Part shown: positions 1-56,715 of the stretch, piece after piece
Position numbering within the stretch: the first letter of the stretch is position 1
Layout: each line of letters starts with the position of its first letter
DNA from: a virus
Taxonomy: Duplodnaviria; Heunggongvirae; Uroviricota; Caudoviricetes
Length of the DNA: 56,715 bases
Reading direction: 5' to 3' (one strand)
IMG/VR virus record: IMGVR_UViG_2622736468_000005
Made by a program: the position numbers and the translations under genes
Notes under the pieces: model-generated
What the model saw: only the letters and a program-made list of their open reading frames with translations
What the model was told of the DNA's origin: nothing
Database searches by the model: none

Positions 1-558
1 ATGAATACAGCTATAACTTTTTTTAACGAGTCACCAAAAGTCTTTTTCAAAGATGGTCGCCTGGTTACCACCTCTCAAGCTGTTGCCGACTACTTCGATA
101 AACAACATAAACACGTTTTAGCTAAGATTGACACACTCGACTGCTCTCCCGAATTTACATCAGCCAACTTTTCGGCCGATGTTCAGACTGTCGAAATTGG
201 CAACGGCGCAGAACGTGAATCACGATGCTACCTGATCACAAAAGACGGCTTCATGTTCCTCGTAATGGGATTTACTGGCAAAAAAGCAGCCAGACTAAAA
301 GAAGCTTACATTGAAAAATTTAACGCAATGGAAGAAGAACTCCACAAACGTCCTCCTGCAGCACAAAACTCCCCCGCCCCAAATAATGGATGCGCATTAC
401 TGATCCACTTCGATAAACACGGTCAGGTCGAGTTCACAGAAAAAGTCCCCGCCGATGCGATGGTATGCACTCTGGAACGGTTTAAATTTTATCTGGAGCA
501 ACATGGGTGGATCGTTGCCCGTAAAGAACAATTGGTGGAAAGGTTGATGCGGTTTTAA
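1..558 (+). CDS. Rha-family phage regulatory protein (antirepressor-like)
   Basis: 185-aa ORF from track; N-terminal region resembles Rha/phage regulatory protein family; hairpin plus T-run terminator just downstream (~570-600). Starts at window edge so true start uncertain. Confidence 0.5.
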   Translation: MNTAITFFNESPKVFFKDGRLVTTSQAVADYFDKQHKHVLAKIDTLDCSPEFTSANFSADVQTVEIGNGAERESRCYLITKDGFMFLVMGFTGKKAARLKEAYIEKFNAMEEELHKRPPAAQNSPAPNNGCALLIHFDKHGQVEFTEKVPADAMVCTLERFKFYLEQHGWIVARKEQLVERLMRF

Positions 559-684
559 TGAATGCAAAACCCCGGATGATCACCGGGGTTAATTTTATCG
601 AGCGTGATTGCCGCTAATCGCCATCGCTCTGATTGAGCGTAAATCATTCAGGTTATTCAGTTCTTCCTTCTGCTCTCGCTGACG

Positions 685-831
685 TCAATAAATCCCATCA
701 TTGCGATCAACCTCATCCTTAACCATTGATGCGAGCAGTTCTTCCAGTTTCTGCGCTGACAGCTTTACCTGGTGATCTTCAGCATCTTCCCGGGCTATTG
801 TGGTTCGCGCAGTGGCTGATTTTGCTGACAT
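685..831 (-). CDS. hypothetical small protein (48 aa from internal Met of track ORF 685..966)
   Basis: Only the distal part of the 93-aa track ORF lies outside the tfa-remnant; weak RBS; no recognisable motif. Confidence 0.15.
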   Translation of the reverse strand: MSAKSATARTTIAREDAEDHQVKLSAQKLEELLASMVKDEVDRNDGIY

Positions 832-919
832 CACCACAGGGGGCAGACGGACCATTGAACCATGGCCTCCGGAACAAATAAGGGCAAAAATAACAACCAC
901 TATCGAAAGCTCACAAACT

Positions 920-1135
920 AACCGCAGCACGTTCCTGCATACGACGTGTCTGCGGCATAATCCCAATGATTACTCCCTGACAGGATTTGCAGGCCACTCA
1001 ATATCAGGTGCAGTTGATGTATCAACACGATTCAACAATACCCGATATTTATTCCATGCCTCCAGCAACGATCTTTCTTCCGCCGTTGCGATTTCCAGAT
1101 CTACAGCATCCTGCAGTGGCGCAATATACTCACTG
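920..1135. repeat. direct repeat copy 1 (~216 bp) of the 3' end of tfa plus its terminator hairpin
   Basis: Near-identical by eye to 1971..2187; contains imperfect hairpin ccgcagcacg...cgtgtctgcgg. Confidence 0.8.
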
Positions 1136-1146
1136 AATTCCTAGAT
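964..1146 (-). pseudogene. tail fibre assembly protein C-terminal remnant (tfa fragment, no start codon)
   Basis: Minus-strand translation [60 protein letters not shown] closely matches the C-terminus of Tfa at 2019..2603; an in-frame stop lies immediately upstream. Confidence 0.7.
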
Positions 1147-1295
1147 GTGGAACTGTGTGGTGACGGTCTTCCAGCCATTCGGCTCCTGCTGTATCGAAGC
1201 ATACCAGGCTATTTCAATATCGCTATGCTGCGGCAGCATTTAACCCCTTGTAATTCATCGCCATAATTGATTTAATTAACAAATAAAACTATAAC

Positions 1296-1964
1296 ATGGT
1301 GAAATTAATGAAAAAAAACACAGATGATGGGGCTAAAATTTACACACCACTTACCCTAAAGCTTTATGACTGGTGGGTTTTGGGAGTATCAAATCGGCTT
1401 GCATGGGGATGTCCTACAAAGGAACACCTTCTTCCACACTTTCTGGAACATTTAGGTAACAACCATCTGGATATTGGTGTTGGAACTGGGTTTTACCTTA
1501 CTCACGTACCTGAGAGTAGTCTGATATCTTTAATGGATTTGAACGAAGCTAGCCTGAACGCGGCATCTACAAGGGCTGGGGAATCAAAAATTAAACATAA
1601 AATTAGCCATGATGTTTTTGAACCTTATCCCGCGGCGTTACATGGTCAATTTGATTCCATTTCCATGTTTTACCTTCTTCACTGCCTGCCTGGAAATATA
1701 TCTACAAAAAGCTGTGTAATACGCAATGCGGCGCAGGCCTTAACTGACGATGGAACTCTATACGGAGCCACAATTCTTGGCGATGGAGTTGTGCACAATA
1801 GCTTCGGTCAAAAACTGATGCGCATTTACAATCAGAAAGGCATCTTTTCAAACACAAAAGATTCCGAAGAAGGCTTAACACATATACTCTCAGAGCATTT
1901 CGAGAATGTTAAAACCAAGGTTCAAGGTACTGTAGTAATGTTTTCCGCTTCAGGGAAAAAATAG
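1296..1964 (+). CDS. class I SAM-dependent methyltransferase (moron; substrate unknown)
   Basis: 222-aa ORF; glycine-rich motif I LDIGVGTGFY typical of Rossmann-fold SAM methyltransferases; gene is AT-rich relative to flanking tail genes and on the opposite strand. Confidence 0.6.
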   Translation: MVKLMKKNTDDGAKIYTPLTLKLYDWWVLGVSNRLAWGCPTKEHLLPHFLEHLGNNHLDIGVGTGFYLTHVPESSLISLMDLNEASLNAASTRAGESKIKHKISHDVFEPYPAALHGQFDSISMFYLLHCLPGNISTKSCVIRNAAQALTDDGTLYGATILGDGVVHNSFGQKLMRIYNQKGIFSNTKDSEEGLTHILSEHFENVKTKVQGTVVMFSASGKK

Positions 1965-1970
1965 CATCCA

Positions 1971-2187
1971 ACCGCAGCACGTTCTTGCTTAAGACGTGCT
2001 GCGGCATAATCCCAATGATTACTCCCTGACAGGGTTCGTAGGCCACTCAATATCAGGTGCAGTTGATGTATCAACACGGTTCAGCAACACCCGATACTTT
2101 TTCCAGGCTTCCAGCAATGAGGTTTCTTCCTCCGTTGCGATTTCCAGATCTACAGCATCCTGAAGTGGCGCAATATGCTCACTGGCT
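1971..2187. repeat. direct repeat copy 2 (3' end of intact tfa plus terminator hairpin)
   Basis: Matches 920..1135; perfect hairpin ccgcagcacg(ttcttgcttaaga)cgtgctgcgg immediately after tfa stop. Confidence 0.8.
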
Positions 2188-2603
2188 ACCTGCATCAGGC
2201 TGTTTTTTGTTTCTTCCGCCTCCCGGATCCGGAACAGTTTTTCTGCTTCCGTATCCTTCACCCAGGCTGTGCCGTTCCACTTCTGAAACTCCCCTTCCGG
2301 GGATAACCAGGTAACATTTTCCGGTAACGGACCGAGTTCAGAAATAAATAACGCGTCGCCGGAAGCCACGTCATAAACCGTTTTACCCCGATGATCTTCA
2401 ACGAGATGCCACGATGACTCATCACTGTTGAAAACGGCCACAAAGCCAGCCGGAATATCTGGCGGTGCAATATCGGTACTGTTTGCTGGCAGACCTGTAT
2501 GAGGCGGAATATATGCGTCACCTTCACCAATAAACTCATTGGTTCCAGCCAGTAGATTATAAATTTTTATGGTCCGTGATTGTTCACTCATTCTGAATAC
2601 CAT
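2019..2603 (-). CDS. tfa: tail fibre assembly protein (lambda Tfa-like chaperone)
   Basis: 194-aa ORF directly downstream of stf with overlapping start/stop (2603); position and size as in lambda stf-tfa. Confidence 0.8.
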
Positions 2604-5600
2604 TATGCAAGCCTCACAATATAGTTAAATGCGATGTTTTTGACGGTGTTTTCCGCGTTACCAGCAGCGTTAACGGTGATGGTGTGTCCATGTGAACCAA
2701 TCGCAACCGAGTGCGTATGCGCACCAATACCTACAGTATGTGCGTGTGCACCTGCGCTTGCAGCAGTACCCGATACAGAGTGCGTATGAGCGCCTGCAGA
2801 AGAAGTGTTAACACTGTATTTAGAATAATCAGGTGATCCACTTCCCGGAGCACCTTTGGTGCCACCTGAAACAAATGTTATCGAATGGGTATGTGCACCG
2901 GCTGAAGCAGCCGTACCGCTAACACTATGGGTATGCGCCCCGGTGTTATTCGTGGATTTAGTGCCGTAATCAAACGACGATGTGGTTTTCGTCCCCAAAT
3001 CCGTACTGGATGCGCTGGCGCTGTGGGTGTGCGATTTAATGCCGTCCTGTTCCTGAGACAATACGGCCCGACCACTGGCAGGTTTGCCCTTAATCGTCCA
3101 GCCACGCATATCAGGGATCACGCCTGACGGATAAGCGGCTGCAAGTTTCGGGTATGCAGATTTGTCAAAAGTCTGCCCCTGCATCAGGGCATAACCAGAC
3201 GGAACGGTATCTGATGGCCACGGGATTGGTGCGCCGACTGGGTAGCTTTCTGGTGGAAGATTTTTCGAGGTATAAACTTCTGCCCAGTCTTCCTCAAAAC
3301 CATAGCCATCTCTTGAGGAACGGTAGAACAGACCTCCATTTCTGTAATGCGCCTTCATCCGCAGGGTCCGGCAACTTCCGACTCCGGTATAGAAGTTAAC
3401 CAGAATATAGCTGTTGCCAGAGCGGGTGACATTGTAAGCGCCTGATTCGGCATTCCATGGAACGCCACCATCCGCATCGGCATATGTATCCGTTGCCCTT
3501 CTGGCAAAAGCAGCCACATGCGCGGCGGTTAAAGTAATATCTTTTGAACCATCAAACTCAACCCCAGAAACCCGTCTTGGCGTTTGCAGCTTTGTTGCTG
3601 TCAATGCGTTACCGTTCAGACTTGCAGACAGCTTGGTTCCAATAACCAGTTCGCCGGTTGCGTTATCAATAGCAAACGGTCTTAATGTATTCCATCCACC
3701 ATAAACATCACCTTGATTGGTAAGCAGCAGGTAAGTTTTAGCGCCATCATTACGCCATAATGCCCCATACTCCCCACCTATCATTCGAATCTGATTACCA
3801 CCACGCGCTACAATTTCGTCTGTGGCAAAAAGTTTTTTGCACGACAAGTTATCGTTAACGATTAACGAATGGGACTCATAAAAACCACGCCCACTCTTAA
3901 AATCAAGGATAACGTCCGCCGCGATACATTCAGTCGCCGGATTTGTTGCCCCAAACTTATAGGTCGTATCATTAACAACGAGATCAGCACCAGGTGCGGA
4001 TATTGACAGGCCATCTTCGATAAACGCAAAAACAGGGAAAGCAGCGCCATCAACATAGAACACAGAGCGCAAATCATCGCCCTTATTACTCATCATTATT
4101 GAGTGGATGGCTCGTTCATTGTTTTGATATTGCCAGAACATTCCATAAGCATAACGCCCCCTGTCAGTCCAGCCACCAGGCATAACAAATCCGTTAAACT
4201 CGCAGTTATTCATCGGATCGCCTGCGGTTCGCGTTGCCGTGGTGATAATGACCCTTGATGCCAGTTCGCTTACTGAGCCAGCAGAACGCATAACAACAAC
4301 AGGATAATATTTTCCAGATGTTGCACCTGCAGGAGCGTTAACCCGCACATAACGCATACCACGTTTATCAGCAAAGTCTGTTTTACTGACCGCGTTAATG
4401 TTGTTCAGGAAGCGTCCCTTATCGGGTATATCAGCGCCGTTCTGGTCTTTCTGCAGACGTTTCTCTGCATTGTCATAGGCTGCTTTTACTGCCTTTGGCG
4501 TTGCCGCCAGCGTTTCAGACGTGCTGTTGGTCGCGCTGCTGAGCTGTACTATCCCCTTTTTCGTCGTGCTCGCATCCTCAAGCGCCACGGCGGATGCAAT
4601 ATCCTCTGCCCGTTTTGCCGCTGTCTCGGCGCGCGTTGCCGCGGATTCCGCCGTACTTTTGCTCTGAGCTGCCGCCGTCGCACTGCCAGCTGCCTCTGTC
4701 GCCTTCGTGGATGCCGTCGTGGCGCTGCCCTTTGCTGCTGACGCCTGTCTGGTCGCCTCATCTTTTGAAGCAGACGCAGATGATGCCGATGACGCCGCCG
4801 AACTGGCGGACGATGCGGCAGCCGTTTTTGAGGATTCTGCGCTGGTTTCCGAGGCTTTCGCGTTCGTTTCGGATGTCTTCGCTGCCTCTTTTGAGGCCGC
4901 CGCATCCCGTGCTGAAGTGGCTGCTTCTGACGCTTTCGTGGTCGCGGTGGATGCAGAAGTGGCTGCTGATTGTTGTGACGCTGCCGCATTCGTTTCTGAC
5001 GTTTTCGCCGCACCGGCACTGGTAGCCGCCGCGCTTTTTGAGGACTCTGCAGCGGCAGCACTTTTTGATGTTTCAGTAGCCTTTGTTGATGCCGTTCCTG
5101 CGCTGGAAGACGCTGACTGAGCCGACATCGCGGCCTGCCCGGCTGATGTGCTGGCTGCACGTGCTGAGCCTGCAGCATCAGTCGCATGGGTTGCCGCCTC
5201 ACTGGCAGATATGCTGGCATCGCTGGCTGACTTCTTCGCGGCTGCCGTGTTCTGTGCCACCGCGGACGCGTTACGCGCCACCTCTTCCACCATCAGTTCA
5301 AAACGGCGCAGTGCCTCAGGACGGGCATCATCCTCCGTCATGGCACCGAGAAAATCATTCAGCGTACCTGGTCTGGAACCTTCATAGACGGTAATGGTCC
5401 CGGCATGTGAAGGCGGAAAACCTTCAACCAGCAGGGTGACGCTGTACTGACCATGCTCAACATCCATGCTGTAACGTCCGGCTTCATCCGGATTTTCAGA
5501 GGCCACCGTGTTCACCACCACCGTGCTGCTGGTTCGTCTGGCCTTCAGCACAATGGTGCAGTTCTGTACTGGTTTTCCTGTGCCATCTTTAAGCACGCCA

Positions 5601-5629
5601 GAAATTTTTACTGTCATACTTTCCACCAA
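2603..5629 (-). CDS. stf: side tail fibre protein (lambda Stf-like)
   Basis: 1008-aa ORF; N-terminus [26 protein letters not shown]... and C-terminus ...[31 protein letters not shown] match lambda Stf as I recall it; central Ala/Ser/Thr-rich low-complexity region. Confidence 0.85.
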
Positions 5630-5767
5630 TAAAAAAAGCCCGCAGCAGTGACGCTACGGGCTTCAGGACAGTGTAACTTTACGTTTCCTCAAATGCAGTT
5701 CACCCCATAAGGTGGATGAACCTGCGTATCATAACAATATTTACAGAAGATAAATCGGCGTCTGTTG

Positions 5768-6367
5768 TCAGAAACGGTATCCGATACCAACAATAAATGC
5801 ATCCGTTCGCCAGTCGCCACTACCGGAACCTTCATAAGCAAGGTCAACGGCCACGGATTCGGTCGGGTTAAACTGCACGCCAGCTCCCCACGCCAGAGAC
5901 GTGTTGCTGTGGCGACCGTCATCACTTCCGGTCAGCACGTCGTGCGTTTTCCCCTTGTTGTCAGTTACGCGGAGATAATCCCCGGAGAAAGTCGACACAC
6001 GGCTGTAAGCCACACCCGCCATCGAATACGCGCTGAACCATTCATTCACGCGTACAGACGGCCCCGCCATCACGCTGAACCAGCGGTTACGCACGGAATC
6101 TTCATGCCAGCGGGTATCGCTGTAGCGCGTTTTTTGCTCATCCTCAGCATTGGCATAACTGAAGGACGTAATCAGCCCCAGCGCGTCCGTAAACTCATAA
6201 CGGTATTTCACGTTAATCCCGTTCAGATCATCACTACCGGGAACGTTCGTCGAGGCATGGAGATACCCCGCGCTCAGCGTGGACTGATGTTCTGCTGCAC
6301 TCGCTGGCGTAGCAGCGGCGACCTGCCAGACTACTGCGGACAAAATAACAGCACATAATTTACGCAT
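5768..6367 (-). CDS. lom: Lom/Ail/PagC-family outer membrane beta-barrel protein
   Basis: 199-aa ORF with signal peptide (AAATPASA-AE), ends in aromatic residue (GYRF); located between J and stf as in lambda. Confidence 0.8.
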   Translation of the reverse strand: MRKLCAVILSAVVWQVAAATPASAAEHQSTLSAGYLHASTNVPGSDDLNGINVKYRYEFTDALGLITSFSYANAEDEQKTRYSDTRWHEDSVRNRWFSVMAGPSVRVNEWFSAYSMAGVAYSRVSTFSGDYLRVTDNKGKTHDVLTGSDDGRHSNTSLAWGAGVQFNPTESVAVDLAYEGSGSGDWRTDAFIVGIGYRF

Positions 6368-6434
6368 AATTACCTCTCGCTTTTCTGCAATAAAAAAGGC
6401 GCCATTTCTGGCGCCCGTATCTGGGTTATAAAAT

Positions 6435-9400
6435 TCAGCTAATCGTGATGCCTGCAGTGGCTTTCTTCATCACCACAACCAGCAAATCGCTGATACTTGC
6501 TGTGGGATACCAGTTATTTACCAGCCATGCTGACACCGAAAACTCCAGTGTCATGTGACCGTGACCGGCAGGCATATCAATAACACCACTGTAAATCAGC
6601 GTATTATCCAGCGCGGTACGGTTATAAATTTCAGCACCGTTTTTCCGCACTATCAGACGGCATGAGGAGTAAATATCAGTATGCTCTTTCTCATGTTTAG
6701 CGCCGCTGAATGCCACCGCCGGAATAACAATCTGCCGGTCAAACGGCTGATCGTCATAAACCCTGACGGTAATGGTTCCTGATGGCCACCGCTCCGGTGC
6801 ACGGGAGTCCCGGGGGAAAGCTTTGCCCACTGTTTTAACGAGATCGCCTTCAATCTGGTTCGCGGACAATTTTCCCAGAACCCGACAGTTCTCGTTAATC
6901 GTGACGTTGTTGAGCGTCCCGGAGTTCGCATTCACGTTACCGCTGATATCGGCATTTTTCGCCGTCAGCCGCCCGTCCGGTGTCAGGGAAAATGCCGGAG
7001 GATTACCGCCGCTGGTAATGGTGGGAGCCGTCAGATATTTCAGGAACACTTCATTCATAAATATCTGATCGCCCTGACCAACAAACATCGGCTTTGTGTT
7101 GCCATTCGCAGGATTAATCATCGCAATCCTGTCTGCCGCCAGCAGCACCTGACTCTGCATTCCTGCTGGCGTATTCTCAATACCGGCACCGATACCCGCA
7201 ATATAAAGGCGTCCGTCCTGCATCTGCTGCAGTTTCACGGCCCACATGCTGTTCAGGTTATTATTTGTATCAACCTGAACTTTCTGTATCTGCTGGATTG
7301 CCGCACTCTGATTTTCCAGTTTTTTATTGACGGTCTGCGTGATTTCATTGCTGACATTCGTAATGGACGTCCTGATTTCAGCCAGGTCCGGCGCAAGCTG
7401 ACCGTTATCAATCTGCGTCCACAGCTCCTGGGCCAGATGTGTTTTCCCGATTTCTCCTTTGAAAAAATCCAGGTAACCTTCCGCATCATCGCTCGCCCGA
7501 CCGACAGCCTCCACGAATGCCGATTTGCCAACAGTATTCACACTGCGGATATAAAAATAATAATCATGGCCCGGCTTGATATTGATACTGGCAGCTATCC
7601 AGTACAGCGCCGAGCCAAGATAGCGGGCTGCGGTTTCAACCTGCCTGATATCCGCAATCCGCTTTTCTGAGAACCAGAACTCAAACTGTACCGTCGGATC
7701 ATAAACGGCAAGATACGGCGTGGCGGTTATCTGAAAATAGCCCGGCGTCAGCTCAATCCGCGACGGCGCTGCCGGTGCGGCAATCCGGAAGGTGGTGGTG
7801 GCAGGTTCACCCTGCTGGCCATAGCTGTTTATCGCCCGCACCGTCAGGGTGTATTCCCCGAGCGGCAGGCCGCTGAAACGGTGCTCCGTGTCTGCGGTGA
7901 TGGCGGTGGTCACCAGTCTGGCATCCGTTCCCTTACCACTGGTCAGGCGCAGACTGAAGCGCACACCCTTCACCACCCGCGGCGTGTCCCATTTCGCCTG
8001 CGCCAGATACTGGCCGTCAGCTGCGCTCACCTCCACCGTCAGGTGCTGCACTGCCGGTGGGATGACGCTGTTCAGGGAACCTGACTGCGGCTCAAAGCGG
8101 GCACCGTTATCCACGATGGCTTCTTTTTCCGGTACGTGCTGCACCGCCGTGATGGCAAAGGTGCCGTCCGTGTTTTCCCGGACGGAGACACAGCGGAACA
8201 GGCGACGGCGCAGTGACGGCAGGGAGAGTCCCCACACCCCGTATGTCTCCACACCATCAGGCAGGGTACTGACCTGTATCCGGTCCGGCGCGGGGTGTTC
8301 GGTGATGTCCACACTCACCGGCTTACCGCTGCCGTTAATCAGGTTCACCGTGGCGGCACCGGTCTCCGGAAGTGTCACTTCACGGTCCAGCGTCAGGGTG
8401 CGGGTGGCAGCATCAATGGACAGGACACGTCCGCCGGTCAGGGTCCCGGCATAGTCGTTATCACAGATTTCAATGATGTCACCGGGTGTGTGCCGCAGCC
8501 CCTGAGACCCGAGCGTGAAATCCACCGTCTGCGTTTCCAGCAGTTCGGTCTTTATCACCCACAGTCCGGCACGGTGGGCCTGACCGCGGCTGGTACAGCC
8601 GAACGCGTCCATCTTCAGCAGGTTGCGTCCGTAGCGCAGTATGGCTTCCGGGTCTTCCACCAGTTCCGTGGAGGTCTGCCAGCCGTTCTGCGGGTCGGTG
8701 TAATTCACCTCCACCGCCGTGTGCCGGTCCTTCAGGGCACTGAAGCTGTAGCGGAATCCCACGCCGTTATCATCCACCACCACATCGCTGTTGGTGTACG
8801 GCCACACCACATCCGACGGGCGGTCCTGAACGAACGTCAGCGTCTGACCGTTCCATACCGGCATACAGCGCATCGCAGAGCAGAAATCACTGAGAACGTC
8901 CCACGCCTTACGCTGTTGTGCCAGGTACGCATTAAAGGTCATCCGCGGCTCGGTCCCCCCGAAACCATCCGGGACCGTCTGATCGCAGTACTGCCCGATG
9001 GCATACAGCGCCCACTTGTCCACATCCGCCGCCCCCAGACGTTTTCCCATGCCGTAGCGCGGGTGAGTCAGCATGTCCCACAGGCACCAGGCCGGGTTGT
9101 TGCTGTATGCCGGTTTCAGACTGCCGTCCCAGATACCACTGTACGTGCGTTTTTCCGGGTCATAGTTTGACGGCACCTGGATGATGCGACCGCGGATATG
9201 GTAGTTCACCGTCATCTGCTGGCCGCCGAACTGCTCCGCATCCACCTGCAGCCCCACAATGGCCGTGTTCGGGTAGCACTGTTTCACATCGATGATTTCG
9301 GTGTATGACGACCACAGCGTCTTATTCTGCAGCTGGTCCGTGGTGCTGTCCGCCGTCTCCCTGACCATCCGGATGTTAAAGGGCCGGGGAGGCAGATTAT

Positions 9401-9908
9401 CCAGAATCACCGAGGCCAGGAACTGTGAGGTGGTCTTGCCGTTAATGGTGACGTCCTTTTCCGTCACCCAGCGGCCATTACGCTGTAACTGAATCAGAAT
9501 CCGGACAGAGGAAGGATTACGGTCGCCCTTTGACGTGGTCTGCACCAGTGACTGCACCCCGAAGGTAACCCGCAGGCGGTCAATGTTCGCGGACGTAATG
9601 GTGCGCGTCACCGGTTTTGCCTTCGTCACTTCCACGCCCAGTCCGGTTTCAGCTCCGGAGGACTCAAAGCCTTCCGGTGGTGTCTGCTCCTGCTCCCCGG
9701 CGCGCCAGACCGCCGTCACACCGTGTATCACGGGATTGCCGTCCGTGTCCGTCAGTGGGGTTTTGTTCACCAGAATACTCTGCAGTCCCTTCACCGGACC
9801 TTCTATCGGTCCCTCACCAATCGCATCAATCACACTCATCATCTGCGTGGATTTGAGATTATCCTTCGCCTCACGAGGCGTGTGTGCCTTACCGCCACCT
9901 TTTCCCAT
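6435..9908 (-). CDS. J: tail tip host-specificity protein J
   Basis: 1157-aa ORF; long N-terminal and internal stretches collinear with lambda gpJ (e.g. [22 protein letters not shown]..., [25 protein letters not shown]...). Confidence 0.9.
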
Positions 9909-10016
9909 ACAGCCTTCCCCTGAATAAATTAACCGCCACTTGCCATTCCGTACAGAAGTCGGATATCCTTCGCCCGAAAAGCATGAAACACATTTCTGCC
10001 ATGCTAAAGAGAAACC

Positions 10017-10048
10017 CCGGTATCAGCAGATACCGGGGTTTTCTTTCA
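10017..10048 (+). terminator. intrinsic terminator-like hairpin (ccccggtatc-agca-gataccgggg + T-run) in I-J intergenic region
   Basis: Perfect 10-bp stem followed by ttttcttt on plus strand; weaker in minus orientation. Confidence 0.45.
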
Positions 10049-10147
10049 TGCCCACCGATAATCCTGTTGGTTAAAACCGGTAATGGCATAAAAATTCTGA
10101 ATATCTTCACATTTTCACACACTGACTGTGGCGCTTATAATTTCGCT

Positions 10148-10246
10148 GCGTTAGTGTTTTTTTGCCCGAGTAACAAAAACAACTCCTTAACATTGATCTT
10201 CATTTGTCTGTCCCCGCAGCTCCGCGATCACTGCGGGATTTTTTTA
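10148..10246 (+). ncRNA. candidate small RNA antisense to the tail operon (promoter at 10114..10141, terminator at 10212..10245)
   Basis: -35 TTCACA / 16 bp / -10 TATAAT on plus strand, then about 100 nt with no good ORF, ending in hairpin cccgcag...ctgcggg + T7. Confidence 0.3.
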
Positions 10247-10250
10247 TGTT

Positions 10251-10931
10251 TTATCCCTGTCGCCCGATAACCACGACCTTTCCGCCCCCGCCTTCATCAC
10301 GGGTGCTGATGTCCTGGGATATACGGCGGGAGCCAACCAGCATTTCCCCGTAAGGCACCGGCATCGGGTTCCCCTGGGCAATCATGTTATCCAGCGAGGA
10401 AAAGTACGTGTTCTGTCTGCCGTTATCCGTTGCGCGGTAATCCGGTGTTTTTGCCTTCGGGGCCAGCATCTGGGCCACTCCGCCCAGAATCATGCTGGCT
10501 CCAAGTGAAAACAGCATCGTGGTGGCAGAAAAACCACCGGCTGCCAGGGCTGAACCCCATAACGCCATTGATGCCCCGGCAGTGAAGAAAGAGCCCACGA
10601 TGGCTGCCGCCCCCAGCACAATCTGCAGTCCACCCTTTCCGGCCCCGGCCAGTCGCGGCACAATGTGGATGACCGTTCCCTCACCCAGCTGTTCGTGAAG
10701 ACGGGCGTACACCGCCTCCGGTGCCGTGTCATAACCGGCAATACGTATCTGGTACCAGCCTTCGTTCATCTGACGGCGAAAGCCCGGCATCTGCATCGAC
10801 AGGGCGCGAATGGCTTCCGCTGCCGTGTTCACATACAGGCTGAGGCGGCGGCCAAATCGTTGTAAATCCCCGTGAAGGCAGATGCGTGCCAGTGGCGGTG
10901 ACGCCAGACTGAATGCGTTCGTCGTTGCCAT
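10251..10931 (-). CDS. I: tail assembly protein I
   Basis: 226-aa ORF; N-terminus ...LASPPLARICLHGDLQRFGRR... and glycine-rich hydrophobic middle match lambda gpI. Confidence 0.85.
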   Translation of the reverse strand: MATTNAFSLASPPLARICLHGDLQRFGRRLSLYVNTAAEAIRALSMQMPGFRRQMNEGWYQIRIAGYDTAPEAVYARLHEQLGEGTVIHIVPRLAGAGKGGLQIVLGAAAIVGSFFTAGASMALWGSALAAGGFSATTMLFSLGASMILGGVAQMLAPKAKTPDYRATDNGRQNTYFSSLDNMIAQGNPMPVPYGEMLVGSRRISQDISTRDEGGGGKVVVIGRQG

Positions 10932-11572
10932 TTTTCGGAATACCTCTCCCGTTTACTCAGTTGTTCAGGCAGATGGTGAAGCAGCTCACCGTTGCCGCAG
11001 TAAATGGCGGCATGGTTCGGTACCGAAGCACCAAAGCAGCACAGCAGAATATCGCCCGCCTGTGCAGAGGACAGGGGCACCCGGTAAAAGCCGGTGACCG
11101 CCATATTGTCCAGGTACAGGTTCTGGCCGTTGCGCCACCAGTCATCCTCGCGATGAAAATCCGGCATATCAATTCCCGCCAGATGGTATGCATCCCGGAA
11201 CAGCGTGTAACAGTCCGTCACCCCGTGCTCAAAGCGCCGTCCTGTCAGATGTGGCACACAGCGGAATTTATGAATTTCCCCCCGGCAGACCAGCCACCAG
11301 GGCAGTGCGCTTTTTATCTGCAGCCGCCGGTCAGCCTCGCTCAGCCAGGGCAGCTCACCGGGATGACTGTGGACCAGTGCCACAATCTCCCCCTGCATCT
11401 CTGCCCGCAGCCAGTCTTCCGGTGCGATACGAAAATACGCCTCCGGCTCTGCGGAAATATTCACACAAGGGATATACCGCTCCCCCTCCGGCGTGCTTAT
11501 CACGAAGCCGCACGACTCCGCAGGCGCACACCGCCGGGCATGTGCCAGAATCGCTGATTCAGTCTGTGTCAT
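10829..11572 (-). CDS. K: tail assembly protein K (JAB/MPN + NlpC/P60-like)
   Basis: 247-aa ORF; HSHP metal-binding motif and Cys-containing C-terminal half as in lambda gpK; 103-bp overlap with I suggests 3' end uncertain. Confidence 0.8.
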   Translation of the reverse strand: MTQTESAILAHARRCAPAESCGFVISTPEGERYIPCVNISAEPEAYFRIAPEDWLRAEMQGEIVALVHSHPGELPWLSEADRRLQIKSALPWWLVCRGEIHKFRCVPHLTGRRFEHGVTDCYTLFRDAYHLAGIDMPDFHREDDWWRNGQNLYLDNMAVTGFYRVPLSSAQAGDILLCCFGASVPNHAAIYCGNGELLHHLPEQLSKRERYSEKWQRRTHSVWRHRHWHASAFTGIYNDLAAASACM

Positions 11573-11577
11573 TGGAT

Positions 11578-12275
11578 TTACTGCGAAAGTTTGTTAATGG
11601 AAAGGAAACCGCCAAAATTAGCCACCATGCCGCGCATCTCACACCCGCGCATGCACTTGCTGCATCTGTCCTTACGGATATCCGTGGTGGGGTTGTCGAA
11701 CTCATCCGCCACCGCAGGACCGTTATACCCGCATTCATCTCCCCGGTAATCCCACATACAGGTGTTCGCCAGCATGATGCGACCAGGAAACAGCGCCCCG
11801 TCCGTCTCGGTCGGTGTCGCCAGCACAAACGAGGCCGTCATGGCCGTCAGCTCTGACATCTGCTCCACCACCCAGCGGTCGCTCAGCTCCTGCTCCGGGT
11901 CTGCCTCCGGATTGCCCGCAACGAAATTCACCGCATCCAGAAAACGCCCATACACCCGACGGCGGACCACCGTGGCCCCACCAGACTCTGCAGGTCTTCC
12001 GCCATCCCGGTGACCAGACCGAACAGATTGGACACCGTCAGCAACGGTCTGGCACTGCTGCCCTTCCCGCTCATCTGAAAACCGCTGCCGTCAATCGGGT
12101 ATGCCTGATATTGCCGCCCCTGCCAGGTGACCGGCTCCCCTTTTTCATTCAGCTCATTACAGAAAAAATACCGCTCACCGCCCTGCACCGTCAGGTCAAT
12201 TTCCCAGAGCACCACCCGCGGTGACTGCTCTGATTTAACCGACTCGTTCAGACTTTCTTCGTGGATCTCCTGCAT
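11578..12275 (-). pseudogene. L: tail tip protein L, interrupted by a 1-bp frameshift (track ORFs 11928..12275 and 11578..11970)
   Basis: N-terminal ORF matches lambda gpL up to ...GMAEDLQSLVG, C-terminal ORF matches the rest (VRRRVYGRFLDAVNF...FGGFLSINKLSQ); frames differ by one base at a C4 run at 11976..11979. Confidence 0.8.
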
Positions 12276-12284
12276 AAACTTCCA

Positions 12285-12473
12285 CCCATAAAAAAGGGGC
12301 GCAATGCGCCCCGAACAAAAAAGTTCAATTAAAAATCGAAAGCAATGAAGGTAATAAAATGAAAATTAAATCGGCTAATTGCCGTTTGCAGTGACCGGTG
12401 AAAACTATACTTTCACCGATACAGACCATCTGTGAGGGCAGATGGTCTGTATTTGTTCACTCACCAGTTATCA
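12285..12473 (-). ncRNA. candidate 3'UTR-derived sRNA (IpeX-like) downstream of prophage porin gene
   Basis: About 190-nt untranslated segment after porin stop containing a 12-bp perfect hairpin (acagaccatctg...cagatggtctgt) and ending in a strong intrinsic terminator (ggggcgca-ttg-cgcccc + T-run). Confidence 0.3.
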
Positions 12474-13610
12474 TCAGAACTGATAAGTCATACCAACGGC
12501 AACGATATTATCCGTTGCAACACCTGCATCCTGGGTAAACTGACTTTCATCAATCAGATTGATTTTATAATCAACATAGGTGGACATATTTTTATTAAAA
12601 TAATATGTTGTACCCACATCAATATATTTAACCAGATCCTGATTGCCATAGTTTTTACCACCGACAATTATATCCTGAGCACGAGACTGCAGGAACGCCA
12701 GAGATGGACGCAAACCGAAATCAAACTGATACTGTAATACCGCTTCAAAGTTCTGGGCTTTATCTGCCACCCCTTTGTCGCCAAAGGTCGTCATATTCTG
12801 AGTCTCAGAATATATTGTCGCCAGATAAATGTTGTTGGCATCATATTTAAGCCCGGTGCCCCACATCTCAGCGTGTTTACCTTTTGCAACACTGCCGGAA
12901 TCAACAACTGTTTGAGTACCGTTTACTGTTTGCGTACCATTCAGGCCTTTCACCTGATTGTTGGTACGGTCTGCGTTAGTATATGCAGCCACGATACCAA
13001 AACCTTCATATTCATAACTGGCAGAGAAACCATAACCATCACCATTAGCTTCCTGAAGGTCATCACGTTCATTCTTGCCCTGATACTGAGCTGCAAAATT
13101 CAGGCCATCAACAAGTCCAAAGAAATCAGTATTACGGTAAGTCGCCACACCAGAAGTACGGGCAGTCATGAAGTTATCGGTCTGAGTCCAGCCATCACCA
13201 CCAAACTCTGGTAATACGTCGGTATAAGCACCAACATCATACGCAATACCATAGTTACGACCATAATCAATGCTGCCAAAGTCACCGAACTTCAGACCTG
13301 CAAACGCCAGACGAGTCTTATTACCCGCAGCACCGTCTGATTCAGTTTTATTACCAGAGAACTGATATTCCCACTGACCAAAACCGGTCAGTTGATCATT
13401 AATCTGAGTTTCACCTTTAAAGCCCAGACGTGCATATGTCCGATCACCATCATTTCCCTTATCGCTGGAGAAATAATGCAGTGCCGTTACACGTCCATAC
13501 AGATCAAGCTTATTGCTATCTTTGTTATATACTTCCGCAGCCTGCGCACCAGCTGCAAAAATCACAGCCGCAGCCACGGCTGAAAGTGCCACTGTCATTT
13601 TTTTCATCAT
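12474..13610 (-). CDS. general bacterial porin of the OmpC/OmpF/PhoE family (prophage moron)
   Basis: 378-aa ORF with signal peptide ([12 protein letters not shown]), porin signature stretches ([23 protein letters not shown]-terminal ...VAVGMTYQF); AT-rich flanks; inserted between tail genes L and M. Confidence 0.85.
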
Positions 13611-13699
13611 TTGTTCCTTATTTTAATTGAACTATTCATGAATTGGGCTGTCATGAACGCCAGTTAAAATATTTTACTACAAATTCTGAATTCAATTCA

Positions 13700-13735
13700 T
13701 TAAATGCAACAAAATGTAAACAAGAGACAAGTTTC
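13700..13735 (-). promoter_or_regulatory. putative OmpR-binding box in porin promoter region
   Basis: Minus-strand sequence TGAAACTTGTCTCTTGTTTACATTTTGTTGCATTT resembles OmpR sites of ompC/ompF (GTTTACATTTTG, TGAAAC). Confidence 0.35.
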
Positions 13736-13812
13736 ACACTTTCTGTTAAGACGACAAAAAATAATTTTGCATGAAACAATAAAGATTAATTTATAATACA
13801 ATTCTTGGAAAT

Positions 13813-14154
13813 CTATGAGATTACCTGCTCAATCGTGCAACTGAAATCACTGTACCGGGCATTATCCGTGACACTCCACTCACGGCACACAACCCTCACC
13901 GTTCGGTTATGTTTCGGCGGTCGCCACAAAAAGGCACGGTAACCACCATGCCACGATAAAAACTCTTCCAGCCATCGCCGGGTCGCCTCATCCGTCACCC
14001 GGAACACCGCCTGAAACGTCTTCAGTCGGGCATTAAGTCCCGTCGGGCGGCGCTGTTCATAACCGTCACCAAACCGTACCCTCGCCACCGACGGTTTCTC
14101 ACTCACCTGCATCCCTTCACGCGGGACCAGATGCAGCGTTTTTATCTCAGCCAC
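13813..14154 (-). CDS. M: minor tail protein M
   Basis: 113-aa ORF with VRFGDGYEQR...GLNA motif as in lambda gpM; position between H and L. Confidence 0.8.
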   Translation of the reverse strand: MAEIKTLHLVPREGMQVSEKPSVARVRFGDGYEQRRPTGLNARLKTFQAVFRVTDEATRRWLEEFLSWHGGYRAFLWRPPKHNRTVRVVCREWSVTDNARYSDFSCTIEQVIS

Positions 14155-17100
14155 TCAGCATTCCTCCGTCACGTCGCATGGACAGCATCACCGCCTGCAC
14201 CCGCTGGTCAATCAGTTGCACAAGGCTGCCCGCAGCTTCCGGCCCTATCTGGCCATTAGTCCCGTCATTCTGAATGGCGATATGGTAGACCGGGGAATAC
14301 ACCAGACCCGCACTGCCGTTCATACTGCCCACCGCTCGCACACCCAGCGAGCCATCCGCCGCCCGGGTCAGGGGCATAATGGCTTCAGGACCGGCCTCCC
14401 CCATAAGTCCCGCCCCTTTTGCAAAGGCAAAGTACGTGGGCGTATCCACAATACTGTTGCTGTACGCACTCAGGTTTGCCGAGGTAAACACGCCGCCTTT
14501 TGCATTGGCCACCGCCCCGCCCAACCAGTCACCAATGCTGCCGAGAAATCCTCCTGCACCGGACATACTATTTGCCGCCGTCCTGATCCCGTTGACAATC
14601 GCGGCATTCATAAGAACTTTTGATATTTCCTGCAGCACTGATGAGGCCCAGCTGCGCCATTCCACTTTATTCCCGTTCAGCACCTCCGTGATGTTATTCA
14701 CCATCCCTGAGATACCCTCCGTCGCAAGTTGTGCTGCCTGTGAGGCGTAATCGGACGCATTATCCACCCAGTTACTGAACCCCTCCTGCAGCCCTTTCTG
14801 CCAGTCCGCACGCTGCACATCCGATTCGGCATAAAAGGCTGCCTGGTCCTTAAGGCGTTCGCTCAGATACTGCGCGTTCTGTGCCCGTGCCTGTCTGTAA
14901 AAATCCTCACTGATATCCCCGGTCTGATACTGAGACTGAAGGTCCGCATCCTTCTGGCGGAAGCTGTCGCGGATCTGCTGCAACTCCCGCATGCGTTCCC
15001 TGGCTCGTTCTCCCTGCCCGTACCCCAGCAGTTCGGCTTCATTTGATGCACGCGCAGCCACATTATCATTCTTCAGGGTCTCTTCCCGGTACCGTAACTG
15101 CTCCCGGATTTTTTGCTGGTCAATCAGGGCCGCATTGCGCAGCAGTTCCTGCTTCTGTATCTCCGTCAGGGTTTTCAGTTCGCCCTGCGCTGTCTGGTAC
15201 TTCAGCTTCGCCAGTTCTGTATTCTGACCCGCCAGTGCCAGTTGCTCTTTCTGCTGCTTCAGTAGCCGGGAAAAACTGTCTTCCGCTTTTTCCGTCTCTG
15301 ATTTTCCACCCCGGGATTTGGGTTTATTCGCCTCGTTATTGCGCCAGGCTTCCAGGGCATTACTGATATAACGTTGTCTCGCCTCCTGATACGGATCACC
15401 CACAAAACCGAGGTCATCCGCCGCATACCCCAGCCGGGCACGCTCTTTTTCTTCCCCTTTCAGTCTGGACAGGGCCAGCTCACGCTCTGTTTTTGTCAGG
15501 GCACTCTGCTGTTTATCATCCAGAGTGGCCTGTGGCAGCCGTAACGGCACATTCACCAGTCCCTGCCGCTGCTGAAGCAGTTCATTACCCTGCCCCAGCA
15601 GACGGTTGAATTCCGTATGCTGACCGTTCATAACCAGCATGGACTGGTACACCTTATTCTGCTCTGCCGCCTGCTGACGAATTAACGCCACACGACGGTC
15701 TTCCAGCCCGGCAAGCACATCCTGAATGGACTGCGCTTTTTCCTGCATCTGTGCCAGACGGGACTGCTCAACGGCAAGCTGCTCTGTTGCCTGAGCAAGC
15801 CCTTCCGTTACGGTCTTCACCGAGGTCAGATGGTTTATCATGAATCCGTCACCGGTCGTCCAGCCCGGGTTCGCCAGAACATACTGATATCCTGCGATTT
15901 TTTCCTGCAGGGATTTCACCCGACTGGCCTGTTCATCAATCAGCCGGTTCTGCTCTGTCAGCGCCGCCCGTGTTCGTCCTTCATTATCTGAGGCTTCAGG
16001 CAAAGACATTGACGGCGTTTTATGCGCGATTTCATCTATCGTCAGTGCATACTGGCGCGCAGACTCCCTGGCCTGCTCCTGATTCTGGTACAGCGTGTAC
16101 CATGCTGCAGCCCCCAGCATCACCAGTCCGGGTACGCCACCAACCAGCCCCAGCGCACCGCTCATCAGACGTGAGCCCACCGCCGTTGTACTGTTCAGCG
16201 CATTCTGGGCGGCGCTTCTGGCAGCAATATTTCTGTTCAGGCGTTCCTGTGTGGCCGCCAGACGGGCCTCTGCAGCAATCTGCATCTCCGTCCCGCGGGC
16301 TGCCGCCACGGCCTGCTGAGCACGGTACACGGCTGCCCTTGCCCGCGCCGTGGCAATCTGCGTTCCCCTGAACTGTGCTTCCGCCAGTGCAACTTCATTA
16401 CGTGCAGCCGTCACAAGTCCTGCCGTGGCAGACATCGCTCCGGAGGCCATATTGCCAAAGTACCGGGCCACCCCGACGGCAACCAGCGCACCCACAGCTG
16501 TTGCCACATTATCAATCTGTCCGGCAACACCGTTCAGCATGCCGGAGAGCGTTTTTGTCACCCCGCTGGCCTCATTCGCACCGCCCACCCAGGCCATAAA
16601 GGCGTTTTCCACCTTTGTGATCCCGTCAGAGACCGTTTCTGGCATGGCGGCATATTCATCACGCAATGTCCCCAGCTGGCTGATTAACGCGGGCACGACT
16701 TTATCCGCCGTCAGTTGACCATCGTCCGCCATCGCCTTCAGATCTTTACGGGCCACGCCCATGCCTGCAGCCAGTGCACGAATGATCCGGTCACCACTTT
16801 CATTGACCGAATTAAATTCCTCACCGCGCAACACACCCTGTGCCAGCGCCTGGCTGAACTGGGTGATCACCGAACCCGCCTCAGCCGTACTGGCACCGGA
16901 GATTTTCAGCCCCGTGGAAATGGCCTCCGTCACCTTCAGTACATCACCGGCACTGTAACCATATTCACGCATCGAGGCAGCCGAACGGGCAAACAGGGCC
17001 GCATTATCCGAAAAAGCGGTACCTGTCCGCTGACTGATATCCATCAGCACTTTCTGTGATGACGAAAATTCATCGGATGACTGTGATGCCTGTTTCAGAC

Positions 17101-17389
17101 GGGCATTCACGGAACTCCACTCATCAGCCAGTGAAATCAGGTGTCCGGTGGCAAAGGCACCGGCAAATGCGCCAGCCATTCCGACAGCCGAAGCGCGGAT
17201 TTCCGTCAACTGGCTGTTCAGTTCTGCCAGGGCACGTCGCTGCTCCCGGGCTGCCGCAGCGGCCTGACGCCCGCCATTCTGCAGGGTCCGGTAATATTCA
17301 CTGCCCATACGGGAAGCCCGCTGGATCTCCGACTGGAATGACTGTGAATTTGCCGAAATTTTGATAATCAGTTCACGTAACGTCGCCAT
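14147..17389 (-). CDS. H: tail tape measure protein H
   Basis: 1080-aa ORF, coiled-coil rich, C-terminus ...NDGTNGQIGPEAA...RRDGGMLSG matches lambda gpH end. Confidence 0.85.
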   Translation of the reverse strand: MATLRELIIKISANSQSFQSEIQRASRMGSEYYRTLQNGGRQAAAAAREQRRALAELNSQLTEIRASAVGMAGAFAGAFATGHLISLADEWSSVNARLKQASQSSDEFSSSQKVLMDISQRTGTAFSDNAALFARSAASMREYGYSAGDVLKVTEAISTGLKISGASTAEAGSVITQFSQALAQGVLRGEEFNSVNESGDRIIRALAAGMGVARKDLKAMADDGQLTADKVVPALISQLGTLRDEYAAMPETVSDGITKVENAFMAWVGGANEASGVTKTLSGMLNGVAGQIDNVATAVGALVAVGVARYFGNMASGAMSATAGLVTAARNEVALAEAQFRGTQIATARARAAVYRAQQAVAAARGTEMQIAAEARLAATQERLNRNIAARSAAQNALNSTTAVGSRLMSGALGLVGGVPGLVMLGAAAWYTLYQNQEQARESARQYALTIDEIAHKTPSMSLPEASDNEGRTRAALTEQNRLIDEQASRVKSLQEKIAGYQYVLANPGWTTGDGFMINHLTSVKTVTEGLAQATEQLAVEQSRLAQMQEKAQSIQDVLAGLEDRRVALIRQQAAEQNKVYQSMLVMNGQHTEFNRLLGQGNELLQQRQGLVNVPLRLPQATLDDKQQSALTKTERELALSRLKGEEKERARLGYAADDLGFVGDPYQEARQRYISNALEAWRNNEANKPKSRGGKSETEKAEDSFSRLLKQQKEQLALAGQNTELAKLKYQTAQGELKTLTEIQKQELLRNAALIDQQKIREQLRYREETLKNDNVAARASNEAELLGYGQGERARERMRELQQIRDSFRQKDADLQSQYQTGDISEDFYRQARAQNAQYLSERLKDQAAFYAESDVQRADWQKGLQEGFSNWVDNASDYASQAAQLATEGISGMVNNITEVLNGNKVEWRSWASSVLQEISKVLMNAAIVNGIRTAANSMSGAGGFLGSIGDWLGGAVANAKGGVFTSANLSAYSNSIVDTPTYFAFAKGAGLMGEAGPEAIMPLTRAADGSLGVRAVGSMNGSAGLVYSPVYHIAIQNDGTNGQIGPEAAGSLVQLIDQRVQAVMLSMRRDGGMLSG

Positions 17390-17436
17390 TCACCTTTCTC
17401 CGGGCGTAAAAAAACCGCCTCAGCGGTTCTCATCAT

Positions 17437-17750
17437 TCATGACTGTGCTGCAAAGCTCAGCGCGTCTTCCAGCGCCGCAAACGGATCCACCTCCGGCTTA
17501 TCCTCATCCTCGCCCCAGCAGAGCATGGCGTCCTTCAGTGCAACATTCATCCCCTGTGCCCCGAAAACCGCTTTCACGATCTGTGCATTACGGATATCCC
17601 GCGCTCATCACCCAGCGGGGACACCCTGTCAAACTCCATCCACATCATCGCCTCGCTCGCACTCAGGCTGTGCCGCAGTTCGGATAAGGTGCGCCCCAGA
17701 CGGAGCGCAAGTCGCATCAGAAAGCGAATTTCCGGGCGGGCTACTTTTTT
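17437..17750 (-). CDS. T: tail assembly chaperone T portion of the G-T fusion (reached by -1 frameshift), itself interrupted by an extra 1-bp frameshift near 17598..17600
   Basis: Reading in -1 frame from the slippery site gives KKVARPEIRFLMRLALRLGRTLSELRHSLSASEAMMWMEFDRVSPLGDERG then a premature stop at 17574..17576; a third frame continues QIVKAVFGAQGMNVALKDAMLCWGEDEDKPEVDPFAALEDALSFAAQS-stop. Confidence 0.55.
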
Positions 17751-18115
17751 CTGGCCGACTCTGCATCAGCGATCAGTTCCAGTGCCTGACGCAGCAACCG
17801 GGCATGTACCGGACCATAGACGGCCAGCACCTGCTCACGGTCGTCCGGAGTGAACACCCGTTGCAGGTCAGTATCACACAGGACATCGCAGAACAGCGTC
17901 ACATCCGCTTCCAGGTTACGGCGGGTTTTCGCCACCACCGACAGGGTATCGTCATCCTCTCCATCACCATTGAGCACTTCCTGCCACAGATACCAGGCCT
18001 CTGCCGAAGGCTCCCGCAGCACCACGCTGACATTTCCCCATTCCGGCACCTTCACCGTTTTATGACGGAACCCTGACAGTCTGGCCAGCGCCAGTGTTTT
18101 CAGATCTTTTGCCAT
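17741..18115 (-). CDS. G: tail assembly chaperone G
   Basis: 124-aa ORF between V and H ending ...AESARKK-stop with slippery heptamer at its 3' end. Confidence 0.7.
   Translation of the reverse strand: MAKDLKTLALARLSGFRHKTVKVPEWGNVSVVLREPSAEAWYLWQEVLNGDGEDDDTLSVVAKTRRNLEADVTLFCDVLCDTDLQRVFTPDDREQVLAVYGPVHARLLRQALELIADAESARKK
17744..17750 (-). promoter_or_regulatory. programmed -1 ribosomal frameshift site (A AAA AAG) for the G-T fusion
   Basis: Minus-strand AGA AAA AAG TAG at end of G; classic X XXY YYZ heptamer; -1 frame is open and encodes a gpT-like sequence. Confidence 0.65.
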
Positions 18116-18120
18116 AAGCC

Positions 18121-18837
18121 TTATCCGCCCGCACCATTAACCGTTACTGTACACGCATCAGAGGTAATGCTCTGCGGCTGTTCTGCAGAATCCGTTACCT
18201 CGCAGGTATAAGCCCCCTTATCACCTGACTGCGTATTGGCTTTACTGAAAGTGTCAGTAGTCTGTCCCTCTACCGGCTGACCATCCTTCTTCCAGGCGTG
18301 TTTATAAGGCGGCGTTCCCCCGTTGACACTGACTGACATTGTCAGCAGCGCACCGGTATTCACGGTAAGTGTCTTCTCCAGATTTTTCACAAACGCCAGC
18401 GGTACCACATAGGACACCGGTTTACCCTTCAGGCGAAGTGAAAACGTTGCAGCCACCACGCCGTTGGTACCGGATGACCAGGTGTGCTGACGCACTTCCG
18501 CCAGGAACTTAAAGCCCTTACCGGACGGAAACTGCACCTTAAACGCATACACCGTGTCATTGTCATAGGCATCACGCAGGGCGTTCTGGGCCTGATTCAG
18601 ATAAAAATTACCCGACATGGAAATCTCGGACGACGCCCCCAGACCGTTGATGTTCTCCTGCTCTGTGGAGCAGAGCGTGGTCACATCAATATCCTGTTTC
18701 TGCCCGGCGGTGAACTGGACTTCCTTGATGGTGCAGTCCAGGCGCAGATATTCCGCCTTATCCATAGTTTCAGCAGTCGCCGGGGCAGATGAAATCATCA
18801 CCTGCGTCAGCTGTGAGCGTTCATACAAAGCAGACAT
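18121..18837 (-). CDS. V: major tail protein with C-terminal Ig-like domain (gpV-like)
   Basis: 238-aa ORF immediately upstream of G; C-terminal ~80 aa Ig-like (GAYTCEVTDSAEQP) as in many major tail proteins. Confidence 0.7.
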   Translation of the reverse strand: MSALYERSQLTQVMISSAPATAETMDKAEYLRLDCTIKEVQFTAGQKQDIDVTTLCSTEQENINGLGASSEISMSGNFYLNQAQNALRDAYDNDTVYAFKVQFPSGKGFKFLAEVRQHTWSSGTNGVVAATFSLRLKGKPVSYVVPLAFVKNLEKTLTVNTGALLTMSVSVNGGTPPYKHAWKKDGQPVEGQTTDTFSKANTQSGDKGAYTCEVTDSAEQPQSITSDACTVTVNGAGG

Positions 18838-18903
18838 TCTGCCTCCTGATAATAAAAAACCCGCACGCGGCGGGGTATGGGTTTTGTAGAAAAAAAGAAA
18901 AAG

Positions 18904-19248
18904 TCACACCGTGACCTGAAACTCCAGGGTTGCACGGTAACAGCGGTTTTCCGGAATATAGTCCTGCATTTCACTGACGGATCCCGGGGCCAGCAGCATT
19001 ATGGCTTCACGGGCGTCCTGACGTATCTGACGCGCCTGCGTCACAGTCCCGGCATAAACGTCTATCTGCACCGACACTGAGGACTCCGCCTGCCCGCCCA
19101 TCACGTCCGCAGACACCGATGAAATCAGGCTGAAAACCACCCACGGAAGCGCCACCGACGGCCTGCCATCCAGCAGGGGGACCACATACGGGTACACCTG
19201 CCCGCCGGCAAGATGCGCCAGATGAGGATACAAATCCGCCTCCGTCAT
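18904..19248 (-). CDS. tail terminator-like protein (gpU functional analogue)
   Basis: 114-aa ORF directly upstream of major tail gene; overlapping stop/start with next gene. Confidence 0.45.
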   Translation of the reverse strand: MTEADLYPHLAHLAGGQVYPYVVPLLDGRPSVALPWVVFSLISSVSADVMGGQAESSVSVQIDVYAGTVTQARQIRQDAREAIMLLAPGSVSEMQDYIPENRCYRATLEFQVTV

Positions 19249-19691
19249 CGTCTCAGTACCTCATCAATGGCCCGGTTCATCCGAGCAATCGCCACCTGCG
19301 CTGCCTGTTCACTGCGCACATCAAATGCCGGACGCACAAACGGGTGCGGTGGCATATTCACGGTCCCCATTTCCACAAACCGCCAGTAGAAAGCATTGCG
19401 CGGGTTATCCGCCTTCATGGTGTTATCGCTGTTACCGGTGTCCGGATTAACACCACGGATATGGACACCGGATTCCATCCCGCCATCGCGGGAGCGCCGG
19501 GAAAGGACCACCACATTGCGGCGCAGTTTCCCCCTGCGTACCGGTGCCCGTGACACCACTTCTTCTTTCAGCACATTCGCCCCCGCACGGGTTGCCTCAC
19601 GCAGCACCCGGTTATTTTCCGCACCACTCAGAAGCTGCAAATCGCGGCTGATGTCCTCCAGCCCCGAAAAATCCAGCAGGGTTTCGATCAT
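19245..19691 (-). CDS. tail completion protein (HK97 gp10-like)
   Basis: 148-aa ORF in head-tail joining block; translationally coupled neighbours. Confidence 0.45.
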   Translation of the reverse strand: MIETLLDFSGLEDISRDLQLLSGAENNRVLREATRAGANVLKEEVVSRAPVRRGKLRRNVVVLSRRSRDGGMESGVHIRGVNPDTGNSDNTMKADNPRNAFYWRFVEMGTVNMPPHPFVRPAFDVRSEQAAQVAIARMNRAIDEVLRR

Positions 19692-20038
19692 TTTTCCCCT
19701 CCCAGCCGACAGAGAATTTCCAGACGCCCACCAGTCGCATCCGGCACGGGCAGCCCGACAACGTTCAGGATCCGGTCACGCCATGGACCACTCAGCACAT
19801 GAAGTCGTGACGCTGCCGTGATTTCCCGGCCGGACTGACCGCGCACCCAGATGCGGATTTCCGCCTGCGCCATTTCCGCACCGGACTGCATCCGCTCCCG
19901 GCTGCTCCTGCCACGGATATCCGCATGAATTTTCCCGCATGACACCCATTCTTCCGTCATTTCTCCGGCAGCATTACGGGTTAACACCGGGTTCAGAACA
20001 CTTATCATCTGTGTCAGACGACCTGCAGATATTGCCAT
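19688..20038 (-). CDS. head-tail adaptor / head closure protein
   Basis: 116-aa ORF in conserved position. Confidence 0.45.
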   Translation of the reverse strand: MAISAGRLTQMISVLNPVLTRNAAGEMTEEWVSCGKIHADIRGRSSRERMQSGAEMAQAEIRIWVRGQSGREITAASRLHVLSGPWRDRILNVVGLPVPDATGGRLEILCRLGGEK

Positions 20039-20047
20039 TCCCCCTCC

Positions 20048-20374
20048 TCATAACACCGTCGGACAACGCAAATCGTAAATCAGCACGGAAACAGAAAACG
20101 GCAGCTCCCCCTGAATCAGTTCTTCCCGCTCCGCAAGATCCGGATTCCGGTACAGCATCCCGGTCAGTCGCATGGCAGCCCCCTTCATCCGGGTTAATGC
20201 CTCGCCCGGGATCAGTTCACCGTCCTCACGAATCACTTTATCCCGGCTGCCCTGAATGTAGGCCAGCAGCACGGCGGTAGCCTGACGAACCTTGTCCATC
20301 AGCATGTCATCATCCGCGTCATGGTCGACACGCAGATGTGCCTTGATCTCTTCCAGTGTCAGTAATGCCGTCAT
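20048..20374 (-). CDS. head-tail connector protein (gp6-like)
   Basis: 108-aa ORF immediately after portal; stop of portal overlaps its start. Confidence 0.45.
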   Translation of the reverse strand: MTALLTLEEIKAHLRVDHDADDDMLMDKVRQATAVLLAYIQGSRDKVIREDGELIPGEALTRMKGAAMRLTGMLYRNPDLAEREELIQGELPFSVSVLIYDLRCPTVL

Positions 20375-30375: not shown

Positions 30376-30480
30376 GGATATTTATCAGGATTTATCGGTT
30401 TCTGAGCCCTGGATATGTTTATCAGTTCCAGCCTGTTGCCTCAGGCTGCTAACAGGTCAATACAATCATGAGGATTATTT

Positions 30481-30753
30481 ATGGACAATAACACCATTTC
30501 TCTACAGGAGTTGCTCGACAGCATTTCCAGGCTTCGGGAAGACGTGAATACCCTTACCGTCGCCTTCTCATATCTGGCATTCTCAATTCCAAGGGAACAG
30601 ATGCAATCAACGCTGGCATCAATCCAGTTTGAATCATGCAATCCCAAATGGTCTCAGGAACAACAAGACTCTTTCAGGCGGCTTGCTGTATTACTGGATG
30701 AAAAATATGCTGGTAAAATTACCATTTCGGCGGACTCTTCAGAGAACCCGTAA
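30481..30753 (+). CDS. hypothetical protein (opposite-strand gene inside lysis cassette)
   Basis: 90-aa ORF with GAGGA RBS 7 nt upstream; convergent with 30719..31063. Confidence 0.4.
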   Translation: MDNNTISLQELLDSISRLREDVNTLTVAFSYLAFSIPREQMQSTLASIQFESCNPKWSQEQQDSFRRLAVLLDEKYAGKITISADSSENP

Positions 30754-31063
30754 TTATTCCCGGTAGTTTTCCTCTGTAGGTTATCAACACATCCTGCGCC
30801 TCTAAAATTACGGGGCGCTTTTCCGGCGACTGCTCATCCCCTTCACATAACCCGGCAGCAACATCCAGGAAGACCTGTCTGATGCTCCTTCTGGCTGCTG
30901 CCTCATAAAACTCCAGCGCGGCACCTTCAACACGGTCCAGCGAGATGTCCAGGTCAAAAATTTCACCGTCAAAGCGTTTTTTGTCCCGTAACGCTAAAGT
31001 TACCGTAACTTTATTCTCAAAATTGCGGATCCCTTTCACAATCAGTTCATAGTTTTGAGTCAT
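30719..31063 (-). CDS. hypothetical protein between holin and endolysin
   Basis: 114-aa ORF with GGAGAG RBS; starts 4 nt after holin stop. Confidence 0.4.
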   Translation of the reverse strand: MTQNYELIVKGIRNFENKVTVTLALRDKKRFDGEIFDLDISLDRVEGAALEFYEAAARRSIRQVFLDVAAGLCEGDEQSPEKRPVILEAQDVLITYRGKLPGIITGSLKSPPKW

Positions 31064-31067
31064 TGAA

Positions 31068-31283
31068 TTACTCTCCCCGTGCCGCCTTACGACGGTCCTC
31101 TCTGATTTTGAAATACAGGTTAGTCAGATATGTCAGCAGCCCAAACAGCAGACTCCCCAGCACGCCTATTGCCGCCCACTGAGACGGGGAAACCCTGTCC
31201 AGCAACTGCAGGAACCAGTAGCCCGTTCCCACCGCTGACGTGGTGTATGACACACCTGTTGTGATTTTTTCCATCTGGTACAT
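31068..31283 (-). CDS. S: pinholin (phage 21 S-like class II holin)
   Basis: Start taken at Met27 of the track ORF 31068..31361 ([10 protein letters not shown]..., dual-start motif); two TM segments; C-terminus ...[22 protein letters not shown] matches S21. Confidence 0.8.
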
Positions 31284-31433
31284 ACCCCGTCTCCCGTTAT
31301 CCGGAAGCTGACAACAATAAAAAAAGCCACCAGTTAAGTACTGATGGCTCTGATAACTCATGCAGGCGTCTCAGACGACCCACTGACACTACCGGTGAGT
31401 TTAACGATACCTTCCATTTGACTGGCTCACTTT

Positions 31434-33302
31434 TTATGATGATGCCGGTGCATTTATCTCCAGCACCAGACTTTCTATCTCAACGCCATACGCTGCATTT
31501 TTTGTAACATCCGTCAGCGTCAGCGCATTCAGCCCCAGTGTCAGACTGTCTTTTATGACCTGGAATGCCGGGCCAACCAGTCCATTCAGTTTCGGAGTAA
31601 CCGTGGCACTGCCGGCGGTGAACACCAGCTCCAGCGTCTGCCAGTCGTTACTGTAATTCCCGAACTCGCCCAACTTTGTGTTTCCGGCTTTCTTGTGATG
31701 CATCAGATTCAGTTTGCCGTCTGTGGTCTGGGTGAAGAACGACATCAGGAACGGGTTACCAGTCCCGGTCATCGCCACGACGTCAGGTAACGCTACATCG
31801 GTATACAGATAAATTCCCAGACCGAACTGGTTGTTGGTCAGTGCGCCTGACAGTCGAAACTTACAGCTCAGTCTGCCACCCCGTGTCAGCAGGGAGACTG
31901 CGTCATCCACCGGGCGCGTCAGGGACCAGGCTTTATTGCTCTGCTTGGCGATCTTAAATACACCATCTGACAACTGAATTCCGCCATTCTTAATGCTCCA
32001 GCCCTGCGCAGCAGCATCTCCGGCTGTCGGCAACAGGGAGATTGTGCGTACGGATGCATCTTCAGACGGCCCCGATGGCGTGTCGCCGCCGGGCGAGGGT
32101 TTGATTTCCGGTGCCTTACCACTGATGAAGGCTGAGGTGCGACCGGCTACGTTCAGAATAGCAGTTGCCATACGATCCGGAATAATGCTCCTGCGCGCCC
32201 ATGAACTGAAATGTGTCGGGCGGTTTGATGATACCTGGTTTCCATTCGTTCTCGATGCCGCACCGTAATATCCTGATGCCGGAATATCCGGATCTTCTGC
32301 CGGTGCGTTAGTGGCGGTATTGACGCCGTTACCGTCTGTCATGAAGGGCACAAAATAAACGCCCTCACTCTCCCTGTTTTTATACCCTCCGTACACGGTG
32401 TCGTACTGGGTAGCGTATGTATTTTTCCAGTAATACGTCGTGTCACCACAAATCCACGGCACATCTGCAGCACTGCCACCATGACACTGCGCGTTAAACA
32501 CAGTGAGGTCAGCACGAAACTGCTTCAGCATGGCTGTAAACAGCGCAGGTTGCTGTGCGTAGGTGGCGGCGCTCATGTCAAACTCTCCCTGCATCCAGCA
32601 CACCGCCAGCAACACATTTTTCGGGTTCTTCTGTAATGCAGCTTTAGTGCGCGCAATCAGGTCCTGATATAACGGTTTACCCACACCCCAGCGTGCCGAA
32701 TCCTGGCTGGCCCCCGTGTCCGCACTGAATGTCCCCTCCGCGCCCTGGGTGAATGCCGAACCACCACGACAGCATGGTACCAGCAGGATCCCCGCGTTAT
32801 TCGGGATATACGGAAGCAGTTTTTTGGCAATATGTAAGCCCTGGCCGACACAGCCGTACTGCCCTTTGCTCAGGTCTGCCTTCGGATGATTCAGCGTACT
32901 CATATCCTGCACATCATGCAGGCAGTGGTCGGCCGGAATAATATCGTTATATCTGCAGGCAGCCCCACCCGGCGTCACTGTACTGCGGCGCGCCAGCTGT
33001 TTAATGCGCGGATCCGGAGCATCGTATGAATCCGGCAGCGGAAGCCCTTCACCGTAAGCCATGGCATTGGACTGCCCGGCCAGTACGATGACGTAGTACC
33101 ACTCCGGCTCAGTTGCACCACTGACGACCACATCACCTTCTGCTGCAATCGCCTGCATCAGGGTATAAGGGGTTATGGCCACCGGACTACCAAACGGCTG
33201 CCAGCCCTCTTTCAGTTTATGTGTCAGCTTTTCCGCAAGATCTGACGGCGACGCCGCCCTGACAACATCATAGTGTTTAAATGCCATGGTTCTTTCCACC
33301 AT
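31434..33302 (-). CDS. prophage-encoded sialate O-acetylesterase-like protein (NanS-p / YjhS family, SGNH-type)
   Basis: 622-aa ORF with VIVLAGQSNAMAYG esterase motif; located between tRNA/Q region and lysis genes, as nanS-p is in Stx-type prophages. Confidence 0.65.
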   Translation of the reverse strand: MVERTMAFKHYDVVRAASPSDLAEKLTHKLKEGWQPFGSPVAITPYTLMQAIAAEGDVVVSGATEPEWYYVIVLAGQSNAMAYGEGLPLPDSYDAPDPRIKQLARRSTVTPGGAACRYNDIIPADHCLHDVQDMSTLNHPKADLSKGQYGCVGQGLHIAKKLLPYIPNNAGILLVPCCRGGSAFTQGAEGTFSADTGASQDSARWGVGKPLYQDLIARTKAALQKNPKNVLLAVCWMQGEFDMSAATYAQQPALFTAMLKQFRADLTVFNAQCHGGSAADVPWICGDTTYYWKNTYATQYDTVYGGYKNRESEGVYFVPFMTDGNGVNTATNAPAEDPDIPASGYYGAASRTNGNQVSSNRPTHFSSWARRSIIPDRMATAILNVAGRTSAFISGKAPEIKPSPGGDTPSGPSEDASVRTISLLPTAGDAAAQGWSIKNGGIQLSDGVFKIAKQSNKAWSLTRPVDDAVSLLTRGGRLSCKFRLSGALTNNQFGLGIYLYTDVALPDVVAMTGTGNPFLMSFFTQTTDGKLNLMHHKKAGNTKLGEFGNYSNDWQTLELVFTAGSATVTPKLNGLVGPAFQVIKDSLTLGLNALTLTDVTKNAAYGVEIESLVLEINAPASS

Positions 33303-33547
33303 CTGAAAAATGATTCTTTAAAATACCTGACATGTAATACAGAAAAAACACAAAACCATACCTTAAATAAAAACCTCATCATCAAGCAGATATGCATGGA
33401 TAAACTACAAGACGAGATATAAACCACCCTGCATTTAAATAAACAATAAACAACATCAGAAAAATAATTCTGCTCTATGGTTTACAATCAAAAATATCAT
33501 TTATACTTTTCAGAACATCACCAGCAAGGCATAAACAAGGAAACTAA

Positions 33548-33883
33548 ATGAAGTGGATTGTGATTGATACAGTTATCCAGCCATCATGCGGAATATCTTT
33601 TTCAGTCATATGGAGTAAAATAAAATTAATAATCTGGTATCAATCGGATGCTTTCTTACCTCCTGAAAGTATATTTACACTGACTCACACAGGCATCATG
33701 CTCAATAACAAAGTGCTACCTGTAACCATTTACAACGTAGTACCATTCAATAAAACATTCTGGAATTTAATCAAAAACAGCCAGGAATGCCCTACAAATA
33801 CAGATAACGTATTGAATGAATGCTTTAATAACCGTTGCACTCTGCAAATATGTCCTTATGGGCTAAAACAACAAAGTCCATAA
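33548..33883 (+). CDS. hypothetical Cys-containing protein, very AT-rich orphan gene
   Basis: 111-aa ORF; upstream TTTACA-17 bp-TATACT promoter-like sequence and AAGGA RBS; no recognisable family. Confidence 0.35.
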
Positions 33884-33918
33884 GCAGTTTACTCACATCT
33901 GACAAAATCAATATAAAC

Positions 33919-34140
33919 AGCCCCTCCGGAGAGGGGCTGGAGAGTGGCGCTATGTGCCATTGCATGGTGCCGGGTGCCTCCCGGTGAATTCAGTACCAGC
34001 ACCTGAATCCGCGATTATCCCATATACCTACTCGCTGATTACCCCTCCGCACAGGGGGATTCACCATGCGAAATTTTTTAACAAACTTCCCGCCGGCCAG
34101 ACAATAATCGCCAGCCTGAATTATGAGCAACGTGGCATTT
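33919..34140. repeat. repeat element copy A (~220 bp) beginning with perfect 20-bp palindrome agcccctccggagaggggct
   Basis: Shares palindrome and several conserved blocks (gcatggtgcc..cctcccggt.aattcag, gggggattcaccatgcga, ttttaacaaa, cagacaat) with copy B; compensatory changes in stems. Confidence 0.55.
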
Positions 34141-34381
34141 TACGGGAAAACTGTTTTCTGCAGTAAAAAGGCCCGCCGGAGCGAGCCTGGAAGGATAGCG
34201 GTCATGTGATGCCGGTTTCCCGGTAACTCAGCATCGGTATCTGAGTCAACGTTTTCTCTACTGGGTCATTTCCGATACGTTCCGCCTTCCGGCAGACTTT
34301 CATCACGTCAGAAAATATAGCACCCTGAGTAACAGGACAGTACTCAGAATTCAGGAAACTGTGACACATCCTGCACAGAAA

Positions 34382-34600
34382 AGCCCCTCCGGAGAGGGGC
34401 TGAAGTATAGCCTAATTTCTGTCTGTCGCATGGTGCCAGGGGCCTCCCGGTAAATTCAGCCTGTCTACTGAATTTGCATGTTCTCTGGATCATACACTTT
34501 GCCAGATGCCCCGCCGCTGAGGGGGATTCACCATGCGATGTAATTTTTAACAAATTCTCCGGCAGCCAGACAATCATCAAGCTGTGGAATTGTGAGGTAT
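34382..34600. repeat. repeat element copy B (paralog of 33919..34140)
   Basis: Same palindrome and conserved blocks; hairpin aaattcag-cctgtcta-ctgaattt. Confidence 0.55.
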
Positions 34601-34749
34601 TTAAAAATTTCAACGGGTAACTGATACCCTGCTAATCGCCTGATGCTTTCTTTTTCAGCAACGGGAAAGCAACAACCACACACCCGCCACCAAAACACCA
34701 TCAGACAGCACCGACATTATCCGGCTGCTGAAGTCCACCATCACCACCA

Positions 34750-34826
34750 GAAACAACAGGAGTGCAACCACAGCTGCTTAGAAGGCAATTGCTCTGTCCG
34801 GCTGAGCTAACAACGCATGATGCAGA
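34750..34826 (-). other. degenerate tRNA-Arg(UCU)-like remnant
   Basis: 5' half has tRNA-like D-arm and CCTTCTAAG anticodon loop; T-arm and acceptor 3' strand do not pair. Confidence 0.3.
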
Positions 34827-34829
34827 TAA

Positions 34830-34906
34830 TGGACCGCCATCGGGGACTTGAACCCCGCGCAGCCAGCTTCGAAGGCTGGCGCTCTATCCCGATGAGCTAA
34901 TGGCGG
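34830..34906 (-). tRNA. tRNA-Arg (anticodon read as TCG)
   Basis: 77-nt cloverleaf on minus strand: acceptor CCGCCAT/ATGGCGG, D-arm GCTCATCGGGATAGAGC, anticodon loop CTTCGAA, T-arm CGGGGTTCAAGTCCCCG, 3' TCCA. Confidence 0.7.
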
Positions 34907-34913
34907 TATGTGA

Positions 34914-34989
34914 TGGTGGCCCTTGCTGGATTTGAACCAGCGACCTGGCGATTATGAGTCGCTCGCTCTCACCACTGAGCTAAAGGGCC
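34914..34989 (-). tRNA. tRNA-Ile2 (anticodon CAT, ileX/ileZ-like) or tRNA-Met
   Basis: 76-nt minus-strand sequence GGCCCTTTAGCTCAGTGGTGAGAGCGAGCGACTCATAATCGCCAGGTCGCTGGTTCAAATCCAGCAAGGGCCACCA; 7-bp acceptor stem, CTCATAA loop. Confidence 0.8.
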
Positions 34990-35038
34990 GGAAGCAGAAT
35001 AATAATGGTGCGTAATTAATTCTGCAATCTCATCCGTT

Positions 35039-36088
35039 TCAAACGATTAAATCCTGAACTTCCCTGACTGTCTGCTCAAAACGTCCGGTCTCCAGTTCAA
35101 CGCCAATCGCACGACGCCCGAGCGCCAGTGCAGCTTTTACCGTTGAACCTGAGCCCATAAAAAAATCTGCAACCAGGTCACCCGGACGACTGCTTGCGCT
35201 GATTATCTGCTGCAGCATTTCTGCCGGTTTTTCGCACGGATGTTTCCCGGGATAGAACTGCACCGGTTTATGTGTCCACACATCCGTGTACGGCACCTGC
35301 GCCGTCACACCAAAATACCGCCGCAGATGCTTATATTCACTCTGCAGCTCCACATACTGCCGGTTCAGTGACGTATACGTATCCACCAGCTGGTGGTGGG
35401 GCTTTTCCAGTTCACCGCGCTGATGTTTCTCTTCTGCCACCCGGGCAAACAGCGACTGTAATTTCAGATAATCGCTTTCGTTCGGTAGCTGCCACTGACT
35501 GGCACTGAACCAGTGCGACACCATGTTTTTCTTTCCTGTGGCATCTGCAATCTGTTTTGCCGTTATCCCCAGGGCCGCGCGCGCATCACGAAAGTAAGAA
35601 ATCAGCGGGGCCATCACATGCTGTTTCAGTGCACTGCCCTTCGCCGCATACCCGGCATCTTTCGGACGATACGGCCCCTGATAATGTTCCGCGAACAGAA
35701 TGCGCTCTGTGGCGGGGAAATACGCCCGCAGGCTTTCCTTGTTGCATCCGTTCCAGCGTCCGGACGGCTTCGCCCAGATAATATGGTTCAGCACACTGAA
35801 GCGTTCACGCATCATGATTTCGATATCAGATGCCAGGCGATGACCACAGAACAGGTAAAGACTTCCGGCAGGTTTCAGCACCCGCCAGAACTGCGCCAGA
35901 CACTGGTCCAGCCACTTCAGGTAATCATCGTCGCCCTTCCACTGGTTATCCCAGCCCTCAGGCTTCACTTTAAAGTACGGCGGGTCCGTGACTATCAGGT
36001 CAACAGAATTTTCGGGTAACGACCGGATAAATTCCAGGCAGTCGGCGTTGATTAACTCACAACTGGATATTTTTACAGTATTAAGCAT
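35039..36088 (-). CDS. orphan DNA methyltransferase (N6-adenine/N4-cytosine type, DPPY motif)
   Basis: 349-aa ORF with catalytic DPPY (LIVTDPPYF) and C-terminal SAM-binding FxGxG (FFMGSGST); no adjacent restriction enzyme. Confidence 0.8.
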   Translation of the reverse strand: MLNTVKISSCELINADCLEFIRSLPENSVDLIVTDPPYFKVKPEGWDNQWKGDDDYLKWLDQCLAQFWRVLKPAGSLYLFCGHRLASDIEIMMRERFSVLNHIIWAKPSGRWNGCNKESLRAYFPATERILFAEHYQGPYRPKDAGYAAKGSALKQHVMAPLISYFRDARAALGITAKQIADATGKKNMVSHWFSASQWQLPNESDYLKLQSLFARVAEEKHQRGELEKPHHQLVDTYTSLNRQYVELQSEYKHLRRYFGVTAQVPYTDVWTHKPVQFYPGKHPCEKPAEMLQQIISASSRPGDLVADFFMGSGSTVKAALALGRRAIGVELETGRFEQTVREVQDLIV

Positions 36089-36224
36089 GGATCATTAAGC
36101 CTGTCTCTGATAGGCTCATTCTGCTTTTGCGCAAAGCAGTGGGCCTGAGGTTTGCTTGTGAACCCAACGCATGAGCAGATGGCTGGTGGGTGCCCCTAAC
36201 ACCCACCAGCCGCCCATTTACCAC

Positions 36225-36255
36225 AAATAAAAAAGCCTTCACTGCGGAAGGCGTC
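36225..36255 (-). terminator. intrinsic terminator (gccttc-cgcagt-gaaggc + T6)
   Basis: Minus-strand hairpin followed by ttttttatttg, between small ORF and methyltransferase gene. Confidence 0.5.
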
Positions 36256-36436
36256 TGTAACAACCGAACTGATAGTCTGCCAGACCCGCCATAACCAGCT
36301 GGGTCAGTATTAACTGGCAGCGTTCGCGTGAAAGGTAAGTATTCTGCGCTATCTCCCCGACTGTCGCCGGTTCGGTAACGCTTAATTCATTAAACACCAC
36401 TCTGGCGGTTTCTGTCATATCCTGCTGTTTTAGCAT
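36239..36436 (-). CDS. hypothetical small protein downstream of Q (start at internal Met)
   Basis: About 65 aa (MLKQQDMTETARVVFNELSV...); may instead be non-coding late leader. Confidence 0.25.
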   Translation of the reverse strand: MLKQQDMTETARVVFNELSVTEPATVGEIAQNTYLSRERCQLILTQLVMAGLADYQFGCYRRLPQ

Positions 36437-36564
36437 GTCTTTTTCCCTTTTCCGGTTAACGTGACACACCAATAACTCTTGTCGAAAAAGCCAGCAAGCT
36501 GAAAGACAGGTATTCACCGCCACCAGCGCGTTTACTGTACTGACGCGATTTCAGTCATAAAAAA

Positions 36565-36590
36565 CCCGCCAGGCGGCGGGGTGTAAAAAA
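36565..36590 (-). terminator. candidate tR'-like intrinsic terminator just downstream of Q
   Basis: Minus-strand cccgcc-gcctg-gcggg followed by tttttta about 75-100 nt after Q stop; upstream TTGATT...TAAATT promoter-like sequence could be pR'. Confidence 0.4.
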
Positions 36591-36662
36591 TCTTCTAACG
36601 TCAGGCATAAAACGCCCATCGTTAGAGCAAATTTACCACAGATTCGGGAAAAATCAACAACA

Positions 36663-37484
36663 CTATCGCGTTACCCTCTTTAACTGCCGCTCCGCCCATG
36701 CCTCTTCAATGTCAAACCGAACCACCAACGTATCGTAAAAGCGTTTCACTGATTTTTTCCACGTATCAAGCGTGATAGCACTCGTCACTTTGCATATGGC
36801 ATTAAATGCCTCCGTTGATGGCAGCCTTTCACAGCCACGACCACCACAACGCTGGCAATCTCTGATAACAGGCATACCACGTTTTACCGACTCTTCACGA
36901 TGAATGGCGACACCACGCCCACGGCAATCCTTACAGGCGGTGGAAACCTCACCCTTTCCGCCACACTCCGGACAGGCAACTTTTACCACCTCCCTGACTT
37001 TTTTCCATTCTTCCCAGTAAGACGGATACACGCCTTTTGTGCACTTTGCCCACACTGGTGGCTTACCATCCGGATACTGGATCTTGTTTGTAAAAACCTC
37101 GCTTTCAATAAATTTTTTTCCGTGACAGCAGGGGCACTGTTTTTTGCTCGCCGCGCTACGGGCATAATCTTCAAACGCATACGAAGCCATAATGCGCATC
37201 ACTACCGGTTTTATTTCTGCCGGAAGTTTTCTCAACGCCGCCACACGATCGCACCGACTGAGTGCATAATCTGCCAGTAATTCTGTTGCCCGCGCCCTGT
37301 CATTCATACTGATGCCCATTTTCCCCAGGAACGCAGAAACCCCCATCTCAGCCCGATTCTGTGTCATGCCCTGCGCGGCCATCACATCAGTGATACTCAG
37401 CGCATCTTTTGACGTTGAGGCCGATGCATCGGTCAGGCCAGGGGATTTTGGGGAGTAGTATTTCGGTAAATCTTCCAGTTTCAT
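36663..37484 (-). CDS. Q: late-gene antiterminator Q (zinc-binding type)
   Basis: 273-aa ORF with multiple CxxC pairs (CPCCHGK, CPECGGKG, CKDCRGRG, CQRCGGRG); positioned after rusA and before late operon. Confidence 0.7.
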   Translation of the reverse strand: MKLEDLPKYYSPKSPGLTDASASTSKDALSITDVMAAQGMTQNRAEMGVSAFLGKMGISMNDRARATELLADYALSRCDRVAALRKLPAEIKPVVMRIMASYAFEDYARSAASKKQCPCCHGKKFIESEVFTNKIQYPDGKPPVWAKCTKGVYPSYWEEWKKVREVVKVACPECGGKGEVSTACKDCRGRGVAIHREESVKRGMPVIRDCQRCGGRGCERLPSTEAFNAICKVTSAITLDTWKKSVKRFYDTLVVRFDIEEAWAERQLKRVTR

Positions 37485-37855
37485 TTTTTGACCTGCTCTT
37501 CATGCATTATGGGGTAAATCTTCACCCCCATACGTCCACCAGATACTGGCTGACCACGAACGATATTGATTTCATCAAACTGCTCATCGTCCATTAACAC
37601 TCCCGCATGCGTCAGCGCATCCAGCGGTGCTTTCAGGATATTGTCCAGGTCGCGACGACGCTTATCCGGTGGCTCTGCAATCACCTTTATCGCCAGCCTT
37701 CCGGACAGGCTTAATTTCAGCCGCTGCTGGCGAACAATAAGCGCCACAGCCCGGCGATAACGCTTTCCCTCCTCCGAGATAAAATATGTGCTGCCACGGC
37801 GTCGCCAGTAAGTGTTCACCGTCGGCGGGTAAGGTAAAACCAAATCTATGAGCAT
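37481..37855 (-). CDS. rusA: Holliday junction resolvase RusA
   Basis: 124-aa ORF; N-terminus MLIDLVLPYPPTVNTYWRRRG and RRRDLDNILKAPLDAL match RusA family. Confidence 0.85.
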   Translation of the reverse strand: MLIDLVLPYPPTVNTYWRRRGSTYFISEEGKRYRRAVALIVRQQRLKLSLSGRLAIKVIAEPPDKRRRDLDNILKAPLDALTHAGVLMDDEQFDEINIVRGQPVSGGRMGVKIYPIMHEEQVKK

Positions 37856-38132
37856 CAGTCACCTCTTTTACCCAAGCACGCCAGTTGCAAAGGCGTGATC
37901 AAGAAAACGAAAAATTAAATCAACCTGAGAACCATGCTTTTCTTCGAACGCCAGAGGATCCGCATGAAGCTCGTTGTGATGCTCCCGACACAGCGGTAGC
38001 GTGAAAATATCGTGAGATTTTGTCCCCATTCCGCCCTGACCATGACCAATCAGGTGATGGGGATCGTCGGCTGGCTTATGAACCGCCCCGGGAATCCTGG
38101 AGACTAAACTTCCTGAGAAAGAGGTAAACAGG

Positions 38133-38459
38133 ATGACTAAAAATACTCGTTTTTCCCCCGAAGTCCGTCAACGGGCAGTCCGTATGGTTCTGGAAAGTCA
38201 GAGCGAATATGACTCACAATGGGCGACAATTTGTTCCATTGCTCCAAAGATTGGCTGTACGCCGGAGACTCTGCGTGTCTGGGTTCGCCAGCATGAGCGG
38301 GATACCGGGGGCGGTGATGGAGGGCTCACCACCGCTGAACGTCAGCGTCTGAAAGAGCTGGAGCGTGAAAATCGTGAACTGCGCCGCAGTAACGATATCC
38401 TTCGCCAGGCTTCCGCTTATTTTGCGAAGGCGGAGTTCGACCGCCTCTGGAAAAAATGA
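38133..38459 (+). CDS. IS629 transposase OrfA (HTH)
   Basis: 108-aa [25 protein letters not shown]...; slippery A AAA AAT at its end. Confidence 0.85.
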
Positions 38460-39346
38460 TGCCACTGCTGGATAAGCTGCGTGAGCAGTACGGGGTCGGA
38501 CCGCTATGCAGCGAACTGCATATTGCCCCGTCAACGTATTACCACTGTCAGCAACAGCGACATCATCCGGATAAACGCAGTGCCCGTGCGCAGCGCGATG
38601 ACTGGCTGAAGAAAGAGATACAGCGCGTATACGATGAAAATCACAAGGTATACGGTGTGCGTAAAGTCTGGCGTCAGTTGTTACGGGAAGGTATCAGAGT
38701 GGCCAGATGCACTGTGGCACGTCTCATGGCGGTTATGGGACTTGCCGGTGTTCTCCGGGGTAAAAAGGTCCGTACGACCATCAGCCGGAAAGCCGTTGCC
38801 GCAGGCGACCGCGTAAACCGTCAGTTCGTGGCAGAACGACCTGACCAGCTGTGGGTGGCTGATTTTACTTACGTCAGCACATGGCAGGGCTTCGTCTATG
38901 TGGCGTTCATCATTGATGTGTTTGCCGGATACATCGTGGGGTGGCGGGTCTCATCGTCCATGGAAACGACATTCGTGCTGGATGCACTGGAGCAGGCGTT
39001 ATGGGCCCGTCGACCGTCCGGCACGGTCCATCACAGTGATAAAGGTTCTCAGTATGTATCGCTGGCCTACACACAGCGGCTTAAGGAAGCCGGATTACTG
39101 GCATCAACAGGAAGTACAGGCGACTCGTATGACAACGCGATGGCGGAGAGCATCAATGGTCTTTACAAAGCGGAGGTAATACACCGTAAGAGCTGGAAAA
39201 ACCGTGCAGAAGTGGAACTGGCCACACTCACGTGGGTGGACTGGTATAACAATCGACGATTGCTGGAAAGGCTGGGCCATACTCCTCCGGCAGAAGCAGA
39301 AAAAGCTTATTATGCTTCCATCGGAAACGATGATCTGGCAGCCTGA
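38456..39346 (+). CDS. IS629 transposase OrfB (DDE integrase domain)
   Basis: 296-aa ORF overlapping orfA in -1 frame; DDE-type catalytic core. Confidence 0.85.
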
Positions 39347-40229
39347 GTTCACAGATAAAACACTCTCCAGGAAACCCGGGGCGGTTCACTTACCACAACA
39401 CGCACACGGCTGTGTCTTCACCCAGCGTGTGTATTTCTCGTTAACCCAGCGGCGACGTTTAGGTCGTTTCATGAAAGATTCCGGAGACTCAGGATCAACG
39501 GCAATGCTGACCACCGTCTCTTCCTGTGGCGGGTTTTGCTGGTGGGCGTGAGGCAGCGGCGCAAGATTTTTTGTGCGCTGCTTCAGTATGCTGGTGGCGG
39601 TCTGCTCTCCCGGTACGATGTCGCTTTCACGGTACATTGAGCGGATTTTTTCCGCACGCAACCCCAGCGAACGACGTAATACCGCTTCCGGTAGCGCGTC
39701 CGCCACCTGATTGCGGACCGCCCACCAGGATAATTCAGCCAGCGATAATTCCCGTTCCTGCGAGCCATTCATTGCATGGCGTATGACGTCAATCATCCAT
39801 GCAGACAGGTTTTGGTGAGCAAGTTGCCCGAGTGATTCGGAGGTCTGGTCGCGCAGCTGGTTGTCGCAGTGCCAGCACAACACCATTGCGCCGGTACCAT
39901 AACGGTGAATGACGGTTTCACTGTGGTGATAATCGCCGTGTGGCCACTGGCAGGATTTAACATGGCGCAGTAACCAATCAGACAATGCGCCAGCGCCACC
40001 AGCAGCACGAATCACTCGTTCGTCGCTGAAAAATGGCAGTAATGATTTATCCTCCGCCAGCGGCTGGCGAACGGCAGGAACGACCCCGGACGGCAGATTA
40101 CGCATGCTTTTCGGTTCCGGCTCCACCAGTACCCGGGTATTGTGGAATACCGGCATGGATTCACGGCCCGGCTTAACGATCACCAGCCCGAGTTCCGGTA
40201 CCAGAACAGGTCGAAGTAATACCCGCACG

Positions 40230-40514
40230 TTACCTCCAGATGCGTTGCTGGAATGTGCGGGACGGACGCGGTGGGCGTTCGGAATAAGGGAGTCTGACGT
40301 AGATTATCCAGTGACGATAATCGAGGGTGAGGGCTTTCCTAAACTCATATCCACGTCTGCGGTAGTTATGAATCAGCCATTCGGCCTGTTCTTCAGTACA
40401 GGGATCGTGCTGATACCAGTCATATTTGAATGCGTGAGAACGCCACCCGTGCCTGCTGGCAAAGGCAGAATCAGAATTGCGAAATTTGAAATTATGCGCC
40501 ATTGTCATCTCCAA
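40230..40514 (-). CDS. hypothetical protein
   Basis: 94-aa track ORF; probable start at internal MAHNFKF; unknown family. Confidence 0.3.
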   Translation of the reverse strand: MEMTMAHNFKFRNSDSAFASRHGWRSHAFKYDWYQHDPCTEEQAEWLIHNYRRRGYEFRKALTLDYRHWIIYVRLPYSERPPRPSRTFQQRIWR

Positions 40515-40558
40515 TGGCGCTGCAGGTTGCCAGTTGTTCAGGCTGGCTCACGTATTAT

Positions 40559-40735
40559 AACTTATTCCCGAACTACCTTGAAACCGAGTCTTTCCAAGTA
40601 TTCAATGAATGCCTCAACAGATAACACTACATGATCATCAGGAATTAACGCTGTGTAGGTAATACCCCCATTCTCAACGCGCACAGCATAGAGGCCATCT
40701 TCACTAAAAATTTCACGTAATTCTTCGATTTTCAT
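40559..40735 (-). CDS. hypothetical small protein (58 aa)
   Basis: Minus-strand ORF MKIEELREIFSEDGLYAVRVENGGITYTALIPDDHVVLSVEAFIEYLERLGFKVVRE, below track length cutoff. Confidence 0.3.
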
Positions 40736-40865
40736 CAACAGAATCCTTCCAGATAAATAGCACTCCCCTGTTCGGGGTCCATCCCTCTTCTCCCTGCGCG
40801 CTACTTAAGTATTTTTGATTCTATTCTGGCACCGTCCAAAACTTCAAACACGTTGAAAATAAAAA

Positions 40866-40886
40866 CAAAAAACCCGCCGAAGCGGG
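40866..40886 (-). terminator. intrinsic terminator after HTH-peptidase gene (cccgc-ttcg-gcggg + T-run)
   Basis: Minus-strand acccgcttcggcgggttttttgtttttatttt immediately after stop at 40892. Confidence 0.6.
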
Positions 40887-40891
40887 TATAC

Positions 40892-41998
40892 TCAAACAAT
40901 CTGGAAAATATTTCTTGGATTTGTAATAGGTCTGTTGATGGAGAACAACTCACGAATTAAATCTTGGCTCAAGCCAGTTTTCATAAGAATTCTTAGCCAG
41001 GTTGCATCATCCAGCATTTCAATCGCCTCGGCCAGCATGCCGGGTTCTTCAGGGCGCAAAAGTTCATCACCAGGTTCAACTCTCGTATACCCTCTGGAAT
41101 TAAGATGCATATAGCCAGTTCTTGCCTGTTCCTGGGTCAATAAGCCTAATGCGCTGGCTCGATAAATACACATTTTAAGGCTGATTTTCCATCTAAGTTT
41201 AAATTCAACCAGAGCATTCCAGTCGAATTGCTTACCTCGTATTCGTGGAAATTCTTTAATGAAAGATAACCTGGGAACTAATAAGGCGCTCGAAAAGTGA
41301 TCGGCTTGTGATTCCGTAAGTTTATCACCTGTCGTTATGCCCTCATGCATTACTAAATGCCCTAATTCATGACCTAAATCAGAGCGAAATCTACATATGC
41401 TTTTTTTAACATTGTTCCTGATGATAACAGGCCTGTTATTGTGAACAGTAAAAGCATCAACACGATCATCGACTCCCGTAACATGCGCAACGATTACCCC
41501 TAAACTCTCCGCCAATTTAACCATTGATGATATAGGGCCAAGACCTAAATTCCAGGCACGGCGACAATCTTCTGCCACTCGCTCAATATCATTCGGAGTA
41601 AGTAATTCAGCCCCTGGGTGCTCCGGTATGTTAACGTCAGGAAATTCGATTTCACCTTCAACAGCAGAAATTATAATATTAAGAATCTCAGCCCTGGCCA
41701 ATACACTATTAGTCAGCGTTTGAGTCCTGGACTTCTTACTCCGAAAATGGCAGACATCACTTTCCAGAGCGTATTTTCGTTCAGTAAAAAGAAAACTGGA
41801 CTTAATCATAAGCGCTGAAGATATTAACTCAAGACATTGCTCCGATGGCCTGCACCCCTTCTCCAGTTTGCTAACGAATTGCTTTGTCTTGCCAATTTTT
41901 TCGGCTAACTCTTCACAAGAAAGCCCAACAGCCATTCTCGCTAGTTTGAGCTTATCACCCCGATACTCAGTGAAGTTATTCACCTGATGTTCCATCAC
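40892..41998 (-). CDS. HTH-XRE DNA-binding domain fused to ImmA/IrrE-family zinc metallopeptidase (M78, HEXXH)
   Basis: 368-aa ORF; N-terminal HTH (LKLARMAVGLSCEELAEKIGKTKQFVSKLEKG), central HEXXH (SDLGHELGHLVMHEG); AT-rich gene. Confidence 0.7.
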   Translation of the reverse strand: MMEHQVNNFTEYRGDKLKLARMAVGLSCEELAEKIGKTKQFVSKLEKGCRPSEQCLELISSALMIKSSFLFTERKYALESDVCHFRSKKSRTQTLTNSVLARAEILNIIISAVEGEIEFPDVNIPEHPGAELLTPNDIERVAEDCRRAWNLGLGPISSMVKLAESLGVIVAHVTGVDDRVDAFTVHNNRPVIIRNNVKKSICRFRSDLGHELGHLVMHEGITTGDKLTESQADHFSSALLVPRLSFIKEFPRIRGKQFDWNALVEFKLRWKISLKMCIYRASALGLLTQEQARTGYMHLNSRGYTRVEPGDELLRPEEPGMLAEAIEMLDDATWLRILMKTGLSQDLIRELFSINRPITNPRNIFQIV

Positions 41999-42626
41999 TG
42001 CTCACATCCAAATCTTTATCCTTCGTACGCCGACGAAGAGGCACCTTATTAATCTCCGCTTCGTCAGGGAGTGTGTTATAATCAAGAGGCATAAGCGGCA
42101 TCGATGCTGTAGATTGATGAGAAACTATACTAATCTGAGCACCATAAGTATTAAATCCAACAAGAGCTACCTCCCAACGAGGCAGTGTGGACTCTAATTC
42201 ACCATCGCCCTCTTCGGATAAAAAAGGCTCAGCTATGACTCGCCATGTAATATCTTGCTCAGCCTCAACATCACCAAACAATGAGAGCTGCTCATACTCT
42301 ACTTTATTTCGACGCAGACGATGTTTCTTTTTGGGGTTATTAATGCAATCTTTGGTAAATTGTAGCGGAACTTTATTTAAAGCAACTACATAGTCCAACC
42401 CCTTGGAAATCATCTCAAGGCCAGGAATTGCATCTTCATTTTGAATAAGATGATTTCTGACCCAATCATAAGCCCTTACACCTTCAGACCAGTTGCTGTC
42501 TAATGCGTGCTTATGATAGTACAGCTGCTCAAGTACGTTAGCGATCTCCGCCAACAAGTGGCGAACATAGTTTTCAGCAAGATAAGGTTGAAATTCCCAA
42601 CAAGGAGCTAACTGATTTTCATTCAT
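41976..42626 (-). CDS. hypothetical protein, upstream partner of HTH-ImmA/IrrE gene (unknown family)
   Basis: 216-aa ORF overlapping the next gene by 23 bp (operon); promoter-like TTGACA...TATGTG upstream; AT-rich. Confidence 0.5.
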   Translation of the reverse strand: MNENQLAPCWEFQPYLAENYVRHLLAEIANVLEQLYYHKHALDSNWSEGVRAYDWVRNHLIQNEDAIPGLEMISKGLDYVVALNKVPLQFTKDCINNPKKKHRLRRNKVEYEQLSLFGDVEAEQDITWRVIAEPFLSEEGDGELESTLPRWEVALVGFNTYGAQISIVSHQSTASMPLMPLDYNTLPDEAEINKVPLRRRTKDKDLDVSSDGTSGE

Positions 42627-42701
42627 TTCAAGTTTCGCTTTTTTTAGAATTCGTAAACCACATATTTTCGCATTTTTCTATTTTTGTCAACCAGACTAAT
42701 G

Positions 42702-42722
42702 CAAAAACCCGCCGAAGCGGGT
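42702..42722 (-). terminator. intrinsic terminator after hokD; same hairpin sequence as 40866..40886
   Basis: Minus-strand aacccgcttcggcgggttttt; identical stem-loop to the downstream copy. Confidence 0.55.
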
Positions 42723-42791
42723 TAAGTGCGGGTGCGTTGAGGATGCCTGGCACATCAGAGGTGGCGGGAGATTACTCCCCCGCCGGGTCTC

Positions 42792-42947
42792 TTACTCCTC
42801 AGGTTCGTAAGCTGTGAAGACAGCGACCTCCGTCTGGCCGGTTCGGATTCGTACCTCGCAGAGGTCTTTCCTCGTTACCAGTGCCGTCACAATGACGGTT
42901 AAACAGATGACGATCAGGGCGATTAGCATCGCCTTTTGCTGCTTCAT
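42792..42947 (-). CDS. hokD: Hok/Gef-family small membrane toxin (HokD/RelF-like)
   Basis: 51-aa ORF MKQQKAMLIALIVICLTVIVTALVTRKDLCEVRIRTGQTEVAVFTAYEPEE with AAGGAG RBS; track ORF 42792..43004 carries an in-frame N-terminal extension. Confidence 0.8.
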   Translation of the reverse strand: MKQQKAMLIALIVICLTVIVTALVTRKDLCEVRIRTGQTEVAVFTAYEPEE

Positions 42948-43238
42948 AGCCTGCTTCTCCTTGCCTTTCGGCACGTAAGAGGCTAACCTACGTGTGTAGA
43001 GCATAGATATGGCCTCAGATTAATGTTAAGCGTCTTGCCGGACGCGTAATGTTAACTGGGGCTTTTCTCTATCTGCCTTTTGGTGTTCATGCCTGAGACA
43101 GATAGCCTCAAGCACCCGCTGCAATTCTACTTAACTCTCCTTTTCCCGCAAACCGTTTTTATCCCCAGCGGCAAATCGAATACACCACCAGCGCCACCGC
43201 CATCGCAATTCCTACCGTTGTTAATGCTTCAGGCCAGG

Positions 43239-43583
43239 TCATCGTAAAATATCCTCCACGCTTATCAGTCCGTTCCGCTCCAGATAACTCATCGCCTTAT
43301 CCGGTAATTTGCAGTCTGGCTTCGCTTTCCTCAGTTGCCAGGTTAACTGCTTTACCAGCATGGTTAACTCATCGACCAGACGCTGATATCCCACTGGTTT
43401 GTATTCATGCAATTTACCGGCTGGCTCTGCTGCCAGCGATACCAGTGCGATTTCCAGAACAGCAATATCCATCTTATATGTGCGGATGATGTCATGGTCG
43501 ATTGTGCCCGGTATGCACAGTCTCTGTGCTTCAATAGTCTCCTCTGCGTGAGCTATTAACTGCTCTCTGGTAAAAGTCGTCAT
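43239..43583 (-). CDS. hypothetical protein (nin-region)
   Basis: 114-aa ORF; N-terminus MTTFTREQ... is paralogous to next small ORF. Confidence 0.4.
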
Positions 43584-43750
43584 GCCGTAGCCCCTTCTTG
43601 ATATTTTTCAAACCAGAACACAACCGGCTCTGCTTCCAGCGATGCCAGCGCAATCCGTGCCAGTTCCATTTGTTCACCACGGGTAAGCCCGTTTTCAAGC
43701 GGGTTTTTAATGAACAATTCAATACGTTCTTTGGTAATAGTGGTCATGTG
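43583..43750 (-). CDS. hypothetical small protein (55 aa)
   Basis: [62 protein letters not shown]; shares MTT-T...IA.ASLEAEP pattern with 43239..43583. Confidence 0.3.
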
Positions 43751-43757
43751 TTACTCC

Positions 43758-44021
43758 TTAACCCGCAGTGCTTTCAACTGATGAGGGGAACAAAATCTTT
43801 TCATCAAACCCTGCATTCATATCATGGACAGCAACACACCAATCCATTGACGAACGATTATCAAGAGCCTCCATGATTTCATCCATGCGGCGCAGGTCAT
43901 ACAGGTAAATGCTTTTATCGCCAATGGTGTAAAAACCAATTTTTTTCGGTGATGGACAGCGATCAAGAACGTCCTGTAATTCGTTCAACCATGCCTGTTC
44001 TTTTTTTGTCAAAGTTGCCAT
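43758..44021 (-). CDS. hypothetical protein
   Basis: 87 aa from internal Met (MATLTKKEQAWLNELQD...) of track ORF 43758..44111; AAGGA RBS. Confidence 0.35.
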   Translation of the reverse strand: MATLTKKEQAWLNELQDVLDRCPSPKKIGFYTIGDKSIYLYDLRRMDEIMEALDNRSSMDWCVAVHDMNAGFDEKILFPSSVESTAG

Positions 44022-44022
44022 A

Positions 44023-44241
44023 TCAGTTTTCCTTATACGGATTAATTTTATTGTGCAGTGTGTTGAACGGAGCCCATACCACGTCGTTATACAATTCAAT
44101 AACTGGCTCAATTATTTTTCCGATTCCCCATACCAGAATTAACGGGGATATCGGTATCATCAACACGATAAACAGAATGAGAAACAAAAATTCTGTCGCT
44201 CTACTTTTTCGCGGATATTCTTTTCTGAATAATGTAGGCAC
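44023..44241 (-). CDS. hypothetical small membrane protein
   Basis: 72-aa ORF with one strongly hydrophobic segment (FLFLILFIVLMIPISPLILVWGIG). Confidence 0.35.
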   Translation of the reverse strand: MPTLFRKEYPRKSRATEFLFLILFIVLMIPISPLILVWGIGKIIEPVIELYNDVVWAPFNTLHNKINPYKEN

Positions 44242-44242
44242 A

Positions 44243-44458
44243 TCACTCTCCTTTGTTGCTCCTCAAAATTTTATGCCCTGGCGCAAAAGCACGCGTTTTG
44301 TCGGCACTTATTCGCCACCCATCTTTACGTGCCTCTTTTGCACAGCCAGCCCATGACGTACCGATATACTCACCAAAATCTGGCGACTGATATTTGCCAT
44401 CCGTACACTGGCGGCAATCACAATAGAGATGCATGGTATAACTTGCGGCAATACCCAT
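44243..44458 (-). CDS. hypothetical Cys-rich small protein
   Basis: 71-aa ORF, CDCRQCTDG motif. Confidence 0.3.
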   Translation of the reverse strand: MGIAASYTMHLYCDCRQCTDGKYQSPDFGEYIGTSWAGCAKEARKDGWRISADKTRAFAPGHKILRSNKGE

Positions 44459-44818
44459 TCAGCCTCCTTTGATGCCCGTGTTTACAACCAGGCAGGCCTC
44501 CTTGAGTACCCAGTCAATAGCGTCTTTCCATGCTCCGGTTTCAACTGGCGGATCCTCACGCCGTACCTGTTCATAAAAGCGCACAGCTTTAACCAGTCCT
44601 TCTGATGTCACCGAAGCTGGCGGGGCCGTGAATAACGCCTGAATTTCATAGTTTGGTCTGTCGTTACAATCCTCTTTTGTCGGGACATATTTCCAGTCAC
44701 CAACCCACTGCTTCCCCTGAAAGTCTGTAACGCCTTTTTTCACGTAGCGATATCGCCATGCCACTGGTTTTGCCTGCCCTACCTTTTCATGCCCTTCCTG
44801 ATAATTAATCTCGCTCAT
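44459..44818 (-). CDS. hypothetical protein
   Basis: 119-aa ORF, translationally coupled to neighbours. Confidence 0.35.
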   Translation of the reverse strand: MSEINYQEGHEKVGQAKPVAWRYRYVKKGVTDFQGKQWVGDWKYVPTKEDCNDRPNYEIQALFTAPPASVTSEGLVKAVRFYEQVRREDPPVETGAWKDAIDWVLKEACLVVNTGIKGG

Positions 44819-45261
44819 TCATCGCCCCACTCATCACAATATGCTTCGACCGGTGTTTTCCCTGCTTCATAATCATCACGCCATGCTTCAGCATCAGCGG
44901 CACTTCCACCGCGTAACTCTGCATAATCCATTAACAGTTCATGCCATTCTTCAAAACTGGCGTTATATTTAGTTGAACCAAAATCAGCCATTTTGTTCTT
45001 CCTCTTCGTCTTTTATTTCGTGGTATGAGTAATTGCAGTAGTTAAAGAAAATATCTTTAGCTTCATCCTGTATTTCATCTGGTGTTGCATCATCATCCAC
45101 TTCGAATTCATCCTCGAAATCTCCACCGGCTATTCCCGTTTCAATAATTATTTTGAATTTTCGCATTTCACTACCGCCCTTTCGGACGGCCTCCTGATGT
45201 TCTGAGGGTGCAGAAATCCCTCCGGTTAAGGATTTGATTTTATTTACAGTGCTAAATTTAA

Positions 45262-45618
45262 TTATTCAGTTCTGGATTTTGTCGCCCTGCATATCCGCGC
45301 TTTCGCGTTACGCTCAATCTGAATTAACTTTTCTATATTTTTCCGCCTTTCCTGTTCCTCCTGGCGCAATAGCCTTACATCATCTGCCAGTCTGGTTTCT
45401 CTTTTCGCCACAGAGAGCATCCAGTCAAACGGCTCCACAACTGCACCGCAGATTTTACAGCGGACCTGACGCTCTTTTTCGTCAACCCGAACAGAGGCGT
45501 GATGACAATATGGTCTTTCCGATGGCTCATAAAGAAAATTAACCTGATTACGAGGGTCATCCTCTTTTACCGGAAATAAAACGATATTGCTTAACTCATC
45601 CTCTGGTTTTATTTCCAT
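45262..45618 (-). CDS. hypothetical protein with zinc-ribbon-like Cys/His pattern
   Basis: 118-aa ORF (CHH...CKIC). Confidence 0.3.
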   Translation of the reverse strand: MEIKPEDELSNIVLFPVKEDDPRNQVNFLYEPSERPYCHHASVRVDEKERQVRCKICGAVVEPFDWMLSVAKRETRLADDVRLLRQEEQERRKNIEKLIQIERNAKARICRATKSRTE

Positions 45619-46057
45619 GCTCCTCTCCTTTGATGCGAATGCCAGCGACGCGTAATGCGTGTTCTAAGTCAATCAGGTAAAGCCAACTGCCATTTTCTTT
45701 AGGTATCATGACATGTCGCTCATCTGCATTTATCGGGTGTCCATATCGAAGGTCGTAGCGAGTCGGTAATTGAACTTCCCGCGCTTCCAGTTCAGCAATA
45801 CGCTTGCTCCCATCAGAGATAACGCCTTCGTAATACTCACGCTGCTCTTTGAGTTGTGATTTTGCTTCTTCCAGTCCATCCAGCAAATCAGCGATAATAT
45901 CCGCTTCCCGATGACGGATGTGACGCTTAAACGCAGCAAGAGCCGCATCACAATCCCGTTCAGCATTTGGGCTGTCCGGGATAGCCTGATACCACGCCAG
46001 CGTCGACTGATAGTTTTGTGCTGCCTCACGAAGCGCCTCATAGTTAACCTCTCTCAT
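45596..46057 (-). CDS. hypothetical protein
   Basis: 153-aa ORF. Confidence 0.35.
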   Translation of the reverse strand: MREVNYEALREAAQNYQSTLAWYQAIPDSPNAERDCDAALAAFKRHIRHREADIIADLLDGLEEAKSQLKEQREYYEGVISDGSKRIAELEAREVQLPTRYDLRYGHPINADERHVMIPKENGSWLYLIDLEHALRVAGIRIKGEEHGNKTRG

Positions 46058-46419
46058 TGAGCCACCTCCTGATAAATCACTGCATGCCCCAGTTTCTCCG
46101 CCAGTGCCAGCTCTGCCTTAGCGCCCGCTGACCGCTGCCAGCCATTCAGCATGTAAATCGCATCCACACAACGAATCATTGCCATGCAAATATCCATGTA
46201 GTGCGGCTGTGTCAGCCCGTCCGGAAGTACTGCCGGGTTTAAGACGGTATGCCCTTCCCGTTTCAGTTCCTCTTCCGCCTTGTGAAACGCCTCACGGTTG
46301 AAATTTTCATATCCCGTCATTGGACCGGCAATATAAACTCTGACCCTCACTCCATCACCTCCTGAAAGTTTCCCCGATAGAACGCCAGCACACGCTGCAT
46401 AACTTCGCTCTGGCGGCAC
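46054..46419 (-). CDS. DUF4406-like (nucleoside 2-deoxyribosyltransferase-like) protein; start probably downstream of track start
   Basis: VRVRVYIAGPMTGYENFNREAF motif; 73-bp overlap with upstream ORF suggests shorter true N-terminus. Confidence 0.4.
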   Translation of the reverse strand: MPPERSYAACAGVLSGKLSGGDGVRVRVYIAGPMTGYENFNREAFHKAEEELKREGHTVLNPAVLPDGLTQPHYMDICMAMIRCVDAIYMLNGWQRSAGAKAELALAEKLGHAVIYQEVAQ

Positions 46420-46754
46420 TCACGACAAATTATGTTCTGCCGTCTGTTGTAACGACGTATTTCTCCGTCAGGTAACTTTCGAATCAGTGTCGGGTCAGCA
46501 GCCTTCTCCGGTGTCTTACGCCATACGCGATACGCCTGCTCTGATGGAAATACCCCGCAACCAGAGAGCCAGACATCACCACTGGCCGCAAGCGCACCAG
46601 ATAAACGACGAATAGCGGTCTTACTGACACCCGTTTTATCTGCCAGTTGTCGAAAAGTTTCTCGTCCGCTCAGGCGCACGAATTCCACAATGCGCGCCTT
46701 CACTTCTTCCCGCTCTTCTGGTGTAAATACTTTTGCCATAAGCGCCTCCGGCAA
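46347..46754 (-). CDS. hypothetical protein with HTH-like segment
   Basis: 135-aa ORF. Confidence 0.3.
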   Translation of the reverse strand: MPEALMAKVFTPEEREEVKARIVEFVRLSGRETFRQLADKTGVSKTAIRRLSGALAASGDVWLSGCGVFPSEQAYRVWRKTPEKAADPTLIRKLPDGEIRRYNRRQNIICRECRQSEVMQRVLAFYRGNFQEVME

Positions 46755-47543
46755 TCACTTTTCCGATACAACACGGCGGGAAGAATCAGTAATCTGTCGA
46801 ACAATATCCCGGTGCTTGTTCACCTCCCGCAGCGCGGCGCAGACTCGCTCCCACTTCTGAACATCACTTTTCGCCCTGCGCAGCGCCAGGTTTGCCCTGC
46901 GAAGGGACGGAAAAATCAGCTCATCTGCTTGCGTTTCGGTAAACGATGGCAACGGCTGCACAATGTCCGCCACAGTTTCTGTTTTAATTTCTTCCTGTGT
47001 TGCGGCTTCCCGGACTGGTAACGCAGCACCTGCTGGCTGAGGAAAGGCCTTACCATCACTTTCCGTTACCAGCGCGGCTTTCGGCTCTGCTGGTAAATTA
47101 TCGCCCGGCATGCAGTAACGAAATTTATCGTTCTGATTAACGCGTGCCAGCCGCCCCGTTGCGGTTACCACCGCCAGCGTGGAGGCAACCTTGCGAGTAC
47201 TGACGCCGAACTTACCCGCCAGTTCCTCACACGTTTTAGCACCATCCTGACCGATAAACTCAATCATCATGTCTGCGGTAACTTTTTGTTCGACCTCCCC
47301 GGTCAGCATATCCTGTGCTTCAGATTTTACTGGCCGCTCTTCGGTTACCCGGGATTCACCTTCGCCAGCCAGAAACCAGGTGTGACCAGTTTTATCAACG
47401 ACGCCATTTCTTTTGAGTTCCCACAGCTCGTTGAGAACCTCTTCACGACTGATATCAAGTCGCGCGGCCAGTTCTACCGATGTGGCTTTTCCCATTGCTT
47501 TCAGTGCGTCAAATACGGTTTCCATTAAAATTTCCTCCGACAA
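46755..47543 (-). CDS. hypothetical protein with winged-helix-like repeats
   Basis: 262-aa ORF. Confidence 0.35.
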
Positions 47544-47558
47544 AATCGTTTCTCAGAT

Positions 47559-48224
47559 TCAAATAAAACCAGCTGCCTTCCGGCGTTCGTATTCCTGTTT
47601 CAGCCGTTCAATTGGCGTTGGCCCTTGCGGGTGTTTCGCCCCTTCCAGTTGTCGTCGCACTGGCGGAACACTCATCCCGTTACCAACATGCTTTGCCCAT
47701 TTCGTCAGTTGCCGTTCCGCAAGTCGTTTTAACTCACCCTGCGTCATCTGGCGCTCAATCCCTCTGGTACGCATTTCGAGGCAGATGTGGTACAGCACAG
47801 GCTGAGGCCACGGATATTTGTCGCTTCCGTCATATCGCCAGGACTCATCACGCCAGCGGCGGTACTCCTCCATCACAGCATCCACCGTCAGGCCAAATGG
47901 ATTGGCCCCGCTTTCTGAAATCAGCGCCACAAACTCAGCCAGGTCCGGAGGCCATGTTTCACCCGCCCGGCAGCGGTCCATGCACTGGCGGCAGACCTGT
48001 CGGATTTGCTGCTCAGTCATCGCGCCAATCTGTGCAATCCAGAGCTTCGAAGGTGCGGCCCCGTTCTTCTGGGTCCAGCGGTTCGAATAAACCTCCCCCA
48101 TGAGTTCCCACAGCTTCCAGACCGTTTCCGTCGCTGATAAATCCGTTTTCACGTTCCCACTGCTCACGTGCTGCCCGAATTTCCTGAACTGCCCGTGATG
48201 CGGTGCCACCTGGTGCTGCTGCAT
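47559..48224 (-). CDS. replication protein P-like (helicase loader); start uncertain
   Basis: 221-aa ORF; C-terminal half resembles lambda P (…YPWPQPVLYHICLEMR…, C-terminal basic tail); 211-bp overlap with upstream ORF. Confidence 0.55.
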   Translation of the reverse strand: MQQHQVAPHHGQFRKFGQHVSSGNVKTDLSATETVWKLWELMGEVYSNRWTQKNGAAPSKLWIAQIGAMTEQQIRQVCRQCMDRCRAGETWPPDLAEFVALISESGANPFGLTVDAVMEEYRRWRDESWRYDGSDKYPWPQPVLYHICLEMRTRGIERQMTQGELKRLAERQLTKWAKHVGNGMSVPPVRRQLEGAKHPQGPTPIERLKQEYERRKAAGFI

Positions 48225-49028
48225 GGTTTACCCCCTTGCTGACTGGCTTAACCTGCGCCCTGACGTGATTTACGTGACGGGCGAATTTCTGCTCCCACTG
48301 AACCTGCGTGAAAACTTTCCCCTCCGCTGCCCAGTAGTCCCGGAAAGCGGCAAGTTCAGCAGGTGTAAATTCCGGCTCCGGCAAAGCCATCCCCCACAAC
48401 GCAGCCCGTCGTCGAAAATCCGGCGACGGATGCCAGTCATCGACCATCGGAAATTTCCCGATGGGTTCGCTCAGTCCATCCAGGGATGCAGGTTCTGCTG
48501 CCTGCAACGGCGTACCACTCGACTCACTGGTCGGAGCACTCTCGCGCACGTGCGCGTTATGTGTGGGGTTTAATTCTTTATCTGTATCTTTATCTGTCGT
48601 GACTCGTCGTGACACCCCTCATTCTGTTTTCGTAATTTTTCCCTCTCGCGCTGCGCTCTCTTGCGCTCTGCCGGGGATTTCGCGGTTTGTGAAACGTTGC
48701 CATTGTCCTCTTTCAGTACCTGGCGTTTTTCCCATCCGGTGATTAAATCTCCATCAAGTACCCGCCCCTGCATTGCCTGTAAAATTGAATCAATTACTTC
48801 TTCCGTCACATCAAGCGCACTTGCTAAATCTTCCGTCGTGACATCAATGTGACCACGTAGTGACACGCCGTGACATGTCGTGACATTTCGTGACGCGCTC
48901 ACCAGAAGGTGGATATACACTGCCATCACTGTTGCAATTGGCTGCCCTGACACCCTGGCAATTGTTCGCCACTTAGGGTCATTTGGCATGTCATGCCATA
49001 ATCTGAGCCAGGCGTTAGCCATACTCAC
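48013..49028 (-). CDS. replication initiator (O-like) carrying origin iterons; two track ORFs probably one gene separated by a 1-bp homopolymer frameshift at 48615..48618
   Basis: N-terminal ORF (48570..49028) ends ...KQNEGCHDESRQIKIQIKN-stop; adding one G in the G4 run gives ...KQNEGVSRRVTTDKDTDKELNP... continuous with 48013..48615 (which starts on GTG right after a stop). Confidence 0.45.
48849..48898. repeat. iterons: five ~10-bp direct repeats TGACAnnnCG (origin of replication inside O-like gene)
   Basis: gtgaccacgtag tgacacgccg tgacatgtcg tgacatttcg tgacgcgctc at 10-bp period; two more copies at ~48595..48615. Confidence 0.6.
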
Positions 49029-49093
49029 CTCTTCTGATACCGAATCTTTTTACTCACAAATTGCCGGAAGTGATCCGGTATGAATATTGCGAG

Positions 49094-49519
49094 TCAATGC
49101 ACAGCCACAATATTTCCTGCAGGGCCACCACGATTCATCTGGTTGAAACCAGCGATCGCCACTGCGACAAAATCATCAGCGTCTCTCACCAGTCGTTCCC
49201 GCGTCTCCACCAGCTCCCGAAAATAAGCTGAACTGTGGCTGCGCATTCGGGCCACCAGCAGAGGCGGCATTGCTTTTTCGATCGCTGGTAACAACGCCTG
49301 AATTTTTTTAACCGCATCAGGAGTGTCTTTCTCCACCCAGCGGAAAATTTTCTGGGTATTGCGAGCCAGGGCTTCCGGATGGCTGTCGTCATATAATTCC
49401 GGGAACGTCATACCAAGCTCAAAATAAGCCCGGGTTATTTCAGCTGCCGGAACTTTTTCACCGTCCGGATGCGCCCAGGCATTCATCGCCATGCGGATGT
49501 GCTCATGCCTGATTTTCAT
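49094..49519 (-). CDS. YdaT-like / phage CII-like regulatory protein
   Basis: 141-aa ORF MKIRHEHIRMAMNAWAHPDGEKVP... immediately downstream of cro-like gene. Confidence 0.55.
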   Translation of the reverse strand: MKIRHEHIRMAMNAWAHPDGEKVPAAEITRAYFELGMTFPELYDDSHPEALARNTQKIFRWVEKDTPDAVKKIQALLPAIEKAMPPLLVARMRSHSSAYFRELVETRERLVRDADDFVAVAIAGFNQMNRGGPAGNIVAVH

Positions 49520-49777
49520 GAATCAACTCCGATGCATTTGGTGTGTTAGCCTTGAATCCAACAGGTAAGCCGTCGGTTGGATTCGGGTAAATATCAGGCC
49601 GGAGTTCATGAGGTGTAACCTCGAAATTCGTTACTTCAGCAACACGTAATGCTTTTTCAGGGCTGAATCTTTCATAGCCCCCAGCACTCGACTTACATGC
49701 ACCTGAGATAAACCCGTTAGCTTCCCAAACTGTAGCTGGGTGATATGTTTCTCTTTTAAATAGTCTCTTAAGTTCAT
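49503..49777 (-). CDS. Cro-like / YdaS-like HTH protein, apparently frameshifted at a C5 run at 49678..49682
   Basis: Frame 1: MNLRDYLKEKHITQLQFGKLTGLSQVHVSRVLG...; adding one G gives ...VLGGYERFSPEKALRVAEVTNFEVTPHELRPDIYP... with the expected HTH-then-LRPD layout; divergent from repressor gene. Confidence 0.45.
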
Positions 49778-49884
49778 AGCCAACCTTCTACGTTATGCCT
49801 CGAGCAAATATTAGCCCCGCTAATTTTAAAGATCAATAGCCAGACTATCTTTGATAATATTGGTAAAACAAATAAACTCTATGT

Positions 49885-50346
49885 ATGAAAAAAACACGCG
49901 AAGTGATTGCAACTCCAGAAGCGAGCAAGAATTTAAAAGCCGCATGGAATGCAAGAAAAAAAGAGCTGAAGCTGACTCAAGAGCTGGCGGCTGAGTTGTT
50001 GGGATTCGAATCTCAAGGCACCGTTAGCCAGTATCTGAACGGCAAGATACCGGTAAATACCGACGCTGCGCTAAAATTTGCGGCTCTGTTAAAGGTAAAA
50101 CCAGAGGACATTCGAGAAGACCTTAAAGACTTAATGAATTATGTAAGATCATCAGATACTTATGATGATAACTTTTCAGGCAAAGGATGGAGGCTGGTCA
50201 ATGAAGAACAGGCAGAGTTACTTAACCTCTTCGAGATTCTACCTGCGTCAGAAAAAGCCAAACTCCTTAACCAGCTACGTGGACTAAACAAGCTCTACGA
50301 GGAAGCCTTCGAGAACATGCTGGCACTAAAGAAACGTAACCAGTAG
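49885..50346 (+). CDS. prophage repressor, DicA/RacR-like HTH protein (no S24 peptidase domain)
   Basis: 153-aa ORF; HTH (LTQELAAELLGFESQGTVSQYLNGK); C-terminus resembles DicA; divergent from cro-like gene. Confidence 0.6.
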   Translation: MKKTREVIATPEASKNLKAAWNARKKELKLTQELAAELLGFESQGTVSQYLNGKIPVNTDAALKFAALLKVKPEDIREDLKDLMNYVRSSDTYDDNFSGKGWRLVNEEQAELLNLFEILPASEKAKLLNQLRGLNKLYEEAFENMLALKKRNQ

Positions 50347-50377
50347 CCACCGCTCACTACCCCATCCACAACAAAAA

Positions 50378-50410
50378 AACCGACGTCTTAGTCGGTTTTT
50401 TTGTGCCATA
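50378..50410 (+). terminator. intrinsic terminator after repressor gene
   Basis: aaaaaaaccgac-gtctta-gtcggttttttt. Confidence 0.55.
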
Positions 50411-50493
50411 ACTTCTGCAAATCAGCTGTATAACTAATATTTTTCCCTTGAAAAAACATTTACATAGTTACCAAATCAAAAATATCATACGCC

Positions 50494-50525
50494 ATACTGT
50501 TGACTTAAAACATCCGCGTTACTAA
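50494..50525 (+). promoter_or_regulatory. candidate early-left promoter (TTGACT-17 bp-TAATAT)
   Basis: Near-consensus sigma70 elements upstream of ydfA-like gene. Confidence 0.4.
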
Positions 50526-50599
50526 TATTTCTATCAAGAACAGCACGGCGCTGTAGGTTTTAGTTCCGCCACCCGGCGTTAAGGGGAAATGAGGTCAGC

Positions 50600-50755
50600 A
50601 TGGATACTATCGAGCTTGGCAACAACGAATCTCTGGTGTACGGCGTGTTTCCCAACCAGGACGGCACATTCACCGCGATGACGTATACCAAAAGCAAAAC
50701 GTTTAAAACCGAAAATGGTGCCCGTCGCTGGCTGGAAAGAAACTCAGGTGAGTGA
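50600..50755 (+). CDS. ydfA: YdfA-like small protein
   Basis: 51-aa ORF MDTIELGNNESLVYGVFPNQDGTFTAMTYTKSKTFKTENGARRWLERNSGE; strong RBS AAGGGG; below track cutoff. Confidence 0.55.
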   Translation: MDTIELGNNESLVYGVFPNQDGTFTAMTYTKSKTFKTENGARRWLERNSGE

Positions 50756-50756
50756 T

Positions 50757-50885
50757 ATGGATTTCGACACAATCATGGAAAAGGCTTACGAAGAATACTT
50801 CGATGGTCTTGCCGAAGGCGAAGAAGCTCTCAGCTTCAGTGAATTTAAACAGGCGCTTTCCAGTTCGGGAAAATCTAACGGCTGA
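50757..50885 (+). CDS. ydfB: YdfB-like small protein
   Basis: 42-aa ORF MDFDTIMEKAYEEYFDGLAEGEEALSFSEFKQALSSSGKSNG immediately after ydfA. Confidence 0.5.
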   Translation: MDFDTIMEKAYEEYFDGLAEGEEALSFSEFKQALSSSGKSNG

Positions 50886-50914
50886 TAAGCGAAACAGCAC
50901 CGCGAGGAATCAGT

Positions 50915-51133
50915 ATGCAGAAACGAGAACCCGTCATCATCGCGCCAGACTATACCGATGATGAACTTTATGAGTGGATGCGCCAGAAAATTAATGCAGT
51001 GCAGGATCTGAAATGGGCCAATGAAGCCAGGACTAAGCAGGCTGAAAATCTGTCCGCTCTGGAGCAGGATATCACCAGGCTGGAAAAAGCAGCGGCATTA
51101 AGCATTGCCAGAATGGTTACATACCCACGTTAA
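50915..51133 (+). CDS. ydfC: YdfC-like protein
   Basis: 72-aa ORF MQKREPVIIAPDYTDDELYEWMRQKINAVQDLKWANEA... Confidence 0.55.
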   Translation: MQKREPVIIAPDYTDDELYEWMRQKINAVQDLKWANEARTKQAENLSALEQDITRLEKAAALSIARMVTYPR

Positions 51134-51155
51134 TAGCTAACCAACGAGGCTAATA

Positions 51156-51557
51156 ATGGAATTTAAAGATTTACCAATGCCATTCCAGGAAATGGCAGCG
51201 AATGTGGTTCGCTCTCAACTGGCGACTCTTGACCTGAGTACTGTAGAAAAGGAAACCATCGATACTATATCCGGTAACGTGCGTCGTGCCTTTATAGGTC
51301 TGTATGAAGAGAAGCGCCTATTCGGCGGACAGAATTCGCCTGAAAACAAGAATCAAGCAAATGATGAGAAGCTGAAACACATTATCGCCTTACTTTTGGA
51401 AGACGCAAAACGTCTACAGCAACTGGAACCAAATGCAGGCACAGAGGCCCGCATTTGGATTGCCATGAAATCACTCAAATGTGAAAGCAGTGATTATTTC
51501 AAAACAACAATTAAAACTACTCAACTTTCGGGAGAGCTACTGAAGAAATTGCCATAA
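51156..51557 (+). CDS. hypothetical protein
   Basis: 133-aa ORF with RBS; not part of the K-12 Qin dicBF operon as I recall it. Confidence 0.4.
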   Translation: MEFKDLPMPFQEMAANVVRSQLATLDLSTVEKETIDTISGNVRRAFIGLYEEKRLFGGQNSPENKNQANDEKLKHIIALLLEDAKRLQQLEPNAGTEARIWIAMKSLKCESSDYFKTTIKTTQLSGELLKKLP

Positions 51558-51795
51558 GAGCATGGTCTTTCTCTTGTTCTGCAAGATGAGCATTAATACC
51601 TGGTATGGTTTTTTCAAATTTATCTATCTGTTGAATAACAACTTCGCGGTATACGTTTGTTTTTGTACCACCAAGCGCAGCCGTTAATGCAGAAAGCATA
51701 TTTAGTATCATATCAGTGCGATATGAAAGAATCCTGATAGCTTCATCTTGTTTTTCAATAATAGATTGCAGGGCCTCAATTTGCTTTTTATCCAT
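51517..51795 (-). CDS. hypothetical protein (coiled-coil), opposite strand within early-left region
   Basis: 93 aa from Met at 51795 (MDKKQIEALQSIIEKQDEAIRIL...) with AGGAGGG RBS; AT-rich. Confidence 0.4.
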   Translation of the reverse strand: MDKKQIEALQSIIEKQDEAIRILSYRTDMILNMLSALTAALGGTKTNVYREVVIQQIDKFEKTIPGINAHLAEQEKDHALMAISSVALPKVE

Positions 51796-52126
51796 TTCAC
51801 CCTCCTGAGGGTTGGTAATTAAGGAGTTCTCCACGGGTCAGGTGGAGTGCGTGCGCCGGACACGGGTGAGCATCCGGCACTGACAGTTTACTGAAAGGAT
51901 ATGTCCCTGAAAAGTCAGGGCATAACGCGAAAGCGCACGGCGAAATTGGTCTCTCTGTACGGTGTCGTTAAATTTAGTTCGACCGTGCGCTTCCGGTTGT
52001 GGCAATCCGCGAAATGGCGCGGCGGTAAGTATGGCGGGGTTATTCCTTCCCCGCTGAGGACACCGGGTTGTCAGGTTGACCATACGCTTAAGTGACAACC
52101 CCGCTGCAACGCCCTCTGTTATCAAT

Positions 52127-52184
52127 TTTCTGGTGACGTTTGGCGGTATCAGTTTTACTCCGTGACTGCTCTGCCGCCCTTTTT
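52127..52184 (+). ncRNA. dicF: DicF small RNA (cell-division-inhibitor sRNA)
   Basis: Sequence tttctggtgacgtttggcggtatcagttttactccgtgactgctctgccgccc + T-run matches DicF as I recall it; immediately upstream of dicB. Confidence 0.6.
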
Positions 52185-52353
52185 AAAGTGAATTTTGTGA
52201 TGTGGTGAATGCGGCTGAGCGCACGCGGAACAGTTAAAACCAAAAACAGTGTTATGGGTGGATTCTCTGTATCCGGCGTTAATTGTTAACTGGTTAACGT
52301 CACCTGGAGGCACCAGGCACCGCATCACAAAATTCATTGTTGAGGACGCGATA

Positions 52354-52542
52354 ATGGAAACGTTATTACCAAACGTTAATACGTCTGAAGGTTGTTTTGA
52401 TATTGGTGTTCTGCTCAGTAACCGGGAGTTTACTGAAGATGCCATTAATATGAGGAAATATGAGCCTTATCTGCTCAATTATAATTCCATACTTTCCCGA
52501 ATTGCTCTTCTTGAACTTGGTATTTTCGGAGAACGTCAATGA
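52354..52542 (+). CDS. dicB: cell division inhibitor DicB
   Basis: 62-aa ORF METLLPNVNTSEGCFDIGVLLSNREFTEDAINMRKYEP... resembles K-12 DicB; RBS GAGGA. Confidence 0.7.
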   Translation: METLLPNVNTSEGCFDIGVLLSNREFTEDAINMRKYEPYLLNYNSILSRIALLELGIFGERQ

Positions 52543-52727
52543 CTTCAGCATTTGCACTGATGATGACGGTTTTTCTTATAACGGGTGAATCACAGAATGT
52601 GATTACCGGAATTTATGCAAGTAAAGAATCCTGCCTCCAGGCAAGAGACGAGCAAAAAATTTCTGGTGAATGCCTCCCGCTAAAAAAAGTATCGCTGTAC
52701 CTGAATAACGAAACACCGGCTGGATAA
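52539..52727 (+). CDS. ydfD: YdfD-like small membrane protein
   Basis: 62-aa ORF MTSAFALMMTVFLITGESQNV... overlapping dicB stop. Confidence 0.5.
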   Translation: MTSAFALMMTVFLITGESQNVITGIYASKESCLQARDEQKISGECLPLKKVSLYLNNETPAG

Positions 52728-52822
52728 CCCTCCAGCCATATTAACACCATACCAACGGATTAAAAATGCCAGCAATGGCAGGGATTCGTTCACCCTGAAA
52801 TCTGTAATGAGGTTAAAACAAA

Positions 52823-55294
52823 ATGAGTAAGGTCTTTATTTGCGCTGCTATTCCTGACGAACTGGCAACAAGGGAAGAAGGCGCTGTGGCTGTAGCCACA
52901 GCCATTGAAGCTGGCGACGAACGCCGTGCTCGAGCAAAATTTCACTGGCAATTCCTGGAACATTATCCGGCTGCTCAGGACTGCGCTTATAAATTTATTG
53001 TCTGCGAGGATAAACCTGGCATACCCCGCCCTGCCCTCGATTCATGGGATGCTGAATATATGCAGGAAAACCGCTGGGATGAGGAGTCTGCTTCCTTTGT
53101 CCCGGTTGAGACTGAATCAGATCCGATGAACGTCACTTTTGACAAGCTGGCCCCTGAAGTACAGAACGCTGTCATGGTTAAGTTCGACACATGTGAAAAC
53201 ATCACCGTTGATATGGTTATTAGCGCACAGGAATTGTTGCAGGAAGACATGGCAACATTCGACGGACATATCGTTGAAGCGTTGATGAAAATGCCAGAAG
53301 TTAACGCCATGTATCCGGAGCTTAAGCTGCATGCCATCGGGTGGGTTAAGCATAAATGTAAGCCTGGTGCCAAATGGCCCGAAATTCAGGCAGAGATGCG
53401 CATCTGGAAAAAACGTCGCGAAGGTGAACGCAAGGAAACCGGAAAATACACGTCTGTTATTGATCTCGCCCGCGCCAGAACCAATCAACAGCACAGTGAA
53501 AATTCAACAGGAAAAATCAGCCCGGTCATTGCTGCCATTCATCGCGAATACAAGCAGACATGGAAAACACTGGATGACGAACTGGCCTACGCTCTCTGGC
53601 CTGGTGATGTGGATGCCGGAAACATTGACGGCAGCATCCATCGCTGGGCAAAAAATGAAGTTATCGACAACGACCGCGAAGACTGGAAGCGTATCTCGGC
53701 ATCAATGCGCAAACAGCCTGATGCCCTTCGCTACGACCGCCAAACTATTTTTGGCCTTGTCCGTGAGCGTCCGATCGACATTCACAAAGATCCCATAGCA
53801 CTGAACAAATATATCTGCGAATACCTGACGACAAAGGGCGTGTTTGAGAATGAAGAAACAGACCTGGGCACTGTTGATGTTCTCCAGTCATCAGAAACAC
53901 AAACTGATGCAGTGGAAACTGAGGTATCTGATATCCCAAAAAATGAAACCGCGCCGGAAGCTGAACCATCTGTAGAGCGTGAGGGGCCGTTCTATTTCCT
54001 CTTCGCAGATAAGGACGGAGAAAAATGCGGTCGCGCAAACAAACTTTCTGGTCTGGATAAGGCACTGGCTGCTGGCGCCACTGAAATCACAAAAGAAGAA
54101 TATTTTGCCCGAAAAAATGGCACATACACGGGCTTACCGCAAAATGTAGATACCGCTGAAGATTCAGAACAACCAGAGCCGATAAAAGTTACCGCTGACG
54201 AAGTAAACAAAATTATGCAGGCAGCCAATATCAGCCAGCCTGACGCCGATAAGTTGCTTGCTGCATCACGTGGTGAATTTGTTGAAGGGATTAGTGACCC
54301 GAATGATCCGAAATGGGTTAAGGGGATCCAGACCCGCGATTCTGTGAACCAGAACCAGCATGAATCGGAACGGAACTACCAAAAAGCGGAACAAAACAGC
54401 CCAAATGCGTTACAAAACGAGCCAGAAACGAAACAGCCTGAACCAGTGGCGCAACAGGAAGTGGAAAAAGTCTGCACCGCCTGCGGTCAGACCGGCGGCG
54501 GCAACTGCCCTGATTGTGGCGCGGTGATGGGCGACGCAACATACCAGGAAACATTCGATGAAGAGTATCAGGTTGAAGTTCAGGAAGATGATCCGGAGGA
54601 AATGGAAGGCGCTGAACATCCACACAAGGAGAACACTGGCGGCAATCAGCATCACGATAGCGATAATGAAACTGGCGAGACGGCAGATCGCTCAATTAAG
54701 GTGAACGGTCATCACGAAATCACATCCACCAGCAGGACGTGTGACCATCTAATGATCGACCTTGAAACCATGGGAAAAAATCCTGATGCCCCGATCATCT
54801 CAATAGGTGCAATATTTTTCGATCCGCAAACCGGAGATATGGGACCGGAATTTAGTAAGACTATCGATCTGGAAACTGCTGGCGGAGTCATTGATCGGGA
54901 CACCATTAAATGGTGGCTTAAGCAATCACGCGAAGCGCAATCTGCCATTATGACCGATGAAATCCCGTTAGATGATGCACTGTTACAATTGCGGGAATTT
55001 ATCGACGAAAACTCCGGTGAATTTTTTGTTCAGGTTTGGGGAAATGGAGCCAACTTCGACAACACGATTTTGCGCCGTTCATACGAACGGCAGGGGATCC
55101 CCTGCCCGTGGCGTTACTACAACGATCGCGATGTACGCACAATCGTTGAGCTGGGGAAAGCCATAGACTTCGATGCCAGAACGGCTATTCCATTCGAAGG
55201 TGAGCGCCATAATGCACTTGATGACGCCCGTTACCAGGCAAAATACGTTTCAGCTATCTGGCAAAAACTGATCCCAAATCAGGCTGATTTTTAA
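52823..55294 (+). CDS. large phage exonuclease (YdfE-like N-terminus, zinc ribbon, C-terminal DEDDh 3'-5' exonuclease domain)
   Basis: 823-aa ORF; C-terminal ~180 aa with DEDD exonuclease motifs (MIDLETMG, FDNTIL, HNALDDA); CxxC...CxxC ribbon. Confidence 0.65.
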   Translation: MSKVFICAAIPDELATREEGAVAVATAIEAGDERRARAKFHWQFLEHYPAAQDCAYKFIVCEDKPGIPRPALDSWDAEYMQENRWDEESASFVPVETESDPMNVTFDKLAPEVQNAVMVKFDTCENITVDMVISAQELLQEDMATFDGHIVEALMKMPEVNAMYPELKLHAIGWVKHKCKPGAKWPEIQAEMRIWKKRREGERKETGKYTSVIDLARARTNQQHSENSTGKISPVIAAIHREYKQTWKTLDDELAYALWPGDVDAGNIDGSIHRWAKNEVIDNDREDWKRISASMRKQPDALRYDRQTIFGLVRERPIDIHKDPIALNKYICEYLTTKGVFENEETDLGTVDVLQSSETQTDAVETEVSDIPKNETAPEAEPSVEREGPFYFLFADKDGEKCGRANKLSGLDKALAAGATEITKEEYFARKNGTYTGLPQNVDTAEDSEQPEPIKVTADEVNKIMQAANISQPDADKLLAASRGEFVEGISDPNDPKWVKGIQTRDSVNQNQHESERNYQKAEQNSPNALQNEPETKQPEPVAQQEVEKVCTACGQTGGGNCPDCGAVMGDATYQETFDEEYQVEVQEDDPEEMEGAEHPHKENTGGNQHHDSDNETGETADRSIKVNGHHEITSTSRTCDHLMIDLETMGKNPDAPIISIGAIFFDPQTGDMGPEFSKTIDLETAGGVIDRDTIKWWLKQSREAQSAIMTDEIPLDDALLQLREFIDENSGEFFVQVWGNGANFDNTILRRSYERQGIPCPWRYYNDRDVRTIVELGKAIDFDARTAIPFEGERHNALDDARYQAKYVSAIWQKLIPNQADF

Positions 55295-55358
55295 TGTTCA
55301 ACCCCGGTCGTTGCCCACCAGCTATAGTGGCGGCGACCATGATTAGCGAACGACGCTC

Positions 55359-55607
55359 ATGGCAAGACTTATTCTGCTCACTGAGTGGGCAAAAGAGGAA
55401 TTCAGTGAACCGGTCCCTACTCCGAGTACGTTAAGTAAATACGCTAAAGCCGGAATGATATTTCCTCTCCCCAAAAAAGTTGGAAGACGCTGGCGAGTGG
55501 ATCCGCAAGCTCGCTTTGTCGGAATGGTAAACAAGCCGGAGGTGATCGCCACAGATCACCCTGCTTTGAAGAGGATACTGGAAGATGGCGCGCCCGCGAA
55601 AATATAA
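55359..55607 (+). CDS. xis: excisionase (Xis-like)
   Basis: 82-aa ORF immediately upstream of and overlapping integrase; MARLILLTEWAKEEF...KVGRRWRV motif. Confidence 0.6.
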   Translation: MARLILLTEWAKEEFSEPVPTPSTLSKYAKAGMIFPLPKKVGRRWRVDPQARFVGMVNKPEVIATDHPALKRILEDGAPAKI

Positions 55608-56715
55608 AACCGATGTTCCGGGATTATCTCCGTATTTTGACAAAAGAAATAACAAAGTTTACTGGCGTTACAGGCATCCCATAACAGGCAAAAATCACGG
55701 TCTCGGCAGTATTGACCAGAAACTGGCAGAAACTATTGCAGCAGAAGCGAACAGCCGTCTTGCCCGGCAGCAAATGGAACAAATGCTCAGTCTGCAGGAG
55801 AAAATTATTAGTGATACCGGCGGTTCATCAACCGTTACCATTTTTCTGAATAATTACAGAAAAATTCAACAGGAAAGATATGAAAACGGCGAGATCAAAC
55901 TCAACACGCTGAAACAGAAAGCGGCCCCTCTCAGGGTATTTGATGAACGTTTTGGCACCAGACCGTTAGATGCCATAACCGTAAAAGATGTGGTATCAGT
56001 ACTGGAAGAGTACAAGGCCAGAGGACATAACAGAATGGGACAAATTTTCAGGAAAGTACTGATCGATGTTTTCCGGGAAGCTCAGCAAACGGGCGATGTC
56101 CCGCCAGGCTTTAACCCTGCAGAATCGGCAAAAAAACCGCAGGTGCGGATATCAAGACAGCGACTGACTTTTGATGAGTGGATGATGATTTATAACGCAG
56201 CGGAAAAGAATGGTTACTTTTTACAGCGCGGTATGCTGCTGGCACTGATGACAGGCCAGCGCCTTTCAGATATTTGCAAAATGCAATTTTCGGATATCCG
56301 GGATGGTTATCTTCATGTCGAACAGCAAAAAACAGGAACCCGGATTGCCATCCCTCTGGCTCTGCGTTGCGATAAATTAAATCTCACCCTGGATGATGTA
56401 GTGTCATCCTGCCGCGATTGCGTTCTTAGTCCGTGGCTATTGCACCACCATCACGCGAAAGGGACAGCTAAGCGCGGCGGGATGGTTAAGCCAGCAACAT
56501 TAACCGTTGCATTTAAAAAAGCCCGGGATTCTGTGGATTACAACTGGCGTGCTAATGGCACCCCACCCTCTTTCCATGAGCAGAGATCTTTATCAGAGCG
56601 ATTGTTCAGAGAGCAGGGGGTTGATACCAAAATTTTGCTAGGCCATTCGAATCAAAAAATGACCGATATTTACAACGATGTACGCGGTAAGGAGTGGAAA
56701 AAACTGGTCATTTGA
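55585..56715 (+). CDS. int: tyrosine site-specific integrase (lambda Int family)
   Basis: 376-aa ORF; N-terminal MARPRKYK arm-binding region; C-terminal catalytic region with R...HxxR...Y (LLGHSNQKMTDIY). Confidence 0.85.
   Translation: MARPRKYKTDVPGLSPYFDKRNNKVYWRYRHPITGKNHGLGSIDQKLAETIAAEANSRLARQQMEQMLSLQEKIISDTGGSSTVTIFLNNYRKIQQERYENGEIKLNTLKQKAAPLRVFDERFGTRPLDAITVKDVVSVLEEYKARGHNRMGQIFRKVLIDVFREAQQTGDVPPGFNPAESAKKPQVRISRQRLTFDEWMMIYNAAEKNGYFLQRGMLLALMTGQRLSDICKMQFSDIRDGYLHVEQQKTGTRIAIPLALRCDKLNLTLDDVVSSCRDCVLSPWLLHHHHAKGTAKRGGMVKPATLTVAFKKARDSVDYNWRANGTPPSFHEQRSLSERLFREQGVDTKILLGHSNQKMTDIYNDVRGKEWKKLVI

Follow-up and report, generated by a model that had tools for sequence, protein, structure and literature searches.

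From moron capture to a direct repeat: a proposed origin of the tfa–ybcY–tfaX arrangement in a lambdoid prophage

How did a methyltransferase gene come to lie, on the opposite strand, between an intact tail fibre assembly gene (tfa) and a second copy of the 3' end of that same gene? The question is raised by one end of a 56,715-nucleotide stretch of DNA (IMG/VR virus record IMGVR_UViG_2622736468_000005, Caudoviricetes), which we refer to as the window. An original prediction for this locus offered two answers: homologous recombination between the tail-fibre modules of two phages, which brought in the methyltransferase gene, or serial insertion of morons at the tfa terminator. The features of the locus are collected in Table 1.

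Table 1. Features at and around the tfa repeat (positions in the window; a dot marks features given without a strand).
Feature	Position	Strand	Description and basis
rha-family regulator gene	1..558	+	Pfam Phage_pRha E 3.4e-27; context in L001
GC-rich hairpin with T-run	568..590	.	Terminator-like, between converging rha and remnant; terminator scan
Tail-fibre gene remnant	595..873	-	C-terminal piece of a different gene, internal stop
Repeat copy A	920..1142	.	Remnant of the tfa 3' end with hairpin
Hairpin A	922..955	.	RNAfold -24.1 kcal/mol on the minus strand; alignment
tfaX pseudogene	970..1239	-	Chimeric ORF; translations, Caudo_TAP, PHROGs
AT-rich divergent ybcY/tfaX spacer	1240..1295	.	TTGATT-17-TATAAC at 1267-1295; consensus-like site at 1240-1267
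ybcY	1296..1964	+	Intact class I SAM-dependent methyltransferase moron; 222-aa ORF
Repeat copy B	1970..2191	.	Last 57 tfa codons and 49 bp downstream; recombination breakpoint zone
Hairpin B	1972..2004	.	RNAfold -28.5 kcal/mol on the minus strand, -23.9 on the plus strand
tfa	2019..2603	-	Intact lambda-type tail fibre assembly gene, 194 aa; ORF list

The direct repeat is far above chance. When the window was compared with itself by blastn, the two copies matched over 216 bp with 90.7% identity (E ~1e-82), and no third copy was found elsewhere in the 56.7 kb. A repeat search paired 950-1142 with 1999-2191 and 920-948 with 1970-1998, each at 90% identity and with a 1-bp indel between them, and in a global alignment of copy A with copy B 200 of the 223 columns (89.7%) were identical. 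Since the homology ends at about 1142 in copy A and 2191 in copy B, the repeat that had been placed at 920..1135 and 1971..2187 is present, although its ends have to be moved. Each copy consists of the last 56-57 codons of tfa and a stable hairpin, both are in direct orientation and retain the same reading frame, and between them, on the opposite strand, lies an intact gene for a class I SAM methyltransferase. The self-alignment proposed as a check on the similarity of the copies was thus significant at the nucleotide level, and the predicted layout, a duplicated tfa 3' end and hairpin around an AT-richer opposite-strand methyltransferase gene, was confirmed.

Copy B belongs to an intact gene, as had also been predicted. 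The product of tfa is a full-length tail fibre assembly protein that matches Pfam Caudo_TAP (PF02413) over positions 1-130 of the 131-position profile (E 3.5e-45); a homologue is annotated as tail fiber assembly protein by PGAP, and the gene abuts the side tail fibre gene stf (2603-5629). The Rfam model IS009 (RF02111; gathering score 117) is matched in full by 2062-2260, which covers copy B and adjoining tfa sequence (229 bits), and the copy A region 1013-1216 falls below the gathering score with 105.8 bits; for comparison, the 3' end of K-12 tfaD scores 227.8 bits. These matches lie within tfa-derived coding sequence on the coding strand, and we rejected a separate sRNA at this site because the matched sequence is tfa coding sequence. 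IS009 is also among the Rfam hits excluded in an earlier study for which ribosome footprints were expected, one reason being a same-strand location inside a gene (PMC5331693).

The hairpin is present in both copies and stable on the tfa strand in each, in agreement with the prediction. Hairpin B starts 8 nt past the ybcY stop codon and 15 nt past that of tfa; hairpins A and B differ by one bulged stem base, the remaining differences lying within the loop. Neither is directly followed by a U-tract. For hairpin B, no adjacent U-tract was found on either strand and the terminator scan did not report it, and for hairpin A its only call was a weak stem of 5 pairs followed by a weak T-rich tail. Both hairpins are therefore no more than candidate terminators.

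The open reading frame between the copies is intact, as predicted, and its product matches Methyltransf_12 with E 3.8e-9; Methyltransf_12, _23, _25 and _11 all exceed the Pfam cutoffs. The true start is probably the ATG at 1308, which would give a protein of 218 aa: residues 5-222 align to positions 1-218 of the phrog_2132 profile, and M5 is invariant in 28 homologues. The protein carries a glycine-rich motif I (DIGVGTG), and its AF2 model (pLDDT 87.4) consists of alternating strands and helices. Foldseek returned 1336 PDB matches at E<=0.001, and methyltransferases dominate the top 50. Motif I together with the predicted Rossmann-type fold identifies YbcY as a class I SAM-dependent methyltransferase.

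With respect to its substrate, the best structural matches of YbcY are small-molecule and lipid methyltransferases (E 1e-11 to 1e-10, TM 0.54-0.66). The first is a bacterial phosphatidylethanolamine N-methyltransferase (PDB 8ys9, TM 0.62-0.65), with which YbcY shares the Rossmann methyltransferase fold and a similar size, as it does with JHAMT, UbiG and a phosphoethanolamine methyltransferase; sequence identity to 8ys9 and other small-molecule class I methyltransferases, however, is only 13-21%, and a PDB sequence search found JHAMT and UbiG as weak matches (E ~1e-3). In view of this resemblance, a small molecule or a lipid is the most likely target of YbcY in the lysogen. The HMM search that had been recommended for classifying the substrate did not yield a specific class, given that no family-level HMM matched and the best NCBIfam score was 17 bits against cutoffs of 175-180 (sub-threshold CpaM and RquA). 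It did speak against a DNA methyltransferase, because no Pfam family of such enzymes matched at E<=0.01. Furthermore, motif IV, (D/N/S)PP(Y/F/W/H), and the PC dipeptide are both absent, and no DNA methyltransferase appears among the 50 best structural matches listed, most of which act on small molecules or lipids. On these grounds we rejected an N6/N4 or C5 DNA methyltransferase. A role as a defence component was rejected as well, as the only PADLOC match, to mad2 (E 0.0033, 14.3 bits), covers the generic core of methyltransferases.

The ybcY gene has a GC content of 40.8% (GC3 35.9%), against 48.2% for tfa (GC3 45.6%) and 51.6% for the window. The gene is thus of lower GC, as had been stated, although "much lower" is too strong; as is typical of a moron, it differs in base composition from the surrounding phage genes. 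In Salmonella and Enterobacter, homologues with 57-66% identity lie on the chromosome as monocistronic genes, and their neighbours there are unrelated housekeeping genes that give no hint of a substrate. In K-12 ybcY is a pseudogene, and in Ayreon it is internally deleted, with only its last 41 bp kept; the gene appears to be dispensable for the phage, and the unit to behave as a dispensable moron. For ybcY, our literature search found mentions of the locus and no functional study. In the spacer towards tfaX, a promoter scan found TTAACC-16-CATAAT, which agrees with the promoter consensus at 9 of 12 positions and is not above shuffle expectation. An in vitro survey of RNA polymerase binding in K-12 gives identical hexamers for the ybcY<HNS>tfaX spacer, which it lists as a binding site of the RpoD holoenzyme with H-NS (PMC3946193).

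On the other side of this spacer, the downstream copy had been described as start-less. This is not the case: it has an ATG (1239-1237), preceded by an SD-like AAGGGG, and is part of the known tfaX ORF, which is open in relatives and is interrupted here by a lineage-specific TAG. Codons 1-32 (1144-1239) derive from a small unrelated phage gene, codon 33 (1141-1143) is TAG in the window and CAG in the related prophage L001, K-12, PhiR26_1 and 2G7b, and codons 34-89 (973-1140) encode the Tfa C-terminus in frame. The chimeric nature of the ORF is reflected in its profile matches. The Tfa C-terminus encoded by copy A matches Caudo_TAP positions 80-130 (E 1.6e-24), and within the tfaX ORF the match covers positions 75-130 and begins at residue 31; phrog_3893 is matched by residues 3-37 and phrog_2341 over the full length (E 1.4e-60). 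Residues 1-32 resemble the N-termini of unrelated small proteins, with 75% identity in Ayreon, 54.5% in a 79-aa ORF of a Klebsiella phage and 39% in HK225_029. Because only profile positions 75-130 match, the N-terminus is of the phrog_3893 type and a TAG interrupts the frame, tfaX is a fragment and not a full-length member of Caudo_TAP. Its left junction, at about 1142/1143, is by alignment an in-frame, non-homologous join to 32 codons of phrog_3893 type, and homologous recombination cannot have made a join of this kind to an unrelated gene.

By gene order and sequence similarity the locus is already known as the tfaD–ybcY–tfaX layout of the DLP12 cryptic prophage of E. coli K-12 (NC_000913.3, b0561-b0563), annotated as tfaD (+), ybcY (-, pseudogene) and tfaX (+), followed by appY and ompT. 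The same three elements occur in the same order and orientation, with 96.9% identity over window positions 993-2457 (1465 bp), and the N-terminus of K-12 TfaX is identical to that of the window except for Y31H. The two loci differ in their state of preservation. In K-12, besides the defect in ybcY, tfaX stops after 61 aa and is followed by appY and ompT, and hence the repeat is only ~157 bp long and lacks the hairpin. In the window, on the other hand, ybcY is intact, and with the whole Tfa C-terminus and the hairpin retained in tfaX the repeat extends over 223 bp, although a nonsense codon interrupts the ORF; a second tail-fibre remnant and rha take the place of appY and ompT downstream. The window shares 1015-2789 with PhiR26_1 (97.4% identity) and 1015-2138 with 2G7b (98.8%), the right side of 2G7b also being a mere tfa remnant, behind a different tail fibre. 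Since the core 1015-2138 is common to DLP12, PhiR26_1 and 2G7b at 97-99%, the founding event did not take place within this prophage. YbcY, intact in the window, is very common in E. coli: the methyltransferase segment was found in 3836 of 5426 complete genomes (71%), as well as in several lambdoid phage records, and ybcY loci were counted at 4882 places.

A comparison with related prophages had been advised as a way to the ancestral arrangement, and it showed that the unit is present or absent at a single location. L001, which has the unit, and L012, which does not, carry the same prophage at ompW, with flanks that are 99.6-99.8% identical, and differ by 1050 bp. In L011, L012 and L013 tfa is followed by the hairpin, the tail-fibre remnant and rha with no unit between them, so that ybcY, like a moron, is inserted between sequences that are adjacent in these three. 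Their single repeat follows copy A as far as 1029 and copy B from 1030 onwards, which places the switch within a 39-bp block (991-1029) that is the same in both copies. This difference may be a deletion from a unit-bearing prophage or an insertion into a unit-less one. Other breaks lie inside the tfa 3' block: homology to the window ends at 2138 in 2G7b and at 2164 in Ayreon, and divergence between the window and L001 rises from 0.4% to 5.4% at 2139. The repeat has thus come to serve as homology for recombination.

We believe, with a probability of about 80%, that the region is a lambdoid tfa–ybcY–tfaX arrangement that arose by capture of a moron, a non-homologous crossover and later repeat-mediated exchange. 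In the first step, a stand-alone enterobacterial methyltransferase gene, ybcY, would have been acquired as a moron just past the tfa hairpin, antisense to the late operon and beside a small divergent phage gene. In the second, suggested by the observed junction, an old, unequal and non-homologous crossover between two lambdoid genomes would have joined codon 32 of the small gene to tfa of the other phage about 57 codons before its end; the formation of the chimeric tfaX would at the same time have left the tfa 3' end and its hairpin in two direct copies. We propose that the recombinant survived because a complete stf–tfa module was kept upstream. In the third step, which the genome comparisons show, the repeat and the conserved tfa 3' block provided homology for later exchanges, leaving differing tail-fibre modules upstream, differing cargo downstream, and the 1050-bp unit present or absent in otherwise identical prophages; in the window, tfaX has additionally been killed by the nonsense codon. 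No genome with the pre-fusion layout (tfa–hairpin–ybcY–intact small gene) was found, and the first two steps are accordingly reconstructions: the small gene occurs in the Klebsiella phage and in HK225, both of which lack ybcY, and no ORF of this kind lies upstream of the chromosomal ybcY homologues. As to the two answers offered originally, recombination between the tail-fibre regions of two phages is retained, although the left join shows that it was not homologous, and serial moron insertion at the tfa terminator is not supported, as duplication plus insertion would not predict an in-frame foreign fusion.

Spelled out in full, this second answer is a tandem duplication of the tfa 3' end in situ, by slippage or unequal sister exchange, followed by insertion of the methyltransferase gene between the two copies. 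In its favour, the unique segment ends on the right 5 bp past the ybcY stop codon, directly at the tfa hairpin, which is a typical moron position, and the direct orientation and common frame of the copies would follow naturally. However, an in-frame fusion to a foreign small gene is not expected at the left edge, and the copies differ by 10% while the unit is 97-99% identical in unrelated prophages and phages, from which it follows that the duplication predates this prophage. We regard an in situ origin as highly improbable. We also think it improbable, if somewhat less so, that tfaX is a functional small protein (phrog_2341, 88-89 aa) in which a new N-terminus was added to the Tfa C-terminus and which is selected together with ybcY as a divergent module. 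Its full-length PHROG match, its SD-like sequence, the 9 synonymous against 7 non-synonymous codon differences between the copies, and an ORF that is intact in L001 (89 aa) and occurs on at least 1000 contigs would all fit a working gene. On the other hand, the Tfa part is disrupted in four of the five lineages compared: it is truncated in K-12, where the ORF stops after 61 aa, frameshifted in 2G7b by the loss of 7 bp, replaced in PhiR26_1 by a foreign C-terminus, and stopped in the window by the nonsense codon. In addition, PGAP treats tfaX as a pseudogene, and Ayreon retains the 32 N-terminal codons without any Tfa part. Because the Tfa part has been altered differently in each sampled lineage, it is better read as a scar than as a conserved gene.

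A more serious alternative, although one we consider unlikely, is that the unit-less state is ancestral and that the unit entered the ompW prophage by a crossover between a donor tfaX and the resident tfa 3' end, so that the left 95 bp of copy A and the hairpin would be resident. The similarity of the window to the tfaX copies of K-12, PhiR26_1 and 2G7b stops on the left at 993-1015, close to the switch at 990-1030, and over the left flank (1-1029) the window is ~99.8% identical to the unit-less L011 and L012. Yet a donor of the PhiR26_1 or 2G7b type would have offered only 15 bp of identity for such a crossover (1015-1029), and one of the K-12 type at most 19 bp, as this allele differs from copy A from 1012. 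Moreover, divergence between A and B is even, with 7 differences in the 95 bp on the left and 13 in the 128 bp on the right, which fits a single contiguous old fragment; single-piece unit-less matches make up 3 of the 40 best-matching records, against 377 records with the unit-bearing layout. The repeat of L012 is also telling: its right part shares the private variants 1090A, 1103G and 1117C with copy B of L001, and it has copy-A-type bases at 1051 and 1057 inside a B-type stretch, as would be left by patchy mismatch repair after a crossover between A and B. The 39-bp block, finally, is the longest run of identity and also the expected site of a deletion crossover.

Under the origin we favour, the locus would be a clear example of lambdoid phage evolution, in which a repeat that arose by a non-homologous join is reused by homologous recombination for the exchange of tail-fibre modules and the loss or gain of cargo. 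A bolder and doubtful extension is that the duplicated tfa 3' end provides homology arms for the ybcY moron, through which ordinary homologous recombination could bring the 1-kb unit into, or remove it from, any lambdoid phage whose tfa is of the lambda type, and that it acts as a hinge for tail-fibre swaps. If true, such arms would help explain the abundance of the methyltransferase segment in E. coli.

The moron concept reportedly comes from the comparative genomics of HK97 and HK022 by Juhala et al. in 2000. Like the lambdoid morons, ybcY is an extra gene that separates genes adjoining each other in relatives, with a lower GC content, a putative promoter of its own and a hairpin beside it, and apparently dispensable; unlike them, it is bracketed by a duplicated piece of a neighbouring gene, which makes gain or loss by homologous recombination possible. 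Tail-fibre mosaicism and tfa remnants are also familiar from cryptic prophages, and invertible tail-fibre segments from Mu, P1 and e14. As in these, conserved C-terminal sequences of Tfa and tail fibres appear to act as crossover sites and partial tfa genes remain, but in contrast to Mu, P1 and e14 the copies are direct, not inverted, and no invertase or crossover sites are involved. In the literature searched on morons, tail fibre assembly and methyltransferases, we found nothing on the tfa–ybcY–tfaX arrangement.

For annotation, these results imply that the downstream tfa fragment should be named tfaX (a pseudogene here) and the methyltransferase gene ybcY, with its probable start at 1308, and that 595-873 be recorded as an older tail-fibre scar. 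Further left, rha belongs to the resident right-end segment of the prophage, which adjoins the ompW attachment site in relatives. The 595-873 remnant was assigned to a tail fibre on the basis of tblastn, PHROGs and PGAP: it is 58-68% identical to the C-termini of the tail fibres of SerU-LTIIb, Rac-SA53 and phiP27 and matches phrog_7703 (E 1.1e-24) and phrog_1141 (tail fiber protein, E 1.6e-20), and its translation has no Pfam match, DUF4376 included. Its equivalent in L001, L011, L012 and L013 is annotated by PGAP as [quoted passage not shown]. This remnant had not been described in the original prediction.

The 3' end of tfa, the tail fibre assembly gene, is present twice in direct orientation, around a methyltransferase gene (ybcY) on the opposite strand. 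This is what the original prediction described, and repeat search, blastn and global alignment all bear it out. The repeat search of the window returned two direct repeats of 90% identity, one of 193 nt (950-1142 versus 1999-2191) and one of 29 nt (920-948 versus 1970-1998), offset from each other by a 1-bp indel. A blastn comparison of the repeat region with the whole window recovered the second copy over 216 bp at 90.7% (E about 1e-82), and no third copy. In a global alignment, the downstream copy (copy A) and the copy at intact tfa (copy B) are identical in 200 of 223 columns, with the divergence evenly spread over the repeat. The predicted coordinates need only a small correction, because the similarity reaches about 1142/2191 before it stops. 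Copy B consists of the last 57 codons of tfa plus 49 bp downstream, and copy A encodes the C-terminal peptide of tfa in frame.

Features of the tfa-ybcY region and the evidence on which they are assigned
Feature	Position	Strand	Evidence
tfa, tail fibre assembly gene, intact, 194 aa	2019-2603	minus	Caudo_TAP, E 3.5e-45
ybcY, methyltransferase ORF, intact, between the copies	1296-1964	plus	Methyltransf_12, E 3.8e-9
Broken C-terminal fragment, from another tail fibre protein or assembly protein, internal stop	595-873	minus	PGAP, translation matches, PHROGs

Two details of that description had to be reworded. The GC content of ybcY (40.8%) is indeed lower, but compared with tfa (48.2%) and the window (51.6%) "much lower" was too strong. 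Likewise, the hairpins at the downstream ends of both copies are stable (tfa strand: -28.5 kcal/mol for copy B and -24.1 kcal/mol for copy A), but neither has an adjacent U-tract, and all that a terminator scan picked up was one weak stem of 5 pairs, in copy A, so that both are at most putative terminators. A 45-aa ORF open in the window at 1909-2046 (minus strand) looks spurious; its equivalent in the close relative L001, which overlaps the 3' ends of ybcY and tfa as well as the hairpin, is annotated by PGAP as a "hypothetical protein" (WP_001309429.1). The Rfam family IS009 (RF02111) matches the minus strand at 2062-2260 in the region of copy B (229 bits) and, below threshold, at 1013-1216 in that of copy A (105.8 bits), as well as the 3' end of K-12 tfaD. 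What the family matches here is tfa coding sequence, on its coding strand, and this adds nothing in favour of a separate RNA, which we rejected; the family appears to have been built on tfa coding sequence and not on a free-standing RNA.

The tfa-ybcY-tfaX arrangement is not new: the annotations of K-12 and of thousands of genomes already include it. The cryptic prophage DLP12 of K-12 has the same layout, tfaD (+), ybcY (-, pseudogene) and tfaX (+), followed by appY and ompT, and matches window positions 993-2457 at 96.9%. At least 80% of window 560-2700 is carried by 377 of the 5426 complete E. coli genomes; the NCBI pipeline gives the order tail fibre, tail fiber assembly protein, class I SAM-dependent methyltransferase, partial tail fiber assembly pseudogene and DUF4376 pseudogene, and in relatives the prophage has trpA-yciGFE and a truncated ompW as its neighbours. 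Taken by itself, the methyltransferase segment (1243-1969) occurs in 3836 of these 5426 genomes, at up to four places in each, and, at 99.2-99.6%, in lambdoid phage genome records such as 2G7b, ev243, PhiR26_1, Turner and Kati.

The view that the downstream copy is a remnant without a start does not hold, since it belongs to an ORF, tfaX, with its own ATG (1239-1237) and AAGGGG upstream. This ORF is open in K-12 (61 aa), PhiR26_1 (101 aa) and L001 (89 aa); codon 33 is TAG in the window (1143-1141) and CAG in all other sequences compared, and two more window-specific substitutions, at 1082 and 1149, lie nearby. The three fall within 68 bp, while in the rest of 1-2138 the window departs from its closest relative at only five other positions; the cluster could be a small conversion patch or due to chance. 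In TfaX, the Caudo_TAP match begins only at residue 31, and residues 1-32 resemble the N-termini of small phage proteins unrelated to Tfa: a 32-codon ORF of phage Ayreon (75%), a 79-aa ORF of Klebsiella phage Kp4882-3 (54.5%) and HK225_029 (39%; 99 aa, with dinI and an invertase as neighbours). They also match PHROG family phrog_3893. TfaX is therefore a chimera of a small phage gene and, fused to it with the frame preserved, roughly the last 57 codons of a tfa, and the left end of the repeat is a non-homologous junction.

The window, L001, PhiR26_1 and 2G7b have a core in common (1015-2138, 97-99%), outside which their sequences differ. On the left, downstream side, homology ends at 993 in K-12 and at 1015 in PhiR26_1 and 2G7b, where appY or an alpha/beta hydrolase gene follows, together with ompT. 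On the right, upstream side, homology to 2G7b stops at 2138; that phage has another tail fibre, and its ybcY therefore lies between two remnants; homology with Ayreon is lost at 2164. Between the window and L001 there are 8 mismatches over 1-2138 and 36 over 2139-2800, the divergence rising from 0.4% to 5.4% at 2139, inside the tfa 3' block. The tfa 5' part and the stf 3' end of the window therefore stem from a different allele, by a separate tail-fibre exchange, and with changes at 2138, 2164 and 2139 the conserved tfa 3' block is where breakpoints cluster. In Ayreon the unit is decayed (L014 3474-3831): what is left is a tfa 3' remnant, the hairpin, 41 bp from the end of ybcY and the small 32-codon ORF; 659 bp of ybcY are deleted, at a junction with almost no microhomology.

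A synthetic deletion product (window 600-1142 joined to 2192-2603) had single-piece, full-length matches in strains EC15, NMBU-W13E19 and PigCaeca_2. These carry the same ompW prophage, in which tfa is followed directly by the hairpin of copy A and an older remnant, and ybcY is absent. The NMBU-W13E19 record is 99.6-99.8% identical to L001 on both sides of a 1050-bp difference, which corresponds to the ybcY-bearing unit. The single repeat of the three strains equals copy A up to 1029 (with one private substitution in EC15) and is copy-B-like from 1030, placing the switch within 991-1029, the longest run of perfect A/B identity (39 bp). NMBU-W13E19 has private variants in common with copy B of L001 (1090A, 1103G and 1117C), and a short A-type patch (1051, 1057) amid B-type sequence. 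The older remnant is followed by rha in EC15 and NMBU-W13E19, not in PigCaeca_2, where ash and rha are missing between ompW' and the tail-fibre remnant (L013 3772-4001), a further deletion at the prophage end.

We interpret the presence or absence of the unit as the outcome of a deletion in which the repeats recombined and mismatch repair was patchy. The reverse reaction, insertion of the unit into a prophage lacking it, we consider less likely, because only 3 of the 40 best-matching records lack the unit while 377 have the unit-bearing layout, because a donor of the K-12 or PhiR26_1 type offers only 15-19 bp of identity, and because divergence between the copies is even. Whether by deletion or by insertion, the repeat is a recombination substrate.

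From the observed junction, shared core, clustered breakpoints and presence/absence pair, a history in three steps is best supported, in which the order of the earliest events is one that we infer. A bacterial methyltransferase gene would have entered as a moron just past the hairpin of tfa; two lambdoid genomes would then have undergone an unequal, non-homologous crossover that fused the neighbouring small gene to the tfa 3' end of the other phage, creating both tfaX and the direct repeat; and the repeat and the conserved tfa 3' block have since been reused repeatedly for homologous exchange and unit loss. Homologous recombination between phages or serial insertion had been proposed; recombination between phages is retained, but the founding join was non-homologous and an earlier event, outside this prophage.

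YbcY has motif I (DIGVGTG); of the motifs of DNA methyltransferases, it has neither the DPPY type nor PC. Its Pfam matches are to generic class I families only, with no family-level match in NCBIfam and no meaningful defence match in PADLOC. It belongs to phrog_2132 (function unknown), whose 218-residue profile begins at M5 of the ORF. As 28 homologues all keep M5, translation probably starts at ATG 1308, which would make the ORF from 1296 four codons too long. A list of RpoD holoenzyme binding sites (PMC3946193) includes the K-12 ybcY/tfaX spacer, with an H-NS mark and the hexamers TTGATT-17-TATAAC, which are present at window 1267-1295; as they end at 1295, ATG 1296 would be upstream of the point where the transcript probably begins. 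Confidence in the AlphaFold model is high (pLDDT 87.4), and the best PDB matches of the model include a bacterial phosphatidylethanolamine N-methyltransferase (8ys9, TM 0.62-0.65, 16% identity) and juvenile hormone acid, phosphoethanolamine and natural-product methyltransferases. Salmonella and Enterobacter have homologues of 57-66% identity on the chromosome, each a single gene standing by itself among unrelated housekeeping genes, which fits capture of ybcY from a bacterial chromosome. A literature search found no functional study of ybcY, and we provisionally assign its product as a putative methyltransferase of small molecules or lipids, which the lysogen would express and the phage could do without.

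Left of copy A, between the tfaX remnant and rha, lies a third tail-fibre-related fragment, and the prophage end therefore carries a stack of tail-fibre scars. PGAP labels this piece a DUF4376 pseudogene; its translation has no Pfam match, resembles the tail fibre C-termini of SerU-LTIIb, Rac-SA53 and phiP27 (58-68%), and matches phrog_7703 and phrog_1141. On the other side of tfa, the side tail fibre gene (2603-5629, minus strand) has a long stretch rich in Ala, Ser and Thr and high in GC (up to 0.645) and, near its C-terminus, repeated GAHTHS-type His-rich motifs (repeat family D4), its notable stretches being 2700-2900 and 4500-5300.

Follow-up and report, generated by a model that had tools for sequence, protein, structure and literature searches.

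The published Hfq-dependent small RNA PasB is very probably encoded between tail genes I and J of a lambdoid phage

Identification of the pasB locus

The plus-strand segment 10163..10245 of the DNA analysed here, together with the promoter at 10114..10141, is very probably the gene for PasB, a prophage-encoded, Hfq-dependent small RNA (sRNA) that acts in trans by base pairing. The DNA, hereafter called the window, is the whole stretch of 56,715 nucleotides in the IMG/VR virus record IMGVR_UViG_2622736468_000005 (Caudoviricetes). The PasB gene in the spacer between tail genes I and J is that of an already published sRNA, not of a new one. The features of the spacer and of the adjoining tail genes are as follows.

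6435..9908, minus strand: J, tail tip / host specificity gene, 1157 amino acids, left boundary of the spacer (list of open reading frames, Pfam)
9909..10084: left module of the spacer (the leader of J when read on the late strand), a swappable segment outside the PasB unit
10012..10041: perfect 13-bp hairpin with a 4-nt loop, arms 10012-10024 and 10029-10041, in A-/T-rich flanks (10005..10050)
10093..10114, plus strand: invariant upstream box AATTCTGAATATCTTCACATTT, core TCTGAA-WWTC-TTCACA at 10096..10111, immediately upstream of the -35 element
10114..10141, plus strand: sigma-70 promoter of pasB, -35 TTCACA at 10114..10119, 16-nt spacer, -10 TATAAT at 10136..10141
10148..10162, plus strand: predicted 5' extension of the RNA, GCGUUAGUGUUUUUUU, placed by its distance from the -10 element
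10163..10245, plus strand: PasB sRNA as published, 83 nt (alignment to E2348/69, published coordinates and probe)
10172..10201, plus strand: conserved single-stranded body, unpaired in the consensus fold and with conserved motifs
10213..10245, plus strand: intrinsic terminator and putative Hfq-binding 3' end, 7-bp stem, 11-nt loop, A, U7
10251..10931, minus strand: I, tail assembly gene, 226 amino acids, right boundary of the spacer (Pfam, annotation of phage ASU11)
10829..11572, minus strand: K, tail gene (list of open reading frames, confirmed with Pfam)

PasB was described in the EPEC O127:H6 strain E2348/69. There it is an RNA of 83 nt from the minus strand of NC_011601.1 (1466343..1466261), encoded in prophage PP6 with E2348C_1436 and E2348C_1437 on its two sides (Pearl Mizrahi et al. 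2021, Sci Adv, PMC8550237, table S6). The segment 10163..10245 of the window is identical to this RNA at 82 of 83 positions over its full length, and in the wider alignment 10095..10250 is identical to E2348/69 except at 10189, which is nucleotide 27 of PasB and is A in the window and C in E2348/69. In reverse complement, the published probe for Northern blots (AATCCCGCAGTGATCGCGGAGCT) matches 10218..10240 at every position. In E2348/69 PasB sits between the tail assembly gene and gpJ, antisense to both, and the arrangement in the window is the same, as are the promoter region, the terminator, the location and the orientation, whereas the half of the spacer next to J is formed by different modules in the two. 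The window thus has the sequence match, the complementarity to the probe, the location between I and gpJ on the opposite strand and the 7-bp stem with U7 that characterize PasB; membership in the published survey was assigned by blastn with >75% query coverage. PasB loci were also reported to have IS009 in the flank, and in the window IS009 is found at 2062..2260.

The existence, size, strand, Hfq-dependent stability and chimera behaviour of PasB come from work with E2348/69, and the window provides the identity of the locus, its conservation and its distribution. The size and the Hfq-dependent stability in E2348/69 were confirmed by Northern blot, and RNA-seq of the hfq mutant gave log2 fold changes of -6.8 and -2.4 for PasB (Pearl Mizrahi et al. 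2021). RIL-seq identified 37 partners, 30 of them CDS or 5'UTR, with PasB as the second RNA in 99-100% of its chimeric fragments; 258 PasB fragments were obtained in the activating and 1820 in the non-activating condition (PMC8550237). The longest U tract of PasB is 7, and its level was higher in the non-activating condition (LB) than in DMEM (PMC8550237). Such Hfq dependence and such a RIL-seq profile are hallmarks of a trans-acting, Hfq-dependent base-pairing sRNA. The function of PasB has not been elucidated, according to Zhu, Shabalina and Storz (2026, bioRxiv 10.64898/2026.05.13.724894). An initial annotation, made from the sequence of the window, had proposed a short plus-strand transcript antisense to the late operon, and this is what Northern blot and RIL-seq showed for the near-identical E2348/69 locus; the region is not a REP or repeat element without a transcript. 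Another known sRNA, Esr41, was rejected as the identity of the locus, being located on SpLE1, outside any tail operon.

Organisation of the I-J spacer

The spacer between J and I extends from 9909 to 10250 and is 342 bp long (list of open reading frames and Pfam), the size that the initial annotation had given. J has Pfam matches to Ig_J, FNIII-A_GpJ, Phage-tail_3, Phage_Tail_Tip and Ig_GpJ_C, and in phage ASU11, which is identical to the window, this gene is annotated as J. The product of I matches Pfam Lambda_tail_I (E = 6e-17). The initial annotation had contrasted this spacer with lambda, in which I and J were taken to be contiguous. This was wrong: lambda has a gap of 60 bp (I ends at 15444 and J starts at 15505) with a late-strand hairpin of its own.

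The size stood, yet the spacer is not a single insertion. At least five unrelated left-hand sequences were found to join the PasB unit at one point, approximately 10085-10088, in the comparison of IMG/VR sequences. Because these sequences meet the PasB unit at the same point, the 342 bp are two independently assorting modules, a J-leader module and a PasB module, and the I-J junction behaves as a mosaic joint of interchangeable modules. The left half (searched as 9909..10090) has matches of 99% identity or more in 1442 records, which come from 1446 of the 5426 E. coli genomes, and it occurs together with at least two PasB alleles. Neither E2348/69 nor the Stx phages have it; other sequences take its place there.

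The hairpin at 10012..10041 lies in the left module, between AAAGAGAAA on its left side and TTTTCTTTC on its right. Its RNA folds at -26.0 kcal/mol on the plus strand (z = -6.2, none of 200 shuffles as good) and at -27.1 kcal/mol on the minus strand (z = -5.6). Since the fold is strong on both strands and the left flank is A-rich and the right flank T-rich, the hairpin reads as a bidirectional intrinsic terminator, which is separate from the sRNA unit. The initial annotation had placed a strong plus-strand hairpin terminator at 10017..10048 and had made it part of one promoter-to-terminator unit; the strong hairpin is there, but it is not confined to the plus strand and it belongs to the separate module.

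Terminator-like hairpins on the late strand are found at the same place in VT1-Sakai, E2348/69 and CFSAN061770, each in its own sequence. In lambda (NC_001416, 15445..15504) the I-J gap holds a late-strand hairpin followed by TTTTGTCATTT; the hairpin reads AAACCGCC-TGCG-GGCGGTTT, and then, on the late strand, comes TGTCATTT. Lambdoid phages thus seem in general to have a terminator-like hairpin of the late strand upstream of J, and the hairpin at 10012..10041 is the counterpart of those upstream of J in all the lambdoid phages compared. The constant feature of the J-leader module is the late-strand hairpin, the version in the window being predicted to be a good plus-strand terminator as well. 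In lambdoid late transcription the Q-modified polymerase is expected to read through such a hairpin during lytic growth. In the lysogenic state, it would keep stray transcripts from running on into J.

Promoter, RNA body and terminator

The TTCACA/TATAAT pair at 10114..10141, already picked out in the initial annotation, matches the sigma-70 consensus at 11 of 12 positions with a 16-nt spacer. It is the sole site with at least 11 of 12 matches on either strand of the whole 56.7-kb window, in which 0.42 such sites would be expected from first-order Markov surrogates. The same promoter is present in E2348/69.

The single-stranded body consists of an A-R-N run, AACAAAAACAAC (10172..10183), an anti-Shine-Dalgarno-like CUCCUU (10183..10188) and UUGAUCUUC (10193..10201). 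AAyAAyTCC and TTAATCTTC are conserved across the variants. The A-R-N run is likely to be an Hfq distal-face site, and CUCCUU with UUGAUCUUC the likely pairing or seed region. Zhu et al. (2026) locate the seed of PasB immediately before the terminator, and the consensus fold, which leaves the body single-stranded, agrees with that placement.

The second intrinsic terminator of the initial annotation (10212..10245) was found at 10213..10245. It consists of CCCGCAG (10213-10219), an 11-nt loop, CTGCGGG (10231-10237), an A and T7 (10239-10245), and ends 5 nt before the stop codon of I. Its stem is the sole structure predicted in the consensus fold (RNAalifold), the rest being unpaired. Covariation was sought in the alignment of homologues and none was found; the terminator stem is invariant, so this is evidence neither for nor against the structure. 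The folds of the 83-nt and 98-nt RNAs are no more stable than those of shuffled sequences (z about -0.8 to -0.9), which is usual for this class of sRNA and gives no structural support.

The roughly 100 nt between promoter and terminator had been described as lacking a credible open reading frame, and the small open reading frames of the spacer have neither a Pfam match nor a conserved start. An Rfam search had also been suggested. In searches of Rfam 15 with E-value and gathering thresholds no family reached threshold in the spacer (best sub-threshold E at least 2), and neither PasB nor EcOnc22 was matched. The weak matches to Ref84, STnc310 and Hrs1 were rejected as chance matches to terminators. 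Elsewhere in the window, IS009, STnc100 (twice), two tRNAs, the ALIL pseudoknot (an IS3-type frameshift signal), the sok antitoxin RNA and DicF were matched at the gathering threshold, at 2062..2260 (-), 33909..34097 (-), 34373..34566 (-), 34833..34989 (-), 38414..38530 (+), 42942..43117 (-) and 52128..52179 (+).

Alleles, distribution and conservation

The exact allele of the window was found in 847 of 5426 complete E. coli genomes, and alleles 95-99% identical to it in 78 more. Zhu et al. (2026), who described the distribution of PasB, found that position 27 is the one nucleotide that sets PasB-2 apart from PasB, and that other alleles are commoner than that of E2348/69. Together, the allele counts and this position-27 variant identify the locus as pasB in its most prevalent form: the window carries the most prevalent PasB allele. 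Sequences at least 70% identical to the 160-bp unit (10091..10250) occur in 1813 of the 5426 genomes, in up to 11 places per genome. The unit adjoins the stop codon of I in all nine E. coli homologues fetched, and gpJ is on the other side in eight of them; the ninth, strain 1504D004, has an IS66 insertion in place of gpJ.

Conservation was assessed in an alignment of 14 sequences, 70-100% identical overall, and in a second sample of 51 other unique sequences from 130 IMG/VR instances, of which 50 are homologous and one (v36) is unrelated. The homologues share the upstream box, a -10 element of the form xATxAT, GCGTTA, a U-run, AAyAAyUCC (the A-R-N run and then CUCC), UUAAUCUUC and the terminator stem with its U-tail. 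The -10 element, the terminator and the two single-stranded motifs are kept in homologues down to 70% identity. The comparative check of promoter and terminator proposed in the initial annotation thus bore out the terminator and the -10 element, which is kept in all homologues; of the -35 element TTC alone is conserved.

Two contigs from other organisms, one of 460 bp in an assembly of Parendozoicomonas haliclonae and one of 3408 bp in an assembly of Streptomyces flavalbus, carry the PasB box and terminator. They are most likely contaminating E. coli prophage DNA.

Homologues in EHEC O157:H7 Sakai

EcOnc22 (prophage Sp15), EcOnc23 (Sp14) and EcOnc24 (Sp11) of EHEC O157:H7 Sakai are homologous RNAs of about 85 nt on Northern blot, which are bound by Hfq and destabilised without it (Tree et al. 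2014, Mol Cell, PMC4104026). Their loci, which were discovered independently of PasB, are about 74-77% identical to the window over the 160-bp unit. The reverse complement of the probe that they share aligns to the plus strand of the I-J spacers of Sakai Sp15 and Sp14, at the position homologous to the PasB body; the homologous segments are 10085..10250 of the window, 775..927 of the Sp15 locus (L017) and 706..858 of the Sp14 locus (L018).

The EcOnc coordinates given in PMC4104026 fit the current Sakai record (5,498,578 bp) only after a shift of +128 bp. Once shifted, the EcOnc peaks of both prophages span the probe site and lie at matching positions; the shift was accepted because of this coverage and of the agreement between the prophages. 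The first Sakai record was 5,498,450 bp long.

From these comparisons, EcOnc22, EcOnc23 and EcOnc24 appear to be diverged homologues of PasB. They have in common with it the position in the I-J spacer, the strand, the upstream box, the -10 element, the terminator stem and the AAyAACUCC and UUAAUCUUC motifs, but differ in the -35 region and in the 5' part of the RNA. EcOnc homologues are given for PasA and PasD1 in table S6 of PMC8550237, with none for PasB, and EcOnc is not mentioned in Zhu et al. (2026). The link between PasB and EcOnc22/23/24 is a small addition, because it is absent from both Pearl Mizrahi et al. (2021) and Zhu et al. (2026).

The 5' end of the RNA and the upstream box

The published 5' end of PasB, derived from read coverage (PMC8550237), corresponds to 10163, which is 22 nt past the -10 hexamer. 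This is too far for a primary start, so that the RNA is either processed at its 5' end or has an end that read coverage places imprecisely. The promoter predicts a start at approximately 10147-10149, at the invariant GCGTTA, and an RNA of 98 nt. In Sakai the Hfq CRAC peak of EcOnc22 begins, after the +128 correction, 9 nt before the counterpart of the published 5' end. On the strength of the promoter position and of this upstream extension of the Hfq-bound read cluster, we infer that the primary PasB transcript is longer, starting near 10148 and being trimmed to 10163.

The box upstream of the -35 element is unchanged in the 14 homologues that are 70-100% identical overall, and its core recurs, between variable flanks, in 50 of the 51 further unique sequences from IMG/VR (the exception is the unrelated v36). 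It could be a transcription-factor site, an UP element or a recombination linker. Compared with the CRP core TGTGA-N6-TCACA it reads TCTGA-ATATCT-TCACA, a match at 9 of 10 positions, of which 1.9 would be expected per window by chance. CRP sites are centred at -41.5 in class II promoters and at -61.5, -71.5 and so on in class I promoters. The centre of the box, 10103.5, is at about -44.5 for a start at 10148 and fits neither class. A CRP site is therefore not favoured as the identity of the box, the match being no rarer than chance and the spacing wrong. Spf, which is CRP-repressed, was higher in glucose-containing DMEM, and PasB was lower there (PMC8550237).

The operator of a phage repressor was also considered. 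Near-matches to the palindrome CTGAA-N4-TTCA, with one mismatch allowed, number 30 in the window, against 13.8 expected from shuffles. This reading is not favoured, because the near-matches are scattered along the window and not clustered at one region. A palindromic CTGAATATATGCAG-like sequence was seen at 53052..53065 in the pattern search. An exact scan for the box in one genome per species returned chance hits (e.g. inside pgi of Brenneria), Escherichia albertii and two tiny contamination-like contigs, and pointed to no regulator and revealed no spread outside Escherichia.

Discussion

With the locus identified as pasB, sigma-70 RNA polymerase would transcribe PasB from a promoter of its own, antisense to the late tail operon, as far as the intrinsic terminator that abuts the end of I. 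Hfq would be bound by the U7 tail and probably also by the A-R-N run, and the unstructured middle (CUCCUU and UUGAUCUUC) would pair with the 5'UTR or coding regions of chromosomal and accessory mRNAs. When the body was scanned for duplexes with the 155 translation start regions of the window, the best value, -36 kcal/mol, equalled the mean of the shuffled minima, and no phage target stood out.

Class II type Hfq-dependent sRNAs such as ChiX and MgrR combine an A-R-N run with a U-tail. PasB resembles them in its unstructured body, its (ARN)4 run, its C/U-rich stretch able to pair with Shine-Dalgarno regions and its U7 terminator, although there is no sequence relationship and the Hfq faces assigned to PasB are predicted. 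AgvB/AsxR, PasA/C/D, STnc100, DicF and IpeX are, like PasB, horizontally acquired Hfq-associated sRNAs in fixed slots of lambdoid prophages; they are unrelated to it in sequence and occupy the PR'/lysis 'moron' slot or the early region, unlike PasB, which is in the tail cluster.

An action of PasB mainly in cis was weighed against action in trans, and it could also add to it. Immediately past I, the late mRNA is the perfect complement of PasB, and the two might pair, or transcription of PasB might collide with late transcription, in lytic growth or in the lysogen, tuning the expression of J or the processing of the mRNA. The strict position of the unit would suit such a role: it is convergent with the late operon, its terminator stops 5 nt short of the end of I, and all nine fetched homologues place it next to that stop codon, with gpJ beyond in eight and a like arrangement in the phage records. 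The RIL-seq partners, however, are mostly CDS or 5'UTR of other genes of the core and accessory genome, the ribosome-binding site of J is more than 250 nt from the PasB-complementary stretch in the window, late transcription is Q-antiterminated and very strong, and lambda does without the element. We regard a mainly cis-acting PasB as rather unlikely. A second plus-strand sRNA, of about 70-80 nt, might originate in the left module, starting near a weak site at 9940..9969, ending at the 10012..10041 hairpin and lying antisense to the leader and start of J. There the hairpin is followed by UUUUCUUUC, which makes a good plus-strand terminator, a promoter-like site with 9 of 12 matches lies upstream and a 77-nt stretch folds with z = -6.7. 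Yet the promoter match is weak (-10 TATCCT), the z-score is driven by the hairpin alone and the STnc310 match in Rfam (19.4 bits, threshold 40, E = 2) is no better than chance. Moreover, the equivalent hairpins of other phages have a U-run on the late strand only, so that the conserved role would be on the minus strand, and the left module, >99% identical everywhere, offers no comparative test. A second sRNA is accordingly given a low probability, below that of the cis action.

It is more improbable still that the spacer encodes a small protein on the minus strand, with the promoter and terminator incidental. The candidates are a 22-amino-acid open reading frame, MKINVKELFLLLGQKNTNAAKL, from 10203 and one of 67-77 amino acids at 9889..10122, the latter annotated as hypothetical in phage ASU11. 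Phage records do contain hypothetical CDSs here: gp9c of ASU11, one of 32 amino acids in PhiR12_1 and another in 1720a-02. Several homologues (1720a-02, SCU-387, OkiPb01700 and CFSAN061770) have nevertheless lost the ATG at 10203, and the 77-amino-acid frame crosses the 13-bp hairpin, overlaps the start of J, has no Pfam match and is of odd composition. RefSeq annotates nothing here in the E. coli genomes listed, and conservation tracks the promoter, seed and terminator rather than a reading frame. Small open reading frames on both strands were rejected on the same kinds of evidence: no Pfam match, implausible composition and no conserved start codon.

PasB as a trans-acting sRNA thus remains the preferred reading, and a broader one is offered tentatively, as a possibility on which we would not rely. 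In it, PasB and EcOnc22/23/24 would form one family in a fixed I-J slot, much wider than the published survey suggests, and transcription would be governed through the box, a 16-20-nt operator-like sequence placed against a degenerate -35 element, by a host or phage factor, possibly with a link to catabolites; the RNA would start at approximately 10148 and be trimmed to 83 nt.

Reading of the raw sequence alone recovered an experimentally validated sRNA gene hidden in a phage tail operon; that recovery in itself is no new biology. PasB is abundant in pathogenic E. coli, and its probable homology with EcOnc22/23/24 would unify two literatures. The promoter predicts a primary transcript longer than the published PasB, and the invariant box marks where the signal that controls PasB may be sought.

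Follow-up and report, generated by a model that had tools for sequence, protein, structure and literature searches.

The window, by which we mean the whole stretch of 56,715 nucleotides that was analysed, is a lambdoid prophage whose integrase lies at the right end, adjoining ompW. On the minus strand, its genes follow the order terS, terL, a protease-capsid fusion, portal, head-tail connectors, V, G-T, H, M, a porin gene, L, K, I, J, Lom, a tail fibre gene and a gene for a tail fibre assembly protein. PHROG or annotation matches place H at 14147-17389, M at 13813-14154, K at 10829-11572, I at 10251-10832 and J at 6435-9908 (all minus strand), and gene L is found in the expected tail-tip module (M, L, K, I, J), with the porin gene interposed between M and L. 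This OmpC-like gene (12474-13610, minus strand; 377/378 aa, Pfam Porin_1, 474 bits) is followed on its 3' side by a terminator-like GC-hairpin and T-run at about 12290-12313. It looks like a moron and could alter the porin set of the host outer membrane. A porin gene between M and L is also present in 93 RefSeq complete E. coli genomes; a look-up of gpK returned 608 blocks, every one with an intact L and without the porin, and the sole match to the porin product was a 1.7-kb metagenome contig that ends before the L site. The prophage also carries two tRNA genes on the minus strand, at 34830-34906 and 34914-34989, as is typical of the late region in Stx-type lambdoid phages. One is a tRNA-Arg (anticodon TCG); the other, with a CAT anticodon, is called tRNA-Met by ARAGORN and tRNA-Ile in the RefSeq annotation of NCTC86.

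Gene L extends over 11578..12275 on the minus strand and measures 698 bp in the window, against 699 bp in every intact homologue. Two ORFs share it. The N-terminal fragment (11928..12275, minus strand; 115 aa, ending ...GMAEDLQSLVGPRWSAVGCMGVFWMR*) consists of gpL-like residues 1 to about 101 plus some 14 codons read out of frame up to a TGA, and the C-terminal fragment (11578..11970, minus strand; 130 aa from a fortuitous GTG, beginning MVRRRVYGRFLDAVNF...) corresponds to gpL residues 103-232. The reading frame breaks after codon 101, at a G4 run on the minus strand (C4 on the plus strand) that occupies 11976..11979; the minus-strand text around the site is ctggtGGGGccacgg, within the longer context ...ctgcagagtctggtGGGGccacggtggtccgccgtcgg.... 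In an alignment with the intact 699-bp gene of NZ_CP180600.1, the only indel inside L is one G missing from this run, and the addition of one base at the run opens a 262-codon stop-to-stop frame that contains the 232-aa gene.

Both fragments belong to the same protein family. The PF05100 profile (Phage_tail_L, length 206) matches the N fragment over positions 3-74 and the C fragment over positions 75-206, with bit scores of 100.6 and 183.3 for a cut-off of 25, and PHROG 4199 (phrog_4199, 'minor tail protein') similarly covers 1-101 in the first fragment and 103-231 in the second. Once repaired, the 232-aa product aligns over residues 1-232 with residues 1-232 of PDB 8IYK chain L, without gaps (E = 3.8e-123). 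The alignment also indicates that all the cysteines in residues 170-215 of lambda gpL are conserved (ANTC, DEC, CSKC, GC). The C-terminal cysteines of gpL are reported to hold an iron-sulfur cluster (Tam et al. 2013). The window L thus shares with its lambda counterpart full-length collinearity, the cysteines and the H-M-(porin)-L-K-I-J gene order; it differs in that its frame is broken after codon 101, and the window differs from lambda in that an OmpC-like porin gene, together with a terminator of its own, stands between M and L. Apart from the broken frame, nothing that was tested sets this L apart from the lambda gpL family.

A sequence-only reading of this DNA had proposed that a lambda-type L is divided here by a 1-bp frameshift in a C4/G4 run, that the two ORFs together make up gpL and that one added G joins them. 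Our results agree on each point: the same ORFs were recovered, their PF05100 matches are consecutive, the joined product aligns with 8IYK_L without a gap, the single-base repair restores the frame and, in the alignment to an intact homologue that this reading had called for, the missing G is the lone in-gene difference in length. Given the ORFs, the consecutive profile matches, the single-G indel and the gap-free joined product, the split is a true property of the sequence record, not a chance ORF pattern.

The split is restricted to this record in all the collections that we searched. In 19 of 19 other homologous loci fetched, whose L genes are 91-96% identical and come from E. coli chromosomes and an Stx1 phage, the site is G5 and lies in an open 232-codon frame. 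That L might naturally be two genes here, the outcome that the sequence-only reading had itself named as a refutation, is therefore rejected, since a single 232-codon L is found at all 19 loci and L is one gene in each of the closest relatives. With an 81-bp probe spanning the site, matches were obtained in 2,492 RefSeq complete E. coli genomes, none of them at 100%, and all the matches listed cover 82 bp; the G4 allele had no match among the 5,426 genomes of this collection. In a collection of 15 billion proteins, the exact repaired L protein was found in 11 contigs and neither L fragment was found; exact-product look-ups of both fragments were also empty. Other structural genes are annotated as broken in related prophages: the portal gene of the NZ_CP189662.1 prophage (locus 30385-32969) is labelled 'frameshifted' and the tape measure gene of the NZ_CP180600.1 prophage (locus 1-1354) has an 'internal stop'. 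Damage to structural genes, be it real or artefactual, is frequent in such prophages.

The window was traced to a sequenced chromosome. Extracts of CP014197.1 that cover window positions 1435-14908, 10371-32956, 21434-43287 and 42823-56715 are 100.000% identical to it and align without gaps. The E. coli strain behind CP014197 is MRE600 (PMC12851939). Its genome was sequenced solely on a PacBio RS II instrument (P5-C3 chemistry); HGAP 2.0 served for the assembly and Quiver for the polishing, at 184x (PMC4825418). The genome paper mentions no short reads, the word 'Illumina' appearing 0 times in its text (PMC4825418). The best L-region matches among the 5,426 RefSeq complete E. coli genomes are at about 96-99%, and no part of the tail region had a 100% match in that collection. 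CP014197.1, a complete GenBank genome with the assembly record GCA_001542675.2, is absent from it, which would fit an exclusion from RefSeq on grounds of quality. Exact matches to the J protein product came from two assemblies only, CP014197.1 and GCA_901482365.1; a methyltransferase look-up gave 14,902 blocks, and neither assembly was among those returned, nor did either turn up with a 368-aa HTH protein taken from a start codon other than the one chosen by gene callers.

The second assembly, GCA_901482365.1 (contig CABEEG010000004.1), contains the same prophage with the same ompW flank. From the style of its accession, we guess that it may be the NCTC 3000 PacBio assembly of NCTC 8164 (= MRE600, ATCC 29417); a literature search on GCA_901482365 and NCTC8164 returned nothing that identifies its strain, platform or independence. 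The two assemblies were compared base by base over window positions 1435-56715 (55.3 kb). The complete set of differences is six indels of 1 bp, a single substitution and, at an IS end, an indel of 7 bp. The window is one base short at six out of six 1-bp sites, and the missing base is always in a G/C homopolymer with a true run length of 4-7; A/T runs of at least three number 1663 in the window, versus 1219 for G/C. The substitution, at 52480, is a T in the window and a G in GCA_901482365.1, upstream of a gene for an 823-aa exonuclease, and the 7-bp indel, at 39390, coincides exactly with one end of the IS element: the window has TTACCAC there and GCA_901482365.1 lacks it. The host DNA past the integrase shows no difference over 8.6 kb, but only about 0.9 would be expected at the prophage rate, so that this agreement is uninformative.

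At the L run (11976-79, plus strand), the window has C4 and the sister assembly C5, that is G5 on the coding strand, with identical flanks and 0 mismatches over 13.5 kb. The single uninterrupted frame that characterizes the gpL family is therefore broken in the window record and present in the sister assembly. Two other lesions of the same kind fall in T and terL. The first is a C3 at 17598..17600 (plus strand; C4 in both GCA_901482365.1 and NCTC86), which cuts short the T portion of the G-T tail chaperone, Phage_tail_T being called in the sister assembly but not in CP014197.1. The other is a G3 at 26564..26566 (plus strand; G4 in GCA_901482365.1, NCTC86 and NZ_CP189662.1), which leaves the terminase large subunit gene (26829..25169, minus strand) in two pieces of 101 and 452 aa. 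TerL is intact, at 553 aa, in every relative, including the NCTC86 prophage, which is 99.9% identical in the terL region; the terL split would be an artefact of the same class as the L split. The remaining indels are an intergenic run between terS and an HNH gene (27664..27669, plus strand; C6 in the window, C7 in GCA_901482365.1 and C8 in NCTC86), a run in or at the edge of a rem-like small gene (40765..40768, plus strand; C4, against C5 in both GCA_901482365.1 and NCTC86) and a run in or at the edge of a ydaS/cro-like gene of 91 aa (49678..49682, plus strand; C5, against C6 in GCA_901482365.1). Restoration of the bases gives full-length L, T and TerL; its effect on the ORFs is ambiguous for the rem-like and ydaS/cro-like genes, both of which are called in the sister assembly only. 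Accordingly, the gene calls of GCA_901482365.1 include L (232 aa), terL (553 aa) and T, all three of which are missing from the calls of CP014197.1.

Other lesions of the prophage are common to both assemblies. An IS3-family element inserted at about 38080-39390, with orfA at 38133-38459 and orfB at 38456-39346 (both plus strand), splits a DUF968 gene; the annotations of relatives label this element 'IS3 family transposase' and give it an 'AL1L pseudoknot' feature. At 48598, within a short direct-repeat array (CGTGAC...), 31 bp present in NCTC86 are deleted, which splits a 346-aa DnaT-like replication gene into ORFs 48570-49028 and 48013-48615 (minus strand). Because both are present in the two assemblies, the IS insertion is probably real, and the deletion is probably also a real lesion, one that would leave the prophage replication-defective. 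The homopolymer differences are thus assembly-specific, while the structural lesions are reproduced in the second assembly.

We consider that the L split is an uncorrected consensus error in CP014197.1 and not a real feature, with a probability of about 0.85. A G5 homopolymer would have been under-called by a single base, leaving G4 in the deposited assembly, and the prophage in the cell most probably carries an ordinary, intact 232-aa L of the lambda type; the split is thus most probably not biologically real. This view rests on the G5 run and the intact L seen when the prophage was assembled a second time, and on the excess of six one-directional G/C-run deletions over one substitution between the two copies. 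The sequence-only reading would have been overturned by reads in which the run is really G5; with the second assembly as a substitute for reads, this appears, in effect, to be the case. The error would lie in CP014197.1 rather than in GCA_901482365.1, and its likely cause would be the sequencing chemistry combined with the polishing. The consensus errors known from the PacBio RS II are systematic losses of one base, for the most part a G or a C, from homopolymers of about 4-6 nt; in mid- and high-GC genomes they survive even several-hundred-fold coverage and shorten the predicted proteins (PMC8574707). In one genome of ~3.2 Mb, 561 such deletions were left after three rounds of Quiver (PMC4888979), which amounts to about one per 6 kb, compared with about one per 9 kb in the window. 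The window shows the same signs: it disagrees at the L site with a second assembly (taken as independent and of the same clone), its G/C-run deletions are recurrent and go one way in one assembly (six of six), and it derives, according to the published methods, from long reads only, without short-read polishing (PMC4825418). As in the published cases, the clustered 1-bp deletions truncate predicted proteins; unlike them, the present case rests on a comparison of two assemblies and not on an alignment of short reads. An artefact of base methylation is unlikely, the MRE600 motifs (GATC, CCWGG and RCCGGY) overlapping, on inspection, none of the six sites. The broken L frame thus belongs to a well-documented class of sequencing artefact and reveals no new biology.

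Could the frameshift nevertheless be real? The MRE600 stock that was sequenced may have lost one G by slippage, making L a pseudogene in a decaying cryptic prophage, and GCA_901482365.1 would then be a stock or sister isolate that has kept L intact. Slippage in a homopolymer is an ordinary way for a pseudogene to arise, the IS3-family insertion and the 31-bp deletion in both assemblies suggest a prophage that may already be defective and free to decay, and frameshifted genes are annotated in other prophages, as seen above for the portal in NZ_CP189662.1 and the tape measure in NZ_CP180600.1. Moreover, we infer the error in CP014197.1, and the strain, the platform and the independence of GCA_901482365.1 are presumed. 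By its location at ompW and its real damage (the IS3-family element and the 31-bp deletion), the window prophage indeed resembles the cryptic lambdoid prophages of E. coli; the difference is that the real lesions recur in the second assembly, whereas the L frameshift does not. More generally, the homopolymer lesions are never in both assemblies and the clearly real ones always are, and the G4 allele was found nowhere else, be it in the 2,492 matching genomes, the 19 loci or the 15-billion-protein collection. In repair-proficient E. coli, substitutions outnumber indels and slippage yields gains and losses alike, and two stocks of one strain are a handful of mutations apart genome-wide. The near-identical copies compared here differ by six single-base indels, all of them losses in the window, against one substitution in 55 kb. 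Because such a one-directional excess of indels is unlike mutation in repair-proficient E. coli, a real mutation in L is disfavoured and we regard it as unlikely. It is slightly less likely still that all six deletions are real, L, T, terL and regulatory genes of the MRE600 stock sequenced in 2016 having been silenced by repeated slippage in G/C runs after its divergence from the stock of the culture collection; this would imply either that indels arose by an unusual process concentrated in this region or that a functional prophage was strongly selected against in a laboratory strain in wide use.

A different possibility is that the frames are joined during expression, full-length gpL being made by a -1 ribosomal frameshift or by transcriptional slippage on the G run, as for G-T of lambda. 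By inspection of the sequence, re-reading one G after GTG GGG does give the exact ...SLVGATVVRR... protein, and a genuine slippery site lies nearby: the end of the G gene (about 17741-17765, minus strand) reads ...GCC AGA AAA AAG TAG, in which A AAA AAG is a canonical -1 slippery heptamer. The likeness to lambda G-T is that L also has two overlapping tail-gene frames joinable by a -1 shift, but lambda G-T, and G-T in the window too, has a conserved heptamer and a two-frame architecture, and the L site has neither. It reads G GUG GGG CCA (ctg gtg ggg cca cgg), which is not an X XXY YYZ heptamer, and its run has only 4 G, while known transcriptional slippage tracts are far longer than four G. 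Furthermore, the split architecture exists in no homologue (19 of 19 loci have the single 232-codon frame and the 2,492 matching genomes gave no G4 match), and the same kind of 'frameshift' affects terL, T and an intergenic run of the window record. Programmed frameshifting at L, unconserved and lacking a slippery site, is therefore rejected as extremely improbable. The window thus has one true site of programmed frameshifting, in G-T, near the false frameshift in T.

The consensus error that we propose for L is of small biological importance and serves mainly as a practical warning on the MRE600 reference. Were the frameshifts real, the prophage could make neither tails nor packaged heads. 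MRE600 is a standard strain for the preparation of ribosomes and tRNA, and in this region its reference appears to contain approximately one uncorrected homopolymer deletion per 9 kb. Such deletions create false pseudogenes, here L, T, terL and possibly others, and CP014197.1 needs short-read polishing before it is used for proteomics, for comparisons of gene content or for deciding whether its prophages are intact.

Follow-up and report, generated by a model that had tools for sequence, protein, structure and literature searches.

Single-base deletions in G/C runs of a lambdoid Escherichia coli prophage are probably consensus errors of the source assembly

Four frameshifted genes in a lambdoid prophage of Escherichia coli, encoding the tail proteins L and T, the large terminase (terL) and a cro-like YdaS protein, together with single-base losses at two noncoding sites, are best explained as consensus errors of the source assembly and not as mutations of the organism. 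On the sequence comparisons described below, this reading is given a probability of roughly 0.88. The window, meaning the whole stretch of DNA analyzed (56,715 nt), lies entirely inside the prophage. Two other lesions in the window, a 31-bp deletion in an O-like replication gene and an insertion sequence (IS) within a DUF968 gene, are of a different kind and are considered separately.

The window was compared with a sister assembly, GCA_901482365.1, in which four loci (L006, L023, L042, and L007) together span window positions 1 to 56715. This assembly carries the label Streptococcus pneumoniae and is mislabelled. Only eight differences were found in 56.7 kb, the two sequences being otherwise identical. 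Six are 1-bp deletions in the window, all located in G/C runs with a full length of 4 to 7 bases, four of them in coding sequence (L, T, terL, and the YdaS gene) and two in noncoding sequence (27664-69 and 40765-68). The remaining differences are a single substitution and, at an IS junction, a 7-bp indel; these 7 bp are present in the window and missing from GCA_901482365.1, and the gap is probably an error of the sister assembly itself. At all six deletion sites the longer allele is carried by GCA_901482365.1 and by nearly all related E. coli genomes, with L (232 aa), terL (553 aa), T, and YdaS (91 aa) all intact in the sister assembly. As the four frameshifts are shared by neither the sister assembly nor the relatives, their distribution is not that of inherited lesions. 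The coordinates of these and other features are listed in Table 1.

Table 1. Run-length differences, repeats, and other features of the prophage window
Feature	Position	Strand	Comparison or basis
C4 run (G4 on the coding strand), minor tail gene L	11976..11979	-	C5 in relatives
C3 run, tail assembly gene T, at T codon 40	17598..17600	-	C4 in relatives and GCA_901482365.1
Intact A-AAA-AAG heptamer, 3' end of gene G	17744..17750	-	Sequence and three-frame translation
G3 run (C3 on the coding strand), large terminase gene	26564..26566	-	G4 in closely matching reference and GCA_901482365.1
C6 run, intergenic between HNH endonuclease gene and terS	27664..27669	.	C7 in GCA_901482365.1
Two small membrane-protein ORFs (43 aa, then about 40 aa), lysis cassette	29299..29549	-	
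1,310-bp IS3-family insertion sequence (ORFs of 108 and 296 aa), breaks DUF968 gene	38079..39388	+	
C4 run, noncoding or remnant region	40765..40768	.	One base fewer than C5
17-bp repeat TGTCACGACGAGTCACG (coding strand), sole remaining copy, O-like (DnaT-like, replisome organizer) gene	48598..48614	-	
C5 run, cro-like YdaS helix-turn-helix gene	49678..49682	-	C6 in relatives and GCA_901482365.1

[quoted passage not shown] A short homopolymer is indeed present at each of the six positions, and the reference protein aligns in two frames at five. Both the deletions and the error explanation held for L, T, terL, and the cro-like gene, which are intact in an independent assembly, but not for the O-like gene or for a site in the lysis cassette.

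The short alleles at the coding sites were rare or absent among complete genomes. In L, where the window has C4 and both the closest relatives and GCA_901482365.1 have C5, the frame break leaves two pieces of L, one of 115 aa and the other of about 130 aa. No carrier of this allele appeared among 2,501 matching complete-genome records, and the truncated L fragment was absent among 15 billion proteins; the exact intact 232-aa protein of the sister assembly was present in 11 contigs. For T, the C3 allele of the window occurred in a single record of 1,202. Programmed ribosomal frameshifting of the G/GT type was considered as an explanation of the T lesion and ruled out, with the heptamer at 17744-17750, the lesion at 17598-17600, and the T gene of relatives uninterrupted. 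By analogy with G/GT of phage lambda, the heptamer itself would be where a programmed -1 frameshift joins G to T. The 1-bp deletion in terL had been assigned to a T run (26556-26560); its existence was confirmed, but alignment to a closely matching reference placed the gap in the G run at 26564-26566. The lesion divides terL into products of 101 and 452 aa, and the window allele was seen in 0 of 1,196 complete-genome records, while the exact 553-aa protein of GCA_901482365.1 was present in at least 1,000 contigs. The G3 allele was also found in one unrelated read-archive contig (L024).

At the YdaS site, the C5 run cuts the 91-aa protein to 48 aa and occurs in 2 of 181 complete-genome records. 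Among Logan (read-archive) contigs that carry the O-gene deletion, YdaS was intact in all four that cover the site (L008-L010 and L012). Two assemblies of strain NCTC86 differ at this run, CP019778.1 having C5 and LR217818.1 having C6. Approximately 24 further contigs, belonging to other strains and in some cases apparently short-read drafts, also had the C5 form; thus, this run can truly vary. The two noncoding deletions were absent from the original list. Relatives carry C7 or C8 at 27664-27669, and C5 was found at 40765-40768 in GCA_901482365.1, in five related prophages (L003, L004, L005, L036, and L038), and in the drafts L039 and L043.

The direction and composition of the six events are uniform, as all are deletions and all lie in G/C runs. 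A census of runs of at least 4 bases in the window counted 640 of A/T and 301 of G/C, giving P of about 0.001 for six of six events in G/C runs if they were random among runs. Indels make up 10% of mutations in wild-type E. coli and 30% in mismatch-repair-deficient strains. The observed spectrum, six 1-bp indels to one substitution, has a P of about 6e-6 at an indel share of 10% and of about 0.004 at 30%. Because this ratio reverses the natural spectrum, it points to sequencing error and not to natural divergence. The proposed mechanism is that G/C homopolymers with a true length of 4 to 7 were each called one base short, an error that would have arisen at the consensus step of the assembly.

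Other run-length differences were examined and set aside. A C run in the portal gene (21606) was considered as a possible insertion error, but most records (747 of 1,063) share the intact C6 allele of the window, as does the sister assembly; C5 is seen in two close relatives, which carry a frameshift annotation. Differences at 5620, 18890, 27511, 50373, and 52049 were attributed to natural variation, the same lengths being found in the sister assembly or in other relatives.

To identify the source assembly, proteins of the window were used as queries. Exact matches to the J, tape-measure, and tail-fiber proteins were found only in AMB54611/613/618 (E. coli) and in the VTQ326xx series. The AMB protein numbering omits exactly L and T, which fits annotation of both as pseudogenes. 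A 617-aa form of the esterase ORF is on record, and the DNA methyltransferase, being too common, matched only unrelated prophages. Among RefSeq complete E. coli genomes, none was a 100% match to the window. Judged by accession series and chromosome size, the AMB546xx proteins presumably belong to CP014197, of strain MRE600. CP014197 is the MRE600 genome (PMC12851939), and the MRE600 chromosome was assembled from one SMRT cell with P5-C3 chemistry, HGAP 2.0, and Quiver at 184x, without short reads (PMC4825418). The source is most probably this PacBio RS II (P5-C3, HGAP2/Quiver) assembly of E. coli MRE600, unpolished with short reads; the likely platform, PacBio RS II with Quiver, is thus none of the three first suggested, pyrosequencing, Ion Torrent, and nanopore (PMC4825418). 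In PacBio RS II consensus sequences, most errors have been described as losses of a single G/C base from homopolymers of 4 to 6 nt, even at high coverage (PMC8574707), and a Quiver-polished genome of 2.9 Mb contained 561 such deletions (PMC4888979). DNA methylation was rejected as a cause, as inspection of the sequence contexts found that the GATC, CCWGG, and RCCGGY motifs reported for MRE600 overlap none of the six runs.

Genuine defects were nevertheless found at two loci. The frame break in the O-like gene had been read as a 1-bp homopolymer loss at 48615..48618, and larger deletions had been said to be lacking; neither statement stands, as the break comes from the deletion of 31 bp between two direct repeats of 17 bp, with the loss of iteron-like repeats. 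The same deletion is common to GCA_901482365.1 and five Logan assemblies from different runs. The IS3-family insertion in DUF968 is flanked by a 4-bp CTTA duplication at the target and is also present in GCA_901482365.1, its junction being backed by the independent contigs L036 and L037. As both are common to independent assemblies of the lineage, they are classed as real: the O-like lesion reads as a genuine, repeat-mediated deletion, and on these alignments the prophage is judged truly defective at the O-like gene and at DUF968. The lysis cassette is a different matter. The supposed deletion at 29421..29424 is no indel, the window being identical to 577 complete genomes over 81 bp, and the two ORFs overlap through a stop/start arrangement (GGGG-TGA / GTG) at 29418-29424. 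All full-length phage matches are likewise in two frames, and the upstream 43-aa ORF has the same GGGG-TGA end in a distant Stx phage. By comparison across these phages, the site reads as a normal overlapping stop/start between two lysis-cassette genes, without a lesion.

Among the other explanations for the six short runs, the one that survives best, although it is judged unlikely, is that they are true mutations of the sequenced laboratory stock, with L, T, terL, and the cro-like gene truly broken. Selection on prophage genes is relaxed, this prophage already carries the two real defects, and real bacterial 1-bp indels also favor homopolymers. The YdaS C5 and terL G3 alleles are, moreover, found in contigs of other strains. 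However, six indels to one substitution in otherwise identical DNA would be very improbable as real divergence, the events share one direction and one base composition, and the same density across the genome would amount to approximately 500 frameshifting events, too many to be believed for stocks of a single strain. A documented artefact of the platform fits the pattern instead. Likewise unlikely is the related idea that the short runs are real differences between two laboratory lineages, arising from a burst of slippage, such as might follow a transient mismatch-repair defect, that inactivated four genes. Were that so, natural instability of the YdaS C run would make it a switch within a cro-like regulator.

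It is very unlikely that the runs are hypermutable tracts acting as on/off switches by slipped-strand mispairing, with the two assemblies caught in different phases. Both YdaS forms, C6 and C5, are seen in several lineages, even between the two NCTC86 assemblies, but YdaS is the only site at which both lengths recur, the short alleles of L, terL, and T being confined to 0 of 2,501, 0 of 1,196, and 1 of 1,202 records, respectively. Furthermore, two of the six sites are noncoding, every switch would have gone in the same direction, and the tracts are only 4 to 7 bases long; to our knowledge, phase-variable tracts are far longer than this. That the window is correct and GCA_901482365.1 contains six single-base insertion errors is scarcely credible, for even though the latter bears a wrong label and is probably in error at the IS junction, its alleles keep the frames open and recur in independent E. 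coli genomes, hundreds to thousands of them, whereas the window alleles are absent from those genomes or nearly so.

These results are mainly a warning about data quality and hold no new biology. Six deletions per 56.7 kb would predict approximately 500 single-base G/C-run deletions over the 4.83-Mb assembly. Should the source be MRE600, a reference strain of ribosome and tRNA research, hundreds of genes may be falsely split or annotated as pseudogenes, and the assembly needs polishing before proteomics, variant calling, or any count of prophage integrity relies on it. More generally, where a prophage comes from a long-read-only assembly, a frameshift in a homopolymer calls for a second data source before it is counted as decay. 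In the present prophage, the defects that count as genuine are the IS insertion and the 31-bp loss within the replication initiator gene.

Compared with E. coli lambdoid prophages in true decay, the window is similar in its O-gene deletion and its IS3-family insertion, both of which are found in independent assemblies, but differs in its four homopolymer frameshifts, which are found in neither GCA_901482365.1 nor relatives. The G and T genes resemble the G/GT system of phage lambda, being adjacent and having the A-AAA-AAG heptamer just before the G stop codon; unlike in that system, the T lesion of the window lies approximately 145 nt downstream of the heptamer, inside T, and is not in relatives. 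The remaining comparison is with the residual errors of PacBio RS II assemblies made with HGAP/Quiver. The window departs from these in one run with a true length of 7, and its platform is one that we infer. It is like them in that the changes are single-base deletions confined to homopolymers, mostly of G/C, that leave genes split, and such errors persist above 100x at a density of about one per 10 kb, similar to the six in 56.7 kb of the window (PMC8574707, PMC4888979).

The lambdoid Escherichia coli prophage in the window has its integrase at the right end, and its genes for head, tail, lysis, and replication functions are on the minus strand; the nearest complete genomes share 97 to 99.5% identity with it, and no 100% match was found among RefSeq complete genomes, which therefore do not include the source assembly. 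Reference proteins were aligned to the window for frame changes, which were seen at L, T, terL, the O-like replisome organizer gene, and the cro-like gene YdaS, and DNA alignments then gave the exact lesions. Of the six single-base homopolymer losses in the original prediction, those in L, T, terL, and YdaS were found, the terL loss at another run: gap placement was ambiguous against the first, locally divergent reference, and the closer NCCP15648 put it in a G run rather than the T run at 26556-60 originally named. The O-like gene instead carries a 31-bp deletion, and 29421-24 no indel. Nor was the list complete, as comparison with GCA_901482365.1, an assembly of an essentially identical strain (the sister assembly), added the runs at 27664-69 and 40765-68.

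Differences between the window and its relatives or the sister assembly
Position	Gene or region	Window	Compared sequences	Method
11976-79	L	C4	relatives and sister assembly C5	DNA alignment
17598-600	T	C3	relatives and sister assembly C4	DNA alignment
26564-66	terL	G3	NCCP15648 and sister assembly G4	DNA alignment
49678-82	YdaS	C5	relatives and sister assembly C6	DNA alignment
27664-69	intergenic	C6	sister assembly C7	
40765-68	non-coding	C4	sister assembly C5	
39390	IS junction	TTACCAC	7 bp absent in sister assembly	
52480	substitution	T	sister assembly G	

Using 81-bp queries against complete E. coli genomes, for which identity of at least 99% requires a perfect match, the window allele was found in 0 of 2,501 records for L, 1 of 1,202 for T, 0 of 1,196 for terL, and 2 of 181 for YdaS. 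Exact matches to the intact proteins are present in 11 contigs for L and at least 1,000 for terL, whereas neither truncated fragment, of L or of T, occurs among approximately 15 billion proteins. The terL G3 allele was seen in one unrelated read-archive contig, with 5 mismatches to the window in 1,059 bp. Because approximately 24 contigs of other strains also carry C5 in YdaS and two assemblies of NCTC86 disagree (C5 in CP019778.1 versus C6 in LR217818.1; window 49640-49720), either errors recur at this run or its length is genuinely unstable. CP117959.1 (B-2207), a chromosome of nearly equal length, has C5 there too. The slippery heptamer expected of a phage lambda-type G/GT arrangement, A-AAA-AAG, is unbroken at 17744-50, separate from the T lesion, which lies approximately 145 nt deeper into T.

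Four loci of the sister assembly (L006, L023, L042, and L007) tile the entire window, and all differences amount to six 1-bp deletions in the window, one 7-bp indel, and one substitution, with no single-base insertion in the window over its whole length. The sister assembly has unbroken reading frames for the 232-aa L, the 553-aa terL, the 91-aa YdaS, and T. It is itself imperfect, as its missing 7 bp (window 39389-39396; L007/L042) are present in IS-free relatives and two independent contigs; their absence beside the IS reflects an error in GCA_901482365.1 or else a genuine microdeletion there. A 3.5-Mb contig of this assembly (CABEEG010000004.1), which carries an E. coli prophage and trp and ompW loci, was deposited as Streptococcus pneumoniae, apparently a mislabelled or mixed-up sample.

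Six indels to one substitution is the reverse of the natural mutation spectrum, and extrapolating the window's density genome-wide gives approximately 500 events separating two copies of one strain. Every one of the six is a deletion within a G/C run, even though runs of at least 4 nt are more often A/T than G/C (640 to 301; chance of six out of six, approximately 0.001). The longer sister alleles, the G/C-deletion bias, and the indel excess support sequencing error over pseudogenization, as had been proposed; judged from these comparisons, the losses at the true homopolymer sites are probably systematic errors (probability roughly 0.88). The pattern is the documented error signature of PacBio RS II consensus sequences, in which single-base G/C deletions in homopolymers of 4 to 6 nt persist despite high coverage (PMC8574707); 561 such deletions were reported in a Quiver-polished 2.9-Mb genome (PMC4888979).

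The window's exact J, tape-measure, and tail-fiber proteins occur in only two public records, AMB54611/613/618 (E. coli) and VTQ326xx (GCA_901482365.1). The AMB numbering (613, J; 618, tape measure; 625, portal) skips L and T, which is what their annotation as pseudogenes would produce, and the window therefore derives from the AMB record. We take the AMB546xx proteins to belong to CP014197. That accession is the genome of E. coli MRE600 (PMC12851939), whose 4.83-Mb chromosome was assembled without short reads from one SMRT cell (P5-C3, HGAP 2.0, Quiver, 184x) (PMC4825418), and the MRE600 assembly is the likely source of the window. A second, culture-collection assembly of MRE600 is plausible because the strain is also held as NCTC 8164. 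The homopolymer lesions hold no biological novelty; they matter as a caution about the quality of what is likely a widely used reference genome.

The lesion in the O-like gene is a repeat-mediated deletion: TGTCACGACGAGTCACG occurs twice, 14 bp apart, in relatives, and one copy is left in the window, with 31 bp missing. As 31 is 30 + 1, the deletion mimics a -1 shift. It removes iteron-like repeats, splits the initiator gene, and is common to the sister assembly and five Logan read-archive assemblies, each built from a different sequencing run; four of these five cover YdaS, and all four have it intact. Additionally, a 1,310-bp IS3-family element with target duplication CTTA breaks the DUF968 gene. 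The prophage is thus probably defective, but owing to this deletion and insertion and not to the homopolymer lesions.

The 861-aa portal-like open reading frame (ORF) (20371-22956) is intact in the window, with C6 at 21606-21611; TOE17 and HCP4S3_I4, the complete genomes nearest to it, carry C5, and their annotations mark a frameshift. Because C6 predominates (747 of 1,063 records), homopolymer frameshifts here in other public assemblies may represent either errors or true variation. Within the C-terminal half of the ORF, a 162-bp unit is repeated in tandem three to four times (20825-21430; copies approximately 88 to 91% alike) and encodes repeated VPRDGRDYDP...ADGKSLTPDDVRPMLEQMVKEAV segments. 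An OmpC-like porin cargo gene (12474-13610) lies inside the tail cluster between M and L; TOE17 and HCP4S3_I4 carry it and NCCP15648 does not. At the left prophage end, a class I SAM-dependent methyltransferase gene (1296-1964) lies between direct repeats of 216 bp (920-1135 and 1970-2184; 90.7% alike). Downstream of a DNA methyltransferase gene are two phage-borne tRNA genes (34830-34989), one for Arg (anticodon tcg) and one with a CAT anticodon, called Met in the window and annotated Ile in a relative. At 43198, the number of in-frame 6-bp CGCCAT units is one fewer than in 700462 and NCCP15648 and equal to that in E. coli 042 and the sister assembly.

The proposed disruption of a lysis gene at 29421-24 was rejected, as DNA alignment revealed no indel there relative to any relative and the surrounding 81 bp are identical in 577 complete genomes. 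When the hypothetical fused 83-aa protein was compared with 50,697 phage records, 12 matched it over its full length, isolated-phage records among them, and every one did so in two frames, none in a single frame. The site comprises two small membrane-protein genes, probably translationally coupled: the upstream 43-aa ORF ends in GLLG-TGA, and this TGA overlaps the GTG opening the next small ORF, forming a GTGA junction. The homolog of the 43-aa ORF in P13374, a distant Stx phage, is ORF53, which ends in GLVG-TGA with the same GGGG-TGA and is followed directly by Rz.

Follow-up and report, generated by a model that had tools for sequence, protein, structure and literature searches.

IpeX is an RNA made from the 3' UTR of two phage porin genes, nmpC of the cryptic prophage DLP12 and lc of phage PA-2, and it lowers OmpC and OmpF post-transcriptionally when expressed. 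In K-12, nmpC is inactivated by IS5. In some reviews IpeX is said to act without base pairing: they describe it as lacking complementarity to ompC and its effect on ompC as independent of Hfq (PMC3617542, PMC10690425). It has also been reported to act in trans from a plasmid.

We identified a related locus at positions 12,285 to 13,812 of a 56,715-nucleotide stretch of viral DNA (IMG/VR record IMGVR_UViG_2622736468_000005; hereafter, the window). Judged from its sequence, it appears to be a porin-plus-RNA module of the known NmpC/Lc-IpeX kind at a new site. The best explanation, which we consider reasonably likely to be correct as a whole, is that the cassette is a lysogenic-conversion moron placed within the last codons of tail gene M in a lambdoid E. 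coli prophage, and that it combines a porin with an RNA that silences host ompC and ompF by pairing. The prophage probably swaps the host porins for its own, because base pairing is predicted between the conserved, folded 3' tail of the porin transcript and the ribosome-binding sites of both main host porin mRNAs. The features of the locus, in the direction of late transcription, are:

13813..14154, minus strand: tail gene M, 113 aa (Pfam Phage_min_tail, 100.4 bits), directly upstream of the insertion along late transcription
13611..13812, minus strand: presumed promoter and 5' UTR, AT-rich, with conserved blocks TTTACATTTTG, ATTGAA, AATATTTT, GTTCATGACA and TGAATAGTTCA in a six-allele alignment
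13701..13720, minus strand: OmpR-box-like element TTTACATTTTGTTGCATTTA, its core identical to K-12 ompC C1 TTTACATTTTGAAACATCTA and similar to ompF F1
12474..13610, minus strand: porin CDS, 378 aa from the first ATG or 377 aa from the second ATG at 13607 (the start annotated in relatives and other alleles)
12906..12941, minus strand: in-frame NGTQTV tandem duplication in the L5-equivalent surface loop
12419..12452, minus strand: hairpin 1, 14-bp perfect stem (arms 12419-12432 and 12439-12452) with a 6-nt loop; 3 compensatory pairs
12396..12418, minus strand: hairpin 2, stem of about 9-10 bp; 4 compensatory pairs
12372..12384, minus strand: hairpin 3, short in the window allele and up to 12 bp in others; 1 compensatory pair
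12313..12371, minus strand: AU-rich linker with the predicted seed, unpaired in MFE and centroid folds
12290..12312, minus strand: rho-independent terminator, GGGGCGC-AUU-GCGCCCC plus U6 (7 G-C pairs, loop AUU)
11578..12275, minus strand: tail gene L (Pfam Phage_tail_L on both halves), downstream of the insertion

The M and L flanks are adjacent in 128 deposited phage genomes, and in BP-4795 the M stop and the L start overlap as TGATG. In the window they are separated by 1.5 kb of DNA with a GC content of 36-45%, compared with 55-61% in the tail genes. The porin gene is on the strand of the tail operon (minus), the cassette closes with a strong intrinsic terminator, and the Shine-Dalgarno sequence of L, GGUGGA, is kept at the right edge of the insertion. 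The locus thus has the marks of a moron: extra DNA between genes that adjoin in relatives, deviant composition and a terminator of its own. The porin embedded at the M-L junction, as described in the first-pass annotation of this DNA, is therefore a real insertion. Near-identical E. coli genomes annotate M as 'phage tail protein'. Set against the unbroken copy in E. coli NMBU-W12E19 (NZ_CP042892.1), L is split into two ORFs in the window by a 1-nt deletion near 11977, so this prophage may be defective; prophages nearly identical to it have an intact L.

Of 5426 complete E. coli genomes, 111 (~2%) carry the module, as at least five alleles and always in the order M-porin-L. In IMG/VR, 30 of the 30 loci with a porin 83-100% identical to that of the window carry it between M and L. 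The window-type porin was absent from all 50,697 deposited phage genomes that were searched, and the literature search turned up no porin reported from the M/L junction. The setting differs from that of the IpeX cassette, which lies between Q and the lysis genes in the opposite orientation: quuD and essD flank nmpC on the opposite strand in 50/50 DLP12-type loci, whereas in 30/30 window-type loci M and L flank the porin gene on the same strand. The window cassette, being in the tail operon and co-oriented with it, shows neither the location nor the orientation that marks the NmpC/Lc module.

The protein is complete. Pfam Porin_1 (PF00267) matches with 474.6 bits over positions 1-337 of the 337-position profile, and residues 25-378 align to solved OmpC, OmpK36 and OmpF chains. 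Alignment with K-12 porins places the end of the signal peptide at AQA/AE, the L3 motif at PEFGGD and the C-terminus at YQF, and the export and assembly signals and the constriction-loop motif are thus all present (signal peptide, PEFGG in L3, C-terminal Phe). The assignment to the OmpC/OmpF/PhoE family with a signal peptide was correct, and the proviso that the gene might prove to be a truncated fragment falls away, with Porin_1 covered over its full length. A comparison with NmpC, Lc and OmpD had been suggested, and it puts NmpC closest among the K-12 porins at 74% identity; OmpC, OmpF, PhoE and OmpN follow at 63-64%. Identity is 71.9% to the best porin from a phage record and 66-70% to chromosomal OmpD-like porins. 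NmpC, Lc and OmpD are the closest protein relatives and are alike in signal peptide and barrel motifs. The window porin nevertheless forms a distinct lineage, with 83-100% identity inside the family and at most 72% outside it (74% by the comparison with K-12 NmpC). An exact-sequence cluster look-up with the 377-aa protein returned nothing. Among porin alleles dN/dS is 0.06-0.17 with pS up to 0.64, and the ORF is intact in every one of them, which indicates strong purifying selection. Overall, the features indicate a prophage-borne general porin of the OmpC/OmpF/PhoE/NmpC family that is closest to NmpC/Lc.

The internal duplication that had been noticed in a predicted surface loop is present. 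Its two DNA copies are identical at 14 of 18 positions and every difference is synonymous; Tandem Repeats Finder did not detect it. The loop was assigned by alignment to OmpF and the textbook OmpF topology, and corresponds to L5. This loop is hypervariable among alleles, and such an L5 of its own also separates the window lineage from NmpC, Lc and OmpD.

Upstream of the porin gene, both motifs that had been likened to OmpR boxes, GTTTACATTTTG and TGAAAC, are present. The resemblance is real for one element: TTTACATTTTGTTGCAT (13704-13720, minus strand) is a 17-nt match to the K-12 ompC C1 box TTTACATTTTGAAACAT, occurs once in the window and was matched in 0 of 100 shuffles. It is the best-conserved upstream block across the six alleles. 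The SCU-106 allele has the core TTTACATTTTGAAACA, identical to the ompC C1 core, and STEC1585-type alleles have the core TTTACATTTTGTTACA and also share the upstream CTTGCA with ompC. We therefore predict an OmpR recognition sequence here. There is one clear OmpR-like site upstream of the porin, the downstream 20-mers being weak matches, compared with three or four sites at ompC and ompF. A sigma-70 scan of the minus strand of the upstream region gave no match above threshold. Two candidate -35/-10 pairs can be read from the sequence, and they allow more than one placement of the -35 element and the transcription start.

Between the porin stop codon (12474-12476) and the end of the terminator is a 3' UTR of 184 nt (12290-12473) that consists of three hairpins, a single-stranded AU-rich linker and the terminator. 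Its fold has an energy of -64.8 kcal/mol (z = -6.4 compared with shuffles). The strong intrinsic terminator expected after the porin gene was found at 12290-12312. The perfect hairpin reported with it also exists, although its stem is 14 bp long and not 12. In the 11 distinct variants of this region, 99.3% of cells are paired, compared with 35-46% when the partners are slid, and 8 pairs show compensatory change. This covariation shows that the RNA structure is conserved. The terminator stem is invariant across all variants (the U-tail has only 6 U in the window allele), as is the core of the linker, UUAUUACCUU at 12348-12357. Divergence of the 3' UTR is 13-24%, whereas synonymous positions in the porin gene next to it diverge by 40-58%. 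In chromosomal OmpD-like relatives the counterpart is just a short terminator of 20-45 nt. Scanning around the 3' end of the CDS revealed no separate promoter on the minus strand. A possible RNase E site, GA/UUU, follows hairpin 3.

The 3' UTR had been described as reminiscent of IpeX. Plain sequence comparison does not bear this out: a MAFFT alignment with K-12 ipeX is essentially random, and BLASTN of the 3' UTR against deposited phages returned nothing. A covariance model and a common seed do support it. The model (R1) was built solely from window-type 3' UTRs (the 11 distinct variants), and matches ipeX of K-12 with 38.1 bits and of E. albertii with 39.1 bits (E ~1e-6, rough calibration), as well as four further nmpC loci at 34-35 bits; the K-12 and E. 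albertii matches begin some 5-8 nt before the nmpC stop codon. R1 had 0 matches at E <= 0.1 in the 548 kb of 78 other porin loci. A weak match within the window at 29582-29777 (E 0.02) was taken as chance. Since the covariance model succeeds where alignment and BLAST fail, the kinship is distant, and the window 3' UTR is best described as a probable divergent member of the IpeX family. An Rfam scan of the 3' UTR region gave no family at threshold. The K-12 ipeX region also lacks an Rfam match, thus IpeX is not an Rfam family.

We scored predicted pairing in compact windows of 24 x 24 nt against a background of 149 K-12 translation start regions. This score replaced RNAduplex, whose long-range duplexes between long sequences carried no meaning. 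The positive controls behaved as expected, with ompF at rank 1 for MicF and ompC at rank 1 for MicC. For the window linker, ompC ranks 1 and ompF ranks 3. The two are within ranks 1-3 for all five alleles tested and take ranks 1-2 for IpeX. Linker positions 12346-12368 form the predicted duplex with ompC, in which 21 of 23 positions are paired across the Shine-Dalgarno sequence and AUG; for ompF the predicted duplex takes in 12344-12363. Dinucleotide shuffles of the linker reached the observed energy in 0/250 cases for ompC and 1/250 for ompF. When reverse-complemented, the linker can be aligned to positions -44 to +12 of the ompC leader, and the ompC target region is at least 99% identical in 5346 of 5426 E. 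coli genomes. For K-12 IpeX we predict a 15-bp duplex with ompC at -20..-6 (-20.6 kcal/mol, rank 1/149); the predicted seed of K-12 IpeX includes AACCUUCUGUUAUAU. By modelled energies, the window linker is outstandingly complementary to the ribosome-binding sites of ompC and ompF.

The seed is AU-rich and resembles an anti-Shine-Dalgarno sequence, so some pairing to any translation start region is expected, and the energies of the best non-porin regions differ from that of ompF by no more than 1-3 kcal/mol. Allele groups are predicted to pair with ompC in different registers. The linker could also pair with the 5' UTR of its own porin gene (13 bp perfect; 39 nt at 72%). This self-pairing is not outstanding compared with the background of start regions and is not allele-specific, but the 13 perfect base pairs mean that discrimination between self and host is not absolute. 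The MicF model (RF00033) matches 12287-12373 weakly though end to end, with 26.6 bits against a gathering score of 79 (E 0.37).

It is unlikely, in our assessment, that the 3' UTR acts only in cis, its hairpins and terminator stabilizing the porin mRNA and insulating the cassette from the tail operon. On that view the complementarity to ompC and ompF would have no role in regulation and would be left over from the origin of the cassette, as an inverted scrap of porin leader. Any moron needs a strong terminator, and the linker as a whole, with the part that matches the cassette's own 5' UTR, does resemble a degenerate porin leader in antisense, as a duplication relic would. The covariation sits in the hairpins, and the linker shows only conservation. 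However, a relic would decay, and UUAUUACCUU and its flanks are invariant although synonymous sites nearby differ by 40-58%. The partners ompC and ompF stay top-ranked for IpeX and for both allele groups, different as their sequences are, chromosomal relatives manage with the terminator alone, and IpeX, the relative detected here, is reported to act in trans.

Less probable again is an indirect effect, in which the RNA lowers host porins but pairs with neither ompC nor ompF mRNA: Hfq or some other factor might be titrated, or porin overproduction might cause envelope stress. The published view of IpeX cited above favours this, and the AU-rich linker with its U-tail could be a good Hfq ligand. 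Yet the complementarity exists in both RNAs, shuffled linkers almost never reach the observed energy, and simple titration needs no conserved specific seed. Very improbable is that a decaying prophage carries the cassette as inert cargo, with porin and RNA not expressed or no longer relevant: the frameshifted L, the IS5 insertion in K-12 nmpC and the lack of a promoter passing the consensus scan fit such decay, but the porin ORF is intact and constrained in every allele, near-identical prophages have L intact, 111 genomes and 30 or more viral contigs retain the module with its RNA structure conserved, and in LF82 lysogens the genes that a prophage expresses include one for an NmpC-type porin (PMC9928086).

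We thus favour a cassette that acts on host porins by pairing, and propose that it works as follows; promoter use, OmpR control, RNA processing, Hfq dependence, repression and benefit are all steps that we infer. The cassette would be self-contained, with a promoter, porin gene, regulatory 3' UTR and terminator. In the lysogen it is probably transcribed from its own promoter with an ompC-C1-type box, stopping before L, and during lytic growth it would be read through by late transcription under Q modification. An NmpC/Lc-type general porin would be translated from the mRNA, whose 3' end the three hairpins likely stabilize. After the hairpins comes an accessible AU-rich segment that reads like a porin leader in antisense. 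On the host ompC and ompF mRNAs, its predicted target is the Shine-Dalgarno sequence with the start region. The segment may pair while still part of the whole mRNA, or RNase E may first cut immediately 3' of hairpin 3 and free an RNA of about 80-85 nt shaped like MicF, its seed at the 5' end and its terminator behind it. Host porin translation would be blocked, and the prophage porin would replace them. Likely benefits are the exclusion of OmpC/OmpF-dependent phages and colicins, and altered permeability.

More tentatively, we suggest that phage porin 3' UTR RNAs in general (IpeX and the M/L lineage) may be antisense copies of porin leaders that silence ompC and ompF by direct pairing. If true, this contradicts the repeated statement that IpeX lacks complementarity to its targets, and offers a simple mechanism that can be tested; how IpeX acts has been called unclear for twenty years. 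The second, divergent lineage allows the first comparative analysis of IpeX, which points to a conserved seed against the ompC and ompF ribosome-binding sites. The cassette would then be a general device for replacing the porins of the host with those of the phage, one transcript providing both the replacement protein and the RNA that removes its competitors. Porins are entry gates for many antibiotics, colicins and phages, and the cassette could thus alter the outer membrane of carrier strains. Standard annotation hides it, because PGAP labels the gene 'porin OmpC'.

Among known systems, IpeX is the most similar. It likewise lies between the stop codon of a phage NmpC-type porin gene and a rho-independent terminator, and has the same architecture of three hairpins, an AU-rich single strand with UAUUACC and a GGGGCG-type terminator; its seed is also top-ranked against ompC and ompF. 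The window lineage differs in having about 35 nt extra between seed and terminator, and its window allele is predicted to pair with ompC at the Shine-Dalgarno-AUG region (-12..+12) rather than at the IpeX site.

MicF and MicC follow the same trans-antisense logic against porin translation start regions. In UUUAUUACC(U/G)UCAUU the window RNA has a stretch in common with the MicF seed, and a terminator follows it; the ompC site of MicC is overlapped by C-type alleles and IpeX. Unlike these RNAs, the window RNA lies in the 3' UTR of a prophage porin gene and not in a stand-alone gene divergent from and next to ompC or ompN, which along with the missed gathering score sets it apart from MicF, and it is predicted to target both ompC and ompF.

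In lambdoid morons (lambda lom and bor; HK97 and HK022), a gene that brings a terminator, and presumably a promoter, of its own similarly lies between genes that are adjacent in relatives, and deviant GC content and an outer-membrane protein for the benefit of the lysogen are also shared features. The window cassette carries in addition a second, RNA-level payload, and would be a clean example of a moron whose 3' UTR is functional in its own right. The 3' UTR-derived Hfq-binding RNAs of the CpxQ, SroC, DapZ and MicL type have a seed just 5' of the terminator of the mRNA itself, as predicted for the window RNA. What distinguishes the window RNA from them is that its parent mRNA and its targets are paralogues, so that the mRNA would suppress its own competitors.

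The interval between 12285 and 13812 on the minus strand holds a porin gene flanked by tail genes M and L, in agreement with the first-pass annotation. The flanks adjoin each other in 128 genomes of deposited lambdoid and Stx phages; in BP-4795 the end of M overlaps the start of L (TGATG). In the window, ~1.53 kb is inserted within the last codons of M, and the L Shine-Dalgarno sequence, GGUGGA, is retained at the right edge of the insert. The GC content is 36-45% for the insert versus 55-61% for the tail genes. The features are, in window order:

11578-12275, minus strand: tail gene L (Pfam Phage_tail_L), split in the window
12290-12312, minus strand: strong intrinsic terminator of the cassette, a stem of seven G-C pairs followed by U6
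12313-12371, minus strand: AU-rich linker, ~59 nt, unpaired in the fold, next to the terminator
12372-12384, minus strand: hairpin 3, short (from the fold)
12396-12418, minus strand: hairpin 2 (from the fold)
12419-12452, minus strand: hairpin 1, 14 bp, perfect (from the fold)
12474-13610, minus strand: porin ORF, 378 aa (Gram-negative porin profile)
13704-13720, minus strand: OmpR-box-like element, TTTACATTTTGTTGCAT, the window version of a conserved upstream block
13813-14154, minus strand: tail gene M (Pfam Phage_min_tail)

The cassette (upstream region, porin gene, 3'UTR and terminator) has the orientation of the tail operon and the anatomy of a phage moron. The strong terminator that had been noted after the porin gene was recovered. 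Given the established antitermination by lambdoid Q, late transcription modified by Q would be expected to continue past it. Compared with the intact gene of NZ_CP042892.1, L has lost 1 nt near 11977 and is split into two overlapping ORFs; either the prophage is defective or this is a read error. The tail operon stretch takes several insertions, as a related prophage of E. coli SCU-106 has a second accessory block, between L and K (L002:309-2321), that encodes an Ant antirepressor, a YlcI/YnfO family protein, an Arc-family protein and a ClpP-like protease.

The porin matches the Gram-negative porin profile from end to end (474.6 bits), and residues 25-378 align with solved chains of OmpC, OmpK36/37, PhoE and OmpF. 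It has a signal peptide, the constriction-loop motif PEFGGD and a terminal YQF. The assignment to the OmpC/OmpF/PhoE family holds, and the gene is not a truncated fragment. The closest K-12 porin is NmpC (74% identity), a similarity that the first-pass annotation had proposed checking; OmpC, OmpF, PhoE and OmpN are at 63-64%. The start in related porins corresponds to the second ATG (13607). Pairwise dN/dS among five porin alleles is 0.06-0.17, with synonymous divergence of up to 0.64; the protein is under strong purifying selection. Most of the variation clusters in a single surface loop, which by alignment to OmpF is L5 (textbook OmpF topology). The tandem duplication previously placed in a surface loop lies here: the window allele has a 12-residue stretch of two in-frame tandem copies in the L5-equivalent loop (12906-12941). 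Its two 18-nt copies are identical at 14/18 positions, every difference is synonymous, and TRF calls no repeat at this location.

The best-conserved upstream block among six alleles is TTTACATTTTG(A/T)(A/T)(A/G)CA. The window version is unique in the 56.7 kb and was matched in 0/100 shuffles. Upstream of K-12 ompC is the sequence CTTGCATTTACATTTTGAAACATCTA, the site known as OmpR box C1. The core of the SCU-106 allele, TTTACATTTTGAAACA, is identical to the ompC C1 core, and in STEC1585-type alleles (core TTTACATTTTGTTACA) the five bases upstream of the core are also common to ompC. The earlier-noted resemblance to OmpR boxes is thus real at the sequence level, and the probable reason is that this region and the ompC promoter are homologous. 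Only one convincing OmpR-like site was identified in the upstream region. A sigma-70 promoter scan of the region yielded no passing match; the sequence allows two candidate -35/-10 assignments (TTGAAT-18-TATTTT or ATGACA-17-TTCAAT).

Among 5426 complete E. coli genomes, 92 match the cassette over at least 80% of its length and 111 carry the 3'UTR, as at least five alleles (100, 87, 79, 76 and 75% identity). The gene order is M-porin-L in each locus opened. This is also the order at all 30 IMG/VR loci with 83-100% identical porins; a seed-plus-terminator DNA pattern recovered 32 contigs, the same 30 and two more in which L likewise follows. The cassette is absent from the deposited phage genomes searched, and the best porin among phage records, of NmpC/OmpD type, is 71.9% identical. 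When each GTDB species was represented by a single genome, the closest relatives were nmpC of E. coli and E. albertii (71-72%), followed by chromosomal OmpD-like porins of Enterobacter, Citrobacter, Lelliottia and Salmonella (66-70%).

The 3'UTR RNA runs from the stop (UGA UGA UAA) to the terminator, is 184 nt long and folds with -64.8 kcal/mol (z = -6.4). The perfect hairpin described earlier is present, at 14 rather than 12 bp. In an alignment of eleven distinct variants, 99.3% of cells on the named structure are standard pairs, and eight pairs (three, four and one in hairpins 1, 2 and 3) have compensatory double changes. Pairing falls to 35-46% if partners are slid by 1-3 columns. No variant changes the linker core UUAUUACCUU or most of its flanking sequence, and the whole 3'UTR differs by 13-24% between alleles, versus 40-58% at synonymous sites. 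Thus, what is conserved in the RNA is its structure and, for the linker, its sequence.

The Rfam MicF model gives a weak end-to-end match to 12287-12373 (26.6 bits, E 0.37) because UUUAUUACCUUCAUU resembles the MicF seed UUUAUUACCGUCAUU; membership in the MicF family is ruled out, this score being far below the gathering score of 79. Each linker was scored in compact 24x24-nt windows against 149 K-12 translation-initiation regions (TIRs; -45 to +20), from 143 genes of three 50-kb chunks, ompA (in one of those chunks) and five other porin genes. In the positive controls, MicF ranked ompF first and MicC ranked ompC first among the 149. For the window allele, ompC ranks 1/149 (predicted -19.9 kcal/mol), with 12346-12368 predicted to pair with ompC -12..+12 at 21/23 positions. 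The ompF TIR ranks 3/149 (predicted -18.3 kcal/mol, covering the Shine-Dalgarno sequence). For four other alleles and K-12 IpeX, ompC and ompF take ranks 1 and 2 of 149. Dinucleotide shuffles of the window linker reached the observed energy in 0/250 (ompC) and 1/250 (ompF) cases, and those of the STEC1585 allele in 0/250 and 0/250. The best non-porin TIRs are only 1-3 kcal/mol from ompF, the seed being AU-rich and anti-SD-like, and the ompC duplex register is not the same across allele groups. The ompC target region is at least 99% identical in 5346/5426 E. coli genomes.

The window linker resembles a porin leader copied in antisense, since over its whole length its reverse complement can be aligned to the ompC leader (about -44 to +12). 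This logic was classically proposed for micF. The distal linker is also complementary to the cassette's own 5'UTR and start region (12319-12357 with 13598-13636; 13-bp perfect core, 39 nt at 72%), through which self-regulation or mRNA circularisation is possible. This pairing is unremarkable against the TIR background (rank 7-42) and is not allele-specific; in our view it came about as a side effect of the antisense-leader origin.

The prophage encodes several regulatory RNAs in addition to the candidate in the porin 3'UTR, among them a sok antitoxin RNA of hok/sok type (42942-43117, minus strand) and the sRNA DicF (52128-52179, plus strand). A full-length Rfam match to IS009 lies at 2062-2260 (minus strand; 229 bits). 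Two STnc100 copies and two tRNA genes are clustered (33909-34097, 34373-34566, 34833-34906 and 34917-34989, all minus strand), probably in the Q/late-promoter region. An ALIL pseudoknot (38414-38530, plus strand), the frameshift signal of IS3-family transposases, indicates an insertion sequence inside the prophage.

The RNA IpeX derives from the 3'UTRs of nmpC (DLP12) and lc (PA-2); it is reported to be produced within the porin transcript and to repress OmpC and OmpF (PMC12197685, PMC5069750, PMC8065619). Its proposed likeness to the window 3'UTR fares differently by method. Plain alignment with K-12 ipeX is unconvincing, and the IpeX family is not in Rfam. However, both RNAs have three hairpins, an AU-rich strand with UAUUACC and a GGGG(G)CG terminator. 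R1, a covariance model built from eleven window-type sequences only, matches K-12 ipeX (38.1 bits, E ~1e-6 by rough calibration), E. albertii ipeX (39.1 bits) and four further nmpC loci (34-35 bits), each match beginning ~5-8 nt before the stop codon of nmpC. At E <= 0.1 it has no match in 78 other porin loci, which together span 548 kb. Given the similar folds and these matches, we conclude that the window 3'UTR is, by sequence and fold, a distant member of the IpeX kind. Chromosomal OmpD-like relatives have just a 20-45-nt terminator after the stop, and we conclude that the long structured 3'UTR is a trait of phage-borne porin genes. R1 also weakly matches 29582-29777 (minus strand; 19.5 bits, E 0.02) in the lysis-gene area, where CCCUUUUUUAUGGGU is common with the porin terminator region; this is probably chance.

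Reviews describe IpeX as lacking complementarity to its targets (PMC10690425, PMC3617542). For K-12 IpeX (L003:2365-2529), we predict a 15-bp duplex of AACCUUCUGUUAUAU with AUAUAACAGAGGGUU at ompC -20..-6, and a 10-bp duplex of UAUUACCCUU with the ompF Shine-Dalgarno sequence. The main value of the cassette is comparative, in its bearing on the mechanism of IpeX: the comparison points to simple base pairing, as modelled here, throughout the IpeX kind. The cassette would work in the manner of the NmpC/Lc-IpeX module, to which both its protein (74%) and, at the level of the model, its RNA are related. However, the DLP12-type module lies between Q and the lysis genes in the opposite orientation to them, whereas the cassette occupies the M/L junction of the tail operon in the orientation of late transcription, with a different seed and an OmpR-like box of ompC type. 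The cassette thus forms a lineage of its own, with its own insertion site.

Follow-up and report, generated by a model that had tools for sequence, protein, structure and literature searches.

A probable homopolymer consensus error in the T reading frame of a G-T tail assembly chaperone locus from Escherichia coli MRE600

The G and T genes

The stretch of DNA analysed here (the window, 56,715 nucleotides) corresponds to CP014197.1:2525549-2582263 from E. coli MRE600; the CP014197.1 loci matched it with 100.000% identity over 22,586 and 13,893 bases. Accession CP014197 is the chromosome of this strain (PMC12851939). The window carries the late genes of a lambdoid prophage on the minus strand, and the tail region showed the following features:

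18121..18837, minus strand: V-like major tail subunit gene, upstream neighbour of G (open reading frame; annotation of identical genes in relatives)
17741..18115, minus strand: G, tail assembly chaperone, 124 aa, intact (open reading frame and Pfam PF06222)
17744..17750, minus strand: slippery heptamer A AAA AAG directly before the G stop codon, X XXY YYZ register verified
17574..17743, minus strand: first part of T, in the -1 frame after the slip, with a premature TGA stop at 17574..17576
17598..17600: lesion in T, a run of three C (GGG on the coding strand) that is C4 in homologues; equals CP014197.1:2543146-2543148
17437..17597, minus strand: second part of T, where gpT continues in the third frame up to the true T stop at 17437..17439
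17717, minus strand: ATG start of T as a standalone open reading frame in the manner of PGAP
14147..17389, minus strand: gene for the tape measure protein (1080 aa), next gene downstream of T (open reading frame)

The order major tail subunit, G, T (17437..17717) and tape measure, all on the minus strand, was the same in related prophages, as was the annotation of these genes. The G product matched the Phage_TAC_1 profile (PF06222) over its entire length (206 bits, E = 1.7e-61, profile positions 1-124 of 124), and a gene identical to G is annotated by PGAP as 'phage tail assembly chaperone' in relatives. The 3' end of G reads GCC AGA AAA AAG TAG, with the TAG at 17741..17743. The initial annotation had placed a canonical -1 slippery site here, followed by a gpT-like sequence in the -1 frame that runs into a stop at 17574..17576, and we could confirm the site together with its coordinates and frames. 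The heptamer of the window was in the correct register; AAAAAAGTAG was found in 16 of 16 homologous loci examined and was invariant in an alignment spanning G and T, and AAAAAAG-TAG was likewise kept in every one of the 16 loci. A search for RNA structure 3' of the slippery site that might stimulate frameshifting gave nothing better than shuffled sequence (z = -0.31).

In the lambda-type system the tape measure protein is bound by G and by the G portion of G-T, and the major tail protein is brought in by the T domain. Ribosomes translating G of the prophage would occasionally slip back by one base at A AAA AAG and continue into T, producing a G-T fusion. With its programmed -1 frameshift the G/G-T pair is an ordinary tail assembly chaperone of the lambda type and is nothing new in itself. 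What is unusual is the state of T.

A second break within T

After the -1 slip the reading is VARPEIRFLMRLALRLGRTLSELRHSLSASEAMMWMEFDRVSPLGDERGISVMHRS, which is followed by the TGA at 17574..17576; up to this codon the -1 frame reads ...KKVARPEIRFLMRLALRLGRTLSELRHSLSASEAMMWMEFDRVSPLGDERGISVMHRS. The third frame runs DIRNAQIVKAVFGAQG...SFAAQS to 17437..17439; written out, it continues DIRNAQIVKAVFGAQGMNVALKDAMLCWGEDEDKPEVDPFAALEDALSFAAQS to this stop. When both parts were compared with the Phage_tail_T profile (PF06223), the first covered positions 1-22 only, at 23.6 bits and hence below the cut-off of 25.9, and the second covered positions 23-71 of 73 at 32.7 bits. The extra, unprogrammed frameshift in T that had been noted from the sequence is therefore clearly visible in the domain match: the break falls between adjacent profile positions, as would be expected for an indel of one base. 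Addition of one G to the GGG at 17598..17600 (C3 on the plus strand) gave a G-T fusion of 226 aa with a near-complete Phage_tail_T domain (positions 1-71 of 73, 66.6 bits), so that the proposal that T is recovered if the run is C4 held both for the repaired fusion and for the homologues, which do have C4.

In other words, the -1 frame of the deposited sequence lacks a complete gpT domain, which is complete in an independent assembly, GCA_901482365.1 (see below). The slip junction of G-T would be represented by the peptide VARPEIR, intact T would contain ...VSPLGDERGDIR..., and truncated T would end in ...GISVMHR. A protein look-up for a called gene equal to the exact truncated T fragment of 47 aa returned none. 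In a system of this type, a G-T protein without most of T would be non-functional.

The T run in homologous loci

The run in T was G4 in 14 of the 16 loci examined. Across 781 nt that take in both G and T, the most similar complete genomes of E. coli differed from the window solely by the fourth G. The G-T regions of related prophages had been named as the place to check the break, and in these the short arrangement was almost absent: of the 1,251 records from complete E. coli genomes in which this T gene is present, one had the short allele.

This sole other carrier is one copy in the unrelated genome of E. coli 2013C-3513 (NZ_CP027555.1), in which T is annotated by PGAP as 'phage tail assembly protein T, frameshifted'. 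The T region of 2013C-3513 showed three substitutions over the 781 nt and the G protein had a different accession. Since the haplotype, the substitutions and the G protein all set this copy apart, its short T allele arose independently. In the same locus (L004) T lies at 19944-20224, and terL (10834-12494) is frameshifted at another C-run; the poly-C tract of its portal gene is C5. The assembly of 2013C-3513 may be another one with homopolymer errors. A literature search for the method by which 2013C-3513 was sequenced gave nothing usable.

The source assembly and a sister assembly

The MRE600 genome was assembled from PacBio RS II P5-C3 reads only, using HGAP 2.0, Celera Assembler and Quiver, at 184x; the genome paper mentions neither short-read polishing nor Illumina data, does not discuss prophages, and equates MRE600 with NCTC 8164 and ATCC 29417 (PMC4825418). 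NZ_CP014197.1 was absent from the RefSeq-derived collection that we used, which would fit an exclusion for assembly quality.

In the public collection just two contigs, both from MRE600-type assemblies, encode exactly the tape measure protein of the prophage, and look-ups with the identical sequences of this protein, the portal and the tail fibre led to the same two assemblies, CP014197.1 and GCA_901482365.1 (contig CABEEG010000004.1). A 622-aa esterase open reading frame with a wrong start and two widespread proteins did not lead to the MRE600 contigs. In the 8.6-kb host flank beside the prophage GCA_901482365.1 was identical to CP014197.1, whereas two other strains differed by 70 and 118 substitutions. 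Because of this identical flank we take GCA_901482365.1 to represent the same strain or an isogenic one and refer to it as the sister assembly. To go by the sequence identity, the strain is probably NCTC 8164; a literature search for GCA_901482365 and NCTC 8164 gave nothing usable.

Window and sister assembly were compared over 46.8 kb (positions 1-32954 and 42824-56715). Apart from one substitution and five places at which the window has lost a single base, they were identical; over these 46.8 kb there were no insertions and no differences in A/T runs. At the T site the sister assembly has C4, and the longer run in T was also carried by seven further draft assemblies. The genes terL (553 aa), T and L (232 aa) were called intact in the sister assembly and in the seven drafts, which have an identical portal protein.

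The only substitution between the two MRE600-type assemblies lies at 52480, outside any homopolymer. CP014197.1 has T at this position, and the sister assembly and seven other loci have G. The two stocks may therefore differ slightly for real.

Companion lesions

Besides the lesion in T, the comparison yielded four deletions:

11976..11979: lesion in L, C5 to C4; equals CP014197.1:2537524-2537527; C5 in the sister assembly and elsewhere
26564..26566: lesion in terL, G4 to G3; equals CP014197.1:2552112-2552114; G4 in the sister assembly
27664..27669: intergenic lesion between terS and an HNH gene, C7 to C6; equals CP014197.1:2553212-2553217; C7 in the sister assembly
49678..49682: lesion in a cro/YdaS-like gene, C6 to C5; equals CP014197.1:2575226-2575230; C6 in the sister assembly and two other strains

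The remark that terL and L suffered from the same class of lesion as T was borne out, since each lacks one base of a G/C run. The minor tail gene L is split into 11928..12275 and 11578..11970, with one piece matching positions 3-74 of the Pfam profile Phage_tail_L and the other positions 75-206. The lesion in terL leaves 25169..26527 and an upstream piece; in some relatives the run reads GGGT. Among complete E. coli genomes, the short allele of L was found in 0 of 2,652 records and that of terL in 0 of 1,255. A cro-like gene of 91 aa was called in three loci (L012, L013 and L015) and was missing from the calls for CP014197 (L014), where the frame break is visible.

Other features of the prophage

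A deletion of 31 bp was found at 48598, in iteron-like repeats (CGTGAC...) of an O/DnaT-like replication gene. It causes a frameshift, is common to both MRE600-type assemblies and is absent from two related strains. As this deletion is real and frameshifting, the prophage probably has a defect in replication, independently of whether T is intact.

A DUF968 gene is interrupted by an IS3-family element and retains profile positions 1-106 of 171. The coordinates involved are 38133-39346 on the plus strand and 39386-40228 on the minus strand, and the element encodes an OrfA of 108 aa with an HTH_Tnp_1 domain and an OrfB of 296 aa with an rve domain. The insertion falls into 32955-42823, outside the part compared with the sister assembly.

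The portal gene (20371-22956, minus strand, 861 aa) is intact. Its poly-C tract at 21606-21611 is C6, the common allele in complete E. coli genomes. In five relatives (L001, L002, L004, L005 and L006) the tract is C5 and the portal gene is called 'frameshifted' by PGAP, which may reflect either an error that recurs or a genuine polymorphism in length. A 162-bp (54-aa) repeat (PVPRDGRDYDP...VKEAVSHI) occurs about four times in tandem at ~20837-21430, within the C-terminal half of the portal reading frame, and such a repeat-bearing extension is unusual for a portal protein.

Between the tail genes M and L there is a full-length Gram-negative porin gene (12474-13610, minus strand; Porin_1, 378 aa). 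The same arrangement was present in strain PS2Canimalfeces12, where the gene is annotated as ompC; it looks like a moron within the tail operon. At 34914-34989 on the minus strand ARAGORN predicted a tRNA-Met (CAT). At the equivalent position in related prophages PGAP called a tRNA-Ile, which presumably reflects a lysidine-modified CAT anticodon. No stx genes were found between the tRNAs and a SASA-family esterase gene.

Origin of the break in T

The explanation that we favour lies in the way the sequence was produced. Very probably the extra frameshift in T is a residual homopolymer consensus error in the PacBio-only sequence CP014197.1, and thus has a technical and not a biological cause. 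One G would have been dropped from a GGGG run in T during the PacBio-only assembly (P5-C3, HGAP 2.0, Quiver), and the breaks in terL, L, the cro-like gene and the intergenic C-run would have the same consensus-error origin. Three observations led us to this view, namely that the differences are deletions in G/C runs with almost no substitutions, that the long alleles restore open reading frames and that this class of error is documented.

All five differences of length between the window and the sister assembly are deletions, and all of them are located in G/C runs with a true length of 4-7. Runs of at least four A/T were about twice as frequent in number as runs of at least four G/C (522 vs 251), so the chance that five of five would hit G/C runs under uniform placement is ~0.004. 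If indels make up ~10% of the spontaneous mutations in wild-type E. coli, a share in line with mutation-accumulation studies, five or more indels among six events would have a probability of ~5.5e-5. In terL, T, L and the cro-like gene the long alleles restore the open reading frames and match those of relatives. Precedents are available: in a genome assembled with HGAP and Quiver at 262x, a further 205 indels were removed by Illumina polishing, 'nearly all... within G or C homopolymer regions' (PMC4832174), and homopolymers have been described as a known weak point of Quiver, such that apparent frameshifts in them are worth examining (PMC4853030).

Two further ideas were considered and rejected. 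A shortening of every G/C run in the assembly of the window does not apply, given that the C6 tract of the portal gene (21606-21611) is the common intact allele. Nor is the sister assembly likely to be the wrong one, because its errors would have to restore four open reading frames and at the same time agree with seven other assemblies.

The consensus-error explanation is not free of difficulties. A Quiver error at 184x would usually involve runs longer than 3-4 bases, and a rate of five errors in 47 kb corresponds to ~QV40, well under the QV50 or better expected at this depth. Poorer polishing of the prophage through ambiguous mapping of reads among similar prophages might account for this, though such an account is speculative. 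Along the 8.6-kb host flank there were zero differences; about one would be expected at the rate of the prophage (P ~0.4), and the flank is therefore uninformative. In addition, the substitution at 52480 is atypical of a PacBio consensus error, which hints that the stocks may differ a little.

The main alternative is that the one-base deletion is real in the MRE600 laboratory stock that was sequenced, and that a prophage in decay has only very recently lost T, terL, L and the cro-like gene to pseudogene formation. If so, G-T without most of the T domain would leave the prophage unable to build tails. Real decay is not implausible, since the prophage carries a real lesion common to both assemblies, the 31-bp deletion in the O/DnaT-like replication gene, which has nothing to do with homopolymers, as well as the IS3-family insertion in the DUF968 gene; both are silent on the T site itself. 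The private substitution at 52480 likewise suggests a slight difference between stocks, and Quiver at 184x should normally resolve runs of four. On the other hand, five indels against a single substitution, all of them deletions, all in G/C runs and one of them intergenic, fit a technical signature better. The lesion in T is not common to the independent assembly or to relatives: the sister assembly, seven drafts with near-identical prophages and 1,250 of the 1,251 E. coli records have the long allele. Moreover, runs of three to four bases are poor substrates for slippage in vivo. A private mutation in the sequenced stock is thus unlikely, although the shortness of the runs, the excess of errors, the substitution at 52480 and the other lesions of the prophage keep it from being negligible.

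A more specific form of this alternative can be imagined, in which all five G/C-run deletions are real in the MRE600 stock and a burst of homopolymer slippage silenced the prophage there, while the culture-collection stock kept it intact. Such a burst might result, for example, from a transient defect in mismatch repair or from selection against spontaneous induction. We consider this scenario rather improbable.

The last explanation, that the second frameshift is real and that either slippage of the ribosome or of the RNA polymerase bypasses it as a second recoding event or T works as two polypeptides, seems to us hardly tenable: the downstream frame of T is indeed open and undamaged, but an error or a lesion of recent date would leave it so just as well, while CGC GGG ATA does not have the form of a slippery heptamer, transcriptional slippage needs a longer run than three G, stable RNA structure is lacking even near the programmed site, the short arrangement is not conserved, as its single occurrence in 1,251 records indicates, and the same type of lesion is present in unrelated genes and in intergenic DNA of the window. 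The working chaperone implied by this explanation, with a peptide spanning ...GDERGDIRNAQIVK..., is accordingly extremely improbable.

Significance of the break for the MRE600 genome

If the breaks are consensus errors, as we believe, the matter is one of data quality. CP014197.1 is the reference for MRE600, which is the standard strain for the preparation of ribosomes and tRNA. Within a stretch of 57 kb at least four genes look like pseudogenes only through probable homopolymer errors. Annotators of this prophage would be misled by them, as would anyone who counts 'frameshifted' phage genes in assemblies based on long reads only. The comparison also offers a test that can be applied when the reads are not at hand: a sister assembly that reveals several deletions in G/C runs but no or almost no substitutions points to an artefact.

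Comparison with known systems

The lesions of the window resemble the errors known from assemblies made with HGAP and Quiver in several respects. The source is a sequence derived from long reads only, the changes are one-base differences in the length of G/C runs, they produce apparent frameshifts in conserved genes, and a second, independently made assembly of this strain or an isogenic one does not have them. They differ from these errors in that the affected runs are short (true length 4-7; four in the case of T) and in that the density, five in 47 kb, is above that usually reported for such a high coverage.

The prophage of 2013C-3513 shares with the window the GGG allele in the same family of T genes and a terL gene that is also frameshifted at a C-run. 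However, its terL lesion is located at a different run and its haplotype is different, too.

With regard to the chaperone genes themselves, phage lambda is the obvious point of reference. Xu et al. (Mol Cell, 2004) are said to have found that gpG and gpGT arise by a programmed -1 translational frameshift which is conserved in long-tailed double-stranded DNA phages. The prophage departs from lambda in two points. Its heptamer is A AAA AAG, the heptamer of dnaX, whereas that of lambda is G GGA AAG; and in the deposited sequence the loss of one base, not seen in homologues, breaks the T frame behind profile position 22. The organisation shared with lambda G/GT is as follows: two overlapping open reading frames lie between the gene for the major tail protein and the tape measure gene, the upstream one encodes a full Phage_TAC_1 domain (PF06222), the downstream one encodes Phage_tail_T (PF06223) in the -1 frame, and a heptamer of the type X XXY YYZ is located at the very end of G.

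Follow-up and report, generated by a model that had tools for sequence, protein, structure and literature searches.

What do two small convergent genes do between the holin and the endolysin of a lambdoid prophage? The question is raised by a stretch of viral DNA of 56,715 nucleotides (IMG/VR record IMGVR_UViG_2622736468_000005; "the window" in what follows), where a 90-residue reading frame on one strand (gene A) and a 114-residue reading frame on the other (gene B) meet tail to tail within the lysis region. An original prediction, made from the letters of the DNA, regarded the two as a convergent pair inserted between genes that normally adjoin, and proposed that an independently regulated "moron" resides there, possibly a regulator of lysis or a defence or anti-defence function. 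The follow-up summarized here considers each gene, the junction in which the pair lies, the transcription signals ahead of A, and the recurrence of the arrangement in other phages.

Organization of the lysis region

In sequence the window corresponds to a lambdoid prophage of E. coli ST131, and a 343-nt regional query is 100% identical to EC958, in which RefSeq annotates the same two genes (WP_000193278.1 and WP_000369850.1). In window coordinates the late (lysis) operon of the prophage is the minus strand, with the features collected in Table 1. The holin lies directly upstream of the convergent pair on the late strand, and the matching position of EC958 carries the RefSeq label "class II holin family protein". 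Its stop codon begins at 31068(-) and the endolysin starts at 30375(-), leaving a gap of 692 bp where about 700 bp had been predicted. Both reading frames lie at the coordinates first given for them, and the good ribosome binding sites attributed to them are present: GGAGAG stands 7 nt before the ATG of B, which begins 4 nt past the holin stop, and GAGGA (30470-30474) stands 6 nt before the ATG of A. The predicted overlap of the 3' ends amounts to 35 nt. As read from its residues, the N-terminus of the endolysin is rich in Gly and Ala and weakly hydrophobic, as a SAR (signal-anchor-release) domain would be. Other small opposite-strand genes in the late region of the same prophage are iraM and a ynfO-like gene.

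Table 1. Features of the lysis region in window coordinates
Feature	Position	Strand	Evidence or remark
NanS-p-like esterase	31434..33302	-	First in late-operon order, then holin, 114-aa ORF, untranslated stretch, endolysin
S21-type class II holin (pinholin), 71 aa, MYQM dual start	31068..31283	-	Pfam PF04971 E 2e-32
YdfR-family protein (gene B), 114 aa	30719..31063	-	Pfam DUF1327 E 7e-43; phrog_406
90-aa acidic helical protein (gene A), phrog_2411	30481..30753	+	phrog_2411 E 1e-58
3'-end overlap of A and B, 35 nt	30719..30753	.	ORF coordinates
Sigma-70-like promoter of A (predicted)	30391..30419	+	Block common to sister cassettes
Short degenerate 5' leader of A	30425..30480	+	Aligned to long-form leaders at UCAGCC and GGCUG elements only
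Segment replaced by ~21 bp in S-ydfR-R cassettes without A (e.g. vB_EcoS-733R4, BP-4795)	30430..30723	.	Pairwise blastn
Endolysin (phage lysozyme family), downstream of the pair on the late strand	29842..30375	-	Pfam PF00959 E 5e-24; RefSeq "lysozyme"

Gene B and the YdfR family

Family searches, one of the checks that had been proposed, place B in DUF1327 (PF07041; 145 bits against a cut-off of 25, residues 1-111) and in phrog_406 (E 4e-68). The protein is made up of the DUF1327 core, approximately residues 1-77, and a C-terminal tail that ends in PEKRPVILEAQDVLITYRGKLPGIITGSLKSPPKW. Over its length it is 70% identical to YdfR of the Qin prophage of E. coli K-12, and its gene, flanked by a class II holin and a lysozyme of the same strand, has the place of ydfR in the K-12 order essQ-ydfR-rrrQ. 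The K-12 locus differs in that YdfR is 103 aa long with another C-terminus (the difference takes in the C-terminal 45 residues), ydfR overlaps rrrQ by 4 nt, and there is no opposite-strand gene, promoter or leader.

The premise that S21-type holin and endolysin genes are normally adjacent is not supported by a census of the family. Of 5426 complete E. coli genomes, 3574 (66%) carry the ydfR core, K-12 (in Qin) among them, and at every ydfR locus for which annotation was fetched the gene stands between holin and lysozyme. Given this frequency and the Qin gene order, an extra gene between the two is the common state in E. coli. B itself, on the late strand, is almost certainly part of the late transcript and not a separate unit.

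K-12 YdfR has been studied experimentally. It is reported to bind the N-terminal domain (the catalytic half) of RNase E through a surface mapped to residues 1-72, to co-purify with RNA and, when over-expressed, to have little effect on the transcriptome (PMC13232886). Further experimental data on YdfR were not found in the literature, and searches on DUF1327, ybl58, the RefSeq accessions, the PHROG identifiers, DUF1883 and "srb" yielded no functional data. An AlphaFold2 model of YdfR (pLDDT 48) is too poor for use, and B matches no profile of PADLOC-DB 2.0 at E up to 1.

Gene A, a conserved protein of the opposite strand

Gene A corresponds to phrog_2411 over its full length (positions 1-90 of 90) and is labeled "hypothetical" in RefSeq; both genes of the pair are already catalogued, with function unassigned. 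The protein is acidic, has no hydrophobic segment of transmembrane length in its sequence, and shares with its relatives the core motif L..AFSYLAFSIP....ES.N. There are 62 homologues, whose length is held at 83-90 aa down to approximately 58% identity in Escherichia, Shigella and Citrobacter, and an exhaustive profile search of 1.84 billion representatives returned only 20 clusters of distant homologues, down to 24-40% identity. Pairwise dN/dS is 0.17-0.33, with differences mostly at third codon positions. The antisense frame of A gives equally low values, as expected for a frame that shares the wobble position, and is broken by stops in the Citrobacter homologue, so that the plus-strand reading is the conserved one. 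Within the 35-nt overlap it is the tail of B that is the constrained reading: the differences between window and Citrobacter are synonymous in the minus-strand frame and leave the YdfR tail motif intact. No conservation is seen in the last 10 residues of A, for which pLDDT is below 50 in an AlphaFold2 model that shows four helices at modest confidence overall (pLDDT 68).

Comparisons of A with Pfam, NCBIfam, PADLOC and PDB sequences gave nothing usable. The NCBIfam "Mip" match was dismissed at 13.7 bits against a cut-off of 50, no PADLOC-DB 2.0 profile matched at E up to 1, and a Foldseek search of the model against PDB gave no hit below E 1; no fold was assigned. A is present in 1040 of the 5426 complete E. 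coli genomes (19%), which hold 534 near-identical copies; of 50,697 sequenced phage records, only 3 carry it. Some database copies are truncated or frameshifted (forms of 50-61 aa, P0061), and chromosomal homologues without a B-type partner are found in Serratia (in the order dinI-A-bssS) and in one other genome. Lack of conservation would have spoken for spurious reading frames; the 62 homologues and low dN/dS of A, and the strong family matches of A and B, establish both as real, conserved genes.

The ydfR|R junction as a cargo slot

Synteny comparison, also proposed at the outset, locates the insertion. In cassettes of the vB_EcoS-733R4 type approximately 21 bp stand in place of window positions 30430-30723 (pairwise blastn), a segment that is absent from most of 370 phage records, and K-12 Qin likewise has no A between ydfR and the lysozyme gene. 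In Stx2 phage 86 the junction between ydfR and the endolysin gene R is occupied by a longer YdfR and by another plus-strand gene, gp06, which was rejected as an A homologue (hhalign probability 0.4%); in S22EC it holds another plus-strand gene again, an ORF of 79 aa. With other cargo at these two loci, the junction is a slot for alternative small genes of the opposite strand.

The moron concept goes back to Juhala et al. (2000). A stands between genes that are adjacent in relatives of the vB_EcoS-733R4 type and overlapping (ydfR and rrrQ) in K-12, as a moron does; no site resembling a factor-independent terminator was found 3' of A, which overlaps ydfR instead. The moron proposal is supported for A, by its insertion relative to vB_EcoS-733R4 and the conserved predicted promoter upstream, and not for the 114-aa gene, which lies on the late strand and almost certainly belongs to its transcript. 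That A is a mobile insert with a conserved predicted promoter inside the late operon is, as far as sequence comparison carries it, solid.

Predicted promoter of A

The elements TTTATC (-35, 30391-30396) and TATGTT (-10, 30414-30419), separated by a 17-nt spacer, are a predicted, conserved sigma-70-like promoter of A; it diverges from the start codon of the endolysin and would initiate transcription near 30426. From that start codon to 30419 the DNA is near-identical in the window, S22EC and Stx2 phage 86, with other small genes following in the latter two. A stock promoter scan missed this promoter because only 7 of 12 positions agree with the sigma-70 consensus. Among the matches listed, 57 of 58 distinct related upstream regions have the hexamer TAnnnT, which in 52 of those 57 is placed 6 nt before UCAGCC. 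Another candidate, TTGCCT-19-TACAAT, was discarded, since it would start transcription within the Shine-Dalgarno sequence and the first base of its -10 element is not constant among relatives. Inspection by eye also eliminated a LexA box or IHF site ahead of A, for which the spacing is wrong.

A structured leader RNA

Between promoter and cargo gene, sister cassettes carry an RNA element that was first found by comparing the regions upstream of distant A homologues (Citrobacter and metagenome contigs). Its parts, in order, are the TAnnnT hexamer, UCAGCC 6 nt later, a hairpin P1, a second hairpin P2, the Shine-Dalgarno sequence and the start codon. The P2 loop, GAUGGCUGAUUA, is complementary to the 5' UCAGCC and may form a pseudoknot with it; both strands of this pairing are fixed by the search pattern, and the covariation figures that follow concern P1. 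A DNA pattern scan of viral contigs located at least 120 loci, with match lengths that peak sharply at 57-59 nt among those listed. In the first such scan no match encoded an A homologue, and many of the matches proved to be real leaders with other cargo.

The evidence that P1 is an RNA structure comes from 60 distinct sequences among the matches listed, in which the helix is 96.7% paired and 6 of its 8 pairs show compensatory changes. None of 500 shuffles reached this covariation, and it collapses in slid controls. At one position of P1 the commonest pair is U·G, which assigns the leader RNA to the same strand as the gene that follows. These leaders were used to build a covariance model, R1, which matches directly upstream of the 79-aa gene of S22EC (E 1e-8) and of gp06 of Stx2 phage 86 (E 5e-8), as well as upstream of five distant A homologues.

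With R1, neither the window nor other E. coli loci of its type give a significant match; the best one in the window, at E 0.83, lies away from the leader of A. The leader of A in the window keeps the promoter, a UCAGCC-like element, GGCUG and the Shine-Dalgarno sequence, and has lost P1 and P2; a hairpin of its own, CAGCCUG-UUGCCU-CAGGCUG, lies at 30429-30448. It is a degenerate, reduced form of the element.

Rfam 15 gives no match in the window or in seven loci that bear the element, and no RefSeq annotation covers the leader element in 224 E. coli genomes. The antiterminator RNA put of HK022 was considered as the identity of the leader and rejected; the put residues (A3GACG7 pairing with C15-U19, and the triplex; PMC9378689) do not fit it. 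The conserved promoter and leader appear to be undescribed so far. For an RNA element of the late strand, too, there is no Rfam match, and the minus-strand RNA of the insert (z = -0.57) has no unusual folding stability.

Convergent pairing across phages

The original prediction took A and B for a pair, and the A family as a whole bears it out. In all 8 readable phage contexts an A homologue faces a convergent late-strand ORF that overlaps it by 7-35 nt, and in these contexts A was never seen without such a partner. The positions are diverse: between holin and endolysin with YdfR, as in the window; ahead of the lambda-type holin of a Citrobacter locus (L013); flanked by the tail genes M and L (L024, L030); and on three other contigs. 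A homologues of only 24-38% identity remain paired in three different genomic positions, and four of the partner ORFs are clearly homologous to one another. The relationship is asymmetric, B without A being common (the ydfR core in 3574 genomes, A in 1040).

How far YdfR itself is related to the other partners is a matter of its tail. The last 11 or so residues (ITGSLKxPP) resemble the C-termini of the Citrobacter and metagenome partner ORFs; in a search of 692 segments with the tail, the three highest places went to partner ORFs, at statistically marginal E values of 0.013-0.14. Whole-sequence homology of YdfR to these ORFs is not significant, and the likeness is confined to this 11-residue C-terminal motif.

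The leader cassettes found on viral contigs extend the arrangement beyond the A family. Among the matches listed, a convergent partner stands at the stop codon of the cargo gene in 45 of 50 cassettes, and in 33 of the 45 the two overlap; many of the partners begin M(T/N)LEQRVEALEK, and three cassettes (L083, L281, L307) have YdfR-like partners. DUF1883 and several PHROG families are represented among the cargo proteins, which are diverse and 65-100 aa in length. In the contigs listed, large ORFs (150 aa or more) within 3 kb are mostly on the strand of the partner (99 versus 25 upstream, 71 versus 17 downstream). That convergent pairing recurs across positions and phages is solid, and what is new here is this recurring architecture together with the conserved promoter and leader.

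Known systems of similar design

The only characterised system found with such an architecture is Tab/anti-Tab of phage JBD26. Tab, a protein of 83 aa, is encoded on the opposite strand of the late operon, is expressed in the prophage from its own promoter and prevents invading phages from assembling their tails; next to it on the late strand, gene 30 specifies anti-Tab, a product that binds and inactivates Tab, and gene 30 could not be deleted by itself (Patel et al. 2024, PMC10884400). In the JBD26 record both proteins are 83 aa and the genes are convergent, with a 3' overlap of 47 nt (versus 35 nt here). The two systems share a small opposite-strand gene within the late operon, read from a promoter of its own (a predicted one in the window), and an overlapping, convergent partner on the late strand, and in both the partner can exist alone and the effector cannot. 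They differ in host and phage type (JBD26 is a Mu-like phage of Pseudomonas aeruginosa), in location (between terminase genes in JBD26, between holin and endolysin in the window) and in the conserved structured leader, which is not reported for JBD26. Neither A nor B resembles Tab or anti-Tab in sequence or profile (hhalign probability 0.1% each), and the likeness is an analogy of design, not family membership.

Closer in its signals is a cassette of phage HK022 (NC_002166), where a long-form leader at 13979-14083 (84.8% over 104 nt) precedes gp23, a gene of the opposite strand between tail genes I and J that is annotated "srb protein; moron gene product". Promoter and long-form leader are of the same kind, and the 73-aa cargo gp23 converges on a small late-strand ORF, gp22 ("moron gene product"), with which it overlaps. 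Against these likenesses stand the tail operon site, a gp22 unrelated to YdfR, and the degenerate leader of the window. The match of gp23 to A is a weak profile match (hhalign E 5e-4, probability 31%, 52 columns). A function for gp22 or gp23 was not found in annotation or literature; since the HK022 annotation labels them so, this type of cassette has already been flagged as a moron. Lambda bor and prophage iraM are also small opposite-strand genes of the late region for which expression from the prophage is expected; they differ in having no obligatory convergent partner and no promoter or leader of this type (R1 has no significant match elsewhere in the window).

What the pair may do

One reading that we entertain, at rather less than even confidence and by analogy with JBD26, is that A is a prophage-expressed effector and B its late-expressed neutraliser. 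With its own conserved candidate promoter on the opposite strand, A could be expressed from a repressed prophage; it would be read through the short leader, independently of late transcription. B follows the holin at 4 nt on the late strand and would be made only with the Q-antiterminated late transcript. Head-on transcription and antisense pairing would shut A down once the late genes are switched on. A would most likely act against a late step of superinfecting phages, and B would neutralise A late in infection, protecting the prophage's own lytic cycle. It is in these terms that we infer expression timing, an interaction of A with B, and a defence function. We counted for this reading that the genes are real, that A is mobile, the common promoter, the constancy of pairing, the occurrence of B without A, and the geometry of JBD26. 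Counted against it were the dissimilarity to Tab and anti-Tab, the lack of a PADLOC match, a promoter that agrees with consensus at 7 of 12 positions, the degenerate leader of the window, the far greater frequency of YdfR than of A, and the tail similarity to other partners, which covers about 11 residues and is marginal. The binding of YdfR to RNase E (PMC13232886) also weighs against it, pointing to a function of B unrelated to A.

We give equal weight to the view that A and B are unrelated neighbours. YdfR would be a late accessory, for example a modulator of RNase E and RNA decay; A would be a lysogenic-conversion moron of the ordinary sort (bor and iraM are examples) that came to lie in a recombination hot spot, and the overlap a by-product of tight packing. 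This fits the presence of YdfR without A in most E. coli genomes, its translational coupling to rrrQ in K-12, and the solitary chromosomal A homologues of Serratia. Also in its favor are the reported binding of K-12 YdfR to the RNase E N-terminal domain and its co-purification with RNA (PMC13232886), the ydfR|R junction as a mosaic hot spot with unrelated cargo, and the presence of iraM and a ynfO-like gene on the opposite strand in the late region of the same prophage. It is less comfortable with A homologues that, at 24-38% identity, retain an overlapping partner at three genomic positions, and with the presence of a partner in 45 of 50 related cassettes among the matches listed; packing by chance does not explain partners that move with the cargo into tail operons.

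A wider proposal, somewhat more doubtful than either of these, is that the pair is a degenerate member of a large, undescribed class of late-operon cassettes, effector/self-immunity modules of the Tab/anti-Tab kind whose leader is a new family of cis-regulatory RNA. Each cassette would consist of a sigma-70 promoter, a covarying two-hairpin leader of approximately 60 nt with a possible pseudoknot, and a hypervariable cargo gene of 65-100 aa with its cognate convergent partner. The class would include cassettes of HK022, ES18, mEp213, Stx phages and many enterobacterial prophages.

It is improbable that the unit acts chiefly as RNA, the protein being secondary. The plus-strand transcript would in that case be antisense to the 3' end of ydfR and to the 340 nt of untranslated late mRNA upstream of R, and pairing or head-on transcription would tune endolysin and spanin, and so the timing of lysis. 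In favor of such a role are the uncoupling by the insert of R from ydfR, which overlap in K-12, a promoter that fires against the late operon 39-44 nt from the start of R, and 3' ends that by our count always overlap. It is opposed by purifying selection on A at the protein level with length held across genera, by cargo that is wholly different between cassettes of unchanged architecture, and by the ordinary stability and lack of an Rfam match of the minus-strand insert RNA. That one or both ORFs are spurious, or decaying remnants without function here, is very hard to credit: truncated and frameshifted copies of A, the reduced leader and the rarity of A in phage records speak for it, and strong family matches, a length held at 83-90 aa, a dN/dS clearly less than 1, an intact frame with a ribosome binding site, and 534 near-identical copies in complete E. 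coli genomes speak against it.

Implications for prophage biology

YdfR is among the commonest E. coli prophage genes without an assigned function, and A is carried by approximately one-fifth of complete E. coli genomes, with the pandemic ST131 lineage among the carriers. Cargo genes of this kind can be sought simply by sequence, through the conserved promoter and leader, and the leader is a candidate new regulatory RNA. If the two genes do form an effector/self-immunity module, YdfR would gain a role, and the lysis cassettes and tail operons of lambdoid prophages would hold many small phage-exclusion genes, unrelated to one another in sequence, that present defence-finding programs miss.

A conserved leader RNA and its surroundings

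Many different small genes of enterobacterial temperate phages are preceded by a conserved promoter and a structured leader RNA of ~60 nt, in which UCAGCC is followed by hairpin P1, hairpin P2 (loop GAUGGCUGAUUA) and a Shine-Dalgarno sequence. Covariation is present in both P1 and P2, and because the P2 loop is complementary to the 5' UCAGCC, the sequence suggests a candidate pseudoknot between the two. A search of Rfam 15 with the window and seven element-carrying loci gave no match, and RefSeq annotation over the element is absent in 224 E. coli genomes. The window holds a reduced form only (30391-30480). By mapping to EC958, two further opposite-strand small genes lie in the late region of this prophage, the anti-adaptor gene iraM and a YlcI/YnfO-family gene; R1, the covariance model built from long-form leaders, found no conserved leader upstream of either in the window.

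Distant homologues of the 90-aa protein (~35% identity) occur in Serratia species and in an Enterobacterales MAG, with a match to the phrog_2411 profile at an E-value of 4.5e-10. These are single chromosomal genes (X) in the order pyrC-dinI-X-bssS-solA, each preceded by the dinI terminator, and the convergent partner is absent at each of the dinI-bssS loci (L014-L020). The corresponding position in E. coli K-12 is an empty 286-bp gap. In two relatives insertion sequences lie directly beside the 90-aa gene, and in E. coli 2013C-4974 the insertion separates the endolysin gene from the promoter region of the 90-aa gene. In a Citrobacter prophage a candidate HicA/HicB-like toxin-antitoxin pair, so assigned from translated ORFs alone, adjoins the two convergent genes on the upstream side of the holin gene.

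Lysis cassette and YdfR

The lysis cassette is interrupted a second time, by ~540 bp between the endolysin and Rz/Rz1 spanin genes (window 29200-29841, minus strand). This gap holds several small minus-strand ORFs, one of them hydrophobic, and is annotated in E. coli EC958 with three tiny hypothetical proteins. The interval that separates the holin start codon from the esterase gene contains a terminator-like hairpin with a T-run, through which the late transcript has to read before it reaches the lysis genes.

YdfR, the convergent partner, occurs in lengths of 103, 104, 114, 116, 176, 183, 196 and 268 aa. These variants are the product of segments swapped or duplicated after a conserved core of ~77 residues, and the YdfR C-terminus is a recombination hot spot.

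Positions of features in the window and in related loci
Feature	Position	Strand	Remark
43-aa hydrophobic ORF	window 29418..29549	-	endolysin-Rz/Rz1 gap
Terminator-like hairpin	window 31323-31351	-	late strand; AGAGCCATCAGT...GGTGGCTTTTTTTATTG
iraM; YlcI/YnfO-family gene	about 33548-33883; about 28094-28294	+	carried over from EC958
Insertion sequences	L007:151-2463; L010:999-2997		IS66-family ISEc8 (E. coli 2013C-4974); IS110-family
HicA/HicB-like pair	L013:5087-5770	+	Citrobacter
Chromosomal homologues	L014:3974-4255	+	also L015-L020
YdfR variants	P0125, P0159, L004:2510-3316		examples
Leader element	L049:6139-6207	-	
Leader element	L296:314-383	+	first of two
Leader element	L296:4438-4508	+	second of two
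Leader element	L323:1322-1400	+	
Leader element	L004:2108-2180	+	
Leader element	L326:1601-1705	+	HK022 13979-14083
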